DNA of 64,000 nucleotides from Rhizaria sp. SCN 62-66 (lineage: Eukaryota), in assembly GCA_001724265.1 (NCBI GenBank), contig MEDY01000052.1:1-64000 (forward strand). Reading direction: 5' to 3'. A model generated the notes under the pieces. It saw nothing but the letters and a program-made list of their open reading frames with translations, ran no database searches and was not told the DNA's origin. A program made the position numbers and the translations under genes. Below are positions 1-64,000 of the stretch, piece by piece. The stretch's first letter is position 1. The number at the start of each line of letters is the position of its first letter.

Positions 1-88
<88 letters not shown>

Positions 89-123
89 GCTGTTGTTGTT
101 GTTGTTGTTGTTGTTGCTGCTGT
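1..123. repeat. (TGT)n/(AAC)n trinucleotide microsatellite, in-frame poly-Asn
   Basis: About 40 near-perfect units with a few TGC interruptions; in frame with the minus-strand ORF from 601. Confidence 0.9.
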
Positions 124-601
124 TGCGGAAGCTGCTGTTGGCGTTGCCTTTGTTGCTGCCTTGATTGTTGCTGTCGCTGGCAACCTTGTTGGTGCTGCTG
201 TTGCTGTTGTTTGCGGGCGCCGGTGCGGTGATGGAACGCGGCGGCGCACTGTCCAGGTAAGTCCCTTGCTTACCAGCCAGCGACAGTGCACGCATACGAA
301 CGGAAAGCGGACTGTCACAATTGAGATTACTGTTGGTGCTACTGCTACTGTTGTTGGAGTTGATTTTGCCTTGCATTGTCGTCGTCGTGTCAGCCGGCGC
401 ATTTCCGGTTCCTGTCGCCCTGGCGGGCTGATAGTGGCGAAGGGCACACGTTGCGGATGAGGGATTCCTCGCTTCGCACGCAAACTTGCGGAAGTAGGGG
501 CACAGCCGAACTTTGTGCTTTGTGCAGTCAGTGTCCGCGCAATTGTCGCCATCTTTACACGGCTCATCAGAACCAGACCATAGACCTTTTAGCCACTGCA
601 T
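1..601 (-). CDS. Partial CDS (runs off window start): two CCCH-like Cys/His clusters followed by an Asn/Ser-rich and poly-Asn region
   Basis: Hand translation from ATG 601-599 is open to base 1: MQWLKGLWSGSDEPCKDGDNCADTDCTKHKVRLCPYFRKFACEARNPSSATCALRH...SSFRNSSNNNNN. Absent from the ORF track because no stop lies in the window. An acceptor-like pyrimidine tract plus TAG lies just upstream, so an earlier exon is possible. Confidence 0.7.
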
Positions 602-1297
602 CGGAGCTACAAAGAGGAAAAAAGCACGCAAAAGAGAAGAAAGGTAAGACATAACAAATAATATATAAAAACACTAGAGCAACATGTTTGCTGCAATACA
701 ACATTTTTGACAACATTGACGTTCAATACACTGTTTTATCAGAGTCTTTCATGTGTTCACTTTTTTGGATTACACTACCATGGCCACCACGAACGCTTTT
801 CAGATTTGCTCTGGCCGGCCAATTAACAAAGTAAAGGATTACTTTGCAAGCACCGGTTCTTAAGCCGCTGGATGCATACGTATCAAACATGAATAGCAAC
901 AATAATAAATACAATTCTCGACGAGATTTTCTGTAACTATTGTATTGTTTCAAATTAACTAACAATAACATCGAAACCGCCATTAACGACGTTTGGTACG
1001 TACGGACCAACGTACGTCAAATTGCAGAAATGCTTCTTGACTAGTTACAATTTGACATAGCAGTCACATCATAGAAAGTTTGAGTACAAGTTTGATTCTT
1101 AAGGCGCCTCGCGTGACGTCGGCTCATTCTTCATTACAGCTCGAATAGCACACAAAAACGGCCAGCGCATAAACACACACGAGCGCGACTTCTAGTTACG
1201 TAATACGCGTGTTGTTGTTGCTGTTGTTGTCCATATAATAGTGATTTTTCTTTTCAGCGTTGCTTTTTAGTGTTTAGTGACAGTATAGTTTCTTTGC

Positions 1298-4113
1298 TCA
1301 TGCGCGGTACTTGCTCCAGCGGTGCGCGTGTTTCTTCAGGTACGCGAAGTGGTCCGCGCGCTCCTGTGAGTCCACCGCCTGCGGCAGCAGCCCCTGCTTG
1401 CGCGCAGCGGCCAGGTCCGCGGCCAGGTCCGTCGGCGCGGGGCCCGGCGCGGTCTCGGGCTCAAGCACGTCGTCAGACACCGGGAGCGCGATCTTGAACG
1501 CCACCATGCAGAAGATCTTGCCCGAAGCAATCTTGCGGTGAATCTCGTCGAAATCGACCCACCAACGCGGAAGCTGGCCTTTGCGCGCAACGAGTACCTG
1601 GCGCACGAGCTTCAGCCCCGCCGTCGGGTACACACCGCCCGCCGCGCCCTCACCGGCAGCCGCAGCAGCGGCCATGGCGCCGTTGGCGTCGGCGTCGGCG
1701 TCCTCGACGACAACGCCAGTCTCGGGCGCGGACGCGCGACGCGAGCCCGCCGGTGGCGCGCGGCGACGCGTGGTGGTGCGCGCGACAGCGGCGCCGGTCT
1801 TAACAGCCTCGCTCTGCGCCTGCACACCACCACCGCCGGCAGCGGCGGCGGCGCGGTTTTCCTTGTTCTCCTCCCCGGCGGCGGCCACGGCGGTGGCGGC
1901 GGCGACGGACACGTCGTCCGAGGTGGCGACGGGCTTCTCGCCGCGCGCGCGCATCTCGAGGCGCTCGCGCACGCTCAGCGGCTTACCGTCCGCGCCCAGC
2001 GGCACGGGCGCCGGGGCGCGGCGCGTCGACATCCGCGCCAGCGGCTGCAGCGCGCCGCGCAGCGGCGGCAGCGCGGCGGACTTGCCCGCGCCCAGCGGCG
2101 CCAGCGCGGCGGGGCCCTTGGCGCCGTTGGCACCGCCGGCGGCGCCCGGGAGAGCCTCCTCTTCCTCGGCCTCCTCCTCGTCGTCGTCGGCAGCGCCGCG
2201 GCCGGGCGCTGGGAGGTCGGCGGGGATGTCGCCGCCCTTGAACCAGCCCGTGGGGTCCTCGACCACGGGGGCCTCGTCCTCGGCGGCGCTACGGTCAGGA
2301 GCAGGGGCCTTGGGGGCGTAGAACCGGTACACGTCGTTCTCGCACGAAGCAGGCGCAGACGCAGGAACAAGCGCCTCGCGGACGGCAAACACGCACGCGT
2401 AGTGGTTCTTGAGATGGTAGACCACGGCCGTATCGCGCTGGGCGACAGCGTGGCACAGCAGCTGCCACTGCATGTCGCGGTCCGCCGCCGAGTCTTCGCA
2501 GCCGAGGTCGATCGCGCCGCCGCCAGCCACAAAGGCCGGCACGCGGTACCCCTTGCCGTACACGGGCAGGTACCCCTGACCACCGGTACTCGCGCTACTA
2601 CTCTTAGAGTTCGCGCTCACGTTGGCGGCGTTCGCCTCGGCGCCGAGCGCCCAAGGGTGGAACGTGGGGGTGATGTACGGCGCCGGGCCATACGGCGTCA
2701 GCGCGCCCTCAGCGCCCAGCGCACCGGCCAGCGCGGTAAAACTCTGCACAGCCGCGGGCGTCATGCGCGCGGCCGCCGCGCCCTCAGCGCCGGCGCCCGA
2801 CAGCACAAAGGACCCGTTGGCCGCCGCGATCGCCGTCACGCTCGCGGGCAGCACGGGCGTCGCGCCCGCGGTCGTGGCGGGCGCGGAATAGGCAGGGGTG
2901 AGCTGAGCGCCCAGCATGCGCGCAAGCGCGGCGGGTGCGGGTGCGAACTTGGACCGGCGGCGAAGCAATGTGTGAGCGCGGAGGTCTACCTGGTGCAGGC
3001 GGGCCAGCGCCTTGCAGGCCTGCAGCAGCCCCCAGTTGCCGATGAAGCCCGTGCTGGCGCGTGGGAGCGGGCGCGAGAGCTTCGCAAGCCCCGCCAGCTT
3101 GCGGGAGAGCGCGCGCAGGGCCGCGAGGATCTCGGGCAGCTCGGGCGCGCCGGGCACCGGCGTCGCACCAGCGGCGGCAGCGTTGGGGACCTCGAGGAGC
3201 TCGTACATGACCGAGCCGAAGGGGCCGAGACCGGGGCCCGCGGCAGCGGCGGCGTCGGTGGAGCGCTTGGAGGCGAGAGTGATAAAGTACGAGGACAGAG
3301 CGCCGCGGATCTGCGCGTCGGCCGCGTTGCACGAGGAGCGGGAGTACTTGAGCGACGTGCCGATCTCGGTCAGCACGCCGTCGGGCTAAAATTATAAACA
3401 TTCGACACAAAATTTAATGCAATTTGTCATACGTGTGAGTTTCAGTGATAAAATGCAAATTTACTATCAAGATGAGGAACACCACTTGAAACATTGCATC
3501 ACCGTTAGCAGAGCTCTATATGAGATGTTATTGCGTTGGAGTTGTTACATACCAGCACATCAGCAAGGTCCTTCATGCCGTCGTGTCCGGGGCAGCCGGC
3601 GCGCTGCAGCACGGCGGCCTTGGCCTCTGCGATCTGATCGCGCACAAACTCCTGGTACAGCGCGAGGATATCCTCGGCAGATGCGGGGCGCTCCCACGTC
3701 GGGAACGCCTTCGTGGGCGCAATCGCGCGCTCATCCTCGCTCGCGGGTTTCTCGGTGGGGGCAGCAGCCGTGGGAGCGGGCGTGGCGGCGTCGAGCGCGC
3801 GCTGGGCGGCCTGGTGGCGTGTGTACAGCCAGTTGAGCACGTTGGCGACTGAGGCGGCGGCGCAGGTGGGGCCGCGCTGGTCCTGGAAACCAAGCAGGGT
3901 CGCGCAGGGGGACTGCAGCAGGCCAACGACGGCCACGGGGCTGGGATAGGTGAAGGGTTCGGGGATGTTGTAGACGTTGTAGGCCGCGAGAGTGTCCTTG
4001 TCGGCGCGCACGTTCGAGTTGAGGCCGAAGAGCGCCGGCACCGACAGCGACGAGCGGCGCGACTCGGGGATGATGGGGAACTCACGTTCGTCCAAAAGAC
4101 ACGTGAACATGTC
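1298..4113 (-). CDS. BIVM-like / peptidase C39-like fold protein with low-complexity insertions (at least 2 exons; 5' end unresolved)
   Basis: Exons 4113-3553 and 3385-1298 join in phase 0 (DLADVL|PDGVLTE) across intron 3552-3386 (GTATGT..TAG). Motifs QDQRGPTCAAASVANVLNWLY, IGNWGLL, VYHLKNHYACVFAVRE and VLVARKGQLPRWWVDF resemble the Q..C / H..NHY pattern I recall for BIVM proteins. Ends TGA. Confidence 0.6.
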
Positions 4114-4742
4114 CTAACTAAGATTGCACGCGTCATAAAGAAAACCAACATGTAAGGGAGAAAGGTAAGTGCGGGTTAGACAGGGGTGGAGTTCAAATGA
4201 CATCCTTCAGCAACGGTCAAAATCTTCCACTGGCTTGTCGAAAACACATCATATCACCACAAACATATCGTCACAGTGCGTATAAAATCATGAACAAATA
4301 AAAGGTGCTACTTTGTAGTGTGTCTACACATCATAATGCATTCATAATAATGTTATGTCGCAGAATAGATTGGAATTAGCCCAACGGACAAGCAGCAGTT
4401 GTCATGGCGAACGAAAACGAACTCCGTGGACCGAAAAATGACCCGAAACACGTACGATATTGTGGGCGCCCTCCTTAGACACGTAGAGCACCGCGCTTTT
4501 TCGCCCATCGATTCGTTCTCCGTCTATGCGTCGTCAGTTTGAATATAGGTCTCATTTTTGTATAGAATAACTATTTTTCTCTACAATTCTATAACGTTAC
4601 CCCACTACAGTGTGTTCATACTTCATTACTGTCGATTGAAGTTGGACTCCTTGACACGCTTTTCTCACCTGCTTTGCACTTCCCCCCTTCTCAACCTCGC
4701 CTGACGTTGTTTTTTGCTGTCTGTGCCCCCAGTCCACGCGCG

Positions 4743-5816
4743 ATGTCTTCCGACGCGGGTGGCGGCGACTCCAAGGTCGACAAGGAGGGCGCCAAGGCGA
4801 TCAACAAGGCGCTGTGCAACGGCTGCGGCCACAAGTGGCACTGGACCGAAGTCTTCTTCATCGTTATGTTCGTCGTCGGTGTCGGTATCACCATCGCTAT
4901 TTTCCTCGCTGGCAGCGCCTTCCCGGCCGTCATCGTTGTCATTCTCGGGGCCCTTACGTCACTGACTGCATTCGCCCACGTCTGGAACCTCTGCACTGCG
5001 CGGCGTCTCTCCCTCGCAGCAGACTCGTTGATGCAGACTGTCGAGATTCTCAACCGCGAGAACGAGCGCGCGCTGGCGACCTGCGAGCGCATCAAGAACA
5101 ATAACGACGTGTTTAAGATGGACCTGCAGACGCTCGATGGCTCGCGTAAGCTCATCGGCAAGAGCGTCGTCTCGCTCGACGCCGCCAACAAGAAGCAGGA
5201 GGCTTTCGTCGAGGAAACTCGCCAGATTGTGGAGCGCCGCGAGAAGTTCGGCGAGGAGCTCAAGGCGCTGCTTTCCTCCGAGAACAAGAACGCCGCGAAG
5301 CAGGCCAAAATGAACCTGAAGGAGATGATCATCAACGTCGTGTATGCCAACGACAAGCACGCCGATAGCGACAACGAAAGCAACAACGGCGACCACAGTG
5401 ACGACGGCGGCGGCAATCACAATGAAAGAGACAAGATGCTCAGCTCGCTCTCCGGCGTCCCACTGCGCCGCCAGGAGTCAACCTGGTCTGACCAGCACTC
5501 CACGTCGATGAAATCGGTGCTCGCGCGCGAGAATATCGCCTGGTCGCACGAGATTGCCGATGTCGTCGCGAGTGCGCCGTCGCAATACGAACTCTTCTCC
5601 GCGCTCGACACGTTCCTCGACCTGCACTTCGACGCGCTGGACCAGGACTATATGCGGCTTAAGGAGCTGGAAGAAGAGGCTCTGCAGCTTGAGCTCGACA
5701 TCGGCCGCGCAACAAAGGACAACCTCGAGGCCACGGTCGCCGCGCAGGAGCGTGATCTGATCAATATGCAGCGCAGGCCCGTCACGGAGTTCGACGAAGA
5801 AGGCACGCTCGTCTAA
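4743..5816 (+). CDS. Hypothetical membrane protein: two N-terminal TM helices plus coiled coil
   Basis: Single ORF with strong GC3 bias from ATG 4743. Hydrophobic segments VFFIVMFVVGVGITIAIFLA and VIVVILGALTSLTAF, then a charged helical region. Ends TAA. Confidence 0.75.
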   Translation: MSSDAGGGDSKVDKEGAKAINKALCNGCGHKWHWTEVFFIVMFVVGVGITIAIFLAGSAFPAVIVVILGALTSLTAFAHVWNLCTARRLSLAADSLMQTVEILNRENERALATCERIKNNNDVFKMDLQTLDGSRKLIGKSVVSLDAANKKQEAFVEETRQIVERREKFGEELKALLSSENKNAAKQAKMNLKEMIINVVYANDKHADSDNESNNGDHSDDGGGNHNERDKMLSSLSGVPLRRQESTWSDQHSTSMKSVLARENIAWSHEIADVVASAPSQYELFSALDTFLDLHFDALDQDYMRLKELEEEALQLELDIGRATKDNLEATVAAQERDLINMQRRPVTEFDEEGTLV

Positions 5817-6632
5817 ATCTCCTAACGTCCTAACATTCAAACATCTAAGCGCACGCTGTACGCTGCGAATGAACCTGTTATCGAAGCTTGGTCGTCTGGA
5901 GCGACAAGTGAACAAGGAGCGAAGATATTTTTAGCTTTTTCTGTCGCTGCTGTCATGAGCCATGTCGTCGCTCGCTCGCTCGCTCGCTCGCATGTTGCTT
6001 TCTGTACATCGTTGGTGTAAGCGGTGAACGAGTGAACCAGTGTCTTTTTGAGTGAGTCAATCCGTTGGCGAGTCATTGAAGTCCGTCACTGAGAGTTGTA
6101 ATTTGTTCTGTTATGCTTCCGACGGTACTATCAATCGCAAGCGCAAGAGCTTTCGTCTTACTAGTATTATCATGTTATTTAGTCAACTTACTGTGTTTTT
6201 CCTCGTGTGGTTGTTGAAATGTGTTATAACGTAAAATCTTTGCGTACGCAAGCAATACACACGTATTTTGTGTTTTCCACCTCTGTCATTCGTCCCTTTC
6301 TTGTCCATGTAATGACACTTTCGTGTTCGCATTTCATTATTTCTGTATTCTGTGAATGTTACACGAATCATTTATTCAAATACTATTATAAACTTACATC
6401 ACACAAACCTACAGAACAAAGGATCAAAGATCCCAAACACTGAGACAGGCCCTGCTCCGCTCCAGTATGCACATCGAAAGGCGTTATACCGCCACTTACT
6501 TGCTAAATGACCTTGTGACTCATCCAGTTTCACCACCGCTCGTAGTGATACTCAAAACTGGTGCACCTTCTCACTGTCACTTGCTATTTATGGATTTATG
6601 ACGACAATACTCGCAGTATGTTAAACTCGCAA

Positions 6633-7919
6633 TCAAAACTGGTGCACCTTCTGTGGTGGCCTCGTGTCGCTGGCGACGTACGTATCCACAAGCTGGTACC
6701 GGTACACGTACGCGCGCGCGTAGTCGGCGAAGAAGTACAGCAGCAGCAGCAACGAGAGATACTGAACCCACGCGAACTTGAGCGTCTCCGCAACACCAGG
6801 CTTGTAGAGAATCTCCTGCACAGGAACGGAGAAAGCGAGGGAAGTGGTGAACTCGGCCGCGGCGCCGGAGACAGGGGTCCAGACTGTGGGCACGCGGCGC
6901 ACCAGCTGCAGCGTCTCTGTTGGTGCGTACAGCAAACAGCAGAAGCAAAAGTGAAAAAGAGCAATTGTGTGAGGTAGAGAGCTTAAAAAGCTGGATGAAG
7001 ATCTAATTAACAAATTCATACAAATAAGACATATTTATCGAAAAGGCTCATAAAAGCAAAGATGTAAGTGTGAATCCGTACCGTTGCGCATCAGCACCTG
7101 CTGGTAGACGTTATCTGGCAAGATGTCCGAGACCGACTGCAGCGACGCCGGGGGCAGAATCTGCGTGTTGTATGTGCGGCGTGTGCGGTACGCCGGCACA
7201 GGCACGGTGAAATCAATGAAAAGCCCCGCGCGGTCAGTCACGCGCGCGGCGGGAACGGGGGTGGAACCAGAGAAGACAGCCATACCGAACATCTGCATGC
7301 TGACGATATCGTCCAGCTACACACAGAAGTAAACAGAAACCAGAGTTATTTGTCATGTTAGAGTTGAAACCAAATACAATAGATGTTGAAAAGAGTTTAA
7401 TATGTCATAGTTTAACGACGACTCAATCTGCATCCTTTGACGCCGTCAAATATCTCATTAAGTGACATGTCGTCGTTTGCGTCGTACCTCTGTGTAGAAG
7501 AAGGTCCACGCGGTAGCCTGGTAGATTTCCTCCCCAGGCAGCAGTGGCGTGGTGATATTAATAGAGAACGCGTCCGTCACGCCGTCGTGGTTGCTGTCGG
7601 TGGCGCTGGACGCCACCTGCGACAGCCGCAGCTGCCCGGGGCTGAGCAGCGCGTTGTACTGCGGCATGGTCGACCATGACAGCAGCAGCGGCGCGCCGCC
7701 GGAGGTGCCCTCGAGTGTGACCACAACGCGGTGCTCGAATGTGTGTCGTGGTTGCTCTCGGTAGACGGCCTGTTTGATCCAAAAGCCGTTTGTGGCGTAC
7801 CCGACGAACCACGGAATGAGCAGGATGGCGATGTAAAACCCCAACCAGAAGATCCACGCCAGAGAGAAGCGCGAGTTGGAGTACCGCTTCTGCAGCGGCT
7901 CCGCCCAGATCTCAACCAT
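6633..7919 (-). CDS. TMEM231: Transmembrane protein 231 (ciliary transition zone, MKS complex), 3 exons
   Basis: Exons 7919-7488, 7316-7082 and 6916-6633 splice in frame. Motifs GFWIKQAVYREQP, DSNHDGVTD and YKPGVAETLKFAWVQYLS. Ends TGA. Confidence 0.88.
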
Positions 7920-8532
7920 GCGGCAGCAAGCGGGAGCGGCAAGGCGCGTGTGTAAGAGCGGAAGGTTGGAGAGTTTGTGATCGGGCGCGAGGACGCTGAG
8001 AAAGGAAGGGAGGGCGCGAGGCGGGCTGCTGAAGAAGTGTATCGCAAGAATGTGGAAATAGTCAGCAAGTCCGGGGTCTATTCAAAAAGCACTTAAATAT
8101 ACGATGCATTCATTGTGAATTTATCTGGTACTTGTATAACATTTACAACAACGGACGTTTGATGGGTATCATGAAGTCCAAGTACAGGCCTGTTTGAATC
8201 GGTGACCGCGCCAAAACTACAGAGCCAGCAGCAACTCGCCACAGCTACCCAAGGCGCAATTCACTTGTGTCAAAGTCAAACCGATTCAAAACAACGCGAA
8301 ACAAAGACGTAGGAACAAGCGTGTGATATAAAAAGCTATTGTATTAGAAGAAAATCTGTTCTTAGTTTTCCCTCCTTCATATTATGGTCCCTCCTGCCCT
8401 CCGATACAGCGGACGCGCGCTCGCTTCTCTTCGTCGCCTCGCGCGCGCCCCCGCTCTAGCATACATACTCTGTGTTAAGCCGTCATCCTGACGATCGATC
8501 GTTCCTGCGCTGCGTTATAGGGATTGAAGCGC

Positions 8533-10224
8533 TTACTTCTTGGCGTTAGCGATCTCGGGGAAGTCACCCTTGGCGGCAGGCGCGCCAGAGCCGACCTTGG
8601 AGGCCCAGCCGCCGGCTGCGGGGGTCCACGCCTTGGCGGTCGAGTTAAGCGCACTGCCCTTGGCGGCAGCAGCGTCGCCACTCTTAGCCGCAGCGGGGGC
8701 CATGACAGCAGCGGGGGCAGCAGCAGTAGCGGCGGGAGCGGCAGCGGCAGCGGGAGCAGCGGCGGCGGCCTTGGCACCGAGAGCGACAGGCTTGACGGCG
8801 GGAGCGGGCTGCTTCTTGGCGCCGGCAACAGCGGCAATGACGGCGGCGGCGTTGGCGCCCGCGGGGATCACCACAGGCTCGGTCTTCTTGGTGCTCGCGG
8901 TGGCGGCGGCGGCGGCGGCGGCAGCAGCGGCGGCGGCAGTGGCGGCCTCAGCCTCAGCAGCGGCGGCGGCGGCAGCAGCCTCCTCGGGCGCCGGCGCCAC
9001 GCCGTGCTTCTCCTTGTACTCAAGCACGGGGACGGCGGCGAAGAGGTACGTGCGGAGCGCGGGGGACTGCGCGGCTAGCTCGAGCGCGCACGTGTCCCAG
9101 CCCTGATAATCGGGCCAATCCTGCTCGCGCGCCCAGGGGAGGTCGAGTGCGAAGTGCATGAAGACGGAGCCGAGCGGGCCCGACTCGTTCTTGCGCCACG
9201 ACGGGTGGCCGAAGCGCGGGTGCAGGTGGCGCCATTGGCCCTTGAACAGGTCGGCGATGAAAGCCTCATCGGCGCCCATAAGGGTCTTACGGGCCTCGTA
9301 GGCGAAACCCTGGGGCGCGAGAGCGGACTTGAACACCGTGTACGGGTACACGGGCTCAGGAACGCGCGTGGCCTCGTCGAACTCGGCGGACGCGGCCATA
9401 GCGGCGGCGAGCTCCTCCTCGGTCAGCGAGCGCGCAGCCTCGGCGGCAGCGGCGGCGGCGGCGGCGGCGGCCTTGGCGGCCTGGGCGTCGTCGTCGTCCT
9501 CGGAGTCAGACTCAAGCATGGAGAATTTGGAGTCGTTCTTGGACGCAAACGAGCTCTTGGTGTCGCGCACGGGCACCTGGGGGCCCTTCTTGGGCTTGAC
9601 GGCGAGCATGCGGACGGCGCGCTCGAACTCGGTCTTGTTGGGCTTGAGAACGTAGGTGCAGCCGCGGAGGCCGAGGTCGCGGTAGCTTGCGTCGAACGCC
9701 TTGGACGTGATCACCTGGTTGTGCTGCGCGGCGTCGTTGGGGCGCAGGAGCGCGGTGCAGATCGCAGCGGGCGCGGACACCTTGAAGATGTTGTCGGGGT
9801 TGGCGGCGCACACGTGGTCAGCGTCGAGGAGAACGATCTTCTCGAACTTGGTCAGGTTGAGCGCGTTGAGCTTGGTGAAGGCCTTGGACATCCAGGCAAG
9901 CTTCGAGTCCTGCTTCTTGTCGTTGCGGCGCTTGAGCGGGATCTTGACGTCGATGATGGGGACCTCGACGACCTCAGTGAAGACGGACGCAAGCAGCTTG
10001 CGACTCGCCTCAGAGACGTCGGAGGACACCTGGGCGACGAGAGCGGCGGTAGAGCCGGCCTTCTTGATCGAATGGGCAAGAATAAGCGCGCCGGGCACGT
10101 AGGTGTCACCAAGGAAAACGGTGATGACGAAGGCGTGCTTGGCCGGCTCAGCGACGTACTGCTCCTCGACAACCACCTCGGGCGTCGTCTGCGCAACCTC
10201 CTCGACAGTCTTATCAGCGTCCAT
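8533..10224 (-). CDS. Glycosyltransferase family 8 (glycogenin-like) with Ala-rich C-terminal tail
   Basis: YVPGALILAHSIKKAGS, AFTKLNALNLTKFEKIVLLDAD (DxD), GADEAFI, MHFALDLPW. Ends TAA. Confidence 0.85.
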   Translation of the reverse strand: MDADKTVEEVAQTTPEVVVEEQYVAEPAKHAFVITVFLGDTYVPGALILAHSIKKAGSTAALVAQVSSDVSEASRKLLASVFTEVVEVPIIDVKIPLKRRNDKKQDSKLAWMSKAFTKLNALNLTKFEKIVLLDADHVCAANPDNIFKVSAPAAICTALLRPNDAAQHNQVITSKAFDASYRDLGLRGCTYVLKPNKTEFERAVRMLAVKPKKGPQVPVRDTKSSFASKNDSKFSMLESDSEDDDDAQAAKAAAAAAAAAAEAARSLTEEELAAAMAASAEFDEATRVPEPVYPYTVFKSALAPQGFAYEARKTLMGADEAFIADLFKGQWRHLHPRFGHPSWRKNESGPLGSVFMHFALDLPWAREQDWPDYQGWDTCALELAAQSPALRTYLFAAVPVLEYKEKHGVAPAPEEAAAAAAAAEAEAATAAAAAAAAAAAATASTKKTEPVVIPAGANAAAVIAAVAGAKKQPAPAVKPVALGAKAAAAAPAAAAAPAATAAAPAAVMAPAAAKSGDAAAAKGSALNSTAKAWTPAAGGWASKVGSGAPAAKGDFPEIANAKK

Positions 10225-10714
10225 TAGAAGCACTATTCCGCAGCGAGGGCAAGTGAAAGGAAAGAAAAATGTGAGTAAATCGTGTAAGCTTCGCGTTGCA
10301 AAATGTATGATTGGGATCCAACTTGTGTGTAGACGGCGAGCGCTGGCGAAAGTCAGAAGACCCGGTTCGAGCGCCTTTTGGTGCGAGATGCGGCGACTGC
10401 ACAGACCGCGCTACCGATCGTCAAGCCGACCATAAAGACACATATGCTTCGCAGAAAAATGGAAATTCTACTATCTATAGATACCAGCACCGCTGGGCCT
10501 GATTTAAACCCCGAGATATCCGAGGATTTGTCCCGCGGCCCCCACCTCCCACATTCGCTCAGAAAAAATGTGGACCCTCATTTTTTGCGAACTGCGATCG
10601 CCCAACCCAACCACAAAAAAAAATATGGCTGCCACCTCGTCAGCGATCTCGAAGGTGCAACTTGATCGTCTTTTCTTATTGTGTACTCTTTGTGACCGCA
10701 ATTAATACCGGACG

Positions 10715-12625
10715 ATGTCGGAGTACAATGACGATGAAATCAATGCCCTAAAAGAGGTTTGGGAAAAGGAGCAGTATGTGATCGCAGAACGCATCTCTCA
10801 CGTCGACGGCTTCACTGTGGCTGAGGAGGACCTCGCCGCCGCTCTCTCCGCCACGCCTCCCAAGGGCGTGCCGTACCTGCTCGATCCCGCCTTTTTCGAG
10901 TCCGAAGAGTGGCGCGCAATGGTTTGTGCCCCCGTCATTCTCTCCGAGCCTCCGGCGCCTCCGCCCTGTCTCCTGGCAACTGACGACTCTGCCGCTAAAG
11001 AAGCTCCTTGTGGTAGCAGAAGTCCTGACAGCGCAGATTGCCATGATGCTGCACTTAAGTCAAGCGCGACTACCAGGGAGGCCTCTCAGCAGTCTCTTCC
11101 GCGCTTGCGCTATATCGCTGCCACAGACATCAGCTTCATGAAGCAGCGCGACCTCGCCCGCGCCTGCCTCACACCCACTCACAACTCAAACGCTAACAAT
11201 GACTCGAATACAGCTGACACGAACACTGCCGCTGCTGTTGACGGCGATATTGTCGACGGCGATGGAGACGACGCCAATGACGCGAACGCGCCGATCAGTC
11301 GTATTGCGATCGCGTCTCTGGCTGTGCTGTCATTCCCCGATCTCACCGCAGTTTACCAGGACTACGCGATCGTCGACCTCTGCATGCCCTACGTTCCCGG
11401 CTTCCTCACCTTCCGCGAAGTCCCCGCGCTGCTCCCGCTGCTTGACCGCCTCCGCGCGCGCCGCCCCGAGCTCTGGCCGCAGCTGTTGTTGGTTGACGGC
11501 AACGGCGCACTGCACCCGCGAGGCGCCGGCATCGCGGCGCATCTCGGCGTGCTGACCGGGATCCCCACCGTCGGCGTTGCGAAGGAGCTCTATGCCGTCG
11601 ACGGGCTGTGCAGGGAGGGGTTCAAAACCGCCGTGCGCGCCTGCTTTGTGCCAGGTGTTCCGCAGATCGGGCAGTACGCGTTCAGAAACAGCGCCAAACA
11701 CGGTGACAGAAACTGTGACAAACACGGAGGCGACTCCAGTGCTAAGGCTGAAGCGGACGGTGTCGTTGCTGCGGCTGAGTCAGCTGTCGCCGTCGTGGCG
11801 AGGCCTGCGCCGCCGCCCGATAAAGTGAGCGCCGCGTGGCGTCTCGTCCTGCCCGCTGAGTCTCTGCTCACAGTAACTGCGAAGCCCGCAGTCGATGACA
11901 CCGATGCAGAGTCATCCAGCGCTCGCTCCGCCTTGGCGCCCGCTGCAGCTGTGAAGTCGCCGTGCCGCTTCTTCCCCTTAGTGGGCAGCTCCGGCCGCTG
12001 CTTCGGCGCGGCGACATTGCTGGGCCCTTCCGCCGCCACTGCAGTTGCCGCTAAGGCCAAGTCCTGTGCGCGTGCGATCAACAAGCAGAAGCGCGCTGCG
12101 GCGGCGAAACTGCTGCGAAAGCAACAGAGAGAGCGCCACCAGCGCCGGCAGAGCACTGAGGCGAAGCGCAGTGCACACGCGAGCGCGGATGATAGCGTTA
12201 GCGATACCAGCAGCGACGATGGCAGCAACAATGACGACACTGCGAACAAAGCTGCTTGCTGTGGTCACGAAGACGATCGTGACAGCTCGGCTGCGACTGC
12301 ACTACGTGCCGACGCTTCTGGCTCCGTTGCTGAAGCGACGCCTGTCGCTGACGTGGCGGCGTTGGCGGCGGCCGCAGCAGAAGCCAGCGTGCGCCGCGCC
12401 GCGCTCGTGAGCGTCGGTCACCGCGTTTCACTGGCGACCGCGGTGGCGATTGTCGTTGCGGTCGCACCGTGGCGCATTCCGGAGCCGCTGCGCGCGGCGG
12501 ACTTGGGGTCGCGCGAAGTTGTGCGCCGCTGGCTTGCTGCTAGGGCTGCGCTTGTGAAGGAAGCCGCTTGTGCTGACGCTGCGTCTGTGAAGTCTGGGAA
12601 AACTCGTAAAGATAAACAAAAGTGA
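10715..12625 (+). CDS. ENDOV: Endonuclease V (inosine-specific nuclease) with large insertions
   Basis: [70 protein letters not shown]. Ends TGA. Confidence 0.92.
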
Positions 12626-12853
12626 TTGCATGGTATCGTAAGCTACATGACATCTAAATAAGTTTAAGAACAACAATCTGAGTTGTATTAATAATGCTCT
12701 TGATCAAATCAAAAGGTATCCGATACTATAGTAAAACGTAAACTACATAGCAAACAATAAAGTCTTCAATTCATACCAACTTATTCTATCCAAAATGTAC
12801 TGTCAAGCAAAGCATTGAATCTGTGATTGAACAAACGAGCAACGGAGTTGCAC

Positions 12854-15800
12854 TCACATGACGATGCAAGCGCCACCCTTGCCGTTATCAGTGCACGCAG
12901 CGCCGTTGTCTCCGTCGCCGTCACTGTCAGCACTGCTGTCCCAGTCATCATCATCCTCGTCGTCTTCGTCATCGCCGTAACCGTCGTCGCCGCTCCCGTC
13001 GTCTTCGTCCCCACGCAACCGGCTCCGACTGCGGCTGCGGCTGCGCGCGCGCGCACTGCTGCCGCGCGCGCCACGCCGACCCCTACGCCTGCCGCCGCCA
13101 GTGCAAAATCCGTCGTCCTCGTCTTCCGCCGCTCCCGCGCCCGCGGTGCCACCGCTCGCCCCGCTGTCGCCGGACGAGAAAAGCCCGCACGTGAATCGCG
13201 TGCTGGCGCGCGCACGCGAGCGCTCGCGGCGGCGCGCGAGGCGCTCCTGCACGAAATCGCGGCCGGTGGCCTCCTCGGTCGCGTCGATCACGCGGGCCCG
13301 CACCACGGAGCGCAGTTGGCGCCGCGTCAACTGCGCGCCTGAGCCTGAGTACCCGAACGACTTGTTGCGGAGATCAGCGTCAGCGCCGCCGTCGTACGCA
13401 CCGCCGCCGCTGCCATTGCTGTTGATGCCGGCGTCCGTGAGTGCGCGGTCGCAGACTGTGGGCGCGAGGGCGTGCGTGAGCCGGTGGACGAGCTCGCGCC
13501 AGTCAATATCGCTCAGAACGCGGGGACTCACCTCGACGCCAGCGACGAACAGCGCGCCCACAGTCAGTCGCCCCGAGTCGTCGTCGTCGTCTTTAGCGCC
13601 CTGTTGTTGCTGCTCACGGTCATCCGGAGACTGTAAGCCGCTCTGCCCGGCTGCGGCCGCGGCGGCGGCGGCTGCAGCGGCGGCTGAGGCCAGTGGCGCG
13701 GAAGCAAACGAGCCTCGACGCGAACCCGGCGCAGCAGCGGCCGCGAGCGCGCGTGTCTCGGGACTAACGAGCTTCCCGTCCGTATCCAGCGCGCGCGCCG
13801 CCCGGAGCACTGCGACCGCGTCAACGACGCCCGCGCCCGCCGCGGCGTCACCCCCGCGCCGCGCGCGCGCACGTCGCGCCGCCGCGGACCCGTCTCCTGC
13901 ACCGGCAGCCGCGGCGCGCTCTGAGGCGCGCCACTCGCGGACCGTGCCGCCGCGGGACAAATGATGCATGAGGTCCAGCACGGTGTGGCCAACAAGGGAG
14001 CGGCGCGCGGACAGGGCGCGCGCCACGAGCACCGCCGCGGCGCCGCGCACGCGCTCGCCCACAGCAGCCGCGGCCGCGGACTCGTTACTTGACGCGCCAC
14101 CTGAGCCCGCAGAACCAGCACCAGCGGCGGCGCTTGCAGCGGAGTGTGCGCCGGATACCGCGGGCCGTTGTGGCGCAGCGCGGAGCAGCTCGTCGACGTG
14201 AGCACCAATGCACGCGACTGCGAGCTCGGCCTGCGGGCACAGCAGCACGTTCGCGCGGTCGGGCTCGTGCGCCACAGTGAAAAACAGCACTGGGTCGACC
14301 GACGCGTTCGCTGCTGCGGCCGCCGAGGCAGCGGCAGAGGCCGCAGCGACGGCGGACGCGTTGTCTTTGCTGTCTTTGCCGTCCTTGCCGCGTCCAGCCT
14401 GCAGCCTCTGCTGTTGCTGTTGCAGCAGCATGCGTTTGTCAAGCTGCAACCTGTCGAACACGGCGCCAGAGCCTCCAAGCACCTCCGCCTTGTCCATGTC
14501 GTGGTACCACACGTGGCCGACGGGGACGCCGGACCACGGCGCCAGGAAGGTCACGCCCACAGTGCGGTGCAGAATCACGTGCAGATACCCGTCGTGCGAC
14601 AACAGCCGGTACGCCGCGCTCCGGTGCGTTTCCTCGAGGAGGTAGCGCAGGTACTGGCGCACTGCACGCGCGCCGTCGCCGGGGTGGGCCACGCGCGCGG
14701 GGCGGGCAGTCGCGGCCTGCGGTTGCGGGATCGGAACAGCAGCAACAGTGGCAGCGGCGGCATCGCTCGCACGGGAGCGAGAGCGAGAGCTTGACGAGGG
14801 CAGGTGAGCTTTGATAGCAGAGTCAGCCTCATCGTCGTCGTCTTCGTCGACATCGTTGTTCTGGGCAGCAACGCTGCCGTCCTTGGCCTCTTGGAACGCT
14901 GCCGCAGCGCTTGTGCTCGTCTTCGCTTTGACCTTAGCGAACTCACCATTGTGCTCATCGTCGTCATCGTCGTCGTCATCATCATCATCGTCTTCGTTGT
15001 TGTTCTCGTGATTAGGTGCATTATCGCGTCCTTGCCTGGCCGCCACGCCGCCAGCGCCGGCCTCCGCAGCGCCCACCATCCCCGCAAAGCGTGCCCCAAT
15101 GGCCCCGCCCATGCCGCGCTTCGGCTGCTTAAACCGCGGCAGCCTGACATCTCCAGGGTCGACTCCTAACCGCTCAGCCTCGAGCCGCAGCTTGAGCTCA
15201 TCCTCGTGCTCAGCCGCGCGGCGCACGCGCCGGCACACAAACACCTTCGGCCGGTCGCACCGCAGCACGGCCAGCGCGCTCAGCGCCGGGGCGCCAGCGG
15301 GCGCTGCGTCGATGGAACACGACGCGCCCGCTGCTGTAGGCGACAACACCGCAGTGGGCGACAACGACGCCGCTACTACCGTGGCCGCTGCGGCTGCGGT
15401 GGCGAGGCGCGCAGCCGCGGCGGGCGACGGCGCGATTCGCGCGATCGCCTCGGCCCCGCCGGTGAACCAAGGCGGCAGAGTCGCGCAGCCCAGCGCGGCC
15501 GTGGCGGCGACGGCGGCGGGCACGAGTGCAAGCGGCGCCTCAAGCCGTGCGCGCGCGGCGGGCGAGATCACGTGGTCAAAGATGAAGTCCGCGACAGTGT
15601 CGAGTGCGGCGGGCGGGCGCAGGTCGTTGTGCGCGCCCTCCATCAACACGTGGTACTTAGGCGCGCCCAGTGCCGTGGCGGCGGCGGAGAGGATAACAAA
15701 GCCGGCGTCGCGGGCCTCCACGCGCGCGCCGGGGCGGGCACGGAGGAAAGCGGCGACATCAACGCCACCGCCTGTCGACGTGAACAGAGAAGCCAGTGCG

Positions 15801-17532
15801 GACTCGATGTCCGTGCTCTTTCGGCGCTCGCCCTCGTCGCCGCTGCTGTTGCTGCTGTTGTTGTCCGTGGCGGCGGTGGTTGCGGTGAGCAGAGGCGTGG
15901 CGCGGAGGGGCGCGCCCCACTGCAGCGGTGACGGCGGCTGCAACAGCGACGGCGACGGGGGCTCGCCGCCCGGCAACGGAGACTGCGACTGTGAGGGGGA
16001 CGGAGACGGATTCTGCTGCTGTTGCATCGATGCTGCTGACGCGGTTGAAGGAAACGGCAGCGGGGCAGCAACGTCGGCGGCCTCCGCATGTGCATCAGCG
16101 TCGGCGTCAGAGCCGTCCCCAGCACCCGTCGCGGTAGTCTTAGTTTGCAGCCCAAGCCGCCTGCCGTTGCTTCCACTTACAACACGGCCAGTGCGATCAA
16201 GATCATCACCATTGTCGTCGTCTTCGTTGTCGTCGTCGAACACGCGCGCGCGCTCGCGCCGCCGCCGCTGCTGCCGCTCCAGCCTGCGCTGCTGTGCCGA
16301 ATCTCCTGCCCCAGCCCCAGTCTGTAACTCTAGCTCTGCAGTCGAGGTGCTCTCGGTGCCAGGGTCAGTTTGCGACCACGAGGGCCCGATGGCCGGCGCA
16401 GGATGGCCGCGCGGGGCCGGCTCGGAGCCGTAAGCGTCAAACAGCGCAATCGACTGCGCGGGCGGCACAAAATCATCGCCCAGACCGTGGAGAAACAGCG
16501 CGGGCACCTCACCGCACAGCGCGGCGGCGGACAGCGCTTCGAAGAGCTTGATGTCAAAGCCGGGGACGCGGTCCAAGATCGCGGCGCGCACAAATGAGAG
16601 GCCAGCGGAGGCAGCGGCGTGTGTCAATAGCTTCGGCGCGCTTGAGAACTGGCGACCTAAGAGAGAATAGCAAAACGAAGACAACGAAGATTGGCCAGAG
16701 TTGGGTGAAATTTTGATAGAAGGCAATACAGAAAGCGAACTCACTCAAGCGCCCTCTTAGAGGGACTGTAGGAAGAGCGGGGCCGGAGATATTAAGCGAA
16801 TATGCTCGACGTACTGACGATGTGTTGCGCGAGCGACCACAGCTGCGCAAACGGCGAGTCCAAGATGAGTCCAGTGAGCGGCACATCACCAAACCGCGCT
16901 CTCCTCTCAGCCAGCCCCAGCACAGCCCAGCGAGCGGCACAGCGCAGCGCGGCGACAGCGCCCATAGACCGCCCCCATAGCGCGACCGAGGCGACGCGCG
17001 CGGCGTGCGTGCGGGCCAGGTAGCGCCAGACGGCCTCGAGGTCGCCCGGTTCGCGGAAACCGAGTGAAGAGTAGTCGCCACCGGAGTGGCCGCACGCGCT
17101 GAAGTCCAAGGCAACGACACCGCACTCGTAGCGCAAAAGCAGCCCCACGGCGTCGATCAGAGCGTCGGCGCGGCAAGACGCGTTGCCGTGCGCGTATAAC
17201 ACAACGGGGAAACGAGCGTCTTGAGACGGCGCTGAATTGGCTGCTCCATCAACCGCGGGGGGGTCTGTTGGATCGGAGCCGGTCGCGGCTGCGGTGGCCG
17301 TAGCTGCAAAAACCGTGGCAGAGACGCGCGTGGGGAGGGGTGAGAAGAAACTCGCCTGGATCGCGTGTCCGCGCTCATTGAGCACGACGAAGTCTTCGCG
17401 TTGGAACTCCAACCGACGCGGAGCCGTTGACGCTGTGCCGGGCCGCCAGAGCGCGAAGCGCGCGGGGCCTAAGTCGCTGATGTGGTAGTCCGCGCGTGGC
17501 TGTTTCACAAACAGCGACGCGAGGAAGTCCAT
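12854..17532 (-). CDS. Alpha/beta hydrolase (serine aminopeptidase S33/YqkD-like) with long low-complexity C-terminal region, 2 exons
   Basis: Exons 17532-16815 and 16656-12854 (phase-1 intron GTACGT..TAG). YAHGNASCR, DFSACGHSGG, WGRSMGA nucleophile elbow, LDSPF, LHGLGDDFV, EGAHND. Ends GGACIVM-TGA (CaaX-like). Confidence 0.85.
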
Positions 17533-18062
17533 CGCGCTGAAGCTCGGTGAGGAGTAAGAGCAAGCCAGTGAGGCAGAGCCAGAGAGGGAGAAAGGAGAAC
17601 GAGTAGAGGGAGCTCTATAGGGTGTGAACAACACATAGGAAAGGTTTAAAGACATTTAATTGAGGAAGCTTAGTCTAAAAAGTGAAAATTGTCGATGAAG
17701 CTTAGTGTTGTTGTCATTGACGGACTATAGAGGTCATGGCAGATCTACAAAATATCTCCCAGTCGACAAGTGTGGCCCACGGTCAGCCAAACCGGGTTTG
17801 TGGTGCGAAGCGCGAGCACATTCAAGCAAGTCATATCCTCGCTGCCACAGTTGTTAGTTTAACATCTCCTGGTAACATACTTATTTCTTTTGGTGTTTCT
17901 ACTATTATTTAATTTTGGATCTCCTCCAGATCCTATCTATCTTGCCCTTCGTTCGCCACAAGTTTGCTCACTTTTCCCTCATCGTTGCTGTGTCCGTCTT
18001 CTCGCTGTTTGCCTTTCTTTGAACATTTTTGGCATCTCCTTGTTTTCTCGCCTCTAGCAACG
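17533..18062. promoter_or_regulatory. Short divergent intergenic spacer (putative bidirectional promoter); similar head-to-head spacers at 10225-10714, 49998-50429 and 57080-57647
   Basis: Positional inference only: head-to-head gene pairs with starts about 430-570 nt apart. No specific motif identified. Confidence 0.4.
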
Positions 18063-19733
18063 ATGTCTGACTGGGCTGATCTCACTAAGGACTCCACTCT
18101 TGCCGATGTCAAGGCCAAGCCCGCTGCGCCCGACACCGCTGCGCCTGCTGCTGCTGCTGCTGCGCCTGCTGCCACCGCCGCTCCCGCCGCCGCGCCTGCC
18201 GCTGCCGCTGAGCCCGCTGCCGCTGACACCGGCGCCGCCTCCCCTGATGCCGACGCTGACGCCGGCGCGGGCGAGACCGCAGACACGGAGACCGTCCTGA
18301 AGAACGAGAAGAAGGACGCTGAGGAGGAGATCGACGAAGCCGAGGAAGACAAGGGCTCCAACCTCAAGGGCGGCAAGATCTCCGTCGACGGCTCTATCTT
18401 CGAGTCCAAGACGTCTTTCGACGACCTGATCCAGAACAAGCAGCTTCTGAGCAACATCCGTGCCATGAACTTCGTCACCCCGTCTTCGATCCAGGCCGCG
18501 TCGCTGCCCGAGATCTTCGCCAAGCGCAACCTCATCGCGCAGGCCCACCACGGCTCCGGTAAGACTCTCTCGTTCGCGCTCGGCATGATCTCCGCCGTCA
18601 ACCCCAAGGTCGCGGTGCCCCAAGCCATCTGTCTGTCCAACACGCGCGAACTCGCGCTGCAGATCGCCGCTGTCGTGTTCCACCTCTCCAAGGACATGGG
18701 CGTCACTCTTTACGCCGCCGTGCGTGGCGTCGCTCCCGTCAAGATCACCCAGCACATTGTCGTCGGCACCCCGGGTACCGTATTCGGCCGCATCGAGAAG
18801 AATCTTCTTGACGCCTCCACGGTCCGCGTCCTCGCCTTCGATGAGGCCGATGCGCTGCTCGCTGACTTCGAGGACGCCGGCGCTTCCTCTGCGCCCGCGG
18901 CCCGCGGCGGCCGCGGCGGCGCCCGTGGCGGCCGCGGCGGCGCGCGCGGCGGCTCGCACATGAGCGCATCTCTCTCGCGCCAGTGCATTGATGTCCGCAA
19001 GTGGTGCAAGAACGCGCAGATCCTGCTGTTTTCGGCCACTTTCTCCCCGCGTGTCCGCGAGTTCTGCACCACCGTTGCGCAGAACGCACGTCAGATCACT
19101 GTCGAGCGCGAGAAGCTGACGCTGCCGACGATCAAGCAGTACACGATCCACTGCCCCAACGAGGCGGAGAAGGAGCGCCGTTTCCATGCGCTGTTCAAGA
19201 CGCTCGCGGGCTACAAGCAGTGCATCATCTTCTGCAACTCTGTCATGGGTGTCAAGAAGCTGTTCAACTCACTGACGTCCGCCGGTATCGCTGTGTCGTG
19301 CATCCATTCGCGCATGACCGAGTCGGAGCGCGATGTTGCTGCTAAGGACTTCAAGCAGGGCAAGACCAAGGTGCTTGTAGGCACCAACATCATCGCGCGT
19401 GGTTTCGACTCCTCCGAGGTCGATCTCGTCGTTAACTACGACGTCCCTCTCCAGCACCGCCGCAACACCCCCGACGCGGACACGTACATCCACCGTATCA
19501 ACCGTGCCGGCCGCTTCGGACGCCGCGGTGTCGCGATCAACATCACCCACGACGACATCACCCGCAATGCGCTGGTGGCGATCGAGACCGAGTTCAAGCA
19601 CAAGACCGAGGTGATTGACCGCGCGGAGAACGAGAAGAGTTGGGAGCTTGCGTCCGATGTGCTCGGCGCCGCGCTTGCCGGCGAGGAGCTCGACGATGAC
19701 CTTGCGCAGGCGCTTAAGAAGCTCGCCGTCTAA
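18063..19733 (+). CDS. DDX19: DEAD-box RNA helicase DDX19/Dbp5 (mRNA export)
   Basis: PSSIQAASLP, NLIAQAHHGSGKT, TRELA, GTPG, DEAD, FSAT, ARGFD, VVNYDVP, YIHRINRAGRFGRRG. Ends TAA. Confidence 0.85.
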   Translation: MSDWADLTKDSTLADVKAKPAAPDTAAPAAAAAAPAATAAPAAAPAAAAEPAAADTGAASPDADADAGAGETADTETVLKNEKKDAEEEIDEAEEDKGSNLKGGKISVDGSIFESKTSFDDLIQNKQLLSNIRAMNFVTPSSIQAASLPEIFAKRNLIAQAHHGSGKTLSFALGMISAVNPKVAVPQAICLSNTRELALQIAAVVFHLSKDMGVTLYAAVRGVAPVKITQHIVVGTPGTVFGRIEKNLLDASTVRVLAFDEADALLADFEDAGASSAPAARGGRGGARGGRGGARGGSHMSASLSRQCIDVRKWCKNAQILLFSATFSPRVREFCTTVAQNARQITVEREKLTLPTIKQYTIHCPNEAEKERRFHALFKTLAGYKQCIIFCNSVMGVKKLFNSLTSAGIAVSCIHSRMTESERDVAAKDFKQGKTKVLVGTNIIARGFDSSEVDLVVNYDVPLQHRRNTPDADTYIHRINRAGRFGRRGVAINITHDDITRNALVAIETEFKHKTEVIDRAENEKSWELASDVLGAALAGEELDDDLAQALKKLAV

Positions 19734-20232
19734 GTGCCTCACAGTCGAAGTGCCTCTTCGTACCTCGCTGAAAGGTTTAAGAAGATAAGAAGCTTTTTTT
19801 TCCGTGCGGCGTGCGAGTGAGTAACTCGCAGATATTTTGTGAAATCTGTGGAACAGTCAAACAAAAAACATTTTTAAACGTGGCAACGATGCCACTTCTC
19901 TCTCTTCATAATATGTAGCAAAACTATTCGAAATTTTCGACAATACTAATACAAAATACTTTCTTTCTGAAATACTGTCGAGAAATGTAACCAACTTGTT
20001 CCCGTGCTAATGTGTGATCTGTTTAAGGCACGTACGTGTAAGTACGCTCGGGTTTGATTTGTGAAATTAAAAGTGTATTTAGCTTTGTATAAGGCTTTAA
20101 ACTCATTTAAAGGCTTTGACGTAAAAATATAACTTCTAATAAATCGTGCAAGTATTGATTAAGTCATCCTTAACTACATACTGAAACTAAATATCTTAAG
20201 TGCGCTCAATGTGTCACGCTTTGCAAGAAAGT

Positions 20233-23200
20233 TTACAAGCGTGCATAGACGAGCATGTATGCCTGGTCGCGGAACACCTCGTCCGCGGTCACCGCACGCA
20301 CGCGCGCGTCGTCACAGTGCCACCACTGCAGTTCACTTGCAGCCCAGCCCTCCTCCGCCTCCGCCGCAGCATCCACAACACACTGCGTCTGCGTCTGCGC
20401 CTGCGTTTGCGCCTGCAACGGCTGGGACTGAGACTGAGACTGAGATTGTGGCTGGGGACGGGGCCGGCGCGAGAGCGTGTAAGACGTGTAATGGCCGCTG
20501 TTAATGCGCGCGCCTTTGTGCGTAACAACGCCCACAAGCGCAAAGTACTCCGCGTCTTCGCTCACGACGCCACTTGCACTCGCGCTCGCACTTGCACCCG
20601 CACTTGCGCGCTTGGCAGCATTTCCAGAAGAGTTCTTCGTGTTGTGCAGCGCGCGAATGGTAGAGTCAAGCGCAGCGGGCGCCACGCCCATCGCAGCAGC
20701 CAGCGCATCATGTAGCCTAAACCGGGCCGACGACGGGCCGCAGACCGCGCTCACAATGCCAGTAGCAGCAGCAGCGCCAGCCTTACTTGACTTGTTGTGG
20801 CCGCCGTGGTTCTTGACTGCAGCTATGGCAGCCGCGTTGCTACTGTTGTTGTTAGCTGTGGGTCTAGCGCCGTCATCGTGTCCGTAGATGCAAGCACGCT
20901 CCCACTCGGCCGCAGCGGCCTCCGGTGACGCCGCCGCGGCCGCCAGCGCGCGCGCCCCGACCCGCAACAGCGGCGGAAACACCACAGCGCGCTGGTCCTT
21001 GGTCACGACGACGGAGAAATTCCCGCGCGCGTCACGCTTCATCTCAGCGCCGAACCGCTGCAGCTGGAGCGCGAACACGGGCGGCAGCGGCGCCTGCAGA
21101 GCGCTGAACTGGAGCGCGGGCACGGCGGGCGCGCCGGCGGACGGGCGGTAGTCCGTGATGGGCACGCGCGCGCTGTAGGCGCCGAATAACGCGCTCAGCG
21201 GCACAGCACTGACGCTCGCACCCGCACTCGCGCTTGCAGTCGTGTTCGCGCCAGTCGCGCTCGAGCTAGCGTCAGGTGCCGGCATTTGTCCCGATGACTG
21301 CGACGATGCGTTTGCCGCGGTAGACTGCGGCGGCATGGGGAGTGTCAGAGTCATATAGGGCTGCACATCGACAGCATCAGGCGCGCCACGGCGGCGGAAG
21401 TTCAGCCGCGTGTGTGCCGCCACAGCCGCGGTCACAGGTGAGGGGGCGCCGTAGTCGAACTTGGACCGCACAACTGAGCCTTCGCCTCCACCCAGCGCCA
21501 GCGCCGCCGCAGTCATCGCAGCCTCACTGTTGTTGTTAATACTGTTGTTGATGTTGTTGCTTTTGTTGCCGCCGCGCTTGCCGGAGCCCGCGGTGGCCCA
21601 ACCGACTTCGTCGTCGTCCGCGACAACGCCGAGCAGCGCGCCCGGCTTCCCGCCGCTGCTTTGCCCACCGTCTACGCTGTCGCTGCCGTCGTCGCCGTCA
21701 GCGGCGGCGGGCAGAGCGGGGTGGTCGCGAGGCAACAAGAACAGGTCCAGCGACGAGCCCGCGGCAGCGGCGGCGGCGGCAGCGGCGGCGGAAACTGACG
21801 CGGCGGTCGCGCGCGCTGGCAGCCGCAGAGTCGCGCGGGCACTGGCCAGCACAACGTGCTGTGCAGGAGTGACAGAACTCGCCTCAGTCTTGTTGGCAGC
21901 ATCTGTCGTAGCCTCAACCTTAGAGTCAGCGCCCGCGCCGGGCTCAGTGCTACTCTCGCCGTCGCCCCCCTCAACTGCAGTAGCGGCAGCGGCGGCAGCG
22001 GTGGCGGTCGCGGCGGTCTCGCGGCCCCAGATGTCCGCCAATAACGCGGCGTACGTGGCGGCCGCAGTGCGCACACGCTCCGCCGGAGTCTGCTCAGCCA
22101 TCGCCTTTGATTCAGTCGTAACCTTTGATTCAGTCGTAGCCTCTGTGTCAGTTGCAGTTTTAGGCGCCGCAGCCGCAGTCGCTGGCACAGTGGGCACAGT
22201 GGGCTTGGTCACTGCGGGCTTTGATGTCGCAGAAACCGCGGTGGCGAACGACGCAGAGGGCTTCATGGGTCGGACATCAGGCTTAGACTCTGCCTTCGAC
22301 TCTGATGCCTTCGCGTCAGCAGTGGACCTCTTTGCCTCAGTCTCGGACTGATGTCTGACGACAAGCTTGACGTCGGGCTTGACAGGTGACTTGCTCGCAG
22401 TCGTAGCCGCATTGCCCTTGCTCTGACTCGCCCCAGGATTAGGGCTCGCGTTAGTGGGATTGATGTTACTAGCCTTGCCCTCGCCTTTGCCCTTAGCACC
22501 ACCAGCAGCATTCTTGTCATTGTCGGCGCTGTTCTTGTTGTAAATCGCGCTCTTGCTGCTCGCCGCAGCCTCGGGCCCCGCAGTCTCAGTCTCCGGCGCA
22601 GCCGTAGCCGCAGCTGCAGTCTCGTCCTCAGTCTCAGGCACCGCCTCCGTCTCAGCCTTGTCAGCCTTAAGCGCAGGCGCAGGCGCAGGTGGAGGCAGCG
22701 CGGCCCTCTGGCGCAACGCAAGGTCCACCGCCGCGCTCCACCGCGCCGCACCGGCCCAGGCGCCGTGCAGCGCGGCCAGCAGCAGGGTCGCGGCTTCGGC
22801 GGCGTCCTGTTGCTCGGAGACGGCAGCGCCGCCGCCGATCATACGCAGCAGAGACGGCAGCCGCGGGGTGACGACCGAGGCGGGTGTTGCGACCGCCGTC
22901 GATGTCACAGCCGCCGACACGCCGGCCACCGTCGCAGTCTCAGTCCCAGTCGTTGCGGCGTGCGTGGTGGTAGAGTTGGCGCTTGCGTCGGCGCTCGCGA
23001 TGCTTTTGCTGCCACCAGCAATCGCTGCAAGATACGACTGAGGCGGCGCGTGTGAGACCGCAGTGTCCTCAGCGACCACGGAAGCGGTGCAACGGCCAGA
23101 AACAGCAGGACCTGCAGTGGCGTCGCCGGCAGCGCCGCTATGGCTGTGAAGCGGGGCCGGGGCGGGGATTCTCGGCGTGATCGCGAGCGCAGGCGTCGCG

Positions 23201-24765
23201 GTCACAGCCGGGGTCTCGTTCGCTGTCGCATTCGCACCGCGAACAACAGGGGCGGGCGCGATGGTCGTGGCACCAGCCGCAGTCGCGGGAACAACGGGCT
23301 CAGCAGCGGCAGGAACAGCGGCAGCGAGAGCAGCGGCGGCGGCGGGCTTCGCTGCAGCAGCGAGCTTCAGACGCTCAGCCATACTCAACGGCGCACTCGG
23401 CTTAACAGAAGCAGTCGCAGGAGTCGCAGGTGCGTTGTTGCTGTTGTTGGTGGTGTTGTTGTTATTGTCATTGCTTGTCACAGCAGGCTTCTGGGGCACA
23501 GGGCCCTGCTTGCTTGCCACAGCGGCCGCGGCAACAGCACAAGCGGCAGTGCCAGTCTTTGCGTTCGCAGCCGGATTCGCATTCGCATCAGAATTAACAG
23601 AGCGAGCGTTAGGATTCGCATTAGTATGCGCGTTTTGGCCAATGCCACCGCGGCCACGGCCCCGGCGCCCGCCCTTGCCATGCCCCGCCGCCGCCTCAGC
23701 CTCAGCCTTGGCCTTGGCCTCCTCAGCGGCCTTGGCCTCGGCCTCAGCCTTGGCCTTGGCGGCGGCCTCAGCGGCGGCCCGGGCCTCGGCGGCCTGGCGC
23801 GCCTTCGAGACCACAGTGGGCTTCTTAACAACAGCCGCTGGCGCAGCCGCATCAGTCCCCGTTGCAGCACCACCAGCAACAACAGTAGCACCAGCGGGAG
23901 TCGCCGCAACAGCGGTGTTGGCCTCAGACTTGGCATTTGCATTGCGAACGTTGGCGTTTGGCGTGACAGCAGGCTTTAACGACGCGAGCAGCGACGACGA
24001 CAACAACCCAAGCCCGCTGCCAGTCTGCTGTTGTTGCTTGTTATTGTTGTTTTGCTGCCAGTGGTCCGGCTCCTCGCCCCTGTACAGCGCGCGCGCCAGG
24101 GCAGCTACCTCCGCCAACACCGCGCCCGCGGCCGCCACGTCCTCCGCCGCGCCCAACGGCGCACGGCTCGCGCTCCCCGCACTCGCGGTGGAGGCTGTAG
24201 CTGTGGCCGTGGCGGCGGAGAGTGCGGAGGGCGGGGGGATGGTCGCGGGGTCAACGTGGGCGAGCGCACGGAGGAATCCCCTGAGGCGAGACGGGGCGAA
24301 CGCGGTTTGCAGCGCGGCATTGAGGTAGCACGTCGCGCCGAGGTTGCGCAAACCGGCGGGGGGAAGCGGGGAGATGAAACGCGGGGACGGCGACAGCGAC
24401 GACGGCGTCGCAGCAGTCGCACTCTCAGACGATGACGAGGACGCAGCAGGGCTGCTGTTGTTGCTCTGTGTCGCTGCCTGAAGCTGCGTGGAGAGCAGAG
24501 ACAACGCGGGGGGCGCAGCAGTAAAAGCAGAGGCTGCTGTGCTACTGGGAGCGCTTGGGGCGCTTGCGGCGGCGTTAGCTGCGCTTGCGGAGGGCACAAT
24601 GAGGAGAGTGGGCGAGTTGAGCAGTGAGAGGAACGACACGAGCCCGGGGCGTGGGGCGGGCGGAATCCACGGTCCTGCGGGAACAGCGACGGGAAGAGGC
24701 AAAGATGTAGGAGATGCCGCGGGCGGAGCCGCCACGGAGCCGAGTTTGGAGGCCCACGTTGACAT
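20233..24765 (-). CDS. USP10: Ubiquitin-specific protease, USP10/Ubp3-like, inflated by low-complexity inserts
   Basis: Cys box GLRNLGATCYLNAALQ, QQDAAE, SPVT...QPYMTLTL, LPPVFALQLQRF, His box GVVTHKGARINSGHY, WWHCDDARV, AYMLVY. Family is certain; subfamily is inferred. Ends TAA. Confidence 0.75.
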   Translation of the reverse strand: MSTWASKLGSVAAPPAASPTSLPLPVAVPAGPWIPPAPRPGLVSFLSLLNSPTLLIVPSASAANAAASAPSAPSSTAASAFTAAPPALSLLSTQLQAATQSNNSSPAASSSSSESATAATPSSLSPSPRFISPLPPAGLRNLGATCYLNAALQTAFAPSRLRGFLRALAHVDPATIPPPSALSAATATATASTASAGSASRAPLGAAEDVAAAGAVLAEVAALARALYRGEEPDHWQQNNNNKQQQQTGSGLGLLSSSLLASLKPAVTPNANVRNANAKSEANTAVAATPAGATVVAGGAATGTDAAAPAAVVKKPTVVSKARQAAEARAAAEAAAKAKAEAEAKAAEEAKAKAEAEAAAGHGKGGRRGRGRGGIGQNAHTNANPNARSVNSDANANPAANAKTGTAACAVAAAAVASKQGPVPQKPAVTSNDNNNNTTNNSNNAPATPATASVKPSAPLSMAERLKLAAAAKPAAAAALAAAVPAAAEPVVPATAAGATTIAPAPVVRGANATANETPAVTATPALAITPRIPAPAPLHSHSGAAGDATAGPAVSGRCTASVVAEDTAVSHAPPQSYLAAIAGGSKSIASADASANSTTTHAATTGTETATVAGVSAAVTSTAVATPASVVTPRLPSLLRMIGGGAAVSEQQDAAEAATLLLAALHGAWAGAARWSAAVDLALRQRAALPPPAPAPALKADKAETEAVPETEDETAAAATAAPETETAGPEAAASSKSAIYNKNSADNDKNAAGGAKGKGEGKASNINPTNASPNPGASQSKGNAATTASKSPVKPDVKLVVRHQSETEAKRSTADAKASESKAESKPDVRPMKPSASFATAVSATSKPAVTKPTVPTVPATAAAAPKTATDTEATTESKVTTESKAMAEQTPAERVRTAAATYAALLADIWGRETAATATAAAAAATAVEGGDGESSTEPGAGADSKVEATTDAANKTEASSVTPAQHVVLASARATLRLPARATAASVSAAAAAAAAAAGSSLDLFLLPRDHPALPAAADGDDGSDSVDGGQSSGGKPGALLGVVADDDEVGWATAGSGKRGGNKSNNINNSINNNSEAAMTAAALALGGGEGSVVRSKFDYGAPSPVTAAVAAHTRLNFRRRGAPDAVDVQPYMTLTLPMPPQSTAANASSQSSGQMPAPDASSSATGANTTASASAGASVSAVPLSALFGAYSARVPITDYRPSAGAPAVPALQFSALQAPLPPVFALQLQRFGAEMKRDARGNFSVVVTKDQRAVVFPPLLRVGARALAAAAASPEAAAAEWERACIYGHDDGARPTANNNSSNAAAIAAVKNHGGHNKSSKAGAAAATGIVSAVCGPSSARFRLHDALAAAMGVAPAALDSTIRALHNTKNSSGNAAKRASAGASASASASGVVSEDAEYFALVGVVTHKGARINSGHYTSYTLSRRPRPQPQSQSQSQSQPLQAQTQAQTQTQCVVDAAAEAEEGWAASELQWWHCDDARVRAVTADEVFRDQAYMLVYARL

Positions 24766-25475
24766 TGCTGCGGAGTCTTGACGCGAGGTGCGAAGGATCC
24801 GACGAAAGCTGGAAAATGTTCAAACGAAGATAGAAGGGGATAGAAGAGAATTAAGCGGACTAAAGTGTGTCTTTAGAGTTAAACTTGTGACGTAACAGAC
24901 ATACTCGAAGATTGAAAGTATAAATCCCGAAATAGTAGCGTTATGGCTCGATTCAATGCGCGGACCACACACAAGAAATCGCAATCTTATGGTGTCATCG
25001 AAGATTGCGAAGTGTAGAACGCAATACTCTGATCGACAATAGCCCATATCAAATAAGATCAATCGCCTACAAGTGTTATAGCCTTCAAAAATCAAATAAT
25101 ATGGTCGCCAGTATCCGACATCATTCAGAACAGCTTCGAATGAGAACGCCAGGACCTTTATGGACTGCACTTGGAGTGCGTCGAAGCGACAACTCGCGCA
25201 AAACGAGGATTACAGCGGCCAAGAAGGCCAAATAGAGACAATTCATGTACAGAGAGTGAACAACAAATGTTGTTTTATAAAGCGTGTTTTGCTGTATATC
25301 GTATTATTTCGTGCGTACATCGTTGCATCTCATATTACGTGTCAGTAAACTCCTCCGCACGCACTGGCCATCCTCTTTTCTCGCTTCAACGTGTTATGTT
25401 CAAGTGTCATCACTCTCGTGGCGGCAGCCCTCGCTCGTTCTCTCACCTCCGCAGCACGCGCTCTCAAACGCGCAC

Positions 25476-26639
25476 TCAATAGGTGGAGTTGAGGTAGGTC
25501 TTGTCGAGGTGGTGCAGACGCACGAAACCGTCTTCACCGCCCGACGCAAACATCTTGCCGTTGGGCGAGAACGACAGCGTGTTGACGGGACCGAAGTGGC
25601 CGCCAACGGACGCGAGCCTCTCCTCGAACACGGTGTGCCAGAAGTCGACCTCGAAGCGGCCCTGCTTGGCGGAGCTGTGCATGACGTCAAGCGCATCCTC
25701 GCCGCCGGCCATGATGACGTGGTTCAGGATGGGGGAGATCGACGCGCCGTTGAGGTTGCGGTCAGACTGGAACGTCTTGATGACCTCGAACGTGCGCGCG
25801 TCGATGATCTTGGACGTCATGTCGGCCGACGCGGTGATGATCATGGTCTTGTCCTTGGAGTACGCAATCGAGTTGATACTCTTCTTGTGGATCTGCACAG
25901 CCTTGATCTCCTGTTCCTCGAGGTCAAACAGACGCAGATACCCGTCGTCGCCGGCCGTGATGACAGACGCGTTAAGCGGGGACCAGAGCGCGCCGTTGAT
26001 GGTCGACGAGTTGTTGAGAGTGATGGTACGCAGCGGCTCGGAAGGGACGGTGTCGTCGCCCTCGAGCGAGTAGATGAAGACGGTCGAGTTGCGGCTCGAG
26101 GTGCGCGCGACAGCGGCGAGGAACATCTCCTCACCCTCGGAGAAGGCGACGCTGCGCACGATCGTGTCATGCTTGAAGCACGCGATCTCGCGGCCGGTCT
26201 TGACGTCCCAGTAGCGGGCAGTCATGTCACCGGACGCCGTGAGGAGGTACTTGGAGTCGAACGAGACGTCCATGTGGAAGACGGCACCGGAGTGGCCCTC
26301 GAAGGTGCCAAGACGCTCGCCGTTGTGCGTGAACCAGACCTGGGGGGACTTGTCCTTGGCGGCAGTGAAGAGCAGGTCAGAGTCGTGGTTGAACACCAGG
26401 TGCGTCAGGTTACGCTCGTGGCCCTTGAGGAGAATAGGAGTCTGCAGGTATGAACGCGCACGCAAGAGATAAGATAGAGAAAGGGGTTAGCAAGGATGGA
26501 GAGAGAGAATTGGGCGAGCGCGTGCGTGTGTGTGACCGCAGGAGAGCGAGAGCGGTGAGACACGACGGAAGCGAAAGATCGGGCAGGAAGCCAAGGGGTT
26601 TAGAAGATAGGAGAAGGCGCAGGAACGTACGATCGGCAT
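25476..26639 (-). CDS. EIF3I: Eukaryotic translation initiation factor 3 subunit I (WD40), 2 exons
   Basis: Coding exon 26639-26631 (MPI), intron 26630-26442 (GTACGT..CAG), exon 26441-25476. PILLKGHER, NGERLGTFEGH, GHFGPVNT, SGGEDGFVRLH. Ends TGA. Confidence 0.95.
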
Positions 26640-27992
26640 GGTCTCTGTGGTAGTAACCGGGGTGCCGGGTCTAAAGGGTGCAAAGACGTGCAGGGTCGAA
26701 AATAGAGAGCTAAGGTGAGCGGAGAGGAATCAGGCGGGAGCACAGCCACAGCTCCGACTGCGCCACGTCAAAGAGGCTATCTGAGCCCAAGGATCCGTGT
26801 GACGTGAAAGATACCCGAATATAAGATAGAACAAAAGCGCGACAAAAATATATATAAACTAAAGACTTCTAGACGCTCGTGATCACGCGATGGATCGATC
26901 GGCAGCTTTTGATCTCGGTTTGCGGTACTTACCAGACCGAGACCGACCGTGGGCCGAAAATCATTTGAGACTTTTTCGGTCCAATGTCAACAAAATCGAC
27001 TTCTCTAGAGATAACGCGCGATAATAAAGATATACGCAGATAAAATTTGCATTTCTGTATATAAACAAAGAAATTATATTTATTTCAATTTGTTATAGTT
27101 TGAATTTATGCTTGCTGTGCGGAATCTCTCTCCGAAATGCAAGTGAAGGTATCCAGAGCCTCAAGATAATCGAGTCATACATCTTGAAGTTTAATGCTAT
27201 GCAACTAAAAATAACAGATTTACATGAAAATTTCTTAATTTTACTTAAACAATCCCTTTGTTACCCGTAGGACTGCTGAAATTGTCTTGTGGGTACCATA
27301 ACTTTGACTTAAACACGTGTCCATTTTGCACCCTGCTGTATGTCTCGTCGCTCTCCATGTCTTCGAGAGCATATGACTTGAAACATGTTGAATTTGCAAT
27401 ATGTACTCTTTTTTATTATATGTAGTGCAGCGATCCATCTTTGACGTCATCTCATCATGATGCGCATGTCTTTAGCCCAGCTACTCCCCTCCGCATTCGA
27501 TCACGCTTTCGTCGCTCCACATAGCTGTGACAATCTGCACCAAACAAATCACGTCACAATACTATGCTTCAACTAATTAGATGCATAATATCATCTTCCC
27601 GCAGTGTGAATCATAAATAGTAGCGCAGTAGCTACACGGAAGCACAACAACGAGGCACATCAAAACTCAAAAGAATCTTCCAGGATATCAAGTGAAGTAT
27701 GAGTTCAAACCAAGTTATATCACGATATATCATAGTTTTAACTGCTTCAAATATTATTCACTCGTGTCATTACTGTACGCCAAATATCCATTGAGAACGA
27801 CTCTATATTCGCGTGCACCACACACGCTGATCAGAGTCGCTCGCACGGACAGTTGGAGCGAAGATTGCTGCGTCACGTCGTAAGTGGGATCCAAGCTCCC
27901 TGAAACAATGTGATCGTCAGTACATTTTTAACGTTAAATATATGGTGCTAATTATTCTTAACTACTTGTTTGTCTTTATTTTATAGCGCAAT

Positions 27993-30900
27993 ATGGAGCG
28001 GCTCGTGAATGCAGACCAGCATTCACGCGCTCATAGCTCAGCCGCTGCTCCCGACGACCCTTCTCAGGGCACGTCCTACGTAGCCGTCTCCTCGAACCAA
28101 GTCGGCACCCCTGTTCAGGGCCCAGCGCTTCCCGCAAGCACGTTAACTGCCCTCCCGCAACATTGCCTCACCGAATCGTTTCCCTCGTCTCCCGACGCCA
28201 GTGGTCAAGCGAGCCTCGTTGCCGCCCCCACTGCCGTCCCCGCTGTTGCCCACGCTGCTCTCGGGCCTGTACCGCAATTCACGCGCGCGACCTCGCAGCC
28301 CGACGCGTCACGACCACAACAATTACACCCTGATACCGCCACGCTGCCCGCTCTTCCTGCGCCCGCGCCCGCGCCCATGCCCGTGCCTGTGCCATCACAG
28401 CATCAGCAGTCTAGGTTGGTGGCATCGAGCGCGTCTGGAGCCTTCAGCTCTGCAGCCACCCCGAGCTCTGGCTTTGGCTCGCAAGCCACCGCGCTAGCTG
28501 GGCGCCCGCCCGCGCCGCGCCGCTCTTCTCTGCTGCCCCAGTCGCAACCGCTGCACGCTCAGCCACATTCACACTCGCAGCTTTTGTCTCAGTCTCAGTC
28601 GCTGCCGCCTCGCCCGCCCTCGCCCGCCCTGTCCGCAAGCGCTTACACAAACACAAACAACGCTATTCCAGCTGCTGACGCAATGGGTGGTAGCTCCCCT
28701 GTCCCGTCTCCGGTCGCTGCGGCTCCAGCGAGTGTTGCTGCAGTCACAGCTCGTGGCCCAGGGGTGAGTCGCGACCGTACCAGCGGCGAAAACGCCAACA
28801 ATAGCGCTCAGAATGCCTTTGCACCGTTGCCATTGCCGCTGCCTCTGTCTCCGTCACACTTAAGCGCCATCGCCAGCAGCAGCGCGCCCAGTCACCGCAA
28901 CACACAGCCCCAGGCACAGCCTCAGGTCCAATTGGGGCAACAGACACAGGCGTCGTCGCAGCTTAGGCCGCGCGCGCGGGCCCGCCTGTCTGCCAGTGCC
29001 GCCCCTTCCCCGGCACTGACTGCCTCGTATAATAATAGCATCAACAACAATCCCAGTCTGAATCTCAACGCGAGTGCAAATGCGAGCAATTCGCTTGGTT
29101 TTAACGCAACTCCCGTTGGCGCAGGCGCTGCGCTGAGTCCCACTAGCTCTTTACCAAGCCTTAACAGTGGCAGCTACCACACTGCCTACAGTCAAAACCA
29201 CGGTCAAAACCTCAGTCTCGGTCAAAACCCGTCGTCGTTGACTCGGCCTCGTGCGAGCTTCAGCAACAACACTGGCGCTAGCAATGCGGCTGCAACGACT
29301 CCGAGTGCTGCCACAAGCGCGACTGTCAGCGCAAACGTAAATATGTCGCTTTCGTCATCCTTGCGTAAGCCTCCGCGGCAGCTACCCATGAGTGCCGGTC
29401 CGACACCGCGCTCGTCTCCCCCCGTGTCTCCGCCGCCCTTGCCGCTGCCGCCGCCTCTGCCGCTGTCTCAGTCGACCCAGCCGCAGTCGCAAACGCCGTC
29501 ACAACCGCGGCCGCAACAGTCTCCAGTGCAGCAGCCTACCACGCCACAGGCTCCGAACGCAAACGCAATCGCACACACAAGCGCGGGCGCGAGCGCGAGT
29601 GCGAGCGCTGCGAATGCTGTAGTGAACGCGCCGCTGCGGAGGTTTTTCCCGTGCTCTGGCGTTTCACTCGCGCTCATCCCGTTTGTGGCTGAGACTGCGC
29701 CGCTGGGCTGCTCGGGGCTGATCCTCGACTGTGAGCGCGGCGAGCTCACTTTTGACCTGGAGCTGAGTCATCTGCCGGCCGTCGCAACGCAGCCGTGGTG
29801 GCGCACTCACGGCCACAGTAGCCGCAGTCAAGGCCGCAATACCAGTCACAGTGATGCAAGCAAGGGCGGTGAAGATTATGGATGCAGTGAAGACACGGCG
29901 GCCGCGGGCTTGTTGTTGGTTGAGAACGGCGACGGGGCGAGTGCTGTGGTTGGAGCAGTCACCTCCGCAGCAACCGCCCCTGTTCTTCCGACTTTAGCCG
30001 CAGCTGCTCCTGTGTGTGGGAGTGACGTTGGCCCCGGCGCTGCTGTTGTTCCGAATGCAGTTGATGCTGATCCAGAGCAAAGTCCAACACTGCGCTCTCA
30101 GTCAGTGTCGCGCTCGCAGTCGCTGGCACACCCACAGCTTCAGGCATTCCACTCGTCCAGTCTCGCCAGCCCGCCGTTCGTGTCGCCCTCCGTGATCCCG
30201 CACTCGCAGATCACCAACAACAGGGCACAGGGAGACTCTGACGCGACAACTCCTGAGAGCGCGACCGCGACTCCCAGTGCTGCCTCCGCCTTAGCGAACG
30301 CGAATGCTGTGGTGCTGCCGCCGTTGCCGCCTACACTTGCTGCCGTCGTCGCGTCACTCTCTGCCAACAAAGCGCCAACAGCAACAACCACGGCAGCAAT
30401 GTCAGCGTCAACGCCAAAATCGTCGGCAACGTTAGCTCAAAGCAACAACAGTACCGAGAACTCCTCTCCTGCGCCAGTTGCCGTGGGCGCTTCACAAGCG
30501 ACTGTGCGCGCTGCGCCGGTGACCGTGGGCGCGCACCTGCCTCCTCTGCGCGCTCTGCTGCCCCCGCCGGCCTCCGCGCGCCGAGTCCGCCTCGTCCTGC
30601 CTTTCTCCTCCATCGTCGGCATTGACTTCCAAATTTCTCTCCACGGCCCCGCGCTGTGTTCTCTCGCGCTCCGCCAGTCGCGCCGCCCGCTGCTGTGCAC
30701 TTCGGCGCTCGCTTCGCCGCTCGCAGGCGCGCTGTTACTCGCCGCGGCCGCGTGCTGGCAGGGCGCACGGCTCTTCGGCCTTGCGTCGCTCTGCGCACTG
30801 CTCGCGATCGCGGTCACGGCGCGGCTCGGCGCGCTCCACCGGCGCCGCTTTCTCTCTCTTCCCGCAACTGACCCGCACTTATGCCTTGATGAAGCCGCGT

Positions 30901-31359
30901 CAGTGGCGTTCCGCTTCCGGCCCGAGTGCCTCCCGTCGTTCATCCGGCTCCGCGAAGCCGTGATGATGCCCGCGCCCGCTGCCGCTAAGGCCGTCGCCGC
31001 CGCCGCACGGTATCTCGCCGACGCCGCCGCCGCGCACGGCGAGTCCGCGCCTGCGCTGACGGCGGCGGACGTGCGCGCGCTTGGCGGAGGGATCACACGG
31101 GCATCGGCGCCGGACTCGCTGTTTGGCAGGCCGCCCGTGCTTGTGACCGCGGCGGCCACGGTCGCGTCGGCCGCGGAAGCAGTGGCGCGCGCTGCGGACC
31201 CGCTTGAGCTCGAGTTAGAGCTCGACCACAGCCAAAGTCTTAACCAAAGCCAGAGCCAGAGCCAGAGTCGGCGGCAGAGCTACAGTCGCGGTCCCAGTCG
31301 CAACCGCAACATCGGTCACCGCGACGCCCACGGCGGCCACAGCGACGCCCACGGCGGCC

Positions 31360-31407
<48 letters not shown>

Positions 31408-34400
31408 CTGACGACGACGGCGACGCCCGTGATTATAAAGACCGGACTGAGACTTAGGCGCAGACTGCCATGTATGACGACGCGGCGAGTCCGCTACCGC
31501 TGCCGCCGCTGCTTGCTCTGTCGCCTATCGCCCCTTCGGCCGCTGCCTCTGCGCTCATTAGTCCCAGCCACACCGCTCATCTCCAGCCACAATTGCAGTC
31601 CCAGTCCCAGTCGCAGCGGCTTGGGACGCCCCGTGGCGCGCACCACCGCCGCACACCCAGCGGCATTCTCCGCGCCGGTGCCGCTGCAAACATTCCCACA
31701 TCTGTCGCCGCTGCTGCTGCTTCGACTGGAGACAATCCTGACGTGACGCCACCGCCGATGCCGTCGCGCGCGCTGCCGCGGCCCCGCGCGAGCCTCGGCG
31801 CCAGCTCCAACGGCGCGGGTGCGAACCCCAACGGCGCGGCGATTGCGAGTGTGAACGACACCGGGAGTCGACGCGCGCGCCGCGGACATCGCGAAAACAG
31901 TGACCGTGACCGTCCTCTTAACACGGGCGCAAACACTGGCGCTGGCGCTGGTTCTGGAGTGATCCGGGGCCGTGTGATGACTGGTGCTGCGAACGCACTG
32001 TGTCAGAACAACCGCGGCCAAAGCCAGACAACTAGCGTTAGCACAGGTACTGGTGGCGGCAGCGGCCCGGCGTCGGCGTGCGCATCAGCGTCTTCAACGC
32101 CGCTGATGACACCGTTGCGCAGGCCGTCTCCACTGCGACTGCCCGCCAGCCCCGCGCTCGCGCCCGCCACTGCGACGGAAGCCGCGCTGACTGGACGCGG
32201 CGGCCCCGGCATTGCGCCGAGTGCGAGCGTGAGCGCGAATGCAGTGGTTGGCGGGCGGCACCACAGGCAGCTGCTTTGGGTCCTCGAGGACGGCGCCACT
32301 GTCCCCGCCCCCAGCAACACATACGCAAACGTATACAGCGCTGGCGCAAACGCGGTGTCTACCGGCGCGATGTCGCCGCGCGATGAGCTCTGGGTGCAGA
32401 GCTACGGCAGCGGACTCGGCGCCGTCATCAGCGGGGACCTCGATGGCGACCGCGACCGTGACCGTGATTACGAGGACGCGGTCTCAGTCACAGAGACGCC
32501 CTATGCGGCGGCCAACACATCAGCGGCGGCGGCGCCTTACCCAGAGATGTCATACGCGTTCAACACCGGCGGCCGCCCGCGCACTCCGCTTCATACGCCG
32601 CCAGGCACCGCTGGCTCTGTTCTCATCAACGGCGGCGACGGCAGCCGTGGTGATGGCGCCGGCGCCGGTGTGCGGCTGGGACTCGGACTCGGACTCAGCC
32701 GACCTGACAGTGCGATGAGCCTTGGTGCGGCCTCGGTCGGTGGCCTCTCATTCTACTCAGACTCGCAGCAACAGCAGCAGTCTCAACAGCAGCCGCTGTA
32801 CTTGCATCAACAGCAACAGCAGCCGCGTCGATCGCCGCAGGGAACTATTGAGGCCGCTTTCCCCGTCGTCTCTAGAAGCGGCCACCGGCGCTCGGGCAGC
32901 ACCGGCGCGCCGATCCCCGGTGCCTCTACATTTCACACTGGCACTGGCATTGGCGCTGGCGCTATGGGCCGCAAGGGGCTGCGGCTGGAGCCGGCGCTGG
33001 TGCGGCGCGGGCGCGGTGACAGCACTGCCGGCAGCTACTACAACTACAGCGCAGCGGGCACGCCCTCTGCCGCGGCCGCTGCTGCCGCTGCTGCTGCTGC
33101 TGCTTCGGCGGCGACGACTGCAGCGGGCGGCTCAGCGGTGCGCGGTGTTGTTACAGTGACCGTAGGCAGCAGCAGCAGCAGCAGCAGTAACCGCAACAGC
33201 TTTGGCGCGACGCACACTGCGTTGAATCTCACTCTTGCGGCCGCTGGCTCCGGCTCAGCGGTGTCGCCCTCCGCCGCCCAATCCCAGCCACAATCACAAT
33301 TGCAGTTGCAGTCAGGACGGTGGGCTCCGGCGCGGTCTCGCTTCGCCGGACCGGACGCTGAGTCAGCGCCGCCGCTCGTGACAGTGCCGTTTCCGACGCG
33401 CGCCGAGGCGCGCCGTGCGCGCGCGCGCGCTGCTGCGGCCGTCACTGATTGCTCTGACTCGGACGCTGACGCAGACGCGGACGCTGATGCTGTGGGCAGC
33501 AGCAGTGACAGTGAGGACAACTGCGACGAGCTCGGCGGCGGCCGTGTGGACCGTGCCGCGCGCAGGCGGCTTAACTTCTGGAAAGAGTCCGGCGCACGCG
33601 CGCTCGCGCTGTTAATTCCGCCGTCCGCTCCCACCACCGTGACAATGTTTAACAGCAGTAACAGCAACAGCGTCAGCCGTGACGTCAAAGACAGCAACAG
33701 CAACGACGACGGCCAAGACACAAACGCCGCGGCGACTTCTGATGCAACGACAACGACGCCCAGAGCGCCCGAGTCTAGCTCCGCGAATTACAAGAAGGGC
33801 AAGGGTTTCTGGTTTCCCAGTGTTGCCGAGAGCAAGTCAGCGCACGAGGTCATCGATCCTAACGCCAGCGCTAGCGGCAGTGCTAGTGCCGGTGTGAATA
33901 TAAGTGCGAATGCAAGTGCGACTCAAGCCAAGCCGACGGCATTGCGTGCGTTCTTGACGAAAGTCTCGCCCGCGCTCGCCGCATTCCTGCTGCCACTGCC
34001 TGAGACAGTGCCCACCACTGCCGCAACAACCGCCTCTATCTCCGGATCAACGGCATCAACTGTGACAAAGTCTCCGCGCGCTGCGAGTGCCCCGCGGCCT
34101 GGTTTGTTTGCGCAGTTGTTTCGCCGCGCAGCAGCTGCAGTGTTGACTCCGACCGTGCGCGCCCGTCTCCACGCCGCCACATCCGCGTTCCGGCGGTGTC
34201 GCCGCGCTGTCCGGCTCCCGGCCTCTCTCATGGAGCCGCCGCCGCCGTGCGCCGCGGCCCCACGCGCGCTACCGCCTCCGCGCGTTGTCTGGCGTCATCA
34301 CGTCAGCGCACCGTCCCTCGCCCCCGCGCTAGCCGCCGCCGCAGCCGCCGCCGCTGCCGCCGCCCGCGCGCGCGCCGCGGCCCGGCTGGCCACCGCGCTG

Positions 34401-37400
34401 TCTGACGCCGACACGGCGCTGCGCGGACGGCTCGCACGCGCACCGGTACCCGCAAGCAACTGCGCGGCGCAACTGCTCGCGGCGCGCGCGGCGCTGGCGG
34501 CCGCTGCAGAGAGCTTTCTGACTGGGGATTTCCCGCTGAGCTCGCCGCGCGCGCTGACTGCGGCCGCTGCGGGCGCCGACGCCGCGGCGGCTGCCGTGGT
34601 CGTCGCGGCCGGCACTGCGGCGACGAGCACTGCGAACAACAGCAACAGCAGTACCAACGGCAACGTGAATGCGAAGAGCAATAGCGCTGTCAACGTTGAC
34701 TGCGACGGCAGCGGCAGCAATGACGACGAAGAGTTTGACTGCCCCAAAACGCCACAGGCGGCGCAGCGCGCGCCCTTGCAGCAGCAGCAACAGCAGCGGC
34801 TGAAGCCGCCTCGCTCGCCGCGCAGTGACGGCGACTGCGACCGAGAGCGCACTGATGACGACGACGAGTGCGATAGTAGCCGTGAGGGCGACGGCCCGAT
34901 CTCGTCGCCGCTCTGCACGCCCGTCAAGGCTCCAGTCCAGCCTTCCGCTCCGGCCGCTGCCGCTGCTAATGCAACCTCTGTCTCTGCCTCGGCGGGCGCT
35001 GCCGGCGCGACTGCGAGAGCTCCTGTGCTGCCCTCAACGGCATCCGCGGCCGCCGCTATTGCCGCTGCAGCAACTTCAGTCTCAGCCATCTCAGCCTCAA
35101 CAACTGTTGGTCTTGACTCACTGCCTCAAGCTTCTGCTCCTGCGCACACAGTCACAGTCACCGCCCCCCACGACGCGCCGCCGCCTAACAGCAGCAGCAG
35201 CAACAGCGATAGGGCCAGCGACGGCAACGGCAGCGGCGGCCGCGGTGCGGACCCGTGGGCGCTGTGGGTCGAGTGCGCGGCCCTGCAGCGCCGGCCGCCG
35301 CCCGCACTGGGCTCGCCCGCCGCGACGGCCGCCGCGCTGGACGCGCTGTGGGCGCTGCTCGCTGGCGCCTGGCAACGGCGGCTGTGGCGCGCGTTCGCGT
35401 TGCACCAGCGCCGCCACTGCCACACTGTCATACGGTATCACGACGACGACTGTGACGGCGACTGCGCGGGCGACTGTGAGCAGGTGAATGACCGTGAGCA
35501 CCGCACGGACGCCCACAGTCAAAGTCACAATCAGGACAAAAGTGACCGTGAGAAGAAAAAGGATGAGGAGCGGAGACTCGTGCACCGGCATGACAGCTCG
35601 GCGTGTGTTGTGCTGGCCCCGTCCGATGCCGCAGGCTCTGTTGCGAACTCTCCGAAAGCAAGCGCAACGGCAAACTCTGACAGCAACGACACGGCAACTC
35701 AAGTGCGCGCCCAAGACCGCAAAATGAGTCTGGAAATGCATTTCTTGCCTGAGGAGGCCGCTGCGCTTGCCGCAGCAGCTGCAGTGCCCGGCGGTTTGTT
35801 GCCCTTGTTGCCGCTGCCTTACATTCAGCCGCAGTTCAGCAACGCCGCGGCGAAACGCGCAGCCGCGCAGAATGCACTGTTAAGCGCTGATGTGGACCCC
35901 GCAGCGCGTGTTGATGTCGAGCGTCTGCTGTTTGGCGACTGGCCGCAGCAGTTTGCAGCGCTGTGCGCACGTCTTGTTGCGCTCGCTAACGCGGATTTGC
36001 CTGCACTGACTGAGAATAACATTGCCAACAACGCCACGGTGCTCGCTAACTCAAATATTGTGACTGCAAGTGACGATGCAGTGCTGACTGTCAATGTTGC
36101 TGACTCCAACCCTCGAGCCGTGCACAATCGCACCGACAGCCGCAGTGACTACCACAGCGCGGCGAGGTTCCTCCCCAGCGGACTCTCGCTGCCGACAATG
36201 GCGGGCCTTTCGCTTGTTTCCGCGCTCCTGCCTTCGCCCACTTCAGCCTCAGCCTCAGCATTGTCCCCGCGCGGCGGACTGCCCTCGGCCCGTAGTCCTC
36301 AGACTGCCGGTGACAGCGCTGGAGGCAGCACTGCCGTCTCAGTCTGCGAAGTCACCTGCACAACCGAGCATAACAATGGCTGCAACAATACCAGCGGACG
36401 CGAGGGCTGGTTGGCTGTGCCGTGCTCGTGGTGCCCCACCGCGCCCGCCTGCGCGCCTGCAGCCGCCGCAGCGCCGCAGTTGCCTCCGCGCGCGCCAGTA
36501 TTCCTCGACAACGGCTACCTCGACGCCGCGCTGCGCCTGCTGCTGCCCGGCTTCCTGTACAACTCGCGCGCGGCGCGCTACGTCGCCAAGTTCTCGCTCC
36601 CGCTGCTGTACATCTACCAGGCCGCGCAGGCGCTTGTCGACGGTCTCCTGCCACTCCTCGGCTCCGCCTTTGCGTGGTTGGCACCGTGGTACGCGCGCGA
36701 GCTGGCCGCTGTGCGCACGCTGCTGCTCACGGTCTTTTCCCCGCTGGACTGGCTCGTGCGCGGCGCTGTCGTGCCCACGATCTCGCTCCTGCTGCGCACG
36801 CTCGTCTGGCTCTACGGCGCGGGCTCGTTGCTGCTATCCTGGCTGCTGCTGCCGCTGCGCGTGGCGGACGAGCTACTCGCCGTGTTGCTCGCGCAGCTGC
36901 ACGAGTACGCCCGCGGCGCGTGGTCCTACTACGAGCTCGCCGCGCTGCGTGAGGCGCTGTCGGCGATGGCCACGCAGCTCACTGACGCATTCTCGCTCAC
37001 ACGCGCCGCCGCTGCCACACTCCACGCCGCGCTGTCCCCGCTTGCCACGGCGGTGCAGGAGGTCGCTGTCCGAGCGGCCGCTGCGTCCGCCGCCGCCAGC
37101 GCGCGCCTGGCCGAGATCTGGCGCGAAGTCGCGGTCTACTTCGACACCGCCGTGCTCGCGGATCTCTTGTCGCCGCTGCGTTTGCTGCGGTCCGCGTCGG
37201 CGCATGTCTCGGCGGCGTGGGAAGGCGCGCGCGCCTGGGCCGCAGGCTCGCGCTCCGCGCTGCAAGCGGCCAATGCGGCCGCCGCGGCGTCGTCGGCCGC
37301 GACGTCGATGTGGGAGCGCTACTACGCAGGCGGGCAGTCGCTGTACCGCATCTTCGCGCGCTGTCAAAAGGCGCGCGTGCGTGTGCGCAAGAGTGTCGTC

Positions 37401-40400
37401 GTGCCGGACTCGCCGCGCACCGCCGCAGCGTCGTCGGCGACTGCGGTGGAGTCGGCCGGCGCTGTCGCGACTGGAGTCGCCGCCGCGAGGGGACTCGCCC
37501 GTGGCGCCGGGCCTGGCATGGGCGCCAACAACGCGGGCGGCGCGGGGGTCGACAGGACGGGGGTTGAGAGCGGCCGCGCACGCGCACGCGGGGCCCGTGA
37601 CCGGCCGCTACGGTCCACCCGCCACCCCGCCGCCGCAACCGCTGCTGCTGTTGCGGCGCCGCTGTCTGCGTCGGCGGGCGCGCTTGGCACCCGCGGCACG
37701 CGTCCTCCGCGCCGTGGCGACGCCTTCACTGACGCCGGCGCCGGTGCACTGTCGCCTCTGCTGCCCGGCGGGTCGCGCAGGCTCTCACGGCGCCCGCGCG
37801 CTGTCATCCGGACCACATCTGCCACGCTGGCGATGGCTGGTTCCGTCGCCGGGCCAGTCACCGCGGGGATGCGTCAGCGGCGCAGTGCTCGCGCCTCTGG
37901 TGCGAACGCTGTCACGATGGCGCGTCTATCGCGGGCCAGCGCGCGCGGCGCTCCTAGTGCGGGCGCGGGCGCTGCAAGTGTGGCGGCCGCGGCGGCGGTG
38001 GCGGGCGCTAGAGCGTACCACTCCGACTCCTCCGGCGCCGAGAGCGACGGCGACGAAGAAGACGATGACGAGGACAATGACGGTCACTTGGACGAAGACG
38101 AGGAGGACGAGGATGCCACTGACTCTGACAGTGCAGCGTATGATCGTCATTACCCGCGTCATAGTCACAGTAATCACAGTCAGAGTCGCAGTGGCAGCGC
38201 GCTCGACGGGCTCCGGCTGCGTCGCGGCCATCTCCACAGTCAAACGTCCGCGGTCTCCGCGGTGTTGACTCGCCCGGCCCCGCGCCGCCGTGTGCGCGCC
38301 GAATATCATCCCGCGTTTGACCACAACCATCACAATCACGGTGGCGAGTTTGGCGATGAATACGGTGAAGACGGGCTCAGTGATGGCGGCGACGTCGACG
38401 CCCTCGTTTTTGGCCCTCGCGCCAGCGGTGCTTCCGCGCTGCGCGGCGATTCAGCGCTGCAAACTCAGCCTCCGACGCGGCCTCGGCTGCGGCTTGTGTC
38501 GGTGCCGATCGCGCGCACCGCTGCGGCCGCCGTTGCCGCGCCCACGAAGACGCGCCGCACGCGCGCGCGCACCGCGGCAGACCGCCGCGCGGTAACGGGC
38601 GCTAACACCGCTGAAGCTGCTACCGTCGCTGCTGCGATTCGCGGTGAAGGTGAAGGCGGCCGCAGCGGAGATGAAGACGATGAAGATGACTTCAATAGAG
38701 ACATTGAAGACAACGGCGGCGACGAAGATGGTGACAAGTTTGACAGCAGTGACTTCGGCAGCCGGCCGCACAGCCGCACTGCTGCTCGCGGCCGCGGTCT
38801 CGCTCGGTCTCACGTTCACGCTGCCGACGCATCAGACTCGTCGTCTTCCTCGTCGTCGTCGACATTGTCATCAACGTCGTCGTCCTTTGCGTCTTTGCCC
38901 GGCTCCTCCGTATCCTCCTTCTCGCGATCTCAAACACTATCGATGACGCAGGAAGAGCCTTTGGGTGTGCAGCAGCAACAAGATAAAGAGCCTCACAATG
39001 CTCACGGTCGCGCCCCCAGTCGTCATCACGGTCACGGCCACGCAAAGCCGACGGGCGCGCGCGCGGGGCCACAATCGCAGTTGCGCCCGCGCGTGCCCGC
39101 CGCTGGCCGCTGGTCGGCCGCTGGCGCCGTCACTGGCACCGCTGTCAAAAGCAAGGCTGCCGCGACTGGTGGCGCGCGTGCCGGTGGCGGTACCAAGGCG
39201 CGCCGGCGTCTCTCGCACGCGCGCCGGCTTACCTTCGAAACAGCCGAGGCCGCGGAAGAGGCTAGCAATAGCATTGCCGACGCGAGCGCAAGTGCAGCAA
39301 GCAGTGCAGTTGCGGTGCAGGCGGAGGCCGAGAGCGGCGGTGCTGTTGGCGCGTTGCGTGGCGCAGTCGGGCGTCTGCGCTCCTGGGTTATGCCAACGCT
39401 GCCCACTGCTCCTGTCGTTGTTGCCGAGCCCGAGTCTGTTGCTGCTGAGGCGCAGACGCAGGTGCAGACTGAGAAGCCGGAGGCTGAGACTGAGGAGACT
39501 AAGTCCACTGCCACTTCTTCTGCCGCGGCTCTGCCTGTGACTGATGTGCCTGAGGAAGACGCTGAGTCTGCAATCGATGCTTTACACAGCGTTAAGGCTG
39601 CAAATCCTGACGCTGGGGACGTTGATGCAGTCCCTGACGATGACGTCGGTGACACTGCGCCTGCAGTTAACACGGTGGACTCAACCATCACTCATGCTGA
39701 CAATATTAGCGCCCACGGTGTCGATGACGGCTTTGGTGAGGCTGACGACGTATACAACGCTGAAGACCACTACGACGACGAGGATGAAGATGAGGATTGG
39801 TGCTACGACGAAGACGAAGACGACGGCTACAGCGACTACGACGACTACGGTGAAGGGGACGAAGGCGACTATGTTGATGACGACGCAGAAGACGAAGACG
39901 GCGAAGGCGATAGTTGGTTTGATGAACATGAGGACCAGCACGATGCTCATCTCACAACGGACATCAACAGCAGTATGAACCACGATGGCAGCGTTGAGCT
40001 TGTTGAGCACGGCAACGCTGTGCTAGGCTCAGTTCCCCCGCTCGCAGCAGCGCTTGACTCAGTTCCTGAACTCAACTCAGTGCCTGCGTTTGATTCGGTG
40101 CCTTCTCTTGCATCGCAGCCCTCGTTAGACTCAGTGCCTGCGTTCTCAGGCGCGATGCTGGCGACTCTTGGCGACAATGGAACCCCGCTGCCGTCACCGC
40201 TGCAATCACCCCTGCAATCGCCCGTCCTGTCTCCGCTCGCTTCGGAGCCCGCCCAGTCCAACGCCAGTGCCGTCGACGCTCATGGGCGTAAGAGCGAGCG
40301 GGTCAGTGAGGATGATGTCGAAGGCGATGCAGACGATAAGCTTGGTGACTTGCCTAGCTCACAGTTGCAATCGCACCATCAACAAGCGCCGGCGACTGCC

Positions 40401-40466
40401 GTGTTGACGCAGCACCCACTGATGAGTGATCCGAGCATTGCAGCTCCTCACTATTTCTCGCAGTAA
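27993..40466 (+). CDS. Giant low-complexity protein (4157 aa if the in-frame TAG at 31455 is read as sense), with hydrophobic patches
   Basis: ORFs 27993-31457 and 31470-40466 are in the same frame, separated only by TAG-GCG-CAG-ACT-GCC, with no AT-rich spacer or intron signals. Ends TAA followed by an AT-rich spacer. Confidence 0.7.
31321..31408 (+). repeat. Coding tandem repeats: 21-nt unit x2 (DAHGGHS) followed by (GACGGC)n (poly-DG)
   Basis: gcgacgcccacggcggccaca is duplicated, followed by about 7 GACGGC units. Confidence 0.85.
40024..40146 (+). repeat. Degenerate 18-nt coding repeat (LDSVPE/LNSVPA/FDSVPS/LASQPS/LDSVPA)
   Basis: Hexapeptide periodicity is visible in the translation and DNA (gactcagttcct / gactcagtgcct). 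Confidence 0.7.
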
Positions 40467-41211
40467 CTCGGATCTGTTCGCAAATTTGATAAGAATTGAT
40501 GCTGTAATGGTGAAATTTAGTTTAAGATTTACTTTGATTGCCTACTTAGAAACTAATCACGCTTGTAATATTTAAAAAATTCTTTAGATCTAAAACAAAT
40601 GTTAAAAGTGACACAGATAATGCGCTGTTATCACTCATGATACATAGATACACAAACTTTATTGAATTATAGCATTTGATTTAACGATTTCATCGTAGTG
40701 ATTTTGGTAATATTGCATGAATTATCTTGAAATAATGACGTTTTCGCTGTCAAAGCCCGAATACTCGACCGATGCAATAGTAGTTGTCTTGTTATCTCTT
40801 GATGTAAACTCAGTGGTTTACTATCGTATTTAAATAAGTTTTATAAACATACACATAGATCTGGTTTTAGCTAGTTTTGACCTTTAAAACCCCAAATTTA
40901 GAAAGTATACTCGTTTCAAAAACACTTTTTTTGTGCATAAAAAGTTGTCATTTTTTCTACTTTTTCATTTTCGTTTTGAACATGAAATATTTTGATCGCC
41001 GAAAATTTGAAAGTAAATTTAAATATGAAAAAATAAAAAAACATAATTTGCAAGTTAAACATAGGCAAATGATCAAGTTTTAAAGCATATATGTGTATTT
41101 ATAACTTATTAGCCATGACAACTGTTTTCACGACAACATGATGTTACTCTGGCCATGTTATCCGCGCGAACGCACGCGGCCCGTGATTTTGAGTGACTTT
41201 TGCACATCTGT

Positions 41212-42768
41212 TCAGTCGTCCCCGTCCTCTTTCTGCGCGGCAGCACGTGCGGAGGCCATCTCAGAGTGTAGCTCGCGCGCCAGCGCAACCACGCCTTCTG
41301 TGAACTCATCGTAATCGTCGTCATCATCGTCACTGTTGGCGGCCGCAGCGGCGGACACAGGGGGTGCAACAACGCCCTTGCCCTGCTTGGCCTTGTTATC
41401 CTTCTTGCTCTTGTTCAAGGCCTTGCTGCCACCGTCATTGGTGCCGCTCTGAGTCGACACAGGCGCAGGAACGTCCTTCTTCTTTGCAGCAGAGGCACTG
41501 GAGCTAGATTGGGGCTTGCGGTCGCGCACAGCGCCATCAGCGCTCTTGTCGTCGCTATCTTCAGCCTCCGACTCAGCTTCGCCGTCCTTCTCGCCGTCGA
41601 CGTCATCCTCGTCGTTGCCACTGTCGCCGTCGCTGTCGCCGTCGCTGTGAGAGTCGCGGTCGCAGCCGTCAGAGCAGGGTTTGGTCTTGCCAGCGGCAGA
41701 CTTGATACCGGGGGCCTGCGCGCCGGGGTACGCTTCGTAACCATCGTCGCTGTCGTCGTCATCCTCAACCTCGCTGTCAGAGTCGTCTGCGTCAGCGCTC
41801 CTAAGAGTAAATCGTAGAAAGGAAACAGAACAGACGGCGACGGAGTGAGAAAAGCTATGGAGCATAGAGTCACAAAGGAAACGATGATATAGAACAGAAA
41901 TAGGATAAGTCACATTAAACACGTACTTGTTAGCGGCGCCGCACGCGGGGGCCTTGTAAAGGAGCGCAACAGCGGCCACGAGCGCAACTGCAGTACTCAG
42001 CACGAGCATCGTCGAACCAACCGCGTACTCATACTAATGAGAGGAAATCAGAAAAATATGAAAGCACATGAGATAAAAATAAAATACAGTACAGAGTTAC
42101 AGATGGTATAAGAAATATTTGGATTATATATCGACGTACAAATTCCTTGGTGCGCAGGACCTCGTAGAGGTGAGCGAGGTGCGTGGTGTTAAGCAACAGC
42201 AGCCCACCGAGTCCGATGACGAGCGCAAGCCGCGCAACCGTGAGCAGCTGTACCTGCCGCGGCGACAGCGCGCGCACGGCCCGCGGCGCCTCCCCGGCGC
42301 GCGGCGGGCGGCGGTCGCGGATGAAGCGCGACTGCGAGCGGTCGAAAAGCACGGCCCAGAGCGCGGACTTGGAGTCCTCGGCGCGATGACGCCGTGCTGT
42401 CGCGAACAACAGGAGCGCGCTGGGCACGGCCATCACCAGGCACAGCGTCTGCGAGCCCGCAAATGCGCGCCGCAGTGTCACAGGGTCCGAGTGCTCCAAC
42501 ACGCGGAAGAGGAAGACCTGGAACGGGTCGTTGAGAAGCTGTACGAGCGGAGTAATGTTGAATCGCAAGGAAGTGTTCAGGAAGGTTGTGAGCGCGGTCA
42601 AGCAAGAGAGACGGGATACAAAGGGCGGATAAAGATAGAACGTACGCGCCGGTAGATGATGACCGCATTGAACGCAACCGCAAACGAGATGAGGAGCTGT
42701 GTAACGGAAACGTAGATGCTCTTTTTAGGGGCAGCCACAACCTCAACGGGAGTATCTGTTTTTGACAT
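41212..42768 (-). CDS. Hypothetical multi-pass membrane protein with acidic C-terminal tail, 4 exons
   Basis: Exons 42768-42646, 42538-42140, 42033-41927 and 41800-41212 join in frame through three GTACGT..AG introns. About 4 hydrophobic segments and a D/E/S-rich tail. Ends TGA. Confidence 0.75.
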
Positions 42769-43033
42769 CTCGCTGACAAGGATAAAGTCAAATGGGAGAA
42801 AAAGTAAAAATTATTTTATAGTTCAGAGGCAACATAAAGCCTGAAAAGTTAACTTAAATTAGTATTGACGATCAAAGTATTGAGATCCACCACAAAAAAT
42901 TTCAACATGATCTGATCGCTCTTGATTGCATGCGACGTGTGTGTGTAGGGGACAAGTGACAGTGGTGACAATACAACAATGTTAGAGTCACCATCACTGC
43001 CTGCCACTCGCCCACTCGTTCACAAGCCCTCCC

Positions 43034-43648
43034 TTAGTCGGAGTCCTTGCCCGCGCCGCCCTTGCCGATCTTGGACGTAAGCGTGCGCGCGACACCGCGA
43101 ACGAGATAACTCGCCCTCTCGAGCGCGCCCATGTTGTTCACTTCGCGCTGCACCAGCCGCATGCGCTCAGCCTCGTCGAGTTGCTGCGCCAGCCGCATGC
43201 GCGCCTCGCTCTGCCGCGCCGCCGCCGCCGCCGCTCCCGGCAGCATCTCCGGCTGCACCATCGACGACGACGCAGCGTTATTGGCCATACTCGGCGACCC
43301 CTTGGCCTTCACGCCCGCGCCCACGCCACTCTCGCCGCTTCCCGGCGCCACCGTCTTGCTGCCGGTTGCGCCATTCCCCGTGCCGCGCTTGATGTGGATC
43401 TCCATCAACACAGGTCGCTCCGCCCCGCCCGGCACTGCCGTGGGCGCCAGCGTCGCGCGCGTCACCTCATCCAACACGCCGCGGCCGCGCATCCCGGCGC
43501 CGACGCCCGGCACTGTGACGGCGCCAGGGCCCATCACGGCGCCGCGCGGCGGCTGCAAGGGGCCCGGGACAGGGCCGAACACCGGCGCCAAAGGGACAAA
43601 GCTTGGGGAGTTCGCGGACTGACCGTATCCGCTGCCACTGCCACTGCT

Positions 43649-43684
<36 letters not shown>

Positions 43685-46600
43685 GCCCTGTTGCACAGTG
43701 AACCGGAGTCCGCGCTTGCCAGTGACGGGATCCACGCTATCAACCATCGCAAACACCGGCGCCGACGCCACAGGCGCAGGGGGGAGAGCAGCGGCCTCAC
43801 TGTCGCTCCCACGGCCACCACGCCGCGATGCCGTTGATGTCCCTGGAGCTGCAGTGGTGGCGGTCGTTGAGAGTGTAGCGAGAGAACGCTGATGCTCAGC
43901 CCATCCCCAGTCACGCTTTTCCCACTCGTCCTCTGCTTCCCAGGGCCCGGCGCCGGCACCGCCCGCCGTGGCCGCCACAGGCCGCCGCGCGCCACCGCGC
44001 AATACCGCGCGCTCCCGTTCCCGCTCGCGCTCACGGTCACGGGCGGCGTTGTTATAGCCCGCGTCGCGGTCGCGGGTAACGGCGGATGTCGCGCGTGCCG
44101 CGGCCGCGTAGGACAGATCACTGGCACCGCGGAGAGCCTGCGCGACGAGCCGCACACCCGGTAAGCCCTGGCCGGGGAAGTAAAACGGCCCGTGCCGCGG
44201 CTCCCTGTGCTGCTGCTGTTGCGAAGTCTTGGCCGCAGTTGCTGCGGCGGCAGCGCTCGAGGCCGAGACGGGGCCGTTGGGTGAGTACTGATCCGGGACA
44301 TCAACGGGGATCACGCGGGCCGCAGCAAGCTCTGGCGGCAGCTCCGCGCCGCGCGACTCCGGGATGGTGTACACGCGCGCCACCGGCGTCGCCGCCGTAA
44401 CCCGCGTCAACGGGTGATGATCCGCGATGCGCACCACGCGCACACGCGCGTCCGAGTCTTCGAGGAACGCGGGCCGCCGCGCCAGCACCCACTGCGCCGC
44501 CGCGCGCTCCTCCGCCGTCACGGGGACCGCAGAGGTGCCGTCCGCGAGCGACGACAGGCGCCGGTACAGCTCCTCGTTGCGGTGACGTCCCTCGGCGACG
44601 TGCTGCTTCTCCCGGTGCAGCGCCACGAAGTACCGGATAATCTCGCGCTGCCGCGCCTCCATGCCGCGGCGGCGGATCGGCTCCGCCAGCGCTTCCAGCT
44701 GCGACACAAACGCCGCGTCGCTCGCCTCGCGGCGGGCCAGGGACCCACGCTCGAACTAGTCGAAGAACGAGACGAGGAAGCGCTGCTCGAACGCCTGCGC
44801 GGCCGCGGGGGTCAGTCCCGCCGGTAGCGCGGGCTCGTCAGTAGAAGAAGCCTTCGCGCCGCCGCGGTTTGACTGGCGGTTGCCGTTAGAGCCCGCTCTG
44901 GCGGCCACGATGGCGGCCGAGGCGGCGGCGGCGTTGCGGCGCGCGGCGAGAGCGGCCGCGCCCGTGGCCGACGCCGCCGCCGCCGCGACCGCCGCCGCGG
45001 CGGGGGTGGGGACAGCGCCAATCGCGCCGCCGCCCAGCGCGTCCGCGCGCAGTACATCATGCACGCTCACGGGCACAGTGCTCGCGCTCCCAGTCGCGGT
45101 CGCAGTGGAGCTGCTGCCGCTGGTGGCGGTCGAGTCGGCGGTGTCGGTGCGGCGCGGGCGCTGCGTGGCGGCGGCGGCGCGCGCGCGGGCGCGGAGACGC
45201 GCCTGCTGTTGCTGCGGGGCGCCTAGCAGCGCGGCGGCTGGGTCAACCAGAGTGAGGTCTTGGAGCCCGTTGATGTCTTGCAACTGCAGCTCTTGCAGCA
45301 GAGCACCCGCTTCGGCAGCCAGCGCGGCAGGATCAACACTGCTTGCGCTCGCGTTGACGACGTTAGCATTCATATTCTTGTTGTCATCAAGGTAGATGAG
45401 GGAGCCGTCCTCAGCAGTGATGACGTTGCTCTTGTTGTCATTAGAGCCATTGGAGCTGGGGAAGCGCAGAGCGCGCGCGGCACTCGCATTGTTATTGTTG
45501 TTGGCGCGTGTAGACCTGTTATCGGCGGACTTATGGGGCGACTTGTGGTGCCCCGTCCCGGTCACGGCCGCCGCGGCCGCGGCCGCCGCCGCAGCGGACA
45601 CTGCCGAGGACGAGTGCAGATGCGAGCCCTCACCGAGCGCGGCGCGAAGGGCGTCAGCCGTGCGGTACTGCAATGAAGCGCGGTCGAAATACAGTCCACG
45701 GCGGGCAAGCTCGCCGGCTTCCTCAGCGGCCTCTGCGGCGGCGTCATCACCATCTTCGTCTTCGTCCTCGTCTTCATTGTCGTCGTCGTCGCCATCCTCG
45801 CCGTCGCCGCTGTTATAGCTGTCGACGACGGCGTTGGCGCCGTGCAGACCGTAGCGATGACCGCTTCCGTGGCTGTGTCCACCGTGGTTTAGACCGTGAC
45901 CGTGGACGTGGCCGTGGTGGTGTGAGAGCGCGTATGCGGCTGCGGCGGCCACATCAGACTCGTCAAGTCCGGCCTCATCAGCGCGCCCACGGTCACTTAG
46001 CTGCTCACGGTCACTGAAGCGGAAGTCGAGCCCCAGATCACGGTCGCGCTGTGCAAGCCGCTGACAAAGCTGTTGCTGCTTCTTTTGCTCTTGAAGAGCG
46101 GCCTCGCGCTTGCGCAGTGCGTTACGACGTGCAAATGCACGCAGCATTGTTTCCGTGTCGTTGTCATATTCGCTATCGCCGTCCTCGTCGCCATCAAGGT
46201 TGTTGCCGTTGTTCTGATACGCACTGCCGATGGTGTTGTTGTTGTATCCAGAGCTATTGTCACCGTGAAGCTCGTGACAGTTGTTATTATTGTCGTTGTG
46301 GTCATCGCCGAGCGCGAAAACGCTCGAGTTGAGCACCCTCGCCAGCGCGCCGCGCCCGCGCTCGCGGCTACGGCTGCGGGAGCGACTTCGGCTTCGGCTG
46401 CGGTGGCGGTGGCGAGTACCGGCGCCTGCACCGGCGCCGCGATACTGTTGCTGGTATTGATAGAGACCTTGCTGCACTGCTGCCGCGGCGGCCGCGGCGG
46501 CCGCAGCGGCGTCGTCGTCGTTGTTGTTATTGTTGTCATCATCGTAGACGTACCCGTAGCCAGAGCCATAGCCGAATCTCGCGCTGTTGTAGTATCCGTC

Positions 46601-48289
46601 GGCGGGCCCCAGACCGGGGACATCGCCGACCAACGCCGCCGCGGCCTCGGCAACTGCGGCGGCGTCAGCGTCATCCGCGGAGAAATCAGCCGCGAAGTCA
46701 CCTGCGGTGGGGGCTCCAGTGTCGTCCTCGGGCTGGTAGTAAAACAGCTCTGGAGCGCCACTACTCACGGTCACTTTGCTGCCCACGGTCACGCCCACCT
46801 TGCCAGCGCCGTTGCCGTTGCCGTTGCCGCTCCCGCTGCTAATGCTGCTGCCCACGGTCACCCCCCTGTGGCCGCCGCGACCGCCGCTGCCCACAGTCGT
46901 TCGCGCGGACTCATAACCCTCGTTGTATCCGGCGCCGTACGTTTGACTGTACGTATCAGCTTCGTCATCGTGACCGTTGCCGTTAGCAAAGCCGTGATTG
47001 TCGTTGTTCTCGTGATAGTTGGCGCCGTTGGCATTCTCAGCAAGCGCGTTCGCAGCGGCCTCGTCGTCGCGACTTGCGTACCCACGACGACTCCCATCAC
47101 GGTCACGGTCACGGTCAGCGTAGCTATTGTTGTTGCCATAAAGCGGGATCAGTCCCAGCCCTAGTCCACCGGGCCCAAGACCCAGCGCTGCGGCAAGCGG
47201 GTGCTGCGCCCGCTGCCCGGCATCGCGTGCAACACCCCCACCGCCAGTACCGATCAACACACCGCCGGTCGCATTCCTCCCATTGCTCAGGTTCGCAGTG
47301 TGACTCGGGATCGCGCTAGCATTGGCGCTGCTCGTGTTGCTGTTGTTGTTAGCGCGGCGACGTTCGCGGCGGAGAGCAGTGGTGAACGCCGAGCCCAGAC
47401 CAAGCCCGAGCCCGAGTCCACCTCCATTCTGACCGTGACCGTGGCCGAGGCCGACAGCGCCCAGCTGCAGGTACAACTGCTGTTGCTGCGCCTGCGCCTG
47501 AGACAGATACAGCGACTGCGACTGAGATTGGAAGGCCTGTGACTGTGAGTTGGTGGGAGCCGGCGTGTACGCGTCGAGAGGAGGGGTGGGGGGAGCCGCC
47601 GTCACGACGCCACCGAACTCACCGTGACTGCCGTTGTTATTCGAGTCAAATCCAGCAAAAGAAGAAGAAGAAGACTGTGGGCCGAGGGCAGGAGAGCGCA
47701 CGTTATCCCCGCCGTACCCGCTGCGTCCTCCATAGCGAGTATTAGAGTGACCGTGAGCGCTGTTGTTGTGACCGTGGGAGTGACCGTGGGCGCGACCGCC
47801 GCCAGCAACCTGGAGGTAGTACGGCACGTGCGGTGGCGCAACGGCAGGCACGCTGATCACCCCAGGCACCGTCGACGCAGAAGAAACAGCAGCAGCGGCG
47901 GCGGCGGCAGCGGCGGTGATAGAGCTAACAGAACCTGAGTGTCCGGCATGAGTATGCGGCACAAGCGCCGAGTGCTGGCCGAGCGAGGCGTCGATAAACA
48001 CGCGCTGCTCAACAACGTGCCGCCGCAGCTGCTCGTTGGCCGTCGCGAGCAGCGCGCGCTGGTACGCGAGCTGTCGGGAACGCGCCTCGGCTTCGGCCAG
48101 CGCGGCGGCCTGCTGCTCGAGACGCGAGGCGAGACTGTCCTGGGCACTCTCGGCGCGCTCGCGCTCCGCGGCCTCGGTTTCGATGCGGGACTAGAGGTAT
48201 TGGATGTATAGCTCCGGGTTCTGCTGCTTGATATCGTCCAATGTGGGGGTGGACGACTCCAGAGGCTCCCACGAAGGAGGACTCGACAT
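43034..48289 (-). CDS. Hypothetical 1751-aa protein (N-terminal coiled coil, low-complexity core) containing two in-frame TAG codons
   Basis: One frame from ATG 48289 (MSSPPSWEPLESSTPTLDDIKQQNPELYIQYL*SRIETEAAERERAE) through TAG 48193-48191 and TAG 44758-44756 (LVSFFD*FERGSLARRE) to TAA at 43036-43034. Confidence 0.72.
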
Positions 48290-48705
48290 GGGGCTGAATT
48301 GCAAGGTGCCGGGAGAGATGCAGGGATGACTTAGTGAGATATAATAAGAAGGCAATATAAAAAATAAACAGCCATGTCAGGTTTGATCGGAAGCATCTCA
48401 GTTTACGGTCACAGTAAGTCCAGAGACTCTGTCTAAAGCAGGACGGATTTTGGGCACGTGCAGCTCGCGTCACCCACCGGGCACTGGTGGCGTCCGTTGT
48501 TCTCACAACTAACTCCTCCAGGACACAAGTACGTTCACGTATCGTTAAAATTGCTATGTATTAGTACGCCCAATCGCGGCCCTAATCTCAACGCACTATA
48601 ATTTCGCGTGTTTGATGCCAATCAAAGCCTGTTTTCGTTGGCGCGCTAAAACGGTCAGTCACGTTCTCAAGGTCTCCGAGCGGTAGTCGCTCTCGACGAA
48701 TAAAC

Positions 48706-49857
48706 TCAGCGGCGACGGGGGTTGCCGGGCACGACCGTGGACCAGCCGTCCTCATCGGGCGCCGTGCTGGCGTTCTTCCCGCGCGACACCGCGAGCCCTG
48801 CCATCCCAGCCGCCAAATCTCCCCCTTCCTCTTCCTCCTCGCCGTTTCCAGCGGCGCCGTCCTCGCCTTCCTCTTCCTCACCGTCGCCGCCCAGATCCCA
48901 CTCGCCGTCCTCCTCATCTTCCTCGCCATCGCCCTCGCCGTCGCCCTCCGCATCGTCGATATCCGACAGCATCGCGGCGTCTCCATCGCTGTCTTCGCCG
49001 TCGTCCTCGCGGAGACACTGCACCTCGGCCTTGCGGCGCTCGCGCGCGTGCTGCAGCAGCTGTTCCAGACCGGAGAACTCGCCCCGCACGCACACGTCGT
49101 AGTACATGTTGATGAGGAGGCGCGCCAGGAACTCGGCGGACCCGTCTTCGGCAGAGACGTGAAAGGACTCGAGCAGGGTCTCGCGAAGGGCTTCGAGGAT
49201 GTGCGCCTCCTTCGTCTTGGACTCTATATAACACATCATACGTAAGGCAAAGCAGAAAAATTAACAATACACAAGCAAACAAACACGTAAGAAAGTCGTA
49301 AAACAAGCAAGCAAGTAAGTAAGCAAATGATACACAAACGGACAGGTATGAGTGAGAGCATGGAGTTGTTTAAGTTGATAGAGATTTAGAACAAGATATA
49401 TTACAAAAAAAAGGGATTAGTTCCACATCATTCACACAGCCAAGGCGTATAGCATAAGTATATCACATATAAAATGTGATTAGATGAAGATATTGCGTGA
49501 GACGTACTCTGTTGCTGGAAGTACTCGATGATGGCCTCCGCGAAATCCTCCGCCTTCTCCGGCGCCTGGTGCGTCGATTCCATCTGCACAGCGATGTTTA
49601 ACGCATCCCACGTGCGGAACCCGGCGCGGACACCAACGCAGAACGCGTACCACGGATCCGCGGCCCACTTGCTCACGGGGGCGTCGCTCGCGGCCACGGG
49701 TGCGCTCGACAGGGACGATGACTGTGAGACGAAGCGGGCCGTCGCGTTGGCGGCGCCGGCGGGAGCGGAGCCGACGAGCGAGGCCCACGAGGGCTTCGCG
49801 GGGGCCGCAGCGGGGGTCGCGGCAGGAGCGGGAGCGTCAGCGGCAGCGTGGGCAACA

Positions 49858-49888
<31 letters not shown>

Positions 49889-49997
49889 AAGCGGAGGCAG
49901 CGGTGTTGTCAGTGTCAGTGACTGCGGGGACCGCGGGAGTCGCGGTCGCGGCGGGATCAGCAACAAGCGGGTCGAGAGAAGACAGACTGCTAGACAT
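48706..49997 (-). CDS. TSR2: Pre-rRNA-processing protein TSR2, 2 exons
   Basis: Exons 49997-49508 and 49223-48706 (phase 1). GVRAGFRTWDALNIAV, FHVSAEDGS, acidic tail, C-terminal DEDGWSTV. Ends TGA. Confidence 0.85.
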
Positions 49998-50429
49998 CTG
50001 TGGGCAGCAGACGTGAAAAACGCGGGGGAATTGGGCGCAGAGCGGCAGAGTGCGCGCAAGTGCGGGGTGAAGAGCGAAGGGAGGTGAGGATGTTGCGGAT
50101 ATGGCGGTGTTAAGGCGTATAGAAGGCACCAAACGCGCGCTAAACTTTCAAAGAATACAGTCAGTTATATAAAAGAAAGAGAGGCGCAATCATCAGACGA
50201 TGACATGCGCCATACATGCATTATGCTGTCTGTTTGCTACGGCTTCGAGGACTTCGTCTCGTTCGAGAGAGTTGCGGCTTTGACTGAGAAGCTGTTCGGC
50301 AACCTAAATCCTCGCAGGCGGTGACCGTCATGCGTGCTATAACTTGCATCTGGCAACTTAATTCTTACTTATATGCACTTTCCCTTTTTTACATTCCTTG
50401 ATTCTATCCGCATCACAGCGTACGCCCCT

Positions 50430-51201
50430 ATGTCTACCGGCAAGGCTACCGATAAGATGTTGCGCATGCAGCGTGACTTGTCTCTGCGTCTCTACAAGTC
50501 CATCATGCGCTCGCACCGCGCGCTGCCCGAGGGCATCCGCGACGTCGGCGATGTCTACGTGCGCGAGGAGTTCAAGCTCCACAAGACTGCCAAGCCCGAG
50601 CACCTGGGCCCTTTCTTCGAGCAGTGGATTGACTGTACGTCTTCCTTTCTCTTCATCGTCGCAAACAATGCTATCGTTCTTTCAATGATCTGCTTGTCAC
50701 TGAATATCCGCGCATCATAGGATACTTTACGTGCTTTATTACTATATTTCTGTGTATTTTCTCCACATACTCTCTCTATATCTTGTTTCTACTCGTCGCT
50801 TGCCACCACTGCCGCAATGTCCCCCCTTCTCTTTTTTCTCTCTCTCTTTTTTACATTGTTGCTTGTGTTCATTCTCTTTTTATTGCTGCTACCGCGCTGC
50901 AGACCTGAACCAGCTGCGCGCGCTCTCCGCCCCCGAAGCGGACATCTCCAGCATCGGCCGCGACCTCCCCAAGGAGCAGCTCGACGCCCTCTCCGACGAC
51001 CAGCAAGAGAAGCTCATCTCCATGTTCAACGAGACCCAGCGTCTGTTCTCCGGCAACTACAACGCCGCTGATGTCGGCGAGGGCTTTGTCGTCGCGCCGC
51101 AGGTCACTATTGTCCGCGACACCGACGCCGGCGCCGATTCTGCTGCTGCTGCTGCTAGCGCTGTTAACGGTGAGGCTGGCAAGGGGGCGACCGTGGTCTG
51201 A
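50430..51201 (+). CDS. SDHAF3: Succinate dehydrogenase assembly factor 3 (Sdh7/ACN9, LYR family); 5' end may extend upstream
   Basis: Exons 50430-50634 and 50903-51201. LYKSIMRSHRALP..RDVGDVYVREEFKLHK..FFEQWIDY|LNQL..GRDL..LSDDQQEKL. Ends TGA. Confidence 0.9.
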
Positions 51202-51791
51202 ACATAAACGAGTCCGTGTAAGTCTTGCGAGTAAGTTATGAGTTAGCCAAATGAAAGAGGCGACCGTGGTCTCATCATGAATGAGTAAATGAACGAGTGA
51301 CCGGTGAGTTATGAGTTCCGTGTACCTTGGTTCGACAAACGAAACTGAGCTTTGTTGCCTAATTTATTGCAATTGTGATGGTGTGTGTTTGTTGTGACAC
51401 GGCCAATAGCTGACCCATTCAACACTGGTGCTATTGCTAGTGCTGCTGCTGCTGTTGTTGTTGTGTTGGGGAGCCAAGCCCGGGCTGCTGCTGCTGCTGT
51501 TGTGACTGGGCCTGGCCTCGGGCCTAAGCTTGCATTAGTCACCTCTGTCTTCGTCTCTTAGGCGTTTAATACAAGTGCCAAATTTTAGTTTGCTCTTGTC
51601 GAAAGGAGCAAAAAGTGAACCAGAATGTATTACAGTTGTTCAAAATAATATTTAGAGTGCTGTTTTATCAAACTATGAACGTGTTTAGTCAAGTTTTATC
51701 TGAGTGTGAGACAGCGAGTGTCATGTTCCACTGTTAGCTGCAAGCTTCCTGGTCCCCGTCGTTGTACTCCGGTGCTCTCGATCACTGGTAA

Positions 51792-53138
51792 TCACTGTCT
51801 GCGTGCATATCGACGTAACATCTCCTGCTGACTCACACTCACCACGCCCTCACTACTCTCCTGCTTGTCTTTATCTTTACCACCCTCATTGTCATCGTTG
51901 TTAATGGTACTAAGGGAGAGCGGGGGACCGATGTACGACGGTGGCACCGCCGGCGGCCCTTGCCTCGCAGCATTTCCGCTCGCGCCGCCACTGCTGCCCG
52001 CATTTGCGCCCGCAACCGCGCCGTTGGCCACGGCCCCGTTGCCGACCGCGCTATAGTAAGCAGGCGGGGGGCCCGCTGGCGGCAACGGGGCGCCGAAGCC
52101 TGCTTCTGGTGGCGGCCCCACTTGCTGCGCACCACCGCCATTGGCGCTGCCACCACCATTCGCAGCACTCGGAGTCGGATGATTAAGTCCCGAGCCAAGC
52201 GTGAAGCCACTGGCATCCGGCGGAAACGCACTTGCGCTTGCGTGCGCGCCGCCAGCAGGAGCGCTGCTGCGCGCAGGCAGCGGAGGCGCGTGCTGCGGCG
52301 GCGGCGGTGGATGCTGTTCGTTGAACGCGTACGGATACCCGCTGCCACTTCCACTGCTGCTGCTGTAAGGCCGCTCGTCGTACGGCGAGGCGACGTAAGG
52401 GCCCCCCATGTACGCGCTGTAAGGGCCTGCGCTGTAAGGAGCTCCCATGTAAGGGGCTGCTCGGAACACTTCGTCCTCGTCGTCGCTGTCGCGGGCGTTA
52501 CTGCTGCTGCTCATGTCGCGCCCCTGCCGCGGCCCCTCGCCAAGCCGGTGCCCCAGCTCCAGCCCCCCCGCGCTCGCGCCTGCGCCCGAGGCTGATGAGG
52601 CGGCGGACACGGCTCCGGCGGCCCCGGCTGCGGCGGAGGACTGCGACGGCGGGCGCTGCGCAAAGCGGCGGCAAACGGCGCAGCAGCAAAGCACAAGCGC
52701 GGCGGCAAGCAGGAAAATCCAGATTAAGTGCAACGGCTGCATGCCAGTGTCTGAGCCAACGCCGCCAATATCTCGGCCGTACTTGCCACCCAGAGTGCTG
52801 TTGCCGCCAGGCATGGCAGCGCGGGAGCGGGCCCGCGCGGAGACGAGTTCGCAGCGGAACGAGTCCCCGGCGGGGACGCAGCGCGAGGCTGGGTGCGGGC
52901 AGCAGTAGGGCCGGCGCATCGTTGGTATGCCGCGGAGTCCGCAGCAGACGCCGCTCTCGCCGCGGTAGGCGCGGGAGCACTCGCGGTTTAGGCAACACTC
53001 GGCGCAGCTCGCCTCCGCACCGCCACACAGCATGAGCAGCAGCAGCAGCGCAAAAAGGAACGACATTCCCAGCCATGGAAACGCATATGAGCGCAAGCGT
53101 GAGCCGGGGGAGGCCGAGACAGAGGGAAGCGCGAGCAT
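51792..53138 (-). CDS. Single-pass membrane protein: signal peptide, small Cys-rich ectodomain, TM plus Cys cluster, Pro/Tyr-rich tail (Shisa/WBP1-like architecture)
   Basis: FLFALLLLLMLCGGAEA; CAECCLNREC..GVCCG..YCCP..C..C; LIWIFLLAAALVLCCCAVC; PPAY and PPSY motifs. The true start may be ATG 53066. Ends TGA. Confidence 0.7.
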   Translation of the reverse strand: MLALPSVSASPGSRLRSYAFPWLGMSFLFALLLLLMLCGGAEASCAECCLNRECSRAYRGESGVCCGLRGIPTMRRPYCCPHPASRCVPAGDSFRCELVSARARSRAAMPGGNSTLGGKYGRDIGGVGSDTGMQPLHLIWIFLLAAALVLCCCAVCRRFAQRPPSQSSAAAGAAGAVSAASSASGAGASAGGLELGHRLGEGPRQGRDMSSSSNARDSDDEDEVFRAAPYMGAPYSAGPYSAYMGGPYVASPYDERPYSSSSGSGSGYPYAFNEQHPPPPPQHAPPLPARSSAPAGGAHASASAFPPDASGFTLGSGLNHPTPSAANGGGSANGGGAQQVGPPPEAGFGAPLPPAGPPPAYYSAVGNGAVANGAVAGANAGSSGGASGNAARQGPPAVPPSYIGPPLSLSTINNDDNEGGKDKDKQESSEGVVSVSQQEMLRRYARRQ

Positions 53139-53815
53139 GGAAGACGAGGGGCGTGTGGCCTTGCTGCTGGTCTATCTGAGGTGATGTTGGCGAAGCCTGG
53201 TGGGGCTGGGGCGGGCCTCAGTCTGGCTCGGAGCAAGTGGGTCTGACGGGGCAGAATAACAATCACAAGACTATGACGATGATAATGTGCAAAGAACAAT
53301 CACCGCGGGGCTAACGCGAGGATGCGGCGACTTGAAGCGATAACTTGAAGAGGCAACTTGAAGCGGTTTCACTGGGGGAAATGAAGATTCAAGCAATGAA
53401 ACCAAAATCGAATGTAATAATACACTCGAAAAAGCAAGGCGAGATATTTATGTATCAAATCGCGGTTTGTATCGGGGGAAATCAACGTGGCCCGAATGAA
53501 TTGAGGCGAGGCTTCCACCAGATACGATGCTCACAGTCACAGTCACGGTCGCAATCAGATGCTGCTTACAGTCAATGACCGCTAAGAAGGGAATCACAAC
53601 AGCGTGACGATAATCGAACGATTGCAGGCAACAGATCTGATAAATCGTGGGCACAACAACTGATTGACTGACCGACTGTTTAACTTCTTAAGAGGAGAGG
53701 AAGTGCAGGCGTACTGACCGTTGTTTGTCCAAGGAAGAGTTAGACGAGATGTTTAAAGCTAGATAGAGAGCGGAGTCGTAATCCCCTGTTACAAATTAGC
53801 GCGGAGCTATTAAAA

Positions 53816-54277
53816 TCAGGGTGTAGGTTGCGCGGGCTCAATGCCTAGCGAGCGCAACACCTCACTATGTGGACACGACGAGCGCGGAGATACAAGATGG
53901 AGAAGCGCAGGAAGCGAGGTGAGGTACTAACTTGGTTTGTGAGCGCGCAAACAGCGGGATACCAGAGCAGCATCGATATGCCAATAAGAAAATACTACAA
54001 GATGTGAGATGAGAGAGCGGGCGTACCGTTGGTTGCGCAACACGGCTTCAAGCTCGGCGACACGAGCGCGCTGCAAGTTCTCATCGACATCGGCCGCAGC
54101 ATGCTCGCGCAGCAGCTCGCGGCATCGCACCAACTGCGCGGACAGCGCTGCAGCGTGCTGTACGGTGCTGTCGCCAGAGGAATCACTATGTAGGCTGTCG
54201 ATCACGTCGGCCAGGCGCGGGAGAAGATCGAACTGGGCCGCGAACGCCTTCTCGTCGAACGGGGGAGGATGCTCCAT
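53816..54277 (-). CDS. MED9: Probable Mediator subunit 9, 2 exons
   Basis: Exons 54277-54027 and 53864-53816 (phase-2 intron GTACGC..TAG). FDLLPRLADVI...LVRCRELL....DVDENLQRARVAELEAVLRNQREVL matches the Med9 helical pattern I recall. Ends TGA. Confidence 0.65.
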
Positions 54278-54739
54278 GACTACTTAGAATAAAAGTCGTC
54301 ATAATAAGGAAAAATGAGTTTTTAGAGAATTTAATTTAGGTATCAAATACAAAATGACATATTATTTCAGGATTAACGTAGTAAACATCTAGCAACGGAG
54401 ATATTGATGAATTAACTGCAAAACAAGTTGTCGATCTGTTGCTGCTGGACTCGCGCAGCCGTCGCGCAACGACTCTCGAATCGGTTCATCCTAGAAAAAC
54501 ATGGCGTATTGCGTACTAACGTGTCACGGTAGAAATAAAAATGATAAGAAATATGTATTATACACACTAAAGTAGAATACGAAGGCATTTCCCCTTCAAC
54601 TAACACAAGCCACTGCAATGTATACGTCTTCCGAAGAGCGACGTATCATGAGATTCGACGAATCGACTCAGCGCGAGCTATTTAGCTCCGCTTCACTGGA
54701 CGTAAATCACGCGTTGTTGTTCCCTTTGTAGTAATAAAT

Positions 54740-57079
54740 TTACTCCATCTTGGAGCGCTTAGCCTGAAACTCAATCTCGCGCTCATCACGGAACGCAGTG
54801 AGCTTGCCTTCCCACTTCTTGGCCTCCGCGATCACCGCATCAGCGTCGAGAGTGGTGAGCTTGCGCGCATTCAGCCGGCGCTCACCGCGCACCCACACGT
54901 CCGTCACGGCCTCGCGCGAGGTTGAGTACACAAGGTGCGACACCACGGAGAACATGGGGACCTGTGACACGGCGTTGAAACGCACGGCAACGACATCAGC
55001 TTCCTTGCCGGCCTCAAGTGATCCGACCTTTGCCTCGAGACCGAGCGCGCGGGCGCCGTTGAGCGTCGCCATCTGCAGCGCGGTGGCCGCAGACACGGCC
55101 GTGGCGTCCTTGGAGACAGCCTTGGCAAGAACGGACGCGAGCTTCATCTCGGCAAGCATGTCGAGGGCGTTGTTGGACGCACATGAGTCGGTGCCAATCG
55201 CGACGTTCGCGCCAGCCTTCATCAGAGCCTAAGATCGAACAATACAAAGAAATATGAAGCAAAAATAGAATTATTAAGATAAATACAAAATCTTACCGAT
55301 AAATAAATACAAGTACACAAAATCTTATGAAATTTACACCATTAACATGATATAAGATGTCAATTACACAGAAGTGTTACGTACCTGGACCTGGGTGAAG
55401 CCGGAGGCGAGCTTGAGGTTCGAGTAGGGGCAGTGCACGACATGCGTGCCGCGCTTGGTCACAAGCTCAATCTGCGCCTCGGTCAGCTGCGTCATGTGCA
55501 CCGCAACCGTGCTCGGCGTGAGCAGACCGAGCCGGTCGAGGTTATCCAGCGGCGCAGTGCGCTGGTCAGACCTGTGGCAAGACCCCGACGCGCTGTTGCC
55601 AGCGATGGAGTCCGCGACTTCGGCCTCAGTCTCGTGGACGTGGATGTGCAGGCGGGCGCCCGCGGCCGCGGCGGCGTCCTTGCAGCGCACCATGTTCTCG
55701 TCGCACACCGTGTACGGCGCGTGCGGGCACACCGCGAAGGTGAGCAGAGGGTGGCCCTTGAACTTCTCCGCCGCAGCGAGTCCCTCGCTGAGCTGGCCCT
55801 CGATGGCGTCCTTGGTGGGGAAATCCATGATGGGGAAGCCGACAACGGCGCGCATGCCGGCCTTGACCGCGGCGGCCGCCGTCGATGCGGGCTGGAAATA
55901 CATATCGTTCACCGTGGTCGTGCCCGACTGGAGCATCTCGGCGAACGCGAGCTCGGCAGACGCGGTCACGAATTCGGGGGATACAAACTTGCCCTCGGCG
56001 GGCCAGATGTCCTTCTGCAGCCAGTCACCGACGTTCTTATCGTCGGAATACCCGCGCAACAGCGACATGCCGACGTGCGTGTGCGCGTTGATGAGCCCGG
56101 GGATGAGAGCGTGGTCCTTGCTGAGGTCCTCGGTCACCGCGGCGGTGTACTTCGCGCGCGCCTCGTCGATCGGCAGCACAGCGACAACCTTGCCGTCCAG
56201 CACGGCCACGGCATGGTTCTCCAGCACGGCGCTGGGCGCGGCGGCGGCCACGGGGAGTACCCAGCGCGCGCAGATGAGGGTGTCAACACGGGTCTTACCA
56301 GCCGCGGTATCGGCGGCGGCGGCGGCGGCGAGCTCGGCCGTGGTGGGCTTGAGCGCGGCGACAACGCCCGCAAGAAGGAGCTCAACGGTGCGGAGGTTCT
56401 TGGCGACGCCGTCGTGGAACTCGTCCGTGGTGAGCGAGGCGACGTCGAAACCGTTGGCCCAGTTGTCGGTCATGCACACCGCGGCGTAGGGAAGCCCGGC
56501 CTCCTTGCACAGCACGGCCTCGTGCGCGGCCGTCATGCCAACCACGGCGCAGTCGCGCGCAAAGAGACGAATCTCGGCCTTGGTCTCGAAGCGCGGGCCG
56601 TGCGTCTGGAGGTACGTGCCGGAGACGTGGACGTCACAGCTGGCGCTTTGGCCGATGGTGCGGACGCACGACACCAGCTGGGCGCGGAGATCGGCGTCGA
56701 AGCCCGGGATAAGGTGCGCGCGCGCGTCGTCAAAGAAAGTGATGGGGTCGAGGCAGAGGAAGTCGTCGGGCACGACCACGGAGCCGAGCGCGATGTGGCG
56801 GTTCATCGAGCCCGTGGAGTTAAAGGCAATCACGCGCGCCACGCCGAGAGTCTGCAGGGCGCTGATAATCGCCTTCTTGTTGATGAGGTGCGGCGGGGAG
56901 TACGCCACGGCGGGGTCCGCGGCGTGGCGCTGCACGAACACGACACCGTCAGCGTGGTTGAACCACAGCTTGACCTGACCGTGGGGCGTCGTCCGCACCT
57001 CAGGCACGAAGCTGTTCTGCGCGAAGTACTCGCTCTTGAGGAAGTTGGAGCCGCCGATAAGGCCGAGGTACTTGGACAT
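54740..57079 (-). CDS. Fusion protein: N-terminal MTAP/MTIP-family nucleoside phosphorylase plus C-terminal MTA/SAH deaminase (amidohydrolase), 2 exons, 727 aa
   Basis: Exons 57079-55385 and 55228-54740. Phosphorylase motifs: LGLIGGS, FVQRH, PPHLIN, STGSM, GPRFETKAE, VGMT, DNWANG. Deaminase motifs: PGLINAHTH, PHAPY, HIHVHET, VHMT, HCPYSNLKLASG, GTDSCASNN. Ends TAA. Confidence 0.92.
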
Positions 57080-57647
57080 GCTCGTGCTGCAAGGAGGCGT
57101 GTTGGCAAGTAGAGGTTGAGTGTGAGGAAGATAGGTGGAAGCAGAGCAGGGCGTTCGGAGAAAGGAAAGCGGAGATGTGGCGCATGACGTGGATACGGCG
57201 CGTCGCCTTCCGGCTGACATACGCCGCGTGGGAGTTAAGAAATACGCAAATCAAAATAATATACACGCGTCATATTTAGTTCATCATAGCACGTCTGAGC
57301 CCAAATGACAGAGCGTTGCCTCGTGAAATGCACGGTTCAGAAAAACCTCGGCGACAGTCTCCGAAGCGAGCAGAGCGAAGAAAACAAAACCCTGCGCCGA
57401 CCTGGCGAGAGCTCCCAACCGACCTGTGCGCACACCGGCTGACTTTGCAGCTGTCGCTGGAGCTCTAACGACTGTCGTTTGAATCATACTGATTGCTGCA
57501 CAATGTCATATGTCATTTAATATTTGTTGACTTTATTTTTATTCTTCTCTTATTGATCTGTCTTCTCATCTACCTTTTTCTTTTTACCCCGCCCACTCTC
57601 TCCCACCATGTCTTCCTCCGCTCGTCCGTTGGCCTCCAGACTCGCCG

Positions 57648-59659
57648 ATGAGTACGTTCCCTACTCTGCTCAGAGCCTGCAATACTATTACTGCTTTTTT
57701 AAAAATTGACCCCGCGACTTTTTTTACCAATGCACTCACACCGCGTCTCCATCTACTCGCTTTCTTCCTCGCTCTCTCTCTTCACCTCACCTCACGCAGG
57801 CTTTTCCTTCGGGAAGCCGGCTGCCCCGTACGTCCAGTTGCCTCACCATCCGTCTTTACATCATCAACTGTGTCAATGCCGCAAATCCTCTAATGGCATC
57901 TTGCTCACCCATTCCATATTCTCTCTTAACTCGCGACAGTGCTCCTGGCGGCTACGCAATCGGTGCCGGCGCCGCTGCGCCCGCCGCCCCCGCGCCCGCC
58001 GGCGGCGGCTTCGCTTTTGGCGGCGCTGCCGCTGCTCCTGCTGCCGCTGCCCCCTCCGGCGGCTTTCCCTTTGGTGGGGCCAAGCCCGCCGCCGCTCCTG
58101 GCGTCTTTGCTTTCGGCGCCGCCGCTCCTGTCGCGGCCCCCGCCGGAGGCGGCTTCGGCTTTGGCGCCGCGCCCCCCGCCGCCGCGCCCCCCGCCGCCGT
58201 GCCGCCTGCTGCCGGCGGCGCCTTTGCTTTCGGCGCCACTAAGCCCGCAGCCCCCGCCGCGCCCGTTGCCGGCGGCTTCGCGTTCGGTGGCGCCGCCGCT
58301 CCCCCGGCCGCTGTCCCCCCCGCGACCGCGCCAGCTGCCGCCGCGCCGGCGGCGGCGTTCTCCTTCGGCGGCGCCGCGCCCACTGCTGCTCCCGCTGCGG
58401 CCCCCGCTGCTGGCGGCTTCTCTTTCGGTGCTAAGCCCGCGGCCCCCGCCGCCGCCCCCGCTGCTGCCGCGTCCGCGCCCGCTGCTGGTGGCTTCAACTT
58501 CACCACCCCTGCTGCCGCCCCCGCCGCTGCCCCTGCTGCTGCCCCCGCTGCGGCCCCCGCTGCTGGTGGTTTCTCTTTTGGCACTAAGCCCACGGCCCCC
58601 GCAGCCGCTCCCGCCGCCGCCGCTCCCGCTGCCGCCGCCGCCCCCGCCGCTGCACCTGCTGCCGGCGGGTTCAGCTTTGGTACCAAGCCTGCCGCGCCCG
58701 CTGCTACGCCTGCTGCAGCGCCCGCCGCCGCCGCTGCCCCCGCCGCTGCTGCTGCTTCTGCTGCCGCGCCCGCCGCGGGTGGGTTTAGCTTTGGCGCGAA
58801 GCCCGCCGCGCCCGCTGCCGCTGCCTCGACCACTGCTACTCCTGCCGCCGCCGCTGCTGCCCCCGCCGCTGCCCCGGCCGCAGGCGGCTTCTCTTTCGGC
58901 GGCGCCAAGCCCGCTGCCACGGCTACCACTACCTCGTCCAACTCCAACGCCATCGCTGCCCCCGCCGCCGCCCCCGCCGCCGGCGCCGCTGCCGCTCCTG
59001 CCGCCGCCTCGACCGCGCCCGCCGCGCCCGCGGGCGACGCCGCCGCGCGCATCAAGAGCCTCTCGGTCGAGGAGATCCTCTCTCTGTGGAGCGACGACCT
59101 CGAGCGCTCCGTCGCCGCCTTCCACGGCCAGGCCGCGCAGGCGCGCGCGTGGGAGTCGGCCATCCGCGACAACGGTGACCGCTTGCTCACGCTGCACCGC
59201 GCCACCGAGGCCGTCGCGGGGCGGCAGGCGCGGCTCGACGCGCAGCTCCGCGCGGCCCGCGAACAGCAGGCCGCGCTGCTGGAGGAGGTCGCGCGTGCCG
59301 AGGCCGCCGTCGCCAAGGCCGGCGCCGCCGCCGCGGCCGTGGGCGGCGCCGCTACGGCCGTTGACCTGCGGCGTGACGAGGTGTTTGCGCTCGCCGAGTC
59401 CGTCGATGAGCGGCTGTCGGCGCTGCAGCAGGGCGTTGAGGCGTCCGCGACCGCGTTGGGCCGCCTCCGCGAGCGCGGGGAGGACCCCGCGGATCCGCTG
59501 GCCGCTGCGGTGGCCGTGCTCAGCGCGCATGTGACGGCGCTGGAGTGGGTGGCGGCCACGGCGGGCGAGGTCGAGGGACGGCTTGATGCCGCCGCGCGGG
59601 CTGTTGCCGAGGCACAGTCGCAGATTGGCCGCCCCGATGGCGTTGGCGCGGGCTTCTGA
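57648..59659 (+). CDS. NUP62: FG-repeat nucleoporin Nup62/Nsp1, 3 exons
   Basis: Coding exons 57648-57651, 57800-57827 and 57940-59659 give MSFSFGKPAAPAPGG... More than 10 GGF[SA]FG repeats, then the Nsp1-C coiled coil SVEEILSLWSDDLERSVAAFHGQAAQARAWESAIRDNG..LSAHVTALEWV. Ends TGA. Confidence 0.9.
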
Positions 59660-60117
59660 GCGTGACAGAGCGAGGACTGAACCGCGAAATGTGAAGTGGC
59701 TCGCTTCATGAGTGTGAGGCGATAGAGTACATTGTAGGGCCAGGTGCAATTTAGGTTTCATCGCTGTTATTCCTATTATTACAAATAAAACACATTAAAT
59801 TCACAATCCATTAATCTATTTCACTCCGAATCTTCGACTCGAATAATCATTGTATGGAAACTATTTTTGTTCTTAACACAATGCTCAGTATTACGCAAAT
59901 GTAAGCGTTTGCTTGCAGTCTAGCTGTGTTTTCTCGTTGATGCGACACAGGGTTGAAAATGCACGCGGGCCCCGGTCCAACCTGGGCCTGTGATGTGCAC
60001 TTGCTGACGCTGTGTGCGTGTGGGACAAGTGAAATCTTGCACTGCTGTCTAAAGCAGTCTGTCTATCTAAAATAAAAAATCAGTCTACCCTAATGTGGAA
60101 CATTGCTTCACACAGTT

Positions 60118-63100
60118 TTAGCCACGGAACCAGCGCGTCAGCAGTCCAGCGCCAGCCACAGGAGCTTGCGCGGGCGCAGCAGTTTTGCCTGTCGCACCAG
60201 CGCCAGCACGATGGCCACCGGGCATAGCGTTCTCAGCGTCATCACCTTCGCTCTCAGCAATGCTGTTGTCGCCGTCGTCATCATCCTCAGCGTCGCGCGC
60301 TGCCGCGGCGGCCTCGAGATCAGCAATGCGCTGCTGCTGCGCCTTCATCGCGTCAAGCAGCTTGCGCACGCGCGCGCGGCCCTCGTTGACCTCAACCTCG
60401 AGCTTGTCCTTGGCGGCAGACACTTCCGCAAGCGCGACGTTGCTTTCGGAGAGCTTCTCCTCCAGCTCGCGCGCAAGCCGCGTGACATCAGTTGCGCGCC
60501 ACGCCTCGAACTGAGTCAGCTTCTCTTCCGCCTTGTCGCGCTGCGCGGTCACCTTGGCAAGCTCGGCTTCATGCGCCGCCGTTGTCGCAGCCACAGAAGC
60601 CGTCGCCCGTGCGCTCGCGGCGGCCTCGGCGTCAGCCTTCTCCTGCGCCAGCGCGCCCGCGCGCAGCTCAGCGGCCGCGGCCTCACTGCGCGCAGCCTCG
60701 CGCTCGCGCGACAGAGCAGCCTCACGGTCCGCCAGCGCGCGCACCTGCTGCTGCAGCCCGTCGCGCTCGCCGCGCAGCTTCGCAGCCTCGGCGCGTGCCG
60801 CCGCAGCGCCCGCCGCGGCCTCGGTAAGACGGCGCCGCAGTGACGCAGCCTCTTCTTCGGCCGCAGCCGCCGCCTCGCGCGCGGTCTTGCGGACGGACTC
60901 GAGCGACTGACGCAATGCGACGAGTTCGCTCTCGGCACCGGCGCGCCAGGCAGCCTCGGAGTCACGCTCGCGCGCGCGGTCCTCGACAGCGGCACCGACG
61001 GCCTGCGTCTCAGCAAGAATCGCCTCCAGCTGAGTCGCCAGTGACGCGCGCTCGGCTTCGACCGCCGCAAGCGCCGCCGCAGCGTCAGTGGCAGCCGCAG
61101 CCGCCACACTGACCTCGCTCGCGGCCGCCGTGCGCGCCGCGGTCGCCGTCGCCAGGCGCGCCGCGTCCGCTGCAGCGCGCGCGTCAGCATCGGCCAGCGC
61201 CGCCTCGGCAGCACCGAGCGCCGCATTCGCTGCGGCGGCCTCGGCACTGGCGGCCGCGGCGGCGTCGTTAGCGACCGCTGCAACGCGCTCGAACTCAGCG
61301 AGCTGCTCGACAGCGCGTAGAAGCTCGCCCTCAAGCGCCTCAGCGCCTGACTCAAGCTCTGCACAGCGCGCACGCGCAGCGGCGGCGTCGGCCTCCGCAG
61401 CAGCAGTTGCGGCTTCCGCAGCAGTGGCGGCAGCTTCAGCCTCAGCAGTGGCAGTTGTTGCAGCGGCGCGCGCGTTGGCAAGCTCGAGAGCCAGCGCGGC
61501 CGCTGTAGCCTCGGACTCGGCGCGGGCGCGCTCAGCAGCGCCATAGGCGGCCTGAGACTGCGCAAGCGCGGCCTGCGCCTGCGCCAAATTGGCTTCAGCA
61601 GTGGCGGCGGCGGCCTGGGCGGTCTTCGCCTCCGTAAACGCGGTTTGCGCCGCCTGAGCCTCCGCTGCGGCAGCAGCTTCCGCCGTCTCAACAGCAGCCA
61701 CAGAAGCTTCCACCGCGGCCTCAGCAACCTCGAGTCGCTCTTTAGCAGCGGAAAGCTCAGCCTGGTACACGCAGAGCTCCTCGCCCGCACCAGCAGCGTC
61801 GTTCTGCGCGGTCTCAAGAGCGGCTTGCATTTTGCGAAGCTCAAACTGCGCGGCCTGCAGCGCGCACTGCGTCGTGCTAAGCTCGCTCTGCGCAGCCGAA
61901 AGCGCGCTTTGCGCTGCGGCGCCATCATTGCGGGCGCCGTCACGCTCAGAAGTTGCAATATCACGCGCGGAAACAGCACTATCACGCTCAGTACGAGTGC
62001 CGTCACGCTCAGCCAAAGCGTTGTCGCGCTCAGCAAAGGCAGCGTCACGCTGGGCACAGGCAGCAGCTTGCTCAGTCTCAGCGGTTTTGCGCGCCACAAA
62101 AGCAGCATCGCGCTCCTCAACAAGGCGATCACGGACAGCATTAGTGGCCTTGTGCGCAGCCTCGCTCTGAACAAGCGCGGCGCGCGCCTCAGCCAAGTCA
62201 GCCGTACTCTGCTTAAGAGCAGCGAGGCTCTGCTCAAGCGCGCTCTGGCTCTGCGCAAGATCGATCTTGCACTGACTCAGATCCTTCTCACACTGAGTGA
62301 GCTCGGACTTGCACTCAGAAAGTGCGACCACAGCGGCGGCAAACTCAGCCTGCGCGCGCTCACACTCACTGCGGCTGGATGCAAGTGCAGCCTGAAGCTG
62401 TGCAACTGCAGCCGCCTGGGCCGTAACCGCAGCCTCCGCCTCAACCACAAACGCACGCGCAGCGGCAACCTCAGTATCGGCCTTAGACAGCGCGGCACGT
62501 GCGGCGATAGCGTCAGCCTCCGCAGCGGCAGCGCTCTCTTTAGCCTCTGCAGCCTCAGCGAGTGCAGCCTTGGCAGCGGCCCCAGCCTCAGCAGCAGCCT
62601 CGAGGGCCGTCGAGGCCTCGGCCTTGGCAGCACTTGCCTCCGCATTAGCGCTCTCAGTCTTAGCGCGAGCGGCCGCAGCCTCGCTCACAGCATCAGCAGC
62701 GGCCGCGAGTGCAGCGGACGTCGCTTCACCGGCAGCAGCAACGGCGCTCTTGGCGGCAGCGGCCTCAGCCTTAGCGGCCTCAGCCTCTGCGGCAGCTGCA
62801 ATAACGGCAGCCTGGGCAGTCTGAGTCGCAGCCTTCGCGGTCGCTGTCTCGGCCATAGCAGCCTCCATATCCGACTTAGCGCTCTGAGCTTCGGCTTGAG
62901 CAGCCTTAGCATCAGCCTGAGCGCTCTGCGTGGCAGCCTTGGCAGCCTCAGCTTCAGTCGTAGCAGCATCAGCCTTTGCATTGGCGGCAGCGCACTCGGT
63001 CTTCGCGGTCTCAGCTTCAGTCTTGGCTGCGTCAGCCTCAGCATTGGCTGCCTCAGCGGCACGCTTCGCAGCCTTAGCCTCAACCTTAGCAGCGGCCACA

Positions 63101-64000
63101 TCCGCAGCAGCAGCCTCAGCAGCAGCCTTCGCAACAACAGCCTCATCCTTAGCAGCCTGAGCATCAGCCTTGGCAGCGTCAGCAGTCGCGCTCATTTCAG
63201 CAGCCTTAGCCTCAGCAGCCTTAGCCTCAGTCCGAGCAGTCTCAGCCGCAGCAACTGCAGCAGCCGTGTCGTTCGCAGCGGTGGCAGCCTGCGCCTGAGC
63301 AGACTCCGCCTCAGCCTTGGCAGCGGCCGCAACAGCAAGCGCGGCTGAGGCTTCAGCAATAGCCTCAGCAGCTGCAGAGTGCGCAGCGGTGGTCTCTGCC
63401 TTTGCGGCCGCAACCTCTGCAGCGGCAGCAGACGCGGAGGCAGTCGCAGACGCAGCCTCCGCCTTTGCAGCAGCTGCCTCAGCCTTGGCTGCAGCAGCAG
63501 TAGCATCAGCAGCCGCAGCAGTAGCCTCTGCAGCCGCGCACTGCGCCTTAGCCTCAGTGGCCTCAGCGTTAGAGGCCGCAGCAGCAGCAACTGCAGCAGA
63601 AGCCTCTGCCTTAGCCGCGGCCTCAGAAGCCTCAGCAGCATTAGCGCGGGCAACTGCAGCAGAGGCCTCCGCAAGGGCCTCAGTTTTAACGGTCTAAGCC
63701 GCAGCAGCAGTCTCGCGTGCATTCTCAGCAGCAGCCTTGGCAGCCGCAGCGTCAGCGTTGGCGGCGTCAGCGTTAGCCGCCGCAGTCGCGGCCGCAGCCT
63801 GAGCCTGAGCCAACTTGGCAGCAGCGGTCTGCGCGGCCGCCTGGGCGCTTGCAGTCTCAGCTGCAGCAGCCTCAGCTTTCGCGGTTGCAGCAGCAGCGGT
63901 GGCATGGGCAGTAGCAGCCTCAGCGCTTGCCGCGGCCACAGCGCCTTCGGCAGCATCGCGTGCAGCAGCCACTTCGGCCGCCGCAGCAGCCTTGGCATCA
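60118..64000 (-). CDS. Very Ala/Glu-rich long coiled-coil protein (5' end outside window), with an in-frame TAG at 63696-63694
   Basis: ORF 63972-63694 and ORF 63195-60118 are in one frame. Hand translation of 63693-63196 shows no stop. Heptad RD repeats (RDAAFAE RDNALAE RDGTRTE RDSAVSA RDIATSE). Ends TAA. Confidence 0.85.

What the first reader, a model, noticed from the sequence alone, without database searches (positions are those of the whole stretch)
31455..63696. Candidate variant nuclear genetic code: UAG is a sense codon while UAA remains a stop
Seen in sequence: four TAG codons (31455-57 +, 44758-56 -, 48193-91 -, 63696-94 -) interrupt three genes in frame. GC-rich coding-style sequence continues on both sides, with no GTACG donor or AT/pyrimidine-rich intron like the 14 introns elsewhere in the window. 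I found no internal TAA or TGA in any gene model. Established knowledge: UAA and UAG are almost always reassigned together. Decoupled codes are rare; examples I recall are UAG=Gln in the fornicate Iotanema, UAG=Leu in a rhizarian, and a few ciliates. Inference: this organism reads UAG as an amino acid. The contexts (TET*AQT, FFD*FER, YIQYL*SRIE, AAAA*TVKTE) fit Gln or Glu best, with Leu not excluded. None falls at a conserved enzyme position, so the identity cannot be fixed from this window. Usage is low here (absent from the housekeeping genes).
Basis: partly seen in the sequence, partly recalled or inferred. Interest (0 to 1): 0.92.

Follow-up and report, generated by a model that had tools for sequence, protein, structure and literature searches.

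The report
In-frame TAG codons, likely sense
Three long genes of an uncultured, GC-rich wastewater protist carry TAG codons in the middle of intact reading frames, while no gene in the window ends in TAG, so this organism probably reads TAG as an amino acid rather than as a stop.

Summary
Four in-frame TAGs (31455+, 44758-, 48193-, 63696-) sit inside three long coding frames. The frame stays open for 574-3003 further codons and GC stays at 0.64-0.73. After the 19 TAA/TGA gene ends, GC drops to 0.29-0.56 and the next stop comes within 2-44 codons. No main coding ORF has an interior TAA or TGA. Gene ends are TGA 10, TAA 9, TAG 0 of 19. None of the four sites looks like the window's introns (GTACG donor, GC 0.25-0.41). 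An independent DNA run keeps TAG at two sites. A diverged strain has GAG (Glu) at 44758, from one low-depth contig. Strain SNPs in gene B are 8 synonymous to 3 non-synonymous (P=0.006), which indicates translation downstream of two of the TAGs. My best reading (about 0.65) is that UAG is decoded as an amino acid, tentatively Glu, and that UAA and UGA terminate. This is not proven. The three genes are orphans with no homologues. No tRNA-CUA, eRF1, whole genome, bridging RNA contig or peptide could be examined. The organism belongs to an unnamed environmental eukaryote clade. Remaining rivals are recent nonsense mutations, mRNA editing and an ambiguous stop/sense code.

The parts
31455..31457 (+). 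In-frame TAG 1, codon 1155 of gene A. An in-frame ATG lies 4 codons downstream, so this is the least secure of the four sites.
   Evidence: Flanking open frames are 1156 and 3002 codons; GC within 60 nt either side is 0.64. Not verified in reads.
44756..44758 (-). In-frame TAG 2 of gene B (FFD*FER). It lies inside a predicted long helix.
   Evidence: X3 DNA keeps TAG; one X4 contig reads GAG. Residues 14-60 form one continuous helix through the site, with block pLDDT 80-87.
48191..48193 (-). In-frame TAG 3 of gene B, 32 codons after the ATG at 48289. By my reading of the translation, the next in-frame Met is about 760 codons further on.
   Evidence: X3 record 6 (46734-48249) spans it with 0 differences. 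A pyrimidine-rich intron-like 3' end with CAG lies just upstream of the ATG.
63694..63696 (-). In-frame TAG 4 of gene C (AAAA*TVKTE), inside an Ala/Glu-rich repetitive coiled-coil-like protein.
   Evidence: 101 open codons upstream to the window end and 1191 downstream. Outside the stretch laid.
27993..40466 (+). Gene A: about 4157 codons, low-complexity orphan, ends in TAA.
   Evidence: no Pfam; codon score 576; no homologues.
43034..48289 (-). Gene B: 1751 codons, orphan, ends in TAA.
   Evidence: 0 hits among 1.84 billion representatives. SNPs are 8 synonymous to 3 non-synonymous.
60118..63999 (-). Gene C: more than 1293 codons, 5' end beyond the window, Ala-rich (43% Ala), ends in TAA.
7317..7487 (-). 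Control: genuine intron of the TM231 gene, with a GTACG donor and a TAG acceptor.
   Evidence: profile positions 4-141 then 147-221. GC 0.37.
55229..55384 (-). Control: genuine intron of the PNP_UDP/amidohydrolase gene, with a GTACGT donor and a TAG acceptor.
   Evidence: Amidohydro_1 positions 2-233 then 238-343. GC 0.25.

Best explanation
In this organism UAG is decoded as an amino acid and does not terminate translation. UAA and UGA are the working stop codons.

Shown: TAG occurs inside long, selectively maintained reading frames and never at a gene end in this window.

Inferred: a tRNA with anticodon CUA reads UAG, and eRF1 has lost or weakened UAG recognition. Such a tRNA would be one anticodon mutation away from tRNA-Glu(CUC) or tRNA-Gln(CUG).

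The amino acid is tentatively glutamate (my estimate about 0.45; Gln about 0.3; others the rest).

Usage is very low: 4 TAG in about 17,000 codons of my gene models, about 0.24 per 1000 (my own sum of model lengths). That would fit a young reassignment.
For: (1) Four in-frame TAGs are followed by 574-3003 open codons with GC 0.64-0.73. After the TAA/TGA gene ends the next stop comes within 2-44 codons and GC is 0.29-0.56.

(2) Terminal stops of my 19 gene models are TGA 10, TAA 9, TAG 0. P(0 of 19) is 0.014 if TAG were 20% of stops and 0.004 at 25%. No main coding ORF has a TAG near its 3' end.

(3) The sites are not introns. Local GC is 0.61-0.70 against 0.25-0.41 in five introns, three of them validated by Pfam continuity. 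No GTACG lies within 1 kb upstream on the coding strand. Any intron would also have to be a multiple of 3.

(4) Gene B has no in-frame Met for about 760 codons after TAG 3, while an ATG lies 32 codons before it.

(5) The TAGs are not assembly errors. X3, from another study, keeps TAG at 44758 and 48193.

(6) The gene B frame is under selection downstream of TAG 3 and TAG 2. Strain SNPs are 8 synonymous to 3 non-synonymous, against 3.5 synonymous expected (P=0.006), and 3 to 0 downstream of TAG 2. Three single-contig indel variants are 3, 6 and 6 nt long.

(7) A diverged strain (X4) reads GAG where the window has TAG at 44758. The best internal repeats of gene C put E at the TAG 4 position.

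(8) TAG 2 lies in the middle of a confidently predicted helix, residues 14-60.
Against: - No TAG falls in a conserved protein. All four are in low-complexity orphan genes with no homologues, so no alignment shows an amino acid at a TAG position.
- No tRNA at all is in the window. No genome is held, so tRNA-CUA and eRF1 are unseen.
- No RNA contig was shown to bridge a TAG. The poly(A) run had no cover at 44758.
- 'All four are TAG' is weak. 61-63% of random nonsense mutations in these genes would give TAG, so P(4 of 4) is about 0.14.
- The GAG variant fits 'TAG is a fresh nonsense mutation of GAG' equally well. It rests on one contig at depth 2.5.
- The three SNPs in gene A are all non-synonymous.
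- Site 1 has an in-frame ATG 4 codons after the TAG.
- One low-depth X4 contig shows two 1-nt insertions at 43211 and 43213, in a repeat-rich spot.
- The gene models are my own, from ORFs, codon score and partial Pfam support.
- A distant clade relative (L002) has one TAG-ended ORF of 7.
Confidence: 0.65

Rival explanations
1. The TAGs are recent nonsense mutations, fixed or polymorphic, in dispensable, fast-evolving low-complexity genes. The downstream frames are still open only because too little time has passed.
For: - TAG is the most accessible stop from this codon usage, 61-63% of nonsense mutations.
- X4 has GAG at 44758, which could be the intact ancestral state.
- All four sites lie in orphan genes without homologues.
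- The three gene A SNPs are all non-synonymous.
Against: - It needs four such events in 3 of about 21 genes.
- There are no frameshifts and no TAA or TGA in about 7,200 codons.
- TAG 2 and TAG 3 are shared by a run from another study and year.
- Gene B shows a synonymous excess downstream of both its TAGs (P=0.006).
- It does not explain 0 of 19 TAG gene ends.
Confidence: 0.12
2. The code is ambiguous or leaky. UAG is still recognised as a stop in some contexts but is read through efficiently at these sites, by a near-cognate or suppressor tRNA or by position-dependent termination as in Condylostoma or karyorelict ciliates.
For: - TAG usage is very low, 4 in about 17,000 codons of my gene models (my sum).
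- Ambiguous stop/sense codes are described in papers seen only in a search listing.
- With only 19 gene ends, rare TAG termination cannot be excluded.
Against: - The four sites share no downstream motif. The bases after TAG are GCGCAG, TTCGAG, TCCCGC and ACCGTT.
- They share no downstream structure. Fold z-scores are 0.14, -0.46, 0.52 and -1.95.
- TAG ends 0 of 19 genes.
Confidence: 0.12
3. mRNA editing removes the stop before translation, for example A-to-I editing of UAG to UGG as reported for premature stop codons in filamentous fungi.
For: Editing of this kind favours UAG. I recalled this from the fungal literature and saw only the listings and abstract starts of PMC7306014 and 10.1101/059725. 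It would explain TAG-only interruptions.
Against: - In those fungi TAG remains an ordinary terminator (recalled), whereas here it ends 0 of 19 genes.
- The organism is not a filamentous ascomycete. Its eIF3i sits in an unnamed environmental clade.
- The strain variant is GAG, not TGG.
- No RNA cover was available at the site that could be checked.
Confidence: 0.05
4. The gene models are wrong. The TAGs are true stops between adjacent same-frame genes (most plausible at site 1, which has an ATG 4 codons later), or they lie in unusual GC-rich introns.
For: - An in-frame ATG lies at 31470, 4 codons after TAG 1.
- Chance same-frame open neighbours do occur in non-coding frames of this GC-rich window, 8 cases.
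- Intron acceptors here are often TAG.
Against: - Intergenic regions in the window are AT-rich, with GC 0.2-0.5, but GC does not dip at any site.
- The regions downstream of TAG 2, TAG 3 and TAG 4 run for 34, about 760 and about 290 codons without an in-frame Met, by my reading of the translations.
- The only GT..AG candidates at site 1, 29 and 35 nt long by my reading, would shift into a closed frame.
- No GTACG donor lies within 1 kb upstream of any site.
Confidence: 0.05

Closest known systems
Rhizarian exLh (UAG=Leu) and Iotanema spirale (UAG=Gln): nuclear codes with UAG as sense and UAA as stop. Source: PMC5304391; I read passages in find mode.
   Same: Only UAG interrupts coding sequences and UAG is not the terminator. 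Both are non-ciliate protists. In exLh UAG is rarer in highly expressed genes.
   Different: In exLh UAG is abundant (384 in-frame UAGs in 71 genes) and sits at conserved Leu positions. Here there are 4 in about 17,000 codons, none at a conserved position. The one hint to identity points to Glu, not Leu or Gln. The eIF3i tree does not group the window with Plasmodiophora, the only rhizarian in it.
Phyllopharyngean ciliates with UAG=Leu or UAG=Gln and UAA as the preferred stop. Source: PMC11687900; I read the abstract.
   Same: UAG alone is reassigned and UAA is kept as a stop. The cases were found in uncultured, metagenome-derived genomes.
   Different: Those are ciliates with suppressor tRNA genes identified and widespread UAG use. 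This window is 62% GC with 106-268 nt GTACG introns. That ciliate macronuclear genomes are AT-rich with tiny introns is recalled. No tRNA has been seen here.
Uncultured oligohymenophorean ciliate in which UAA and UAG code for different amino acids. Source: PMC10553269; I saw only the search listing and the start of the abstract. That UAG=Glu and UAA=Lys there is recalled.
   Same: UAG is decoupled from UAA. Glu is a possible meaning of UAG.
   Different: There UAA is also a sense codon. Here TAA ends 9 of 19 genes.
Blastocrithidia nonstop (UAR=Glu, UGA=Trp). Source: PMC12153298; I saw only the start of the abstract in the listing.
   Same: It is a precedent for UAG read as glutamate outside ciliates.
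   Different: There all three stop codons are reassigned and UAA is dual. Here TAA and TGA behave as plain stops.

Membership tests
UAG-only stop-to-sense nuclear code (UAA kept as stop) | In-frame UAG inside coding sequences, with the coding sequence continuing beyond it | tested here: met
   There are 4 sites in 3 genes, followed by 574-3003 open codons with coding-like composition.
UAG-only stop-to-sense nuclear code (UAA kept as stop) | UAG is not used as a terminator; UAA and/or UGA are | tested here: met
   TAG ends 0 of my 19 gene models; TAA ends 9 and TGA 10. The sample is small and the models are my own.
UAG-only stop-to-sense nuclear code (UAA kept as stop) | UAG codons align with one particular amino acid in orthologues, including in conserved genes | tested here: inconclusive
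   No homologues of the TAG-bearing genes were found. No TAG lies in the conserved genes of the window. The only hints are a GAG strain variant and E in internal repeats.
UAG-only stop-to-sense nuclear code (UAA kept as stop) | A cognate tRNA gene with anticodon CUA | not testable with these tools
   There are 0 tRNA genes in the window and no genome is held.
UAG-only stop-to-sense nuclear code (UAA kept as stop) | eRF1 with altered stop-codon recognition | not testable with these tools
   eRF1 is not in the window and no genome is held.
UAG-only stop-to-sense nuclear code (UAA kept as stop) | Transcripts carry the UAG unspliced and unedited; peptides span it | tested here: inconclusive
   Poly(A) RNA contigs lie downstream of TAG 1 and TAG 2, but none was listed as bridging a site, and there was no RNA cover at 44758.
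Programmed stop-codon readthrough | A shared downstream sequence motif or stable RNA structure | tested here: not met
   The bases after TAG differ at all four sites. Fold z-scores are 0.14, -0.46, 0.52 and -1.95.
Spliceosomal intron containing the TAG | A GTACG-type donor, AT/pyrimidine-rich body, length typical of this genome, and a preserved frame | tested here: not met
   The nearest upstream GTACG on the coding strand is more than 1 kb away at every site. Local GC is 0.61-0.70 against 0.25-0.41 in introns of 106-268 nt.
A-to-I editing of premature UAG (filamentous fungi) | RNA reads show G at the middle A while the DNA keeps A | not testable with these tools

The most novel reading that the evidence does not exclude
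An uncultured, flagellated, GC-rich protist from wastewater belongs to an eIF3i clade made up only of unnamed environmental sequences. It carries an independent UAG-to-glutamate reassignment with both UAA and UGA kept as stops. As far as I recall, no NCBI table has this combination. The reassignment would be caught at a very early stage, with about 0.24 UAG per 1000 codons, so far only in long disordered proteins and still interchanging with GAG between strains.
Probability: 0.3. Interest if true: 0.85.

Novelty: new member of a known kind. Interest (0 to 1): 0.62.

Why it matters
UAA and UAG almost always change meaning together. In the papers I saw, only a few lineages are reported with UAG alone reassigned: Iotanema, the rhizarian exLh and some ciliates.

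A further independent case would add a data point on how release-factor specificity and suppressor tRNAs evolve. This one would sit in a non-ciliate, GC-rich, unsampled lineage, where TAG is used very rarely and may still interchange with GAG between strains. It could capture the early phase of a reassignment, which is rarely observed.

There is also a practical consequence. Gene callers that use the standard code would split or truncate this organism's genes in wastewater metagenomes.

Tried and rejected
- Whole genome: none is held.
- tRNA and Rfam scans of the window found nothing.
- Pfam on the three TAG-bearing genes gave nothing above the curated cut-offs; the only row was a sub-threshold GAGA_bind hit.
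- An exhaustive HMMER search with 371 aa around TAG 2 gave 0 hits.
- A word-indexed search with 300 aa around TAG 1 gave no hit; the candidates were swamped by low-complexity proteins.
- JGI metagenome scans. Gene B found no relatives. eIF3i found only a 4.4 kb contig of the same organism without TAG sites (L001) and a distant relative (L002). The 21.9 kb contig of the closer relative P0181 (72% eIF3i identity) was not returned, and neither P0181 nor the closest DBP5 relative P0001 (61%) carries an accession.
- A scan of GTDB genome contigs found nothing.
- L002 shows no synteny with, or homology to, gene A or the USP gene, and has no interior stops flanked by long frames. I dropped it.
- Read laying. 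I set likeness to 90%, so the joint table filled with low-complexity cross-matches from other organisms and splicing could not be read. No RNA cover was seen at 44758. Sites 31455 and 63696 were not verified. The parts without cover are not evidence either way.
- A literature search for a known case in activated-sludge protists (terms 'activated sludge', 'stop codon reassignment', 'protist') gave 2 papers, neither about such an organism.
- I considered pyrrolysine (UAG) and set it aside as unknown in eukaryotes. This is recalled and untested.
- Supplementary files of the papers were not opened.
Full report
**What the window is.** The window is 62% GC with sharp AT-rich dips between genes. It holds eukaryotic genes:
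- DBP5/DDX19-type helicase, endonuclease V, a GT8 glycosyltransferase and a PNP_UDP+amidohydrolase fusion;
- eIF3i, a USP-type ubiquitin hydrolase, TSR2 and Nsp1/Nup62;
- TM231 and a LYR protein.

TM231 is, as I recall, a ciliary transition-zone protein, so the organism probably has flagella. Three introns are validated by consecutive Pfam profile positions across exons. Together with two more read from the sequence, they have GTACG donors, are 106-268 nt long and have GC 0.25-0.41. Three of the five end in TAG.

The DNA comes from bioreactor, wastewater and activated-sludge metagenomes, and no whole genome is held. The best named matches are only 44-48% identical for eIF3i (chytrids, Plasmodiophora, Balamuthia) and at most 39% for DBP5; the unnamed hits below P0001 reach 42%. 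In an eIF3i tree of 32 rows, the window sits with P0181 (72% identity) inside a fully supported clade of 11 unnamed environmental sequences. That clade is separate from chytrids, plants, Balamuthia, Plasmodiophora and Fibrocapsa. I chose the 32 rows from the 120 listed hits: 14 of the 15 named rows (a second Phlyctochytrium, P0221, was left out) plus 17 unnamed ones. It is a single-gene tree.

**The observation.** With TAG read as sense, the frames become 4212, 1781 and at least 1294 codons long. With TAA or TGA read as sense, the main coding ORFs extend only at their ends.

After each TAG the next stop is 574-3003 codons away and GC stays at 0.64-0.73. After the TAA/TGA gene ends the next stop is 2-44 codons away and GC falls to 0.29-0.56 (one mis-placed row was corrected).

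Chance open frames do occur in this GC-rich DNA. Eight stops in non-coding frames are flanked by 150-665 open codons. The frames at issue, however, are the top-scoring codon-usage segments of their regions.

**Not introns, not separate genes.**
- Local GC at the four sites is 0.61-0.70.
- The nearest upstream GTACG on the coding strand is more than 1 kb away at every site.
- Any intron would have to be a multiple of 3. At site 1 the only short GT..AG candidates, 29 and 35 nt by my reading, shift into a frame with no long ORF.
- In gene B an ATG lies 32 codons before TAG 3, just after a pyrimidine-rich intron-like 3' end. By my reading of the translation, the next in-frame Met is about 760 codons further on.
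- Site 1 is the weakest case, because an ATG follows it after 4 codons.
- Other TAGs that bound ORFs turned out to be intron acceptors or 5'-UTR sequence. Four is therefore the full count in my models.

**Gene ends.** The 19 gene models end in TGA 10 times, TAA 9 times and TAG never. The probability of 0 of 19 is 0.014 if TAG had a 20% share of stops and 0.004 at 25%. The models are my own. A few ends are backed by homology: eIF3i aligns with its homologues to the last residue, and the amidohydrolase exon reaches profile position 343 of 345.

**Independent reads.**
- Run X3, from another study, keeps TAG at 44758 (depth 5.56, no other letter), and a 1516-nt contig spans 48193 without any difference.
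- Run X4, a strain with scattered single-base differences from the window, reads C for A at 44758. On the coding strand this turns TAG into GAG, Glu. It rests on one contig at depth 2.5, so it could be an error.
- Across gene B the strain differences are 8 synonymous to 3 non-synonymous, against 3.5 synonymous expected (P=0.006). All three differences downstream of TAG 2 are synonymous.
- Three single-contig indels in gene B are 3, 6 and 6 nt long.
- Against this reading, the three differences in gene A are all non-synonymous. One low-depth X4 contig also shows two 1-nt insertions at 43211 and 43213, in a repeat-rich spot.
- No RNA contig was shown to bridge a TAG.

**Other tests.**
- The sites share no downstream motif or structure.
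- A single-sequence AlphaFold model of 206 aa around TAG 2 has mean pLDDT 64 and residues 11-128 in blocks of 76-90. It puts the site inside one continuous helix, residues 14-60. This is minor support only.
- The best internal repeats of gene C place E at the TAG 4 position, for example AAAA-E-TASAQ and VAAA-E-TARTEA. Across the top 40 matches, however, Ala is the commonest residue there, as expected for a protein that is 43% Ala. This is weak.

**What weakens the case.**
- 61-63% of random nonsense mutations in these genes would create TAG, so 'only TAG' is weak on its own.
- The three genes are orphans, with 0 hits among 1.84 billion representatives, no Pfam family and nothing in the JGI or word-index searches. 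No orthologue shows what residue stands at a TAG.
- tRNA-CUA and eRF1 could not be examined.
- A distant clade relative (L002, 50% eIF3i identity, GC 0.53) has 6 TAA-ended and 1 TAG-ended ORF among the 7 complete major ORFs, of 8 examined. If the reassignment is real, it is probably derived within the clade.

**Verdict.** The most likely reading (0.65) is that UAG is translated in this organism, tentatively as Glu, with UAA and UGA as terminators. The mechanism is inferred rather than shown: a tRNA-CUA derived from tRNA-Glu or tRNA-Gln, together with weakened UAG recognition by eRF1.

The rivals are:
- recent nonsense mutations in dispensable genes (0.12);
- an ambiguous or leaky UAG (0.12);
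- mRNA editing (0.05);
- wrong gene models (0.05).

**Comparison with known cases.** Codes with UAG as sense and UAA as stop are described for the rhizarian exLh (Leu) and Iotanema (Gln) (PMC5304391, passages read). They are also described for phyllopharyngean ciliates (Leu, Gln) (PMC11687900, abstract).

This case would differ in three ways. The lineage is different. TAG is used far more rarely, 4 in about 17,000 codons against 384 in 71 genes in exLh. The amino acid may also differ.

My searches found no report of such a code in a wastewater protist. They cover only the held library, and supplementary files were not opened.

Noticed in passing
window 54740-57250 (-): One gene fuses a PNP_UDP_1 phosphorylase/nucleosidase domain to an Amidohydro_1 domain. 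A validated intron (55229-55384) splits the amidohydrolase part.
   Followed up: partly
window 25476-26486 (-); proteins P0181, P0135, P0153: The window's eIF3i and 10 unnamed environmental sequences form a fully supported clade, apart from all named taxa in the tree. The organism appears to belong to a lineage with no named genome among the hits.
   Followed up: partly
window 7317-7319, 42034-42036, 55229-55231 (-): Three of the five introns examined end in TAG rather than CAG, and all five start with GTACG. Many ORFs in the window are therefore bounded 5' by a TAG that has nothing to do with coding.
   Followed up: yes
L002 1-20654 (JGI contig of 147 kb): This distant relative from the same eIF3i clade has GC 0.53. 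Six of its 7 complete major ORFs end in TAA and one in TAG. A strong TAA preference may be a trait of the clade.
   Followed up: partly
window 6633-7919 (-): A three-exon TM231 gene is present. As I recall, it encodes a ciliary transition-zone protein, which implies a flagellated or ciliated stage.
   Followed up: partly
window 47032 and 47495 (X4), 45750 (X3): The strain variants of gene B include insertions of 3, 6 and 6 nt inside low-complexity tracts, so the repeats change length in frame.
   Followed up: no
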